Shown: positions 1 to 32,000, counted from the stretch's first letter. The stretch is DNA of 32,000 nucleotides from Candidatus Saccharimonadota bacterium (GCA_042852035.1 BAAFHK010000001.1:300001-332000); one strand, 5' to 3'. Numbers and translations: made by a program. The notes: generated from the sequence alone by a model not told the origin.

Positions 1-335
1 CTCGAATGTATAAGGAGCGAGTCAATATACTCGATGATTCCGTCCTTGTTGAAGAAGTGGCAGCGCCATGACTTGTGCCACTTATAGAAAAATGAGTCAC
101 AACGGGTCCTGACTTAGAGAATCTTCTTCGAGAGTATCTTTCGCAATTTTCTCCAGATATTGAGGCGTTAGTCCTAGGATGTACACACTATCCCATCATC
201 GCTGATACGGTGCAAGTGATATGGTATAGCATGTTTCATAGGCAACTGTCTCTTATTGATCCAGGAGTGGAGGCTGCCAAAAAGTTTGCGATTTGGTGAG
301 CTCGTCATTATTCATCATTCGGAAGTCACTTCTAA
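1..335 (+). CDS. murI: Glutamate racemase MurI, C-terminal part (5' end lies outside the window)
   Basis: Frame 3 is open from the window edge. With TGA=Gly it reads ...VAAPGLVPLIEKGVTTGPDLENLLREYLSQFSPDIEALVLGCTHYPIIADTV.... This contains the racemase GCTHYP active-site Cys motif. There are 3 in-frame TGA. Stop is TAA at 333-335. Confidence 0.85.
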
Positions 336-1971
336 CATAACTTCTCAGGTCTTCAACTAGATATCAGATTGCTATTCATACCTGAATTGGTTTTGCATCT
401 GGAAATATAGCTTGTATTGCATCTTCCCTCCCTTTAATGCTAAAGAAGAAATGTTTCGTGTTTGGAGATTTATAGGCAATAAGGTATCCTTTTGAGATAA
501 GATCCCAGAATAAGTCTCAGAAAGTTTCATGTCAAAGCGATTCTAGATACGGAACTCCTACTCGATTCGCAATAAGCTTATAAAGCGCACTTGGCTGGCG
601 GTATTTTGGGCCACGAAAAAATGCATCAAGGAGTCATCGAAGTTTATAATAAGGATCTTCCTTTTTTTTGTTTTCAGCTTCAGACTCGGATATGAATTGT
701 ATCTCTGCACCATATGGAGTATTTCAGAGTTTCATAAAGCCACTCAGGCTCATATTTGTAAAATTCTCATCGGTCATTTTTGACTTTGTTTCATTGATTG
801 CGATAGGATTTTTTGTGAGGTTTTCTGTCAACCATCATGAATCACTTACGGCTCATTTGTTTTTTAGGACGTAGCCAAAGTCAGGCATAAGATTTGAAAA
901 TACCGTAATGAGTTCCTTTTTTTCAGCATCACTTGTTGCATTCGGGTAGATGATATTCATGCCGATAATATCCCTCATGGCATCTACATTATTATACTGC
1001 TTCTTCTGCCACATTTTTTGGAGTATGCTTTCAGGTGTCTTTACTCTCCAGTCGATTTTATATACCTTCCCTTTGATGTGTAAGTCAGCATGATATATGA
1101 CGGCACCCGTGATGTGATCTTCGATTATTACATTTTCTATTTTAATTCAGGCCTTTTTTAGTGCAATCTCCATCTCGCCAATATTTTTTTTCGCATTTCG
1201 ACAAAGCTCCTCAATCTCAAGAACTCTTGGCCATGCAAAAAATGATTGTATAACCATCCATGCGTCTTCAACTTTCTCAGGGTCATCGAACATTCTATTG
1301 AGTACTCGAGTACATTCTTTAATGTCTTTGATGTGTTCTAGGGGTCCGAGTTCAAGTCAAAAAACTTTTCCAAGGTAATGAAGAAGTCTTGGAAATACGG
1401 ATGTAAAATATTTCGGACAATCTTTTTCTTTACAGTCATCGATGTTATTCGTAAGTCAAGAAATTATGAGTTTTTCTATCGCTTCTCAACGAGGCTTCTT
1501 TTTAAGTTTCGAGAATGAGTATCATGAACCATCAAGAATGGATACTTGTCTCGATGCAAATGCAATGAGAGAGGGATTATAAAGACTTGCTCTTAGTTCC
1601 TCTTGAAGTTTTTTTCACGTGTCTTCTGGTCTTCATCGTATGAGAAGTGTTTCCATGATATCTGCAATATTTGTTTCATCGATGTAGAGTGATCGAGAAT
1701 CATCAGGTTTGGTCTTTCGATGTTTATTGAGTTTGTTTAGAAAATCTCACCACGCACTCGGGTATTTGCTAAAAAATGACTTGAGTGATTTTGCTTTTGG
1801 AAGATAGGTTTCAAGTAAGACATGGAGATCTCCTCTATTTCTGAGTTCAACTAAATTTTTTACGGTATCTTCGACACTTCTTACAAGGTTTGTAGAGCTA
1901 TTTCTTGTGCTATTTCTCGAGGCATTTATATCTCCAAGACTAAATCGGTTGAGAGTGGAAAGAGCATTCAT
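253..1971 (-). CDS. RelA/SpoT-homologue protein with a synthetase-type nucleotidyltransferase domain, 572 aa, no recognisable HD hydrolase domain
   Basis: ATG at 1971 matches the ORF-track fragment 1747..1971. The frame stays open through many TGA to TAA at 253-255; I split every triplet by hand and found no TAA/TAG. The central region reads ...DWRVKTPESILQKMWQKKQYNNVDAMRDIIGMNIIYPN...NMSLSGFMKLGNTPYGAEIQFISESE. This resembles the RelA_SpoT motifs RxKxxxSxxxK, DxxGxR and EIQxRT. Confidence 0.55.
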
Positions 1972-2008
1972 AATTGATTTCTAAAAAAAATTCTATATAG
2001 ATAATTGT

Positions 2009-3277
2009 ATGATACTTATTTATTGAAAAGGGAAGGTTGGAATGGCTGTTGCCGACCTATGCGTTAGCCTTCAAATAGAGCATGAAATCAAGGATGATTC
2101 CGATGAGTTGGATTACTCGAGGTATGATTTTATCATTCCATCTCCAGGTATTCCATCGAGTCATAATGTATATAAATCATGAAAGGTCAAATCAGAACTT
2201 GATTTTGCTTATGAGTTTCTTCCAAAATCCTTTCATATTGTAGCAGTTACTGGAACGGATGGCAAATCCACAACATCTTGGATACTCTATGAATTATTGC
2301 GCCAAGAATTCTGAGTTGAAAAAGTGTATCTTTCATGAAATTTTGAGATTCCATTTTCACAAACAGTGAATGAAATCCTCAAAAAAAATCAAAAAAGATG
2401 ATATATTGTTCTCGAAGTTTCGAGCTTTATGGCATATCTCTTAAGCTCTTTTAAGGCTGATTATTCAGTATTTACAAATTTTAAGCCAGATCACCTAAAT
2501 TGGCATATTCATCTTCAGGATTATCTTGATTCTAAGATGAATCTTCTTTCTAGAACAAAAAAAGTCTCAATTCTCAATTCTCAGGTAGTATTGTTTGCAA
2601 ATAATAATTGATTAGATATTCATGTACCGTTAAATTCAAGAATTTTTTCTTCTGAATTGCAAATGAAAGGGTGATTAAAGGATTCGACAGATGGTGAAGA
2701 AATTATAATTTCCTGAAGGAAAAAGTATAAACTCTCTGAGACACGTTTTTCTGGGCTTCATAATGCTTCCAATATTCTCTCAGCGACAGTTGTAATGAAT
2801 GAAATGTGAATTTGCTCAAAACGAGTTTGAGGGTATTTAAAAAATATTCAATGACTCCCACATCGAATAGAATTTGTTACAGAGAAAAATGGAGTCTCGT
2901 TCATCGATGATTCAAAATCTACCTCATGCCAGAGCCTTATGGCAGCCCTTACTGCGTTTAATAAAAAAAAGCTCATTCTTATAGCAGGTGGCTCCGATAA
3001 ATGAGATACTTTCGATGGATTAGAAGCTTCTTTGAGTGAAGTTTCTTACTCTGTTCTTCTTTGAGCAACGAAAGATATATTGGCGTCAAAATGTGAGCAG
3101 GCATGAGTAATGTATACAAAAGCTGATTCTATGCTTGAGGCAGTGCAGCTAGCATGGTCAAAGTCAAAACACTGAGATACAATACTTCTTTCCCCATGAT
3201 GTGCATCATTTTGACTCTTTCGAGATTATCTCGATCGAGCAGAAAAGTTTAGAGATGCGATTAAAAAACTCCCTTAG
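2009..3277 (+). CDS. murD: UDP-N-acetylmuramoylalanine--D-glutamate ligase MurD (422 aa)
   Basis: The translation shows these motifs in order:
- MILIYGKGKVGMAVADLC (N-terminal GxGxxG)
- VTGTDGKSTT (Mur ligase P-loop)
- SGNFEIPF
- LEVSSFM
- FTNFKPDHLNWH
- GLPHRIEFV
- IDDSKSTS
- LLSPGCASFGLFRDYLDRAEKF
Same frame as track ORF 2429..2611. Many in-frame TGA. Stop is TAG at 3275-3277. Confidence 0.9.
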
Positions 3278-3299
3278 TGGGAGTTTTTTAATCGCATCT
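3253..3299. terminator. Perfect 21-bp stem with 5-nt loop between convergent genes; candidate bidirectional terminator
   Basis: agatgcgattaaaaaactccc (3253-3273), loop ttagt, gggagttttttaatcgcatct (3279-3299). The arms are exact reverse complements. The left arm encodes the last murD codons and the right arm contains the TAG stop (3298-3300) of the minus-strand gene. Confidence 0.6.
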
Positions 3300-6200
3300 A
3301 CTTTTGGAGTGGTTTTGCTATATTTGAAGCTCAAGTATTAGTGTTTCATGATCCTACTTGTGGTACTATATCAATAGGGGAGTCAAGTATTTCAAAGAGA
3401 GCGAACCAGCTTTGTCAGATATACTTACTCATAATCTGTTGTATTTTTTTCATATCTTCAGTTGCGTTCTGAGCATATAGTTCTGTCGCAATTTGATCTA
3501 TGAGTGGATACTCTTTTGAGCGTCCCTCATTAATAAGCTTGATGATATAAAGTTGACACTGAGCTAATTTTTGACCTCGTGTAACTACTGTATTTCAGCG
3601 ATATGATTCATAGTTTGTTCCTGCAATATCGATGAATGCTTCATCAGTAGTAATCTTTCATTTTCTACGCTCTTGGATAGCTAAGTCGATACAATAGTTA
3701 TCTGTTGCAACAAGTTTAAGATTTCTTGCATTCATGGTAAGGAGAAGCTTCTCGAATCTATCGGTAAGATTGTGTCTCGGATCTTTATCAATTGTTGCAG
3801 CATTGAGATCAACCAAGAGATATCAGAGATCCATTTTTTTCATCTTCTCAATCGTCGCCTCTGGTGATGGATCATAGAAGAAGTCGCGGAACGCCATGAG
3901 AAGGCTATCATCAAAATATCGGGTCGTATTTTTGTTTATGAGATAGGTCATGAATGTACCGATTCGATAGATTCATTTTGTGTTTTCATTATCCTTCGTT
4001 GGGTAAAGTACATTTTTGTAGACGGATTGCCCAATGTTTTCTATATCCTTCTTGAGAAGAGGATTTGTAGTGCTCCTATATTTTGTGAGAAAAGTATGAA
4101 GACTTTCGATAGGAATATCATTTATATTATTAGACTCAAAAAACTTCTTCATCTCTGTTGATTTGAGATTTTCTGTGACTCATTTGTATGCAAGATTTGG
4201 ATTCTTGAGGTTGAGCGTTGCTATAGGTAGAAGATAGTCACTTCGATAGATAAAAATGGACTCTTCCTGGGAAAGGGTATTGTATTTATATTCATTATAG
4301 TAGGCAGATTTAAGGTTATTCCATGCATGAGGGAATGATGATCGAATAAAGTATGTTGCTATAAGTATGAATAATACTATAGAAAGCGTAAATTTGTGAC
4401 CTAAATTCTCTGAATCCTTGAGCTCATCCTCACTATAATGAGTAAATGAATACGCTGAAAATCAGAGAATAAGAAAAAATCCAAAATAGATAATTATACC
4501 ATACCATACGATTCAAAATGCTGAAATAATAAAGAGAAAAGCATAGATTCACATAAATATGACAATATCTCTCAGGCGTTCTCAGATATGGTTATCCTTA
4601 GTATATGAATGAAAAAACCAGACAATTCATAAGTTTATGGCTATTAGTATGAGATATCAAAATGATCTAATATCGGAAGGATTCGGAATAAGCGTAAATT
4701 GAGCAAAAAACCCGTTAATTTCTCATCCAATTCATTTTGTGAAATAGTAAAGAGCCATAAATACCATCGCACTAATTCATCCGATAACAAAGCTGTATTT
4801 TCTCTTGCTTGGGATAAAGAGAACTAAACTTGGTATGAGGGCAAGAAATAGATATGTAATATCGGTAAATTCACCTGATTGGTTTTTTTGAAACGTAAGA
4901 TTAGCTGGAAGTTTTAGATAGTTGTTAAGTCCTTTTTCATATCCAAAATATCTTCAGGCATCTTCATTCTCACTTTTTCCATCTCAAGTCATCAGTTTTG
5001 ATGCTCGATTCTCTCGTTCTTTAATTTCTTCGGGTGTATAAATTTTCTTATAGTCGTACATGCTTTTTTCGACAGCACCAGCAAGAAAATTTGATATTGT
5101 AGGATGTTCAATTTTTGCTCTAATTACCTCATTTCCATTTTTTATAAGCCATGGAATACAGGTAATAACGGTTCCAATTAAGAAAATTACAGAGTAAAGA
5201 ATCCAATCAAGAAATATTTTTTTATAGTGAGAAGCTGAATTCTTCAGCTTTAGAGTCGCAAAAGCAATTGAAGCACATCAAATAATAAAGAGGGGTATTC
5301 CTATTGAATTCAGTACTGCTTGACTCTCTGGCATAGGGACATTCAGCATCTTCCAGAGGTTTAATTTCGTGAATACTCAAAGAAAAATTAAGAAGTATCA
5401 GATAAAGCCCCATAACGAAAGTGAAGTATACGTCAACCATCAAAGAATTCCAAGAATAAGCATCAGTGAAGTGAACTTTACCGTGAAGGTAAATCATACA
5501 AGAATTCCTATAACTCCTATTATTCCAATCTTTTCTTTCCTTTCCAGTCATTTCCAAACGTAAAATAAAAGAGCAATAGTACTAATCGAGAACGCAAAGT
5601 ATGCTGGATCAAGCTTCATGTCTTTCGCTTGTTGAAAGACGGTCATAGGCATTGCGTAGTAGAATACTCAAAGAAGAACTGGAAGGGAGATTATTGTTTT
5701 TTTTCAAGAATCCTCAAAAGCATATGAAAGAATAGAGATAACAAAAATTGTCGCTAAAATTCAGCCAAGCTGATTCATATAGAATGCTTGTGATGCATTA
5801 TATGAAAAGAGAAAGCCAGTCCCAGTAATAAGTTGCCAAGCATACATTCCTCAGCTTGTAATAAGTTGCTCTGTAGTTGCTATGATTTTCGGAAGGTTCA
5901 TATATACCCCTAAATCATCCCATCCAATTGGCATTGGTCGAATGACGTTTATGAGTGAAACACCAAGAAGGAGGGTGAAAATAATAAATCAAAACTCTAT
6001 CGAGAGGAGGTTTGGATTGAGTTTTTCAAGGAAAGTTCAATGAGTTTTATGATTTTCAATTTCTATATGGGTATCTTTGATTTCGTTATAGGTAAGCTTG
6101 AGTCATGGAAGAGCAATTAGTCCAAGTATACCAAGAATGATATAGAGCCCCATTTCATTATATACCCCAATCATTCAGAGAATAAGAAGAAAAAATGAAA

Positions 6201-6681
6201 ATATCGTAAATCAAAGTGTAATTTCTCAAGGTATCCGGAGTCGTTTATCAACCTCTTTCCAGTCTTTCTTTACGAGAGAAAAAAGAGTATACCCAGCCGA
6301 TCGAGTTAGTACGATAACTATTGCTGGATAAAATAGTAGGGCAAGGATGTGAAAAAAGAGCGTAATTGAACTTGCACTCGCTCGTGAGAGAAAAGGGCTT
6401 GAAGTCACTTCAGGAAGTCCCGTGTAAAAGATTGTAACAAGGAAGACATGAAAGAGTCCGATTCATATAATTCAAGGGAGTCCCAATCGAATTTTTTTAA
6501 CTCAGAAGGCAATACTCAATATCTTGTAGCCAGAGTAGATTATGGCAATGGTTGCCAGATATGGAAGAAAGCCTGTGGCAGTCTCAATATGGTTTATGCT
6601 ACTATAGAAATTACTGTAGTATATCCCTATGATGGCTACTGACCATACTATAAATGCGAAAGAAGAAATAAGTGACGGCAT
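3298..6681 (-). CDS. Very large polytopic membrane protein (1127 aa); possibly a GT-C-type glycosyltransferase or envelope assembly protein, function unknown
   Basis: A single frame (codon low positions = 1 mod 3) runs from ATG 6681 to TAG 3298-3300. A line-by-line triplet split found no TAA/TAG and dozens of in-frame TGA. Track ORF 6226..6408 is an internal piece. The N-terminal ~770 aa are rich in hydrophobic segments, e.g. FAFIVWSVAIIGIYY, ITLFFHILALLFYPAIVIVL, IRPMPIGWDDLGVYMNLPKII. The C-terminal ~330 aa look soluble. Confidence 0.6.
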
Positions 6682-6689
6682 AAGAAAAA

Positions 6690-8189
6690 TTAGGATATAT
6701 AAACATTTCGAATCATTTTAAATCATTTCTGAATAATTCTTTTATTTACCATGAGAAATATACACAGATACGTTATTAGTGCAATACTAATAGATAAATA
6801 ATTTGGTAGATTATCTGAGAACCGTTCTATGCCTAAGTGAAGTGCAAAGTATGTAATGGTTCAAAATATCATATTTTTCCAAAAATCCCATTTTTTCATA
6901 AATTCATATCGAATTCAGCATGCTTTTTGGGAAAGGTAAAAAAGGGGAATCCAAGATATTCATACTGCAAGTGCTGATCATTTGGCTCAAAAAAGATTAA
7001 TGAAGAGCAGATTGAGAATAATATTGATAAAAAGCGTAATAACGAGTATATGGGTTCTTTTTTTGATTTCTCCTGTTCCAGCAAGGACCTGAAATGCAAT
7101 CTGTCAAAGTATATTGAAGAGCAAGAATGGGGCTGAAAATTTTAGTATATCTCAAGATGCAGAAAATTTGTCTCAGAAGAATAGAGTGGTAATCTCATGT
7201 GAGTACTGAAAAAGAAAAAATGAAGTCCAGATTCAAATAATGCTAAAATATCACCAAAATTCACGAGTAAGAAAATCAATTTTTTCATGATTTCCCCTTC
7301 AAAAAAGTTCCGATATAACTGGAAACAAAAAACTCACAATTGGAAGAAGAAGCATGAATGGAATTCCGATAACTGAAAGATATGTTGAATAATATCATGC
7401 CTGCTCTGTTCAGAGTAAGTAAATAATGAGTTGCATATCAATCTGCGATAGGGTAGCTGATATATTTCCAGCAAGAAGTGTCGCTAAGGAATACTTCATG
7501 AAACTTCGTATAAGTGTAGAATCTTTCTTGAGTTTTACATGAAGAAGGTAGGGTACATAGTATTTTTTCCAGGTAACAAAAGATGAAAAAAGAATTCCGA
7601 TAAATAATCCAATAACCCATGCTATCATATAGTGCTCAGTGCTCCCATGGTCAGAGAAAAATAAAATACTTACACCAATAGCGGTTCAGAGGATTCTGGC
7701 AAATTCAGCTCATTTACTCAATTTAGTGTCTTGGATGGCGATAAGAAGACTCGTCCATATATGCATCATATTTATTCCTATAAAGAAAAAGCCAGCAATA
7801 CGTAGGATTGATATAACATCAGCATGGAAATAATGCATTGCAAGCCAAGGAGCAAGGAAAAATACTCAAAAATAAATAAAAAAGCTTGTTGATATTTGTA
7901 GTCGAAAAACAAATTGGAGCAAATACTTAGCACGTGCATAATCTTTCTCTACGAAAAGTTTTGGAAGAAAGAACTGGAGGCTTTCTGTACATCAAAGATC
8001 GTTATACATTGCAAGAAATGTAACGAAACTTATTACTCCATAGACCATACCAACTTCTTCGACGGAAAGATCCCTTGAAATAATCATCTTTATAAGATAT
8101 CCAAGCGGTCAAATAATGAAGCTAAAGGCATAGAGCCAAAATCCTTTGCGAATAAACTTCTCTGAGAGGGATTCTTTATTATTGAGCAT
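6690..8189 (-). CDS. MOP-superfamily flippase (Wzx / MurJ-YtgP-like polysaccharide biosynthesis protein), 499 aa
   Basis: ATG at 8189. The protein starts MLNNKESLSEKFIRKGFWLYAFSFIIGPLGYLIKMIISRDLSVEEVGMVYG.... It continues through track ORF 7410..7628 (MIAWVIGLFIG...LLAGNISATLSQIDMQLIIYLLGTEQAGYY). It is multi-TM throughout. I followed every codon to TAA at 6690-6692. Confidence 0.7.
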
Positions 8190-8194
8190 AATAT

Positions 8195-8872
8195 TTAGAT
8201 ATTGTAGGTTCCATGTGTAACGTCTGAGAGTATTTTTCCATCCCCAAAAGCAATAACTCTCTTTTTAAGAGCGTTAACAAGTCGATCATCATGAGTTGAT
8301 ATGACTATGGTTTTTCACTGTTCATTCAATTTAAGAAGTATATTGATTATGTCTTCAGCGTTTTTTGGGTCTAGGTTTCCTGTAGGTTCGTCACCAATAA
8401 TCATATCAGGATCATGAATAAGTGCGCGCGCAATTGCTGTGCGTTGTAGCTCTCCGCCGGAGAGTGATTCGATAAATTTATCCTTTTTTAAAAGAAGTCA
8501 GACCTGTGAGAGTACTTCAGGAACGCGCTTATGTATGGTTGCATTATCATAACCAGAAACTTCCATTGCAAAAGCAACATTTTCTTTTACTGTTTTGCGA
8601 GGAAGAAGTTTAAAGTCCTGAAATATTACCCCAATAGTTCTTCTGTATGATAAGAGCTCGCTTCCACTGAGCATATAAATATTATTTCCAAGGTGATCAT
8701 AGATTGCTCAATTTTTCGGCTTGAGCACCCCGATCATGCTTTTTATAACACTTGTTTTACCACTTCAAGAAGCACCTATGAAAAATAAAAATTCTCCAGG
8801 GTGTATTGTGAAATTTAAGTCACGAAGTATGGTTTTATTCCCATAAGCGAGAGAGGTTTTAGAGAAATGCAT
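8195..8872 (-). CDS. ftsE: Cell-division ABC transporter ATP-binding protein FtsE (225 aa)
   Basis: Translation:
- [41 protein letters not shown], with a Walker A Gly encoded by TGA
- [31 protein letters not shown]
- [32 protein letters not shown]
Stop is TAA at 8195-8197. Confidence 0.85.
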
Positions 8873-8873
8873 A

Positions 8874-11800
8874 TTATTTAGGAAGAACAGTAAGAATTAC
8901 ATTTTTAGTATCTATTTTTACATTTGCATCGATAACCTTTATGACTATTCCATAGGTACCTTCTTTGAGTCCTGTAGTGTCTATGGGTACAACGAAACTA
9001 TCACCATTATTTGCAGAATAAATATTACTTCAATTCAGACTCACATTTACTTCCCTTACTCATGGTTCGACAGAAATATTGAATCTTAGGTTTGAGGTAT
9101 CCCCCTGATAGACACTCATATTTCATCAAGCAGGTCTTGTGAGTGTTATTTTTGGGGGAATGGAGATTGCTAGAGATGGAGAAAGCTGAGGGTTTGAGCT
9201 TGGGAAATTGAGGGATCAGCTCGTATGAATAGGGGCTGATCAAGTATTTGATGTCTCTGATTCCTCGAGAATTCATCAGGCAAGAGTTTTAACTTCACGA
9301 TATTTGTATCCATATTGATCTATAACCTCAAGGAGTATTTCATGGACTCCCGAGTCGAGGCTAATATTCATTCTTCCAGAACCATCCTTCTTCCCTTCAG
9401 AAGCTTGTAAAATCTTAGTTTCTCAATCAAACTTTAGCGACCATTCTTTAAACTCTCTATCTCAACTCCAGCTTCATTCTACAATCTTTTTCTGAGAACT
9501 TGTATTATTTCAGATATTAAGAATCTTAAGCTTCATGGTAAAATTTCACGGTCATGAAGGTCGTTCACAAGGTTCAATTTGTCATCCAGCACTACCTATG
9601 CTACTAAGGAAAGCATTCTTCCATGCCGGATCGTAGCCATCAATAATTGGGTTTCCAACAGGAATATTCACTGTTCCTATAGATCACTCTGGAGTATTTT
9701 CAGATACTGGACCATTACAGAGCGTATCGACTTCTACTGATTTAAATCACTCATCTGCTTGCGTAAGTTTAACCGCCATAATAGTTTGAATTTTTTGATC
9801 GTCTGGAGTCGATTCTATGGCAAGCCTTCCGCTTGATTTCACTATTGTATATTTATAAATACCTTCTGGCTCTTTCCAGTCTTCCTTTGCAAGTGATTTA
9901 TGGGCAAATTCCATAAAAGGTTTCCATATGCCTGCGGCACAATTGAGACCATCGCAGGTTCATTTTGTTTCTTTCCCATCCACGTTTCCTGCCCAGACAA
10001 CTGTTGTAATTTGAGGAGAATATCATGCTGTCCACAGGTCACGAGGGAGGATTTTGTCATCTCCCATTTCTTTGTTTGAGGTTCAAGTTTTTGCTGCAAC
10101 CCTTCGGCCATTAACTGTGAGAGCTGATCTCCAAAAGCCATCAGGTCTTGCATCTGGATTTGAGAGTATTGTAGTAATAATATAAGAAGCTGCTGGTGAA
10201 AAAATTGGTTTTGGATTTTCTTCAATTTTATGTTCTTCAACTACAGTACCATCACTATCAACAATCTTTTCTATAGCATAGAGATCTCGTTTTATTCAAA
10301 GATTTGCGAAAACACTGTACGCCTGCATAAGGTCTATTGGCCTTACTTCAGCGGTTCAAATTGCCATAGGAGCTCAGTATCATGCATTTTCTTTGAGTGT
10401 TGTGAGTCAGATGCTACGTCAAAACTTCACCACTTCTTCCTCCTTTCCTGCTAAATAAAACATTTTAACGGCAGGAATATTTCTTGAGTATGCTAGTGCT
10501 TTTTCGAGGGGCATCACTCATTTAAATTTCGTATCATAATTGCTAGGTGTATAACTGGAGAAGTTTGTTTTGACATCAGCTACTGGACTGGCAGGACCAA
10601 TTGGGTTTTTGGAAATCGCAAGGGAATATACAATTGGCTTAAACGATGAACCAGGTTGACGCTCCTTTGTGGTCATATTATTGTTTCATCAGTTCTCCGT
10701 ATCAAAGTAATCAGGACCTCATACCATTGCAAGAAGTGCTCCATTTTTATTGTCCATACTCACGAGTGCGGCACTTTTTGCTCCATAGGTTTTACTATTG
10801 ATTTCCGCCTGCTTTTTTACAAGTTCTTCTGCTTTTTCTTGAAGTTTTGGATCAAGGGTTGTATATACTTTGAGTCATTGTGTAATATCGATATCTTTTC
10901 CATATTTAGCTTCAAGATACTCTTTTATGTACATGACAAAATATGGGTATTTTATATTTTCTGCGTACTTTCGGAATTCAAATTCAATACCATCATAAAT
11001 AATTTTCTTCAAAGTTGGACCATCAATTTTTCCATCTATATACATTCTTAATCATACAAAATCTTTACGTCCCCAAGTGTACTCAAGTCAGTATCGGATA
11101 GTACCTCAAGAGTTTGTAATGTCATCTTTTATGAGAATATCACCAAAGAAATCAAGGAGATTTTCCTGATTTACTACTGAACATCAGCTAGAGTCTGGGC
11201 TAAAGTCAGTACTGCGAATATATTCTGCATTTATTCAGCAAATTTTCACGCTATCATTATCTGTTTCAAGTGTAATTCATGAAAGGTATTGCTTAAAAGT
11301 AGTATACATTTTTCCAAACTCTGATCGAGTTTCAATAGACTCAAGAGATATTTTTGATGCTGGATCATCAAGGGGGTATACAATAACTTCCCCCATAAGG
11401 CGATTTCTATGAAGATAAGGAGAGTAATAGGTTGGTCATTTTGGCAATGAAGCAAGTATAGTTGCTCAGAGTGGTCATACTTCACTGGCTCATTTTCAAA
11501 AATAAGTTCTTGAAGCCTCCTCAACTCCATTTGCATTATGTCAAAAAGAGATGGTATTTAGGTACATTTCCAGAATCTTCTCCTTTGAATAATTTTTATT
11601 GAGCTGATAAGAGAGATATGCTTCCTTAATCTTTCGTTTTATTGAACGCTCTTTAGAAAGAAGGGTGTAACTAATAAGTTGCTGTGAGAGAGTCGACGTA
11701 CCCTTAATTCTATCGGTTTTTCACGTTACATAGTTGATTCCAGCTCGCGCAAGTCACTTGAGGTCAATTCAAGGGTTTTCAAAAAAAGTTTTATCCTCCG

Positions 11801-12137
11801 TACTGATTATGGCATCTTTTATGGAATTTGATATTTCGGTATAGCCTTTATAGGTTCTTTTTCCGTCAGCGTAGAGGGTATAAATTGGCTGCTTGTCTTT
11901 ATCGTAGATGACAGTACTTTCCTGGAAGTAGTCTCATCGCTCTATGGAATCTATAGAAGGTGTATTCTTAATTATACTATAGAGAATAATTCCACCGATA
12001 GTTGCCGCAAGAAGTCAAAGTGCAAAAAGAAATTTTAATATTCCCTGAAGTGAAAAATATGTAGAGGCTCGCTTTAAGCGATTTAAGGTATTTTTTCCCT
12101 TACTACGAAATGAAACCCTTCGAGCTTTTATAGTCAT
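8874..12137 (-). CDS. ponA: Class A penicillin-binding protein (bifunctional transglycosylase/transpeptidase, PBP1A type), 1087 aa with a long C-terminal extension
   Basis: Glycosyltransferase motifs: EDKTFFENPGID, GTSTLSQQL, RKIKEAYL. Transpeptidase motifs: QPGSSFKP (SxxK), YSRN (SxN), KTGTS (with G=TGA at 10083-10085). The whole frame was checked triplet by triplet. Stop is TAA at 8874-8876. Confidence 0.92.
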
Positions 12138-12148
12138 AGCTGAACATG

Positions 12149-13795
12149 TTAAAAATTTTCCCAACCATCATCTGACCGTAATTGAATCTCACTCGATGAG
12201 GGTGACTTTGCTTTACTAGGTATCGATTTATTTATGTTTTTCCCAGAACTAGAAATTGATCCAGAAGTTGATTCTCATGAAGTGGTTGATTTTGGTGGTG
12301 CAGGAAGGTAATATGGGTATTTGAGGTCCTTAAAGTAATCATCACCATCTTTTCCAATAACAAGCTCAATCTTTGGACCAGAATTATTAATATATTCATT
12401 TCTATCAACGGCAGTTAAAGGAATTGCATTATCTAAATATTTGAGTCACTGTATCACAGGTCAATTTGGATCAACACCAACTTTCATTTCTTCATACCAA
12501 TAGTAATTAATATGACTCTTTTCTACCGATCCAGTAGAGGCTGAGAGAGGTTTTTCAAATGAAATCGGAAAGCCTAATTTTGCAAGACCGAATCATATTT
12601 CTTGCGCTCGTTTCTTTTTGGAAGGATCGTGTATTATAACGATTTCTCGAGGAGAGTTCCTGAGGTTAGGGAAACGGAAGGTAATATCTACAAATCTTCT
12701 TATGTCTGTATAGTAGCTCAGTTTTGATGCTTGAGCATTTTCAGGAATTATTACAGCACTTCAGGCAAAAAGATCTCTGCTTGGCGCATAGAGAAAAGAT
12801 CAGGGTTGGCATTTCACGAGCGATAAACAGAAATCAGAGAGGGTAACGATACCAATATCCTCACTTTTGATATCAGAAAATGAAAGAGCAATATCTCCGA
12901 GTTTTGCTAGAGAGAGGTCGGTATCAATATTTGAGATAAGTGCGTTATAAATTTCTCCAAATTTATCAACATCTTTTATTATTCCCAGATCAGAAGCCTT
13001 TTCTTTAATAGATTTTATGATAAGTTGTTGTCTTTCGGATCTATCAAAATCGCTCGTTGAATGACGACTTCTTGCGTATTTTAGGGCTGTTTCTCCATTA
13101 AATATTTGTGGTCATTTTTTTACAGTAAATACTTCATATCACCAGTTATCATCAGGATATTCTCTGTCTGTGAGATCTTCTGGTACATCGATAGCAATAC
13201 CTCCAAGAAGGTCTATTACTTTCTTAAATCATGAAAAATCAATAACAAAATAGTGATCGATTGTCTGTCCGGTAATCTCTGAGACTTTTGATGCAAGATA
13301 TTGTATTCCAACGTTTTTTCTTTTTCAGAGATCATAGAGTGAATTTATTCTTCAAGCTCAGAGTTTTTCTGGATAGGAAACATAGAGGTCTCTAGGTATT
13401 GATAGAAGAGTGACCTGTTTTCTTTCGCTATCGAGAGAGGCAAGAATAATTGAGTCGGTAAGATCGCTTCCATCATGTCACTTTCATCCAATTCAAGCAA
13501 TAAGGATATTTACAGTCCCCTCAATCTTTTGAGTCGTGAATTCTTCTACAAGACTAGGGAGATTTACATTTTCAGAACCATTTTTTTGATTTCCTCGAAA
13601 GGCCTCAATGCTTACCTTCGAGAGAAAAAAAATAGTGAATCCTAAGAGAATCAAAACAACTGTGGTCTTTTTAGTAAAAAACTTTTTTCATTTCTCAATA
13701 TTCTTTCATTGGTGAGTTGGAGTAGGTGTACTTTTTACTGATTCATTCAGGTTTTTTTCTACTTTATGAATCTTTTTTGTTTTGAAGTGAGACAT
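12149..13795 (-). CDS. LytR-CpsA-Psr (LCP) family cell-wall glycopolymer ligase, 548 aa
   Basis: An N-terminal TM segment (TTVVLILLGFTIFFL) is followed by these LCP-core segments:
- NILIAGIGGKGHDGSDLTDSIILASLDSERKQVTLLSIPRDLYV
- INSLYDLG
- IDHYFVIDFSGFKKVIDLLGGIAIDVPE
- GETALKYARSRHSTSDFDRSERQQLII
Stop is TAA at 12149-12151. Confidence 0.85.
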
Positions 13796-13801
13796 GCCCG
13801 G

Positions 13802-13829
13802 ATTATAGGAAAAAGACGCGCTTTTTCAA
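13802..13829 (-). promoter_or_regulatory. Sigma70-like promoter of the envelope operon, predicted to give a leaderless mRNA
   Basis: Minus strand reads TTGAAA (13829-13824), 16 nt, TATAAT (13807-13802), ccgggc, ATG (13795). The -10 box ends 6 nt before the start codon. Confidence 0.55.
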
Positions 13830-13944
13830 ACCAAAATCCGATTTTTTCACAAAGATTGCACATTTTTGTGAAAATTATCTGCAAATCACCTGAAAAACTC
13901 TTTTATCAAACTGAGAAGTTCTATTTTATCAATTGTTATTTTTT

Positions 13945-13972
13945 TTGACAAACCCAATCTTTGTTATACATT
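13945..13972 (+). promoter_or_regulatory. Candidate promoter of rsmH (probably leaderless)
   Basis: TTGACA (13945-13950), 16 nt, TACATT (13967-13972), 6 nt, ATG 13979. An alternative TGtTATACA lies at 13962-13970. The -10 element is weak. Confidence 0.35.
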
Positions 13973-13978
13973 CATTAT

Positions 13979-14902
13979 ATGCATAGTGACCTCCATACGC
14001 CAGTACTTCTCGAGGAAGTGAAATCAATTTTTCTCGAAAAAAACTATATTCATCCAGTAGTTATTGATGCTACACTATGATTGTGATGACATGCTGAAAT
14101 GTTTTGTACTAATATGCATGATTGAATATTTGTATGATTTGATCGGGATACAGAAAATCTAGCTCGCGCTCAGCAACATTTAGAAAGCTTCTCACAAATC
14201 CCAAGGAAAATATTTATTCCAGAAAGCTTTGAGCTCCTTAGGCAAAGTCTTGAAAATTATGGTATAGATCAAATCCAATCCATTCTCTATGACTTAGGCG
14301 TGAGTAGTGTTCATTATGATGATGCGGTGAGAGGTTTTAGCATACGGGAGGATGGGCCATTGGATATGCGATTTGATAGAAGAAAATGAAAGACAGCTGA
14401 AGATTTAGTAATGTCACTTGATGTTCGTGAGCTTTCTAAAATTTTTGAAAACTATGGTGAAGAGAAAAAAGCGTGGTTTATTGCCAATGCAATTTCCGAT
14501 ACAAGAAAACATACTCGAATTGATTCCACAAAGAAACTTCTTGATATCATTTCTCAATCAAGTTTTGATAAAAAATCCCCGATTCGTGTTTTTCAAGCCC
14601 TAAGAATTGCGGTGAATGATGAATTTTCTCATATAGAAAGCTCTTTGAATCAAGCGCTTAGTCTTTTGAGTGTTTGATGAATTATAATGGTTATCACTTT
14701 TCATTCGGTTGAAGATCGTCTCGTAAAACAGCTTTTTGCTCGTTATCTTGAGGATAGAGTTGATGATATAACCTGACAAATAATAGAAAAGGCTCATTTT
14801 CGAAAGTTAACAAAGAAACCAATCGAACCAAATGAAAAAGAAATCGAAGTAAATCCGAGAAGTCGGAGTGCTAAACTAAGAATTATTGAGAGAATATATT
14901 AA
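13979..14902 (+). CDS. rsmH: 16S rRNA (cytosine1402-N4)-methyltransferase RsmH/MraW (307 aa)
   Basis: Motifs in order:
- HTPVLLEEV
- VIDATLGLGGHAE (three Gly = TGA at 14078, 14084, 14087)
- [18 protein letters not shown]
- DGPLDMRFD
- [14 protein letters not shown]
- [11 protein letters not shown]
Same frame as track ORF 14411..14677. Stop is TAA at 14900-14902. Confidence 0.93.
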
Positions 14903-14947
14903 CGCTATCGCTCTTTACAAAATTTAGTTTCTCTATAGATTGAAGGC

Positions 14948-15307
14948 ATGAATGCTAATGTTCTCGTAGCAAAAAAATGACATATTCCATTCTTCTCAGA
15001 GCGTAAAGCAGCACGAGAGAACTTTCGTTTTACCTTTACACAAGTATATATAGTTCTTATTGCGCTTATCTCTCTTTTTGGCGTATACTATGTCTGGATT
15101 CTCAATATTAACGCTACAAAGTGATATAATGTCAGAGAACTTCAGGTGAAGAACCGAGAGCTCTCTTTTCAAGAAAATCTTCTTGATATTCGTATTGCTG
15201 AATGACAATCCATAGGATCAATTATGGGATCAGAAATTATAACCTCCATGGAAGAGGTAAGCTCACCACATTTTCTCGTACTTAAAAATTCACCCGTAAA
15301 AGAATAG
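14948..15307 (+). CDS. FtsL-like small bitopic cell-division protein (119 aa)
   Basis: It sits directly after rsmH, as in dcw clusters. A basic N-terminus is followed by one TM segment (VYIVLIALISLFGVYYVWIL) and then a coiled-coil-like segment (RELQVKNRELSFQENLLDIRIAEG). Stop is TAG at 15305-15307. There is no strong sequence motif. Confidence 0.5.
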
Positions 15308-15309
15308 AT

Positions 15310-15900
15310 ATGCCCGAAGCTCTCAAGAGATTGATTGATATGATACATTACTTGCCTTGAATTGGCGAGAAAACGGCAGCTAAACTTGCCTTTTTTCTTT
15401 TAAAAGCTCATCCAGCATATGTGGGAAATTTTTCAAAGGCCCTTGCAAATCTTCATGATGAAATACATGAATGTGAAATATGTCATGCAATGACAGATAA
15501 AAATCATTCACAATGCAGTATTTGTAGGGATGAAAAAAGGGATTCGCACCTTCTGTGTGTAGTAGAAGATTATCTCGATATGCTTTCGATTGAGCGAACA
15601 GGGGTGTATCGTGGGAGATACCATGTTCTTGGAGGAGTTGTTTCTCCTATTGCTGGTACATTACCGGATAAGCTCAATTATGCTTCTCTTTTTGAGAGAG
15701 TGGGGGAGTCTATCGATATTGAGGAGGTTATAATTGCTACAAACCCAAATATAGAATGAGAAGCAACAGCTCTTTATGCTATAGAACATATGCCTCGACA
15801 AGTGAAAATATCACGACTCTCAAAATGACTTCCGCATGCTGGTTCCATTGAATACGCCGATGAGATTACGCTCTTATCGGCATTTCGAGGAAGGGGATAA
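15310..15900 (+). CDS. recR: Recombination protein RecR (196 aa)
   Basis: HhH motif: MPEALKRLIDMIHYLPGIGEKTAAKLAFFLL, with G=TGA at 15358. Cys4 zinc finger: CEICHAMTDKNHSQCSIC. Toprim domain: LCVVEDYLDMLSIERTGVYRGRYHVLGG...ATNPNIEGEATALY. Stop is TAA at 15898-15900. Confidence 0.93.
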
Positions 15901-16011
15901 GTGCTTAATTAAAAATAGAACCGTAGTTGATGGGACTCTAGGAGTCCTTATAATGGCTGCAGTAGTATGGGGGCATGCAATAGCTCTCCCCTAAGGTTTT
16001 CTCCAACTTCT

Positions 16012-16046
16012 AAAAAATAACCCTCTACTATTACTGGTAGAGGGTT
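16012..16046 (-). terminator. Rho-independent terminator downstream of rplA
   Basis: aaccctctac / gtagagggtt is a 10-bp stem (16019-16028 and 16037-16046) with an 8-nt loop. On the minus strand it is followed by ATTTTTTA (plus-strand A-run 16012-16017). Confidence 0.7.
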
Positions 16047-16105
16047 TATCTAAGCTTCTAGATGAGCGCAAGCAAGCTTTGAATGACTAAAATCAGAAAA
16101 CTGAA

Positions 16106-16801
16106 CTATAAACTGACATCAAGCTTAATTCCAGGACCCATAGCATTACAAAGATAGATTGACTTAGCAAAAACAGTTCCTCCCTTAAGTCCACTTGGTC
16201 GTGATGACTTCATTGTCTTGAGAAAGTACTCGATGTTCTCTTCGAGCTTAGTAGATCCGAAAGAAAGTTTCCCAACGATTGAGTGAACATTTCCTTGTTT
16301 ATCATTCTTGAATTCGAATCGACCAGCAGCAAGCTCCTTAGCAATAGCTACGAGATCGTCACCTACAGTTCCAGCTTTCGGGTTTGGCATGAGACCTTTT
16401 GGACCGAGAACTTTAGCAACCTTACCCATTTTCTTCATCATACCAGTTGTCGCAATCGCGATTTCAAAATCAATTTTTCCTTGGAGGACAGCATCGATGA
16501 GATCATCTCCACCAGCAACTGTTACTCCAAGTGCCTTAAGTTCTGCTTCGTTTCCGAGGTCAGTAAAGGCTCCAATTTTTTTGGTTTTTCAAGTTCCATG
16601 AGGAAGAGATATAGTACTTCGCACAAGCTGATCAGCTTGTCGTGGATCAATATTGAGATTAAAATGAATTTCAATAGTTGGATCAAATTTTACTGTGTTG
16701 GTTCGTTCAAGGAGATCAACCGCCTCCTTTACAGAGTAGGCACGATCCTTTTCAACGAGTGCAACAGCTTGATTGTACTTCTTACCGTGTTTTGTAGACA
16801 T
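16106..16801 (-). CDS. rplA: 50S ribosomal protein L1 (231 aa)
   Basis: Track ORFs 16589..16882 and 16106..16441 are joined by one TGA, giving ...STISLPHGTGKTKKIGAF...GMMKKMGKVAKVLGPKGLMPNPKAGTV.... The start is taken at MSTKHGKKY (ATG 16801). Stop is TAG at 16106-16108. Confidence 0.95.
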
Positions 16802-16913
16802 ATACGTAAAAAAACGTGAAAAAATAAATTTGGTCCAATCGTTCCTAATGTTTTCTGACCAAGAAAATAGAGGAACTCCCACCTTTCACGTGTACTTGGA
16901 CGCAGGGAGTATA
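16802..16913 (-). promoter_or_regulatory. rplA promoter (-10 TATACT at 16913-16908) plus a ~100-nt structured 5' leader
   Basis: Minus strand reads TTGCAT, 15 nt, TATACT. The leader is ACUCCCUGCGUCCAAGUACACGUGAAAGGUGGGAGUUCC...UUGGUCAG...GACCAA.... It contains an ACUCCC/GGGAGU stem and a UUGGUC/GACCAA stem. Any L1-binding role is speculative. Confidence 0.35.
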
Positions 16914-16921
16914 TTCTTTTT

Positions 16922-16949
16922 TTGCAAAATGCAAGTTTTTCTTTATAAT
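16922..16949 (+). promoter_or_regulatory. Consensus sigma70-like promoter of the barstar-family gene (leaderless)
   Basis: TTGCAA (16922-16927), 16 nt, TATAAT (16944-16949), 7 nt, ATG 16957. Confidence 0.6.
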
Positions 16950-16956
16950 GTTCGCC

Positions 16957-17262
16957 ATGACTGATACTCCCCATCAAATCCATATATATGGAACAAAGAT
17001 TACTAGCCTCGACGATCTCTACGAAGAGATACTCGAGCAAATGCCGGAAAAGCGTTCATATTTTGGCTATAATCTCGATGCACTTTACGATGTTCTCTCT
17101 GATGAAAATATCGATAGGATAGTTATACATAAGTCTCGTTACTTAAAAAAAGCACTAGATAATTCTGATGAGGGGGAAGTCAATTGACATTCACCTTACT
17201 ACCAAGTATTGGATGTTCTTACGGACTTAGATTATGTTGATATTATTTTGCAGGATGATTAG
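16957..17262 (+). CDS. Barstar-family ribonuclease inhibitor (101 aa)
   Basis: MTDTPHQIHIYGTKITSLDDLYEEILEQMPEKRSYFGYNLDALYDVLSDENIDRIVIHKS...YYQVLDVLTDLDYVDIILQDD. Compare B. amyloliquefaciens barstar: ...[30 protein letters not shown]...VLQVFREAKAEGCDITIILS. One in-frame TGA at 17185. Stop is TAG at 17260-17262. Confidence 0.75.
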
Positions 17263-17325
17263 TGTTGACTTCTAGTCCTTCCTGCTTTTGGAATTAGTGT
17301 AGAGCTTTCTTATCTAGAATCACCA

Positions 17326-18201
17326 TTAAGTACCTTGTACGAGTTGGTCAAAAAAATCTTTTTTTGTCCCACTATGGATTCGTATTCTATTAAGGTTAAA
17401 AAGAGATCCTGTTGATGAGTTATAATCTCTTCCAAATCATGTTGACCAGGCAATACTATAGCCGCATTCATTGAGAATTCTTTCATCAATAAGTTTATTT
17501 ATCCTGCCACTTGGATAGATGTAGGCATATACTTCTTTATCAATAATTCTTTCAAGGATTTTTTTTGAGTCACAGGCTTCGTGTCTTTCTTGGGCTTCTT
17601 CAAGTTTGCTGTTATCAATATGACTTACTGAGTGTGATGCAATAGTTACAATTGGATTTTTCGACATGGTGAGAAGCTCTCACGTTGATATAAACCCACT
17701 TTTATCTAGGAAATCGGTAACAACACCAAGAAAGAAGGGAATTCTGTATTCATTAATTATTGGATAGAGGTTGGAATACATATCACTCCATCCATCATCA
17801 GCAGAAAATATCCATATGTTTTCATGAGAAAAACAGTTAGTTCTGATTGCCTCTATAAAACTATCGCCATTCATGAGTGAGATTTTTCAACTTTCTGAAA
17901 GTTCATGTACCTTCTTCATATGTTCACGAAATTCATTAGGAGGAATGGAGAGGTCATGTGTAATAGGGGTATCCCTTTGATCATAATCTCGTACGTAGTG
18001 GTACATAAAAAAATACACCTTTGGATGATAAACGCATTTTCATCATTGGGTGTTGATAGTATTTCATGAGAAATTTTGGTGTACTGATTTGCCTATAAAT
18101 CATTCATTTTGATCAAAATCATAACAGGAATTCAATAAAAAAAGAGCCATGAAATAAATAATTCAGCTTTTGAGTGCATGAAGTAGGGAAAATTTTCGCA
18201 T
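17326..18201 (-). CDS. Polysaccharide deacetylase (NodB homology domain) with an N-terminal signal/lipobox-like segment, 291 aa
   Basis: Starts MRKFSLLHALKSGIIYFMALFLLNSC.... NodB motifs are FSADDGWSD, IASHSVSHI and YIYPSGRIN. It joins track ORFs 17680..17874 and 17437..17667 in one frame. Stop is TAA at 17326-17328. Confidence 0.75.
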
Positions 18202-18247
18202 GGGTAATTACAAGAATTTTCTTACGAGGGATTCATTTATTCGAATA

Positions 18248-19441
18248 TTATTTTACAATTTCACCAGGAAGCGTTGTTCCATCTGATGGGATTGTTCGAC
18301 CAGGATATATTGTTGTATTTGCTCAAAATCTCACATGATCTCCAACTATGGCTCAGAGTTTTCTTCTTCCGGTATCAACAAGTTTTCCTTTAGAAAGTGC
18401 TCGGATATTTGTACTATCATGGCGCCAGTTTGTTGTGATAGTTCCGGATCAAAAATTTACATCCATTCATGCGACGGTATCAACAATAACAGTTCATTGA
18501 GCCACGACTGTATTGTCTCAGAAATAACAGTTCTTGATTTCTGAATAGGCTCCTGCCCGAGTTGTTGATCAAAAATAGGTATTTCCTCTTATGTGAGTAT
18601 AGGGTCAAATTTGACAGTTTTTTCAGAAGTAGGCATTTCCCTCGATATAGGTTCCTGATTTGAGTATTGCTCATTCTTCAAGGTAAACATTTCATTTAAT
18701 GGTCACATTTGGTTCAATAATTGCTCAATTATTGACTAATTCCTGGTAACTTCAGATAATTTCATCATTTGCTTTTAGAAGATCCCAAGGGTACCCGATA
18801 GATATCCAACGTCATTGAGCTTCGATTACATTGTACTTTCATTCCTGAGCATACTTATGTATAAAATCCGTTATCTCTATTTCCCCTCGAGAAGATGGCT
18901 TAAGGAGTTTTAATTCAGAAAAAATATCAGAATGAAATTTATGACATCATATATTAACCTGATTTCCGAGGGATCTATCTGTAGGCTTTTCTATAAATCC
19001 ATTTATAACTCACTTACTATTTCTTGTAAAAATTCAGAAAAGTTCCGGTGTTGGAGTTTCTCGAACAAGAGTGGTATTACTCTTTGCTTTTATAAGATTT
19101 TGGAGGTCATTTTTATCATAGAGATCATCTCAGGATACAACAACAAATTCTCAATGTAATTTTCCTTCTAGAGAAAGTATTGCTGCTCAGGTTCACATTA
19201 CATCCCCCAGTTGCTCTATGTAGTGGATTTTTTTTCCTTTATAAGTTTCTCCAAAGTACTCAGGGAAGCACTCCTTTTTGTATTTTATGATAATATATAT
19301 ATCTTCGAATACATCAACTATCTCTTCAATGTTGTGTTCTATAAGGGTCTTTCAGCATATCTTTATGAGGGGTTTTGGAGTATTATCTGTTATAGGTCGC
19401 ATACGCGATCCTTCTCAGGCAGCCATAATCACAAGGTGCAT
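18248..19441 (-). CDS. Sugar-1-phosphate nucleotidyltransferase with a C-terminal left-handed beta-helix (GlmU-like / archaeal-type bifunctional enzyme), 397 aa
   Basis: N-terminus: [36 protein letters not shown], the NTP-transferase G-x-G-t-R-l motif. C-terminal half: hexapeptide-like repeats (IIEPNVTIKGNVYLEEGAILKSGTYIEGNAYFGKNCQIGPYTHIRGNTYFG...). The frame was checked. Stop is TAA at 18248-18250. Confidence 0.8.
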
Positions 19442-19492
19442 AAAATTCAAAAATTAGTGAAACAAACACCCATAGAGTCTATAAAACATACT

Positions 19493-19527
19493 AAAAAAGT
19501 AAAGAAAAATCCACCATTTGGTGGATT
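19493..19527 (-). terminator. Rho-independent terminator of the AAA ATPase gene, overlapping its stop codon
   Basis: aatccacc / ggtggatt is an 8-bp stem (19508-19515 and 19520-19527) with a 4-nt loop. On the minus strand it is followed by TTTTTCTTTACTTTTTT. The TAA stop (19526-19528) lies in the stem. Confidence 0.6.
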
Positions 19528-20677
19528 ATATAGCTACATGTGGAATAATAATAAAGGGAGTTCAGTAAATATCTTTTTTTCATCATAATCATCAATTAAC
19601 GAGCATATATCTTTCAATTTTATTGTGATAGTCTTCATCAAATGTTTTAAAAACTTGAGAAATGGATTCGCTTTCTCTAAGAGTAACAAGAACAGGGGTA
19701 ATTGTTTCTGTTGCTGAATTCTCAAGTATAAATGTTATTTCAGCTCAGGATTTTTTTCTATAGTACGAAATGGTATGTGATGCATCGAGTTTTCTTTCGA
19801 GTTCAAGATAGATAAAATTCTCTATGGATCACTGTTTTAAGGTTCATTGATTGTAAGTATCTCATAAGAGTGATTTCACAAATGAAAGATCACTAAAGTA
19901 TATTTTTACATGACGAGACGTTTCCGTAAGGCTATTTTGTCACCAGGGTCAAATCGCTTTGATTATACCGAGTTCTTGAAGAATTCCGGTATATTTATGA
20001 ACCTTTCTTCGAGAGATTCAAAGGAGTTTTGCTATTTGATCGGCCTTGAATAAATTCCCCATATTCATAGCAAGAGTTCTCATGAATTCCATTATTGACT
20101 CTGCTTCCTTTTTGAACACTTTAGATTCAATAATTGCCCTTTTTGAGTTAAAATCATCTGAAATGCTTTCTGGATTACTAAGATGATTCGGGAATCATCA
20201 ACGCTCCATATAAACTTCTTTGAGCTGATTAAGTTTTTCGGTATTACTTTCTCAAGCAAGTATTTTTGAAATTTCAACTGGATATCACTGACTATCTGCA
20301 TATTCGCGAAAGCTAACAATTCAAAGAGTGATATTCTCTACCGTATCAATTTCAACCCTCATTTCAGAAGTCAAAATAAGCTTCTTTCATTCGGGTATTG
20401 TATCAATAATACTCTTCCAGTATTCGTCTGGTCTTGAGTTTTCAGAATCAATAATAGTGATTCAATTCTTAAAAAGCTCTTGGGTATTCAAATCCGATTC
20501 AGATTCAGAAAAGATATAGCTATACTCTCATTCATTGCCAAAAAAGCCTTCGCCTTCAAGTTCACGCAGGAGTGTTGATTTACCAATTCATTTTTCACCA
20601 ATGAGTGCAATGCATCGTATACTTGCATCATCGAGCTTTTGTTTTAATAAATCGATGGTTTTTTGTCTTCGTATCAT
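19526..20677 (-). CDS. COG1373-type AAA+ ATPase (P-loop domain plus DUF4143-like C-terminal region), 383 aa
   Basis: Segments in order:
- MIRRQKTIDLLKQKLDDASIRCIALIGEKGIGKSTLLRELEG (Walker A with a TGA Gly)
- ERGGFPNHL
- GAEITFILE...PVLVTLR...FIIIPHVAI
This resembles the EVDFV / EVK / iP..f tail of that family. The frame was checked. Stop is TAA at 19526-19528. Confidence 0.65.
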
Positions 20678-20691
20678 AAAATCTTTTACTA

Positions 20692-20700
20692 ATTATAGCA
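20692..20700 (-). promoter_or_regulatory. Extended -10 element upstream of the AAA ATPase gene
   Basis: Minus strand reads TGcTATAAT (20700-20692), 14 nt upstream of ATG 20677. Confidence 0.4.
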
Positions 20701-20744
20701 AAAGACAGTAAAATGAGCAAATATTTTCTAAGAAATGTCCAATA

Positions 20745-21764
20745 TTAAAATTGACGGAGGAAACGAATATCTGGATTTTGAAAGTATCTCAAATCTGGAA
20801 TTCAGTATTTAATCATAACAAGTCGATTCAGTCAGAATCAAAAAGCAAAACCTGTATACACTTCTGGATCAAGACCTCATTCTCGAATCACATTTGGATG
20901 AATGAGTCATGCTCCCATGAATTCAATCCAGCCAGATCATTTGCAAATTTTGCATCCATTTCCATCGCAAAATGGGCAAGAAAAATCAACTTCAACCCCT
21001 GGTTCTACGAATGGAAAATACCCCGGCCGCATCCTTATTGATACTTCTTTTCCAAAGAGGTCTGAAAGCATCGTTGTAATGGTGAATTTAAGGTGTCAGA
21101 TGCCAATATTTTTATCAACAACGATTCATTCGACCTGATAAAATGTGTTATCGTGAGTAGCATCAACATCTTCGTTTCTAAAAACTCTTCCTGGTATTAT
21201 GGCACGGATCGGAGGGGTGTTATTTCTAAGGATAAGATTTTGCATGCAAGATGTTTGTGTTGAAAGCACATTTCCATCTCATTCAAGCCAAAAAGTATCT
21301 TGCATGTCTCTTGCTGGGTGATTTTTGGGAACATTTACAGCATCAAAATTGAGGTATTCGGTGGTCACCTCCATAGACTCGTAAATATCAAATCACATTC
21401 GAGAAAATGTGTCTTCAACCTCTTGTCGTACCTTGCTAATTGGATGAATGGAACCTCTTTCTCGCGAGTAGGGAATTGTGGTGTCAATCCATTCGTTGGA
21501 CAATTTTGATTCAATTTCTGCACGTTTTATGGCTTCTCGTTGAACATCTATTGCTCCAAGTATTGAGTCACGAACCTCATTTGCCCTTTTTCATATTGAA
21601 GCTTTTTCCTCCGGACTAAGATCCTTGAGTCATTTAAGTATTTTTGTAAGTTCACCATCTTTCCCTACGATGGTGTTTTTGTATTCTATGAGAGATTCTT
21701 CATTTTGTATGAGTGGGAGAGCATGAAGAACACGAGATTCAAGATCTTGGAGTAACGTAAGCAT
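20745..21764 (-). CDS. pheS: Phenylalanine--tRNA ligase alpha subunit PheS (339 aa)
   Basis: Motifs in order:
- [19 protein letters not shown]
- [13 protein letters not shown]
- [26 protein letters not shown]
- [16 protein letters not shown]
- [15 protein letters not shown]
- [24 protein letters not shown]
- IRFLRQF
Stop is TAA at 20745-20747. Confidence 0.95.
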
Positions 21765-21796
21765 TGGCAGAAAATAAAAACTCTATAAATTTTGGA

Positions 21797-22918
21797 TTAG
21801 ATTTTGAGAGGCATAATGAGGTGTCGATAACTGTATTTTCCATCCTCCTTTGGAACTCAGCAAATAACAATAGGAGAAAGAGCTGATTTGTACTCAAAGG
21901 AAATGTAATCCTCTTTCATTACAGATAAAACTTCAAGAAGATACTGGGCATTCATTCCTACTATATCTTCTTGTCATTCGATGGATCCTGTCACTGTAAT
22001 ATTAGAAGCTCATATTTCAGTATCACCAGTACTAATTTCTACACTTCATTCGTGACGAGAGCGTATTCTTGTGTTGTAGTTATTCTCTCTAGCAACGAGA
22101 TTTGCTTGACGGAGACTCGTAACAAAATCGCTCCGTAATACGGTGGTTCTTGTATTAAATTCTTTCGGAAAAAATCCATCGTATTCTGGAAATTTTCCAG
22201 AGAGAAGCCGTGAAGAAAGTCTTACATTCCCTCTTATTGCGAGAAGTTGGTTTTCATGAAAATAGAGGTCTATTGGCATTTTTTCATTATCATCAGACAC
22301 GATTCTTGCCAGTTCAGCTGCAGTTTTCTTGGGGATAATAACTGCTAGAGACTCATTGCCGTTTGTCTTTATGGTAAATTCTGAAAGCCGAAAGCTATCG
22401 GTTGAAGCAAAAATGAGTCCTTCATTTTTTGGCTTTAAATAAATTCCAGCTAAAACCGGTCGTACAGCTCCATCAGCGGTAGAAAAAAGCGTTTTTTCAA
22501 TTGCTATTTTTAAGTCCCTCGATTCGACCCTTAGTGGATTTTCTGCGACAAGAAGAGGAATTACAGGGAACTTTTCTGCACTTGTTCCCTTAAATTTTGT
22601 TTCGCTTGTGGCAGTTATGAATCTTAGGCTTCATCATTTCTCAAGTTCAACCGTAACATCCTTGTCTGAAACAAGGGTGATATATGAAGTCAAAAATTTT
22701 GAAGAAATCGTGAATTTTCACTCTACCTCAACATCAATTCATTCCTCAATTATGTATTCGATTGCCATTTCAAGATTGTTCCCAGTAAGCACAACTCTTT
22801 TATATCCGGCTTCGATGAGTATGTTCTCAAGTATTGGTGTAAGGTTATTTGATCCAGCAGCATGGCTTGTGGTTTCTATGGCCTTTTTGAAAATGTCAGT
22901 TTGAATACGAAAGCGCAT
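21797..22918 (-). CDS. dnaN: DNA polymerase III beta sliding clamp DnaN (373 aa)
   Basis: MRFRIQTDIFKKAIETTSHAAGSNNLTPILENILIEAGYKRVVLTGNNLEMAIEY...VRPVLAGIYLKP...STDSFRLSE...SRLLSGKFPEYDGFFP...GMNAQYLLEVL...HLIMPLKI. It joins track ORFs 22739..23017 and 22046..22300 in frame. Stop is TAA at 21797-21799. Confidence 0.9.
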
Positions 22919-23020
22919 ATTTAGAGTGAAAAAGGGGCAGTGATGAAAAGCGTCATTAAATCGCACATACATTATGGAGAAAAGGAAAAATTGCAACAAG
23001 ATTGCGTGTTTTTTCAAGCC

Positions 23021-23048
23021 TTGATTTTTCGAATCTTTCTGATATACT
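23021..23048 (+). promoter_or_regulatory. Candidate promoter of the Nudix gene
   Basis: TTGATT (23021-23026), 16 nt, TATACT (23043-23048). It lies 33 nt upstream of ATG 23082. The leader is AT-rich and has no SD. Confidence 0.5.
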
Positions 23049-23081
23049 CTGGGAAGTTTTCATTTATTATTTAAAAATACC

Positions 23082-23531
23082 ATGACAGAACTCCATGAAA
23101 AGAGTGCTGGCGGTATAGTGTATAGAAAAAACTGAAGTGAAATTCAGGTGCTCATGCTAGCATGGAAAAATGCAAAGAACCAACTTGAGTATGTCCTTCC
23201 GAAAGGACATATTGAATGAGATGAGACAGCAATGGAAACGGCTCTCAGGGAGATTTCCGAAGAGACTTGACTTGCTCTGCCTGATCTCAAAGTGGTGAAG
23301 TTCATGAACAAGATAGCCTATTCATTTATTGCTGGATATCTCGAAGGTGCTCCAATTATTCATAAAGAGGTTTCTCTTTTTCTCGTTAAGTATAACTGAA
23401 ACGCTGAGCCTCGTCCACGTCGCGCAGAGCGTTTTGTGTGATACAAATGGTTTACTCCAGATGAATTGAAAAATGTTTTCTTGAAACCTGATGTTGTTGG
23501 ATTAATAGAAAAGAATAAGCATTTTATGTAA
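23082..23531 (+). CDS. Nudix hydrolase (149 aa)
   Basis: The Nudix box GHIEGDETAMETALREISEETGL fits Gx5Ex7REUxEExGU, and two of its Gly are TGA. Stop is TAA at 23529-23531. Confidence 0.85.
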
Positions 23532-23589
23532 GAGTGCCAATTTTTGATTGATTCGTTTGATTTTCGGGCATAATTCTATATGCTCACCG

Positions 23590-23598
23590 TGTTATAAT
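23590..23598 (+). promoter_or_regulatory. Extended -10 promoter element, near-leaderless
   Basis: TGtTATAAT (23590-23598) lies 9 nt before ATG 23608. Confidence 0.5.
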
Positions 23599-23607
23599 TT
23601 TTTCCTT

Positions 23608-24069
23608 ATGGATTTTTCCTTCAAAAATAATCAAATTGTAATCGAGTCAGAAAAAAAGACTATTCTTCTACAGAACGACTCTCTCAATGTGGATTGACTT
23701 ATTATTGATGTTGCAGGGGAGTATGAGAAATCAGGGTTCCTTGCCTATGCTCATGAGTCTGCAGATATTCGAATCTATCAAATGCGAGTGGAAGGATACA
23801 CTGTCGGATTTATACCAAATAATATTCCTGATTTAAATTCTGAGCAATTGGATTTTCTTGGAGATCTTGATGTTCTCGTTATGCCTTCATCCAAAGCTAC
23901 TCTACCACTTCTTGAAAAGATCGAACCAAACTTTCTTCTTTCCTACTGAGAGCTAGCTCATGAGCTCGCCACATCGCTCTGATTTTCAGAGCCTCAGCTC
24001 CAAAAATATAAACTTCGAGATATTGATCTTTCTGGGGAAAAAATGGGATTTGTTCTTTTGGGAGAATAA
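23608..24069 (+). CDS. Hypothetical protein (153 aa)
   Basis: The frame is open with 3 in-frame TGA: MDFSFKNNQIVIESEKKTILLQNDSLNVDGLIIDVAGEYEKSGFLAYAHE...DLDVLVMPSSKATLPLLEKIEPNFLLSYGELAHELATSLGF.... It has its own promoter and terminator. I recognise no motif. Confidence 0.5.
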
Positions 24070-24091
24070 AAAATCTTATAAATCTTTTTTT

Positions 24092-24115
24092 AACAGGATA
24101 GCTCCTGTTTTTTTT
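24092..24115 (+). terminator. Rho-independent terminator
   Basis: aacagga / tcctgtt is a 7-bp stem (24092-24098 and 24103-24109) with loop tagc, followed by a T-run at 24110-24115. Confidence 0.75.
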
Positions 24116-24187
24116 CGCCACTCAAAGTAAGGCAAGAAACTTTGTTAGTAAAAGTAGAGAATAAAAATGAATCCCGAAGAAAAAATC

Positions 24188-24215
24188 TTGCAAAAAAAAT
24201 ACATTTCTCTATACT
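24188..24215 (+). promoter_or_regulatory. Candidate promoter of the atp operon
   Basis: TTGCAA (24188-24193), 16 nt, TATACT (24210-24215). ATG 24235 lies 19 nt downstream. No SD. Confidence 0.55.
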
Positions 24216-24234
24216 CCGCTCGTTTTCATACTAT

Positions 24235-25242
24235 ATGCGTAGAACTTATCGTACTATTCTTGCTCTATTATTTCTCTTTTCAGGTTTTATCTGAGTTGAG
24301 CAGACTGCTGTAGCTACAGAATCACATAGTGATGTTGTGATAGTGAAAGAAAGTCCTGAAAAAGAAATGATTGTAAATCCAGAGGATCATAAATCTAAAA
24401 TTCCTCAGGGTGAACACAGTGATTCCCATGATCTCAGTGAGGAGCATGAGTGACCTCATATTCCTGCGCCAAAAGGAGATATTATTGAAGGGTGGAATAT
24501 TGGTTCGCTCCATATCACCAATACTGTTTTTTCCACTTGGATATTTATGGTAGTCCTCTTTGTTATTGTAGCTATAATGAATCTTGCTATCCGTACTGAG
24601 AGTCTTCCTCGAATAAGGGCTTTTGGGCTTGATATTATCAATCGTATTTATCTCTATGCAAAAAATCTCCTCTGAGATGAAAAGATAGCTAAAAACTACA
24701 TCTGGCTACTTTGAGGACTTATGATTGTAATCTTTCTTGGAAATCTTACGGGTCTTTTATTTGACTGGCTTGTACTTGTATCGAAAGATGAATGGCTCGG
24801 ACATTATCTTCGTCCTATATATTCTGACCTCTCAACAACACTCGTCTTTTCACTTACGGTAATTCTTGTAGCTCAATTAACTGCACTCTACCTCAAGTGA
24901 CCTGTGAATCATCTTTCACATTACCTTTGGAATTTTCATGGAGATACTACTGCTGAAAAAATTGTTTGAGTCTTTGTTTGATGGCTCCACTTTGTAGGTG
25001 AATTTATACGTATTTGATCTCTCTCAATGCGTCTGTTTCTTAATATTTTTGTGTGAGCGATACTTATTGGTGTTGTAGTATATGTTGGTGAACTTATCCC
25101 GTCATTTCATACTTGAGTTTTTCGAATCCTCGCACTTCCTTTTTGGTTTTTCGAACTTCTCGTTGCTTTCTTGCAGGCATATATATTTATGACACTTTCA
25201 TCATTGTACATAAAAGAATCTCTGCCTACAAATCATCACTAG
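24235..25242 (+). CDS. atpB: F0F1 ATP synthase subunit a (335 aa) with an N-terminal extension
   Basis: Conserved core: ...GSLSMRLFLNIFVGAILIG...LALPFWFFELLVAFLQAYIFMTLSSLY, containing the essential Arg motif SxRLFxNxxxG. The frame was followed codon by codon. Stop is TAG at 25240-25242. Confidence 0.9.
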
Positions 25243-25325
25243 ACGCTAGAAATGAAGGGCTTTGCCTTTCTTCCTGGTTTTTAGTACTGCAAACCGGATA
25301 CTTCCTCTCCGTCCCAGTTACTTAA

Positions 25326-25547
25326 ATGAACTTCAGGTATTACTTTTTAACATTTATTATTATGAATGGAATTGCACTTTTAGGTGTTATTTGATCTGGA
25401 CTTGGTATTGGTCTTATTGGTATGGGTGCTATGCAAGCTATTGGTCGAAACCCAACTGCTTCTGGTGATATCAATGCAAAAATGCTTACTGCTATTGCTC
25501 TCTGTGAAGTTCCAGGTCTTCTTGCTTTCGCATCACTTTTTCTTTAG
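25326..25547 (+). CDS. atpE: F0F1 ATP synthase subunit c (73 aa from ATG 25326, or 61 aa from the in-frame ATG 25362)
   Basis: ...MNGIALLGVIGSGLGIGLIGMGAMQAIGRNPTASGDINAKMLTAIALCEVPGLLAFASLFL. It has the GxGxGxG helix 1, a polar loop (RNP), and the carboxylate Glu in helix 2. Stop is TAG at 25545-25547. Confidence 0.85.
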
Positions 25548-25561
25548 TAGTATATTACTGA

Positions 25562-25607
25562 TTCAAGTGTGTACGATTAAAGCTTTATAAAATAGTACGC
25601 ACTTGAA
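25562..25607 (+). other. Long intercistronic stem-loop between atpE and atpF
   Basis: ttcaagtgtgtac (25562-25574) pairs with gtacgcacttgaa (25595-25607). That is 13 bp with one G-U pair and a 20-nt AT-rich loop containing the palindrome ataaagctttat. Confidence 0.5.
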
Positions 25608-25625
25608 CTCATAATTTTTCAAAAT

Positions 25626-26102
25626 ATGAATACCATCTTTGATTTCTCATCATTTATAATTCAGGCGATTAACTTTGCGATTGTTGCTTTTGTGCTACGT
25701 GGCTTTATCTTTAAGCCGTACATGAAGTATCTCGAAGAAGAGGCAGCAAAACGCGCTCTTCTAGAAGAAAAGCTTGCTGAAAGTGACTCTATCCTTGCTT
25801 CCGCACAGGAGGAAAGTGAGAACATTATCGAGAAGGCTCGAATTGATGCAAAAATGATGTGAGCTGAAATTGTTGAAAATGCTCGAAAGGAGTGAGTAGA
25901 AATTACTACTCGTGCTCATGCTGATGCAGATGCTGCTCGAGCAAAGTGATTTGCTCAAGTTGAGCAAGAGCGTAAAGCAATGACTGAAGAATTAAAGGGA
26001 AGAGTGCTAGATGTTGCTCTCAAGTTGAATGAAAAACTATTTTGAAAGAATGAGTCAAATGTTGAATTTCTGAAAAAAAATGCAAATTCTGTCGAGTTTT
26101 AA
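25626..26102 (+). CDS. atpF: F0F1 ATP synthase subunit b (158 aa)
   Basis: An N-terminal TM segment (FIIQAINFAIVAFVLRGFIF) is followed by a long charged helix (YLEEEAAKRALLEEKLAESDSILASAQEESENIIEKARIDAK...). The position in the operon fits. Stop is TAA at 26100-26102. Confidence 0.75.
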
Positions 26103-26135
26103 TGTATTTTAAACAATAGTACAAAAGATTCTTTT

Positions 26136-26480
26136 ATGTCAAAGACACAACTTCATTCATATCCTCGAGAAACTCTTGAGCATTTACTTAAGATACTTAA
26201 ATCCTACAGAAATGGACTTAAGCAAATTGGAAAAAGAGCTCAGCTCGAAGATCCTTCTTCTCCATTACCAGTACGTGCTTTTGTAGAGATTCACTCGGGA
26301 ATGAATGAGACTGAATGACTTCGCTATGCGAATGCTGTTATTCAGTATGCATTTCCTACATATACTTGAGAATCACCCCTGGTAGTCATAAATGATGACC
26401 TCAAAGGTGGTGCCCGTGTATTTGTAGGAGATGATATGGTCGATGTTACTATGCAAAAATTTGAAAGTCTTTTACACTAA
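26136..26480 (+). CDS. atpH: F0F1 ATP synthase subunit delta (OSCP), unusually short at 114 aa
   Basis: The operon position fits. The C-terminal segment ...PLVVINDDLKGGARVFVGDDMVDVTMQKFESLLH matches the delta C-terminal pattern (v.p.liGG..v.vGd.v.D.S....L). Stop is TAA at 26478-26480. Confidence 0.6.
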
Positions 26481-26507
26481 TTTCCTTATCAATTATCCTC
26501 TGTTATT

Positions 26508-28031
26508 ATGTCTCATTCTGCTGTTGATCTCGCACAAAGTCTTATTAAAGAACTTGAGATAAAAATTGATTCCGTAGATCTCTCTCCTGATAGAGTAAAT
26601 GCAGGTACTGTTGTGTACCTTGGTGATGGTATTGCAAAGATTGTAGGACTTCGTGATGTTGCCTACAATGAAGTAGTTGAGTTTGATTCAGGAGCTCGTG
26701 GTGTTGCCATGAATCTTGAAGAGCACTACGTATGAGTTGTGGTGCTTTCAGGCTTTTCTACGATTCGCGAGGGTATGATTGCAAAATCAACAAAAAGAAT
26801 TCTTGAAATTCCTGTCGGTGAATCACTTCTTGGTCGCGTTGTAGATCCACTCGGGAATCCAGTTGACGGTCATGGGGATCTTAATACAAAGGAGTATCGT
26901 CCAGCAGAATTTGTTGCAACGGGAGTAATGAGTCGTAAACATGTTCATGAGCCTCTTGCTACTGGTATCAAGGCAATTGATTCTCTTGTTCCTATTGGTC
27001 GAGGTCAACGTGAGCTTATTATCGGAGATCGCCAAACAGGAAAGACTCAAGTCGCTATCGATACTATCCTGAATCAAAAGGGGAAAAACGTAAAATGTAT
27101 TTATGTTGCCATTGGTCAGAAAGATTCAAAAATTGTTGCTATTTCCGAAGAGCTTAAAAAAGCTGGAGCAATGGATTATACTATCATAGTTTCAGCAGGT
27201 GCATCTTCTCCTGCAGCAATGCAGTGGCTTGCTCCTTATGCTGGAGCAGCAATGGGTGAATATTTTATGTTCAAAGGAGAACATGCGCTCATTATTTATG
27301 ATGATCTTACAAAGCATGCAAATGCGTATAGAGAAATGTCACTTCTCCTTCGTCGCCCACCTGGTCGTGAAGCTTATCCTGGTGATGTATTTTACCTCCA
27401 TTCTCGTCTCCTTGAGCGAGCTGCAAAACTTAGTGATGAACTTGGTGCAGGATCAATGACGGCTCTTCCTATTATCGAGACACAGGCTGGAGATGTATCA
27501 GCGTATGTTCCAACAAATGTAATTTCAATTACTGATGGACAAATATTTCTTGAATCAGGGCTCTTTAATGCTTGAGTAAAACCAGCTATTAACGTAGGTC
27601 TTTCAGTGTCACGTGTTGGTTGAGATGCTCAGACGAAAGCTATGAAAAAGAATGCTGGTACATTAAAACTTTCCCTTGCTCAATATCGCGAACTTGAGGC
27701 TTTTGCTCAATTTGCCTCAGATCTTGATCCTGATACTAAAAAGCAACTTGAACGAGGAAAACGAATGGTAGAAATCCTGAAGCAGGATGTTTACTCTCCA
27801 ATTCCTTTTGAAAAACAGGTGTGTATTATTTTTGCTGGAAATAGCGGATATCTTGATAAGCTTGATGTTAAGGGAATTAAAAAATTCGAGCACGATCTTT
27901 ATCTTGGTCTTGAAAGAGAGGAGAAAATTCTTGCCTCAATTCGTGAAAAAGGAGAGTTTAGTGACGAAACTAAAAAGGCTCTCACAGAGTATCTCGATGA
28001 ATTCATAAAAATGTACGAGGATAAAAAATAG
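26508..28031 (+). CDS. atpA: F0F1 ATP synthase subunit alpha (507 aa)
   Basis: Three track ORFs (26508..26735, 26739..27575, 27642..28031) share one frame and are joined by TGA at 26733, 27573 and 27621. The P-loop is GDRQTGKT. The joins read ...[27 protein letters not shown].... Stop is TAG at 28029-28031. Confidence 0.97.
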
Positions 28032-28060
28032 TATCCCATCTTCTAGCGAACTAATACTTT

Positions 28061-28972
28061 ATGCCATCCTGAAAAGAAATTAAATCTCGAATTAAATCTG
28101 TAAAAAATACAGGAAAAATAACTAAAGCAATGGAGCTTATTTCTACTGTAAAGATGAAAAAGGCTCAGGAAGCTGTAATAGGTCTTCGCCCATTTGCTCT
28201 TGCAACGCTTTCTATACTCGGGAAGGTATCATCTGATGAAAGCATCCTCTGATCATATTCTATAGTGCCGAATTCAACAAAGGAACTTATTATTGTGGTT
28301 GCTTCGCAAAAATGACTTTGTGGCTGATACAATACCAATGTTTTTAAGAAAACTACAGAATATATTCGTGATGATAAAGATACTCCATTTACACGAGAAT
28401 ACCACTATATAACTGTAGGGAAGCGGGCTCGAGATTTCATTCTTCGTACTGGGCAGCACCTTCTTGCTGATTTTTCAGATGAAATGAAAGATCCACTTAC
28501 ACCTGCGGAATCTCGCCGAATGGTTCGTACTATTGTTGATGAGTGGAAAAGTGGAAAATACTCAAAAGTTTCCATTATTTACAATCATTATGTTTCAGCC
28601 ATTTCTCAGATTCCAACTGTAAAAACTCTTTTTCCAATTAAATGAGATGAAATATTTGGTTTTCTTGAGAAATATGCTTGAGCAAAGTATGTATCAGACC
28701 ATTATGATGGGGCATATACCATTGAGCCAGATAGAGAGACAATAATTGATATGACCATACCACTTATATTGGATGGGATTATTCATGAGACACTCCTTGA
28801 GGCTAAAGCTTCAGAACACGCGGCTCGTATGGTAGCAATGAAAAATGCTAAGGATAGCGCGAATAAAAAGGCAAATGGTCTTACCCTTATCTATAATAAG
28901 ACTCGACAGGCCGCCATAACAAAGGAGGTTTCTGAAATTGTTTCAGGGGTGGAAAGTATGAAAGATGTTTAG
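28061..28972 (+). CDS. atpG: F0F1 ATP synthase subunit gamma (303 aa)
   Basis: [37 protein letters not shown]...ASQKGLCGGYN (TGA at 28313 and 28325)...[16 protein letters not shown]...[19 protein letters not shown]. The end matches track ORF 28751..28972. Stop is TAG. Confidence 0.93.
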
Positions 28973-29011
28973 AGTTAGAAATGATTATTGAAAAATTAAA
29001 AGCCAAAAAAT

Positions 29012-29039
29012 TACTCCTACTTGTATGGGGGTATTTTTT
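29012..29039 (+). terminator. Weak candidate terminator after atpG
   Basis: tactcc (29012-29017) pairs with ggggta (29028-29033), 6 bp including one G-U pair, with a 10-nt loop. It is followed by TTTTTT at 29034-29039. Confidence 0.4.
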
Positions 29040-29047
29040 GATATAAT
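29039..29047 (+). promoter_or_regulatory. Extended -10 promoter of the sixA-like gene (leaderless)
   Basis: TGaTATAAT (29039-29047), then ttcttt (6 nt), then ATG 29054. Confidence 0.55.
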
Positions 29048-29053
29048 TTCTTT

Positions 29054-29605
29054 ATGTTTAGAAATACGAAAAAGAAACAGATTATATTTATCCGGCATGC
29101 AAAAGCGTTTGATATTGCTCTCTGGAAAGGGATAGACTATGATAGACCACTTGTGCCAGCTTGAGAAAAATCAAATGTCATTATGGCAAATTATCTCAGA
29201 CTTATTTGACTTAAACCAGATAAAATAGTATCAAGTCCTGATTTGCGTGCAAAATCAACAGCAATCGTTTTGGCAAGCAAGCTATGAGTAGAGCATATTG
29301 AATACCATGATTCACTTTATAGTAAGCAGTCACCGATTCTGAGAAATCCTTTTGAGGAACATTTTAAGATCATTAAAATGACCCCGAAGTCGTGTCGTAC
29401 GTTAATGGTAGTTTGACATAATCCAGATCTGACTCGAGTTGCCCAATCTCTTTCTGGGGATGATACCCCCTCTATGAAAAAAGGATCAGTCATAGTTCTT
29501 TCTCTTCCAGATAATATGGATTGGAAAGATATTAGACTTGGGAGCTTAAAGTTTGTATATTATCTTACGCCACAGTTTTTAAGTCTGGAGCAACTTGAGG
29601 GCTAA
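29054..29605 (+). CDS. sixA: SixA-like phosphohistidine phosphatase (histidine phosphatase superfamily), 183 aa
   Basis: IIFIRHAKAFD...DRPLVPAGEKSNVIMANYLRLIGLKPDKIVSSPDLRAKSTA...LMVVGHNPDLTRVAQSLSG. This fits the RHxxA...RPLtxxG...SPxxRAxxT...GHxP pattern. Stop is TAA at 29603-29605. Confidence 0.75.
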
Positions 29606-29624
29606 TATTCAAGAAATATTTTTA

Positions 29625-30047
29625 ATGAATAAAATTTTAGTTTACACTGACGGATGATCTCGATGAAATCCCTGACCATCAGGTTGTGGGGTTTATATAA
29701 CTGACTCAAATGGAGTCCCAATCGAGAGAAGGCATAAATTTATAGGTTATGCTACTAATAATATTGCAGAATATACCGCTGCATTTCTTGGAATCAATCG
29801 AGCTATAGAGCTCTGAGCTGAAGAGATACTCTTTTATGCGGACTCTGAGCTTCTCATTAAGCAATTAACATGAGTGTATAAGATTAAGAATCCAGAGTTA
29901 AAAAAAATCGCATGAGAAATAACTACCCGAATACAGGATTGGTGAGGTAAAATTAGCTTTACTCATATTTTCCGAGAACAAAATAAAGAGGCTGATAGAC
30001 TTTCGAATGTTGCAATGGATGAAGGAAAAAAACTTGCAAAACTCTAG
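29625..30047 (+). CDS. rnhA: Ribonuclease HI family protein (140 aa)
   Basis: MNKILVYTDGGSRGNPGPSGCGVYI...GYATNNIAEYTAAFLGINRAIELG...LFYADSELLIKQLTGVYKIKN...FTHIFREQNKEADRLSNVAMD. Four of the Gly in TDGGSRGNPG and neighbouring positions are TGA. Stop is TAG at 30045-30047. Confidence 0.88.
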
Positions 30048-30084
30048 AAAATATACATCTTACTACTGTACTTTTTTATAAAAT

Positions 30085-30960
30085 ATGACAACTTTAGCTA
30101 TTACTTGTTGATACTTTAACCCAATTCATCCGGGTCATATCGAGTGTTTTGAGCTTTCAAAAACAGAAGCTGGTGGAGATGAGTTATGGGTGATCGTTAA
30201 TAACGATCTGCAAGCAGAACTCAAGCGTTGAGTTAAAAGTTTTCAAGATGAAAAACTTCGCATGCAAGTGGTGAGTTCTATAAAATGAGTTGATCGAGTT
30301 ATTCTTTCTATTGATCAAGATGGTAGCGTGTGTAAATCTCTTGAGATGGCTATAAAGGAGGCAAAAGATAGTTGAAAATATGAGAAAATTATTTTTACGA
30401 AGGGCTGAGATCGTTTTGCTTCAAATATTCCAGAGGCAGAACTTTTGCGTCGCGAAGGGGTTCCTGTTATGGATTGACTCGGAGCAAAAACACATAACTC
30501 TAGTGATTTTTTGAAAAAGGTTCAGAGTAAAGAAGATGAAAATGATTTAGAGAAAAAAATTAGTGAACTTCCAAAAAATATTACAGAATGAAGGTATCTT
30601 GAGGTGGGAAATCGCCCTTGGGGAGTATACTATGTTCTCGAAGATCTTCCTCTCTATAAGGTTAAAAAAATTATTGTTAACCCATGACAGAGACTCTCCC
30701 TTCAGTCACATGAAAAAAGAAGTGAGCACTGGACGGTTGTTTCTGGTATTGCTACGGTCGATATACGACATTCAGATTTTAAAGAGATTGAGCAGATTAA
30801 AGTTCTTCGCCCAAACGAGGGGTGTCATATTCCTGTAGGTTTTCTTCATCGACTCTCAAACATTCATAGTGATCCACTTGTTGTTATTGAGGTGCAATGT
30901 GGCGAATATACTTGAGAGGATGATATTATTCGATACGAAGATGATTTTTGAAGAAAATAG
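30085..30960 (+). CDS. Fusion protein: N-terminal cytidylyltransferase-like domain plus C-terminal cupin (type II mannose-6-phosphate isomerase-like) domain, 291 aa
   Basis: N-terminal part: LAITCGYFNPIHPGHIECFELSK...DELWVIVNND...VDRVILS, the HxGH nucleotidyltransferase motif. C-terminal part: RPWGVYYVLEDLPLYKVKKIIVNPGQRLSLQSHEKRSEHWTVVSGIATV...IPVGFLHRLSN...IEVQCGEYTGEDDIIRYEDDFGR, resembling the ManC C-terminal cupin. Stop is TAG at 30958-30960. Confidence 0.75.
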
Positions 30961-30977
30961 ATTTTCCTTGGAACCAT

Positions 30978-31002
30978 AAAAAGAGGGAATAACCCTTTTT
31001 TT
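30978..31002 (+). terminator. AT-rich hairpin with T-run; candidate terminator
   Basis: aaaaagaggg (30978-30987), loop aataa, cccttttttt (30993-31002). The GGG/CCC core is extended by A-U pairs and one G-U pair. Confidence 0.55.
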
Positions 31003-31004
31003 AT

Positions 31005-31032
31005 TTGATTTTCCTTCTCTTATATCTATAAT
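31005..31032 (+). promoter_or_regulatory. Dedicated promoter of atpD
   Basis: TTGATT (31005-31010), 16 nt, TATAAT (31027-31032). ATG 31059 lies 26 nt downstream. No SD. Confidence 0.55.
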
Positions 31033-31058
31033 CCGCGCGTTCTTTATACGTTTTTTTT

Positions 31059-32000
31059 ATGGCTCACACTGGTATTATTACAAAAATTATTGGCGTTGTT
31101 ATTGACGTCGAATTCAAGGATGGATATATTCCAGCCATCTATGAGGCTCTTGAAGTTGAAGGAGCTCCTCATAAACTTGTGCTTGAGGTTCAACAACAGC
31201 TCGGAGATAATATTGTCCGAACAATTGCGATGAATCCTGTCGATGGAGTGAAACGATGACTTTCGGTAGTAGCGTCTGGGGCTCCAATTTCTGTCCCAGT
31301 TGGAGAAAAAGTTCTCGGTCGTATGTTTAATGTTCTTGGTGATCCTATCGATGAGATGGAAGCCCCAAAGACAGAAAGCAAGCTTCCTATTCATCGAGCT
31401 TCTCCAGCATTTGAAGACCTTTCTACGAAGACAGAAGTATTTGAAACAGGAATTAAAGTAGTTGATCTCATTTGTCCGATGCTTAAGTGAGGTAAGGTTG
31501 GACTCTTTGGATGAGCATGAGTAGGAAAAACAGTTATCATGCAAGAACTTATTCATAATATTGCAAGTGAACATGGAGGGTATTCTGTTGTTGCTTGAGT
31601 TGGGGAGAGAACTCGTGAGGGAAATGATCTCTACCATGAGATGAAAGATAGTGGTGTAATCGATAAAACAGCAATGGTATTTGGTCAAATGAATGAGGCT
31701 CCAGGGCCTCGTGCTCGCGTTGCTTTAACTTGACTTACTATGGCGGAGTATTTCCGTGATGTAGAAAAGCGAGATGTTCTTCTTTTTGTGGATAATATTT
31801 TCCGTTTTACACAAGCAGGTTCTGAGATTTCAGCCCTTCTTGGTCGCATACCATCAGCAGTATGATACCAGCCAACTCTTGCCACAGACATGGGTACACT
31901 TCAGGAGCGTATTGCTTCAACGAAGAATGGTTCTATTACATCTGTACAAGCAGTATATGTTCCGGCAGATGATCTTACTGATCCAGCTCCGGCAAATACT
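31059..32000 (+). CDS. atpD: F0F1 ATP synthase subunit beta, N-terminal 314 codons (3' end outside the window)
   Basis: [19 protein letters not shown].... The Walker A GGAGVGKT is encoded as gga TGA gca TGA gta gga aaa aca (31509-31532). Further on: ...[12 protein letters not shown]...[32 protein letters not shown].... There are 7 in-frame TGA in the visible part. Confidence 0.97.

Follow-up and report, generated by a model that had tools for sequence, protein, structure and literature searches.

Gene content and reading frames of the window

The window, the whole 32,000-nucleotide stretch of DNA that was analysed, carries 29 back-to-back genes. Of these, 27 are complete, murI is truncated at the 5′ end and atpD at the 3′ end. 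The genes are given below with coordinates, strand and the number of in-frame TGA codons; "opposite Gly" refers to the aligned residue in the named E. coli protein.

3..335 (+): C-terminal portion of a murI-like glutamate racemase, truncated at the window start; 3 TGA; stop TAA; weak Asp_Glu_race Pfam match; 31% identity to E. coli MurI
253..1971 (-): protein of 572 aa that has a weak RelA_SpoT-like region; 16 TGA; stop TAA; 64% identical to one metagenome contig (L052)
2009..3277 (+): murD (Mur ligase); 17 TGA; stop TAG; Mur_ligase_M and Mur_ligase_C; 6/15 aligned TGA opposite Gly in MurD
3298..6681 (-): 1127-aa polytopic membrane protein; 38 TGA; stop TAG; no Pfam family match; homologues 45-46% identical in two related loci (L016, L022)
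6690..8189 (-): MurJ/polysaccharide-synthesis-type flippase, by Pfam; 19 TGA; stop TAA
8195..8872 (-): FtsE-like ABC ATPase; 4 TGA, 4/4 opposite Gly in FtsE, those of the Walker A motif GxSGxGKT among them
8874..12137 (-): class A penicillin-binding protein (transglycosylase and transpeptidase); 48 TGA; glycine of KTGTS encoded by TGA 10083-10085
12149..13795 (-): LytR_CpsA_Psr family protein, by Pfam; 17 TGA; stop TAA
13979..14902 (+): rsmH (16S rRNA m4C1402 methyltransferase); 9 TGA, 7/9 opposite Gly in RsmH; TLGLGGH with TGA at 14078, 14084 and 14087; Methyltransf_5
14948..15307 (+): FtsL-like small membrane protein, assigned by its position after rsmH; 3 TGA; no Pfam match
15310..15900 (+): recR; 3 TGA, 3/3 opposite Gly in RecR; TGA 15358 within LPGIGEK
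16106..16801 (-): rplA (ribosomal protein L1); 1 TGA, in PHGTGK, opposite Gly in E. coli
16948..17262 (+): Barstar-like inhibitor; 1 TGA
17326..18201 (-): polysaccharide deacetylase; 8 TGA
18248..19441 (-): sugar-phosphate nucleotidyltransferase with hexapeptide acyltransferase (GlmU-like); 24 TGA; NTP_transferase
19526..20677 (-): AAA/DUF4143 ATPase; 21 TGA, which are 72% of its Gly codons
20745..21764 (-): pheS; 12 TGA, 7 opposite Gly in PheS
21797..22918 (-): dnaN (beta sliding clamp); 8 TGA; the query that retrieved 41 related loci
23608..24069 (+): small metallo-beta-lactamase-fold-like protein; 3 TGA
24235..25242 (+): atpB (F0 subunit a); 10 TGA
25326..25547 (+): atpE (F0 subunit c), 73 aa; 1 TGA, lying within the GxGxGxG helix motif, from the frame translation
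25626..26102 (+): atpF (F0 subunit b); 4 TGA
26136..26480 (+): probable short form of atpH (delta subunit), assigned by an operon position that is conserved in relatives; 2 TGA; no Pfam match
26508..28031 (+): atpA; 3 TGA (27573, 27621 and one more), 3/3 opposite Gly in AtpA
28061..28972 (+): atpG; 6 TGA; GLCGG with TGA at 28313 and 28325
29054..29605 (+): histidine-phosphatase-like protein, between atpG and atpD; 4 TGA
29625..30047 (+): RNase H; 7 TGA, three within TDGGSRGNPG
30085..30960 (+): cytidylyltransferase-like domain joined to a cupin of mannose-6-phosphate-isomerase type; 10 TGA; gene found in 0/41 related loci
31059..32000 (+): atpD, truncated at the window end; 7 TGA, 7/7 opposite Gly in AtpD; Walker A GGAGVGKT with TGA at 31512 and 31518

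All 29 genes are read through their UGA codons. The 29 genes comprise 9901 codons, 309 of which are in-frame TGA (3.1%), and no in-frame TAA or TAG was found in any of them with TGA read as sense. Genes terminate at UAA or UAG, the 28 stop codons of the window being divided between TAA (17) and TAG (11). A first-pass annotation had counted 30 uninterrupted genes, with 18 TAA stops, 11 TAG stops and none at TGA. The uninterrupted frames, the TAG number and the absence of TGA stops were borne out; the TAA stops number 17 and the additional gene was not found.

Under the standard bacterial code (code 11) the window holds 22 open reading frames (ORFs) that reach 100 aa or more, with a maximum of 279 aa. 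Comparison of ORF length between codes, as the first-pass annotation had proposed, showed that, at a minimum ORF length of 150 aa, coverage of the window is 10% under code 11 versus 93% with TGA as sense; the non-overlapping gene set covers approximately 93-95%. Several Pfam profiles are matched from end to end across the TGA codons, namely Methyltransf_5 (3-309 of 309), ATP-synt (2-285 of 285) and tRNA-synt_2d (3-246 of 246). The glycine content of the encoded proteins is 7.6% when TGA is counted and 4.5% when it is not. An identical Logan contig from an independent public run (L051) carries code-11 gene calls, which are fragmented, in agreement with the warning that a standard-code annotation would be wrong. 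The same annotation had described atpA as split into three. The 3 TGA codons of this gene leave four segments, three of them of callable size, and the public calls consist of exactly three pieces (75, 277 and 129 aa).

The interruption of almost every gene under code 11 is also what would be seen in pseudogenised or error-ridden sequence, or where UGA directs selenocysteine insertion or programmed read-through. This explanation has a negligible probability, as the interruptions are exclusively TGA (n=309, with in-frame TAA and TAG at 0) and a frequency of 3.1% of codons far exceeds any selenoprotein or read-through usage. Glycine columns and independent assemblies, both considered below, also speak against it.

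The amino acid at in-frame TGA codons

The residue at TGA positions was compared with E. coli K-12 orthologues in alignments in which TGA was masked as X, which avoids biasing the alignment. The residues opposite the 114 aligned TGA codons include Gly (58), Ala (12), Thr (7), Glu (6) and Leu (6), with Trp and Cys each at 0. Relative to a glycine background of 8.7%, the 58 of 114 correspond to a binomial P of 2.5e-31. Glycine was found opposite TGA in 51% of cases versus 67% for the window's own GGN codons, leaving 49% and 33%, respectively, opposite other residues. A non-glycine fraction of 49% is as expected, because protein identity is 25-40% and GGN itself is 33% non-glycine. As judged from these alignments, single sites fall short of individual proof.

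The TGA positions given by coordinate in the list above had all been named in the first-pass annotation, and every one is a TGA triplet in the frame claimed for it. Its proposal that such codons fall on invariant glycines held for most of the examples and was weaker for two. In the SPxCASFx motif of MurD two TGA codons lie opposite Ala and Asp of the E. coli protein, and the first TGA of the RNase H motif lies opposite Ser.

Pfam scoring was carried out with glycine, tryptophan or X at the TGA codons of 10 proteins, covering 15 domain families. The summed scores were 2065.7 bits for Gly, 1867.6 for X and 1788.3 for Trp, a gap of 277 bits between Gly and Trp, and Gly scored above Trp in 15 of 15 families. 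Examples are the transpeptidase domain of the penicillin-binding protein (Gly 103, X 75, Trp 67), Methyltransf_5 of rsmH (Gly 294, Trp 266.5) and NTP_transferase of the GlmU-like protein (Gly 113, Trp 77).

At the codon level, the 41 related loci retrieved with DnaN yielded 233 HSPs and 67,550 codon pairs. The codon opposite a window TGA in these relatives is GGN in 65.3% of pairs, TGA in 20.3% and TGG in none (0 of 1761), so that GGN or TGA accounts for 85.6%. A TGA codon of the relatives, in turn, lies opposite TGA of the window in 47% of pairs and opposite GGN in 35%. UGA thus occupies glycine columns and is synonymous with GGN among the relatives, and TGA as sense is required by all 41 loci. 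The alignments extend in both partners as far as the terminal TAA or TAG, with conservation persisting beyond the last TGA. TGG of the window is opposite Trp in 84% of pairs in the relatives and opposite TGA in 0%, as well as opposite Trp at 7 of 16 positions in the E. coli orthologues; the claim that TGG still encodes Trp was therefore upheld.

Genetic code 4, in which UGA encodes Trp, is used by the Mycoplasmatales, Entomoplasmatales and several insect endosymbionts. It restores the long ORFs equally well, since TAA and TAG are the sole stops in both codes, and the window GC content of 36% is low, as is typical of code-4 organisms. The two cases are also alike in that a small, AT-rich genome has turned the UGA stop into a sense codon; the difference is that the codon means Trp there and Gly in the window. 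With Trp opposite 0 of 114 TGA codons in E. coli orthologues, TGG opposite 0 of 1761 in relatives and a Trp score of 1788 bits that lies below even masked X (1868), code 4 is exceedingly improbable. A Trp residue within the Walker A, KTGTS or GLCGG motifs would also ruin what is invariant in them. Code 4 was rejected on these three lines of evidence: E. coli columns, codon pairs of the relatives and Pfam scores. The explanation by broken genes under the standard code was likewise refuted, by the specificity of the codon and by its conservation, as the same codon use recurs in 41 independent assemblies and in the identical contig of the independent run. The glycine reading of TGA across the window, as first proposed, is supported in agreement by ORF coverage, E. 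coli orthologues, relatives and Pfam.

Lineage and the meaning of CGA and CGG

The titles of all 41 DnaN-retrieved loci refer to Gracilibacteria, a 'Peribacteria' MAG, Altimarinus or Patescibacteria, and an Absconditabacteria label was found on 0 of the 41. The 41 loci all come from MAGs of Gracilibacteria type, some of which carry the NCBI label 'Candidatus Peribacteria'. The closest relative has 81% identity in DnaN, AtpA identity reaches 90% and synteny with relatives is conserved over approximately 20 kb. DnaN matches, identity and synteny together place the source organism within the Gracilibacteria/Absconditabacteria clade. The organism is absent from the GTDB r232 species representatives, and the window adds a Gracilibacteria species outside that set.

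The first-pass annotation had left open an Absconditabacteria (SR1) type of code, in which CGA and CGG additionally encode Trp. This extended code shares UGA as Gly with the window and belongs to a related lineage of the Candidate Phyla Radiation. Shulgina & Eddy (2021) reported that CGA and CGG have been reassigned to Trp in Absconditabacteria, and CGG in some Gracilibacteria (PMC8629427). In the window, CGA is a major arginine codon, occurring at 113 per 10,000 codons compared with 79 for TGG, and lies opposite Arg in 81% of pairs with relatives, with no Trp among the residues listed. CGG is rare (13 codons, 13 per 10,000) and lies opposite Arg in 90%, again with no Trp among the residues listed. 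Together with the lack of Absconditabacteria labels among the 41 loci, this makes the extended code highly unlikely. Because CGA and CGG stay Arg, the window is assigned to plain code 25 and not to the Absconditabacteria variant, and the broader lineage first suggested, though right, can be narrowed to Gracilibacteria.

The window is therefore read, with a probability of about 0.96, as a chromosomal fragment of an uncultured member of the Gracilibacteria (BD1-5) using code 25, in which UGA encodes Gly, translation ends solely at UAA and UAG, UGG encodes Trp, and CGA and CGG encode Arg. These features, along with the low GC content and the Gracilibacteria host, are the same as those of table 25 lineages. 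There is no difference in kind, and the organism exceeds its closest relatives in UGA use.

NCBI translation table 25, the Candidate Division SR1 and Gracilibacteria code, reportedly goes back to Campbell et al. and Rinke et al. in 2013. The standard model for both code 4 and code 25 combines the loss of release factor 2 (RF2) with a tRNA of anticodon UCA. A tRNA-Gly(UCA) would be expected to carry the glycine identity elements G1:C72, C2:G71, G3:C70 and U73. In the source organism UGA would accordingly be expected to be decoded by a dedicated tRNA-Gly with anticodon UCA, and RF2 would have been lost, such that UGA no longer terminates translation; both steps draw on knowledge of the lineage and not on the window itself. 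UGA-to-Gly recoding has been predicted for SR1 and Gracilibacteria, and a proteomic study of a BD1-5 bacterium by Hanke et al. in 2014 confirmed it by recovering 97 Gly-unique versus 3 Trp-unique peptides (PMC4032931). The tRNA-UCA-Gly is the expected decoder, and Gracilibacteria-labelled genomes that do not have it carry RF2 (PMC8629427). Neither the window nor any of the 41 related loci was found to contain a tRNA gene. A Pfam search of the gene products found no prfB, a result that applies to the 32 kb of the window in a genome with roughly another 1 Mb. Scans for more of the genome returned one 1.9-kb contig from metagenomes and no match among viral sequences. Low-level dual reading of UGA, as termination or as Trp misincorporation, is compatible with DNA alone and may occur.

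Use of UGA and its significance

Knowledge of the recoding itself goes back to 2013, with proteomic confirmation in 2014, and the finding is ordinary and unsurprising to a specialist. The importance of the window is mainly practical for this reason, and because standard-code annotation fragments its genes. Code-11 pipelines shatter the genes of the contig and code 4 would insert Trp at 309 glycine positions, while a code 25 flag mends annotation, estimates of binning quality and homology searches.

Across the clade, the use of UGA tracks AT content (rho = -0.78), which is expected if the change from GGA to UGA is neutral and synonymous under AT mutation pressure. In DnaN the window has 8 UGA codons versus 1-6 in the closest relatives, at a GC content of 36% versus 41-43%. 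The most highly expressed genes nevertheless show strong avoidance of UGA. It is tentatively suggested, at slightly less than even odds, that in this clade UGA, though fully reassigned, is a second-class glycine codon. If so, decoding by tRNA-Gly(UCA) would be slower or more error-prone than that of GGN, one possible cause being U34 wobble between UGA and UGG. Selection on expression level would then work against the AT mutation pressure behind the GGA-to-UGA changes, and a measurable fitness cost would still attach to the reassignment. The avoidance of UGA could serve the study of what a reassigned stop codon costs.

The share of TGA among glycine codons is 41% across the window and 4-21% in rplA, atpA, atpE and atpD. 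GGT is the preferred glycine codon in these four low-TGA genes. The corresponding share in the relatives is 1-5% in rplA, atpD and atpA.

Reading frames and stop codons

Under the standard bacterial code (code 11), the 32,000 bases of the window (GC 36.2%) contain 22 ORFs that reach 100 aa or more, with a maximum of only 279 aa. The share of the window covered by ORFs of 150 aa or longer is 10% under code 11 and 93% when TAA and TAG are the only stops. A non-overlapping gene set with TGA read as sense fills approximately 93-95% of the sequence. This set comprises 29 genes, of which 27 are complete, murI is cut by the left edge and atpD by the right. The 29 genes hold 9901 codons, with 309 in-frame TGA (3.1% of codons) and no in-frame TAA or TAG, and they terminate in TAA (17) or TAG (11). 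The first-pass annotation, which had read TGA as glycine across the whole window, arrived at 30 genes, with 18 stops being TAA. The extra gene was not found and the difference is immaterial; each of the TGA coordinates it listed is a TGA triplet. An ORF at 25250-25672 (+), which looked conserved in relatives, was rejected as a wrong frame over atpE, the true position of which is 25326-25547.

Pfam domains were found to align end to end across TGA codons masked as X. In this masked version, Methyltransf_5 is matched over profile positions 3-309 of 309, the ATP-synt gamma family over 2-285 of 285 and tRNA-synt_2d over 3-246 of 246. The Ribosomal_L1, ATP-synt_ab, Transgly and Transpeptidase domains also span TGA codons, as do the DNA_pol3_beta and RecR domains. 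Alignments with relatives extend in both sequences as far as the terminal TAA or TAG. TGA is not a terminator at the gene ends either, because conservation continues past the last TGA. UGA is read through in the window, and UAA and UAG are the sole stops.

The warning that a standard-code annotation of this sequence would be wrong is borne out by L051, a 4393-bp Logan contig from an independent run (DRR350542), which is 100% identical over its full length to window positions 24629-29021. In its public gene calls, made with the standard code, atpA is broken into three parts (75, 277 and 129 aa) and only scraps of atpG and atpB remain. The 129-aa C-terminal fragment of AtpA, used as a look-up, returned this contig as its single match, within the window; the 278-aa AtpA fragment called under code 11 had no recorded match. 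A metagenome scan with the RelA_SpoT-like protein of the left edge yielded one 1.9-kb contig at 64% identity, and viral contigs contained no exact match to a 50-mer taken at the right edge of the window. The assignment of UGA to glycine is already textbook-level knowledge for the Gracilibacteria lineage; the value of the result is mostly practical, in correct annotation.

The residue encoded by UGA

In every alignment built to establish the meaning of TGA the codon was masked as X, so that glycine was not built in. Local alignment of the window proteins to 16 E. coli K-12 orthologues gave 114 aligned TGA positions. Opposite these, E. coli has Gly at 58 (51%), followed by Ala (12), Thr (7), Glu (6) and Leu (6), and never Trp or Cys. 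The glycine background among the E. coli residues aligned is 8.7% (binomial P = 2.5e-31), and as a yardstick the ordinary GGN codons of the window lie opposite E. coli Gly at 67% of positions. TGG of the window lies opposite E. coli Trp at 7 of 16 positions. The agreement with glycine is complete in the best-conserved proteins: AtpD (7/7, including both Walker A glycines), FtsE (4/4), AtpA (3/3), RecR (3/3) and RplA (1/1). The invariant glycine sites proposed at first pass hold for the AtpD Walker A motif, AtpA and RecR; those of MurD and RNase H are weaker than claimed. The two TGA codons of the MurD SPxCASFx motif are opposite Ala and Asp in E. coli, and the first of RNase H is opposite Ser.

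With DnaN as the query, a scan of GTDB species representatives retrieved 41 related loci, in which synteny with the window is kept over approximately 20 kb. These were compared codon by codon in 233 HSPs whose identity was 50% or more (67,550 codon pairs). TGA codons of the window are opposite GGN in 65.3% of pairs and TGA in 20.3%, the rest being mostly Ala and Ser, and none is opposite TGG in any of the 41 loci. In the reverse direction, TGA of the relatives is opposite TGA of the window in 47% and GGN in 35%. At least one relative has a GGN codon at 136 of the 179 covered TGA sites. TGG of the window is opposite Trp in 84% and never opposite TGA. TGA interchanges freely with GGN and never with TGG, the pattern expected of synonymous codons.

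The Pfam scores of 10 proteins, covering 15 domain families, were recalculated with TGA as Gly or as Trp and compared with the masked version. The summed bits were 2065.7 for Gly, 1867.6 for X and 1788.3 for Trp, and Gly outscored Trp in all 15 families. Glycine makes up 7.6% of residues with TGA included versus 4.5% with TGA excluded. UGA specifies glycine and UGG tryptophan. Code 4, in which UGA is read as Trp, was tested and rejected, as were pseudogenes and selenocysteine.

Lineage, code variant and decoding

The 41 related loci are titled as Candidatus Gracilibacteria, ‘Candidatus Peribacteria’ MAGs, Candidatus Altimarinus or Patescibacteria, and none carries an Absconditabacteria label. 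With its closest relatives at 81% identity in DnaN, approximately 90% in AtpA and approximately 92% in AtpD, the organism is none of the GTDB r232 species representatives, yet lies well within a sampled clade.

TGA as sense is required in all 41 loci, among them CP060226.1, a complete genome with the label Peribacteria. Deposits under the ‘Candidatus Peribacteria’ name (L010-L012, L014, L019, L036, L038-L040 and L043) comprise several MAGs and this complete genome. Apart from L019, a 3.7-kb fragment whose DnaN lacks TGA, all of these clearly have TGA as sense and fall with Gracilibacteria in DnaN similarity. The NCBI ‘Peribacteria’ label may therefore be misleading for the choice of translation table.

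A further reassignment to Trp has been reported for CGA and CGG in Absconditabacteria and for CGG in some Gracilibacteria (Shulgina & Eddy, PMC8629427). In the window CGA occurs 113 times per 10,000 codons and is opposite Arg in 81% of pairs; CGG occurs 13 times per 10,000 and is opposite Arg in 90%. Trp is absent from the residues listed opposite either codon in the relatives. The code in use is therefore plain code 25, and the Absconditabacteria variant was rejected. The original observation of UGA as glycine is confirmed and its interpretation supported, and the assignment, which had admitted Gracilibacteria or Absconditabacteria, can be narrowed to the former.

On the basis of literature on the lineage, UGA would be decoded by a tRNA-Gly with the anticodon UCA, accompanied by loss of RF2. 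Gracilibacteria-labelled genomes without tRNA-Gly(UCA) have been noted by the authors of Codetta to have RF2 instead (PMC8629427). Proteomics of a BD1-5 bacterium recovered 97 peptides unique to a database with UGA as Gly, 3 to one with Trp and none to one with a stop (PMC4032931). No tRNA gene was detected by ARAGORN in the window or the 41 related loci, and no Rfam family matched the window at gathering thresholds.

UGA usage and the gene neighbourhood

Across the 41 loci and the window, DnaN carries more UGA codons the lower the GC content is (n = 42; Spearman rho = -0.78, P = 8e-10). The window, at 36% GC, has 8 in this gene and its closest relatives, at 41-43% GC, have 1-6. This is consistent with AT pressure turning GGA into TGA. 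UGA is the top glycine codon of the window, with a share of 41% overall and of 40-72% in most genes. The share is low in four genes:

16106-16801, rplA, 4% of Gly codons
25326-25547, atpE, 9%
26508-28031, atpA, 7%
31059-32000, atpD, 21%

The UGA share of rplA, atpA and atpD together differs from that of the remaining genes (Fisher P = 1e-12). The relatives rank alike, with 1% in rplA, 2% in atpD and 5% in atpA versus 20-37% in genes at the opposite end. GGT is preferred in the highly expressed set (42% versus 13%). The low UGA share of the four genes and the GGT preference suggest translational selection against UGA as a glycine codon in genes of high expression, other covariates being uncontrolled.

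Other genes break up the ATP synthase operon between atpG and atpD (28973-31058). Two of them, a histidine-phosphatase-like gene and the RNase H gene, also lie at this place in several closer relatives, such as L010, L014 and L032. A third inserted gene (30085-30960), which encodes a fusion of a cytidylyltransferase-like domain with a mannose-6-P-isomerase cupin, is found in the window only. It is missing from all 41 related loci and has the look of a recent insertion.

Upstream of dnaN is a 690-bp gap (22919-23607) with no convincing gene, which measures approximately 0.6-1.7 kb in relatives. Genes are mostly on the minus strand to its left and all on the plus strand to its right, and a replication origin was tested at 22.9-23.6 kb because of this switch. 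The candidate was dropped, as there is no dnaA gene, no enrichment of DnaA boxes (5 found against 9.4 expected) and no switch in GC skew.

A gene for a barstar-like barnase inhibitor (16948-17262, +) adjoins rplA; relatives keep it in the same place, with 36-47% identity, and the window has no visible barnase gene. At 3298-6681 (-) is a gene for a polytopic membrane protein of 1127 aa, which matches no Pfam family with TGA either masked or read as Gly. It has homologues of 45-46% identity in two relatives (L016 and L022) and sits in a cell-envelope cluster, beside a MurJ-like flippase, an FtsE-like ATPase and PBP1.
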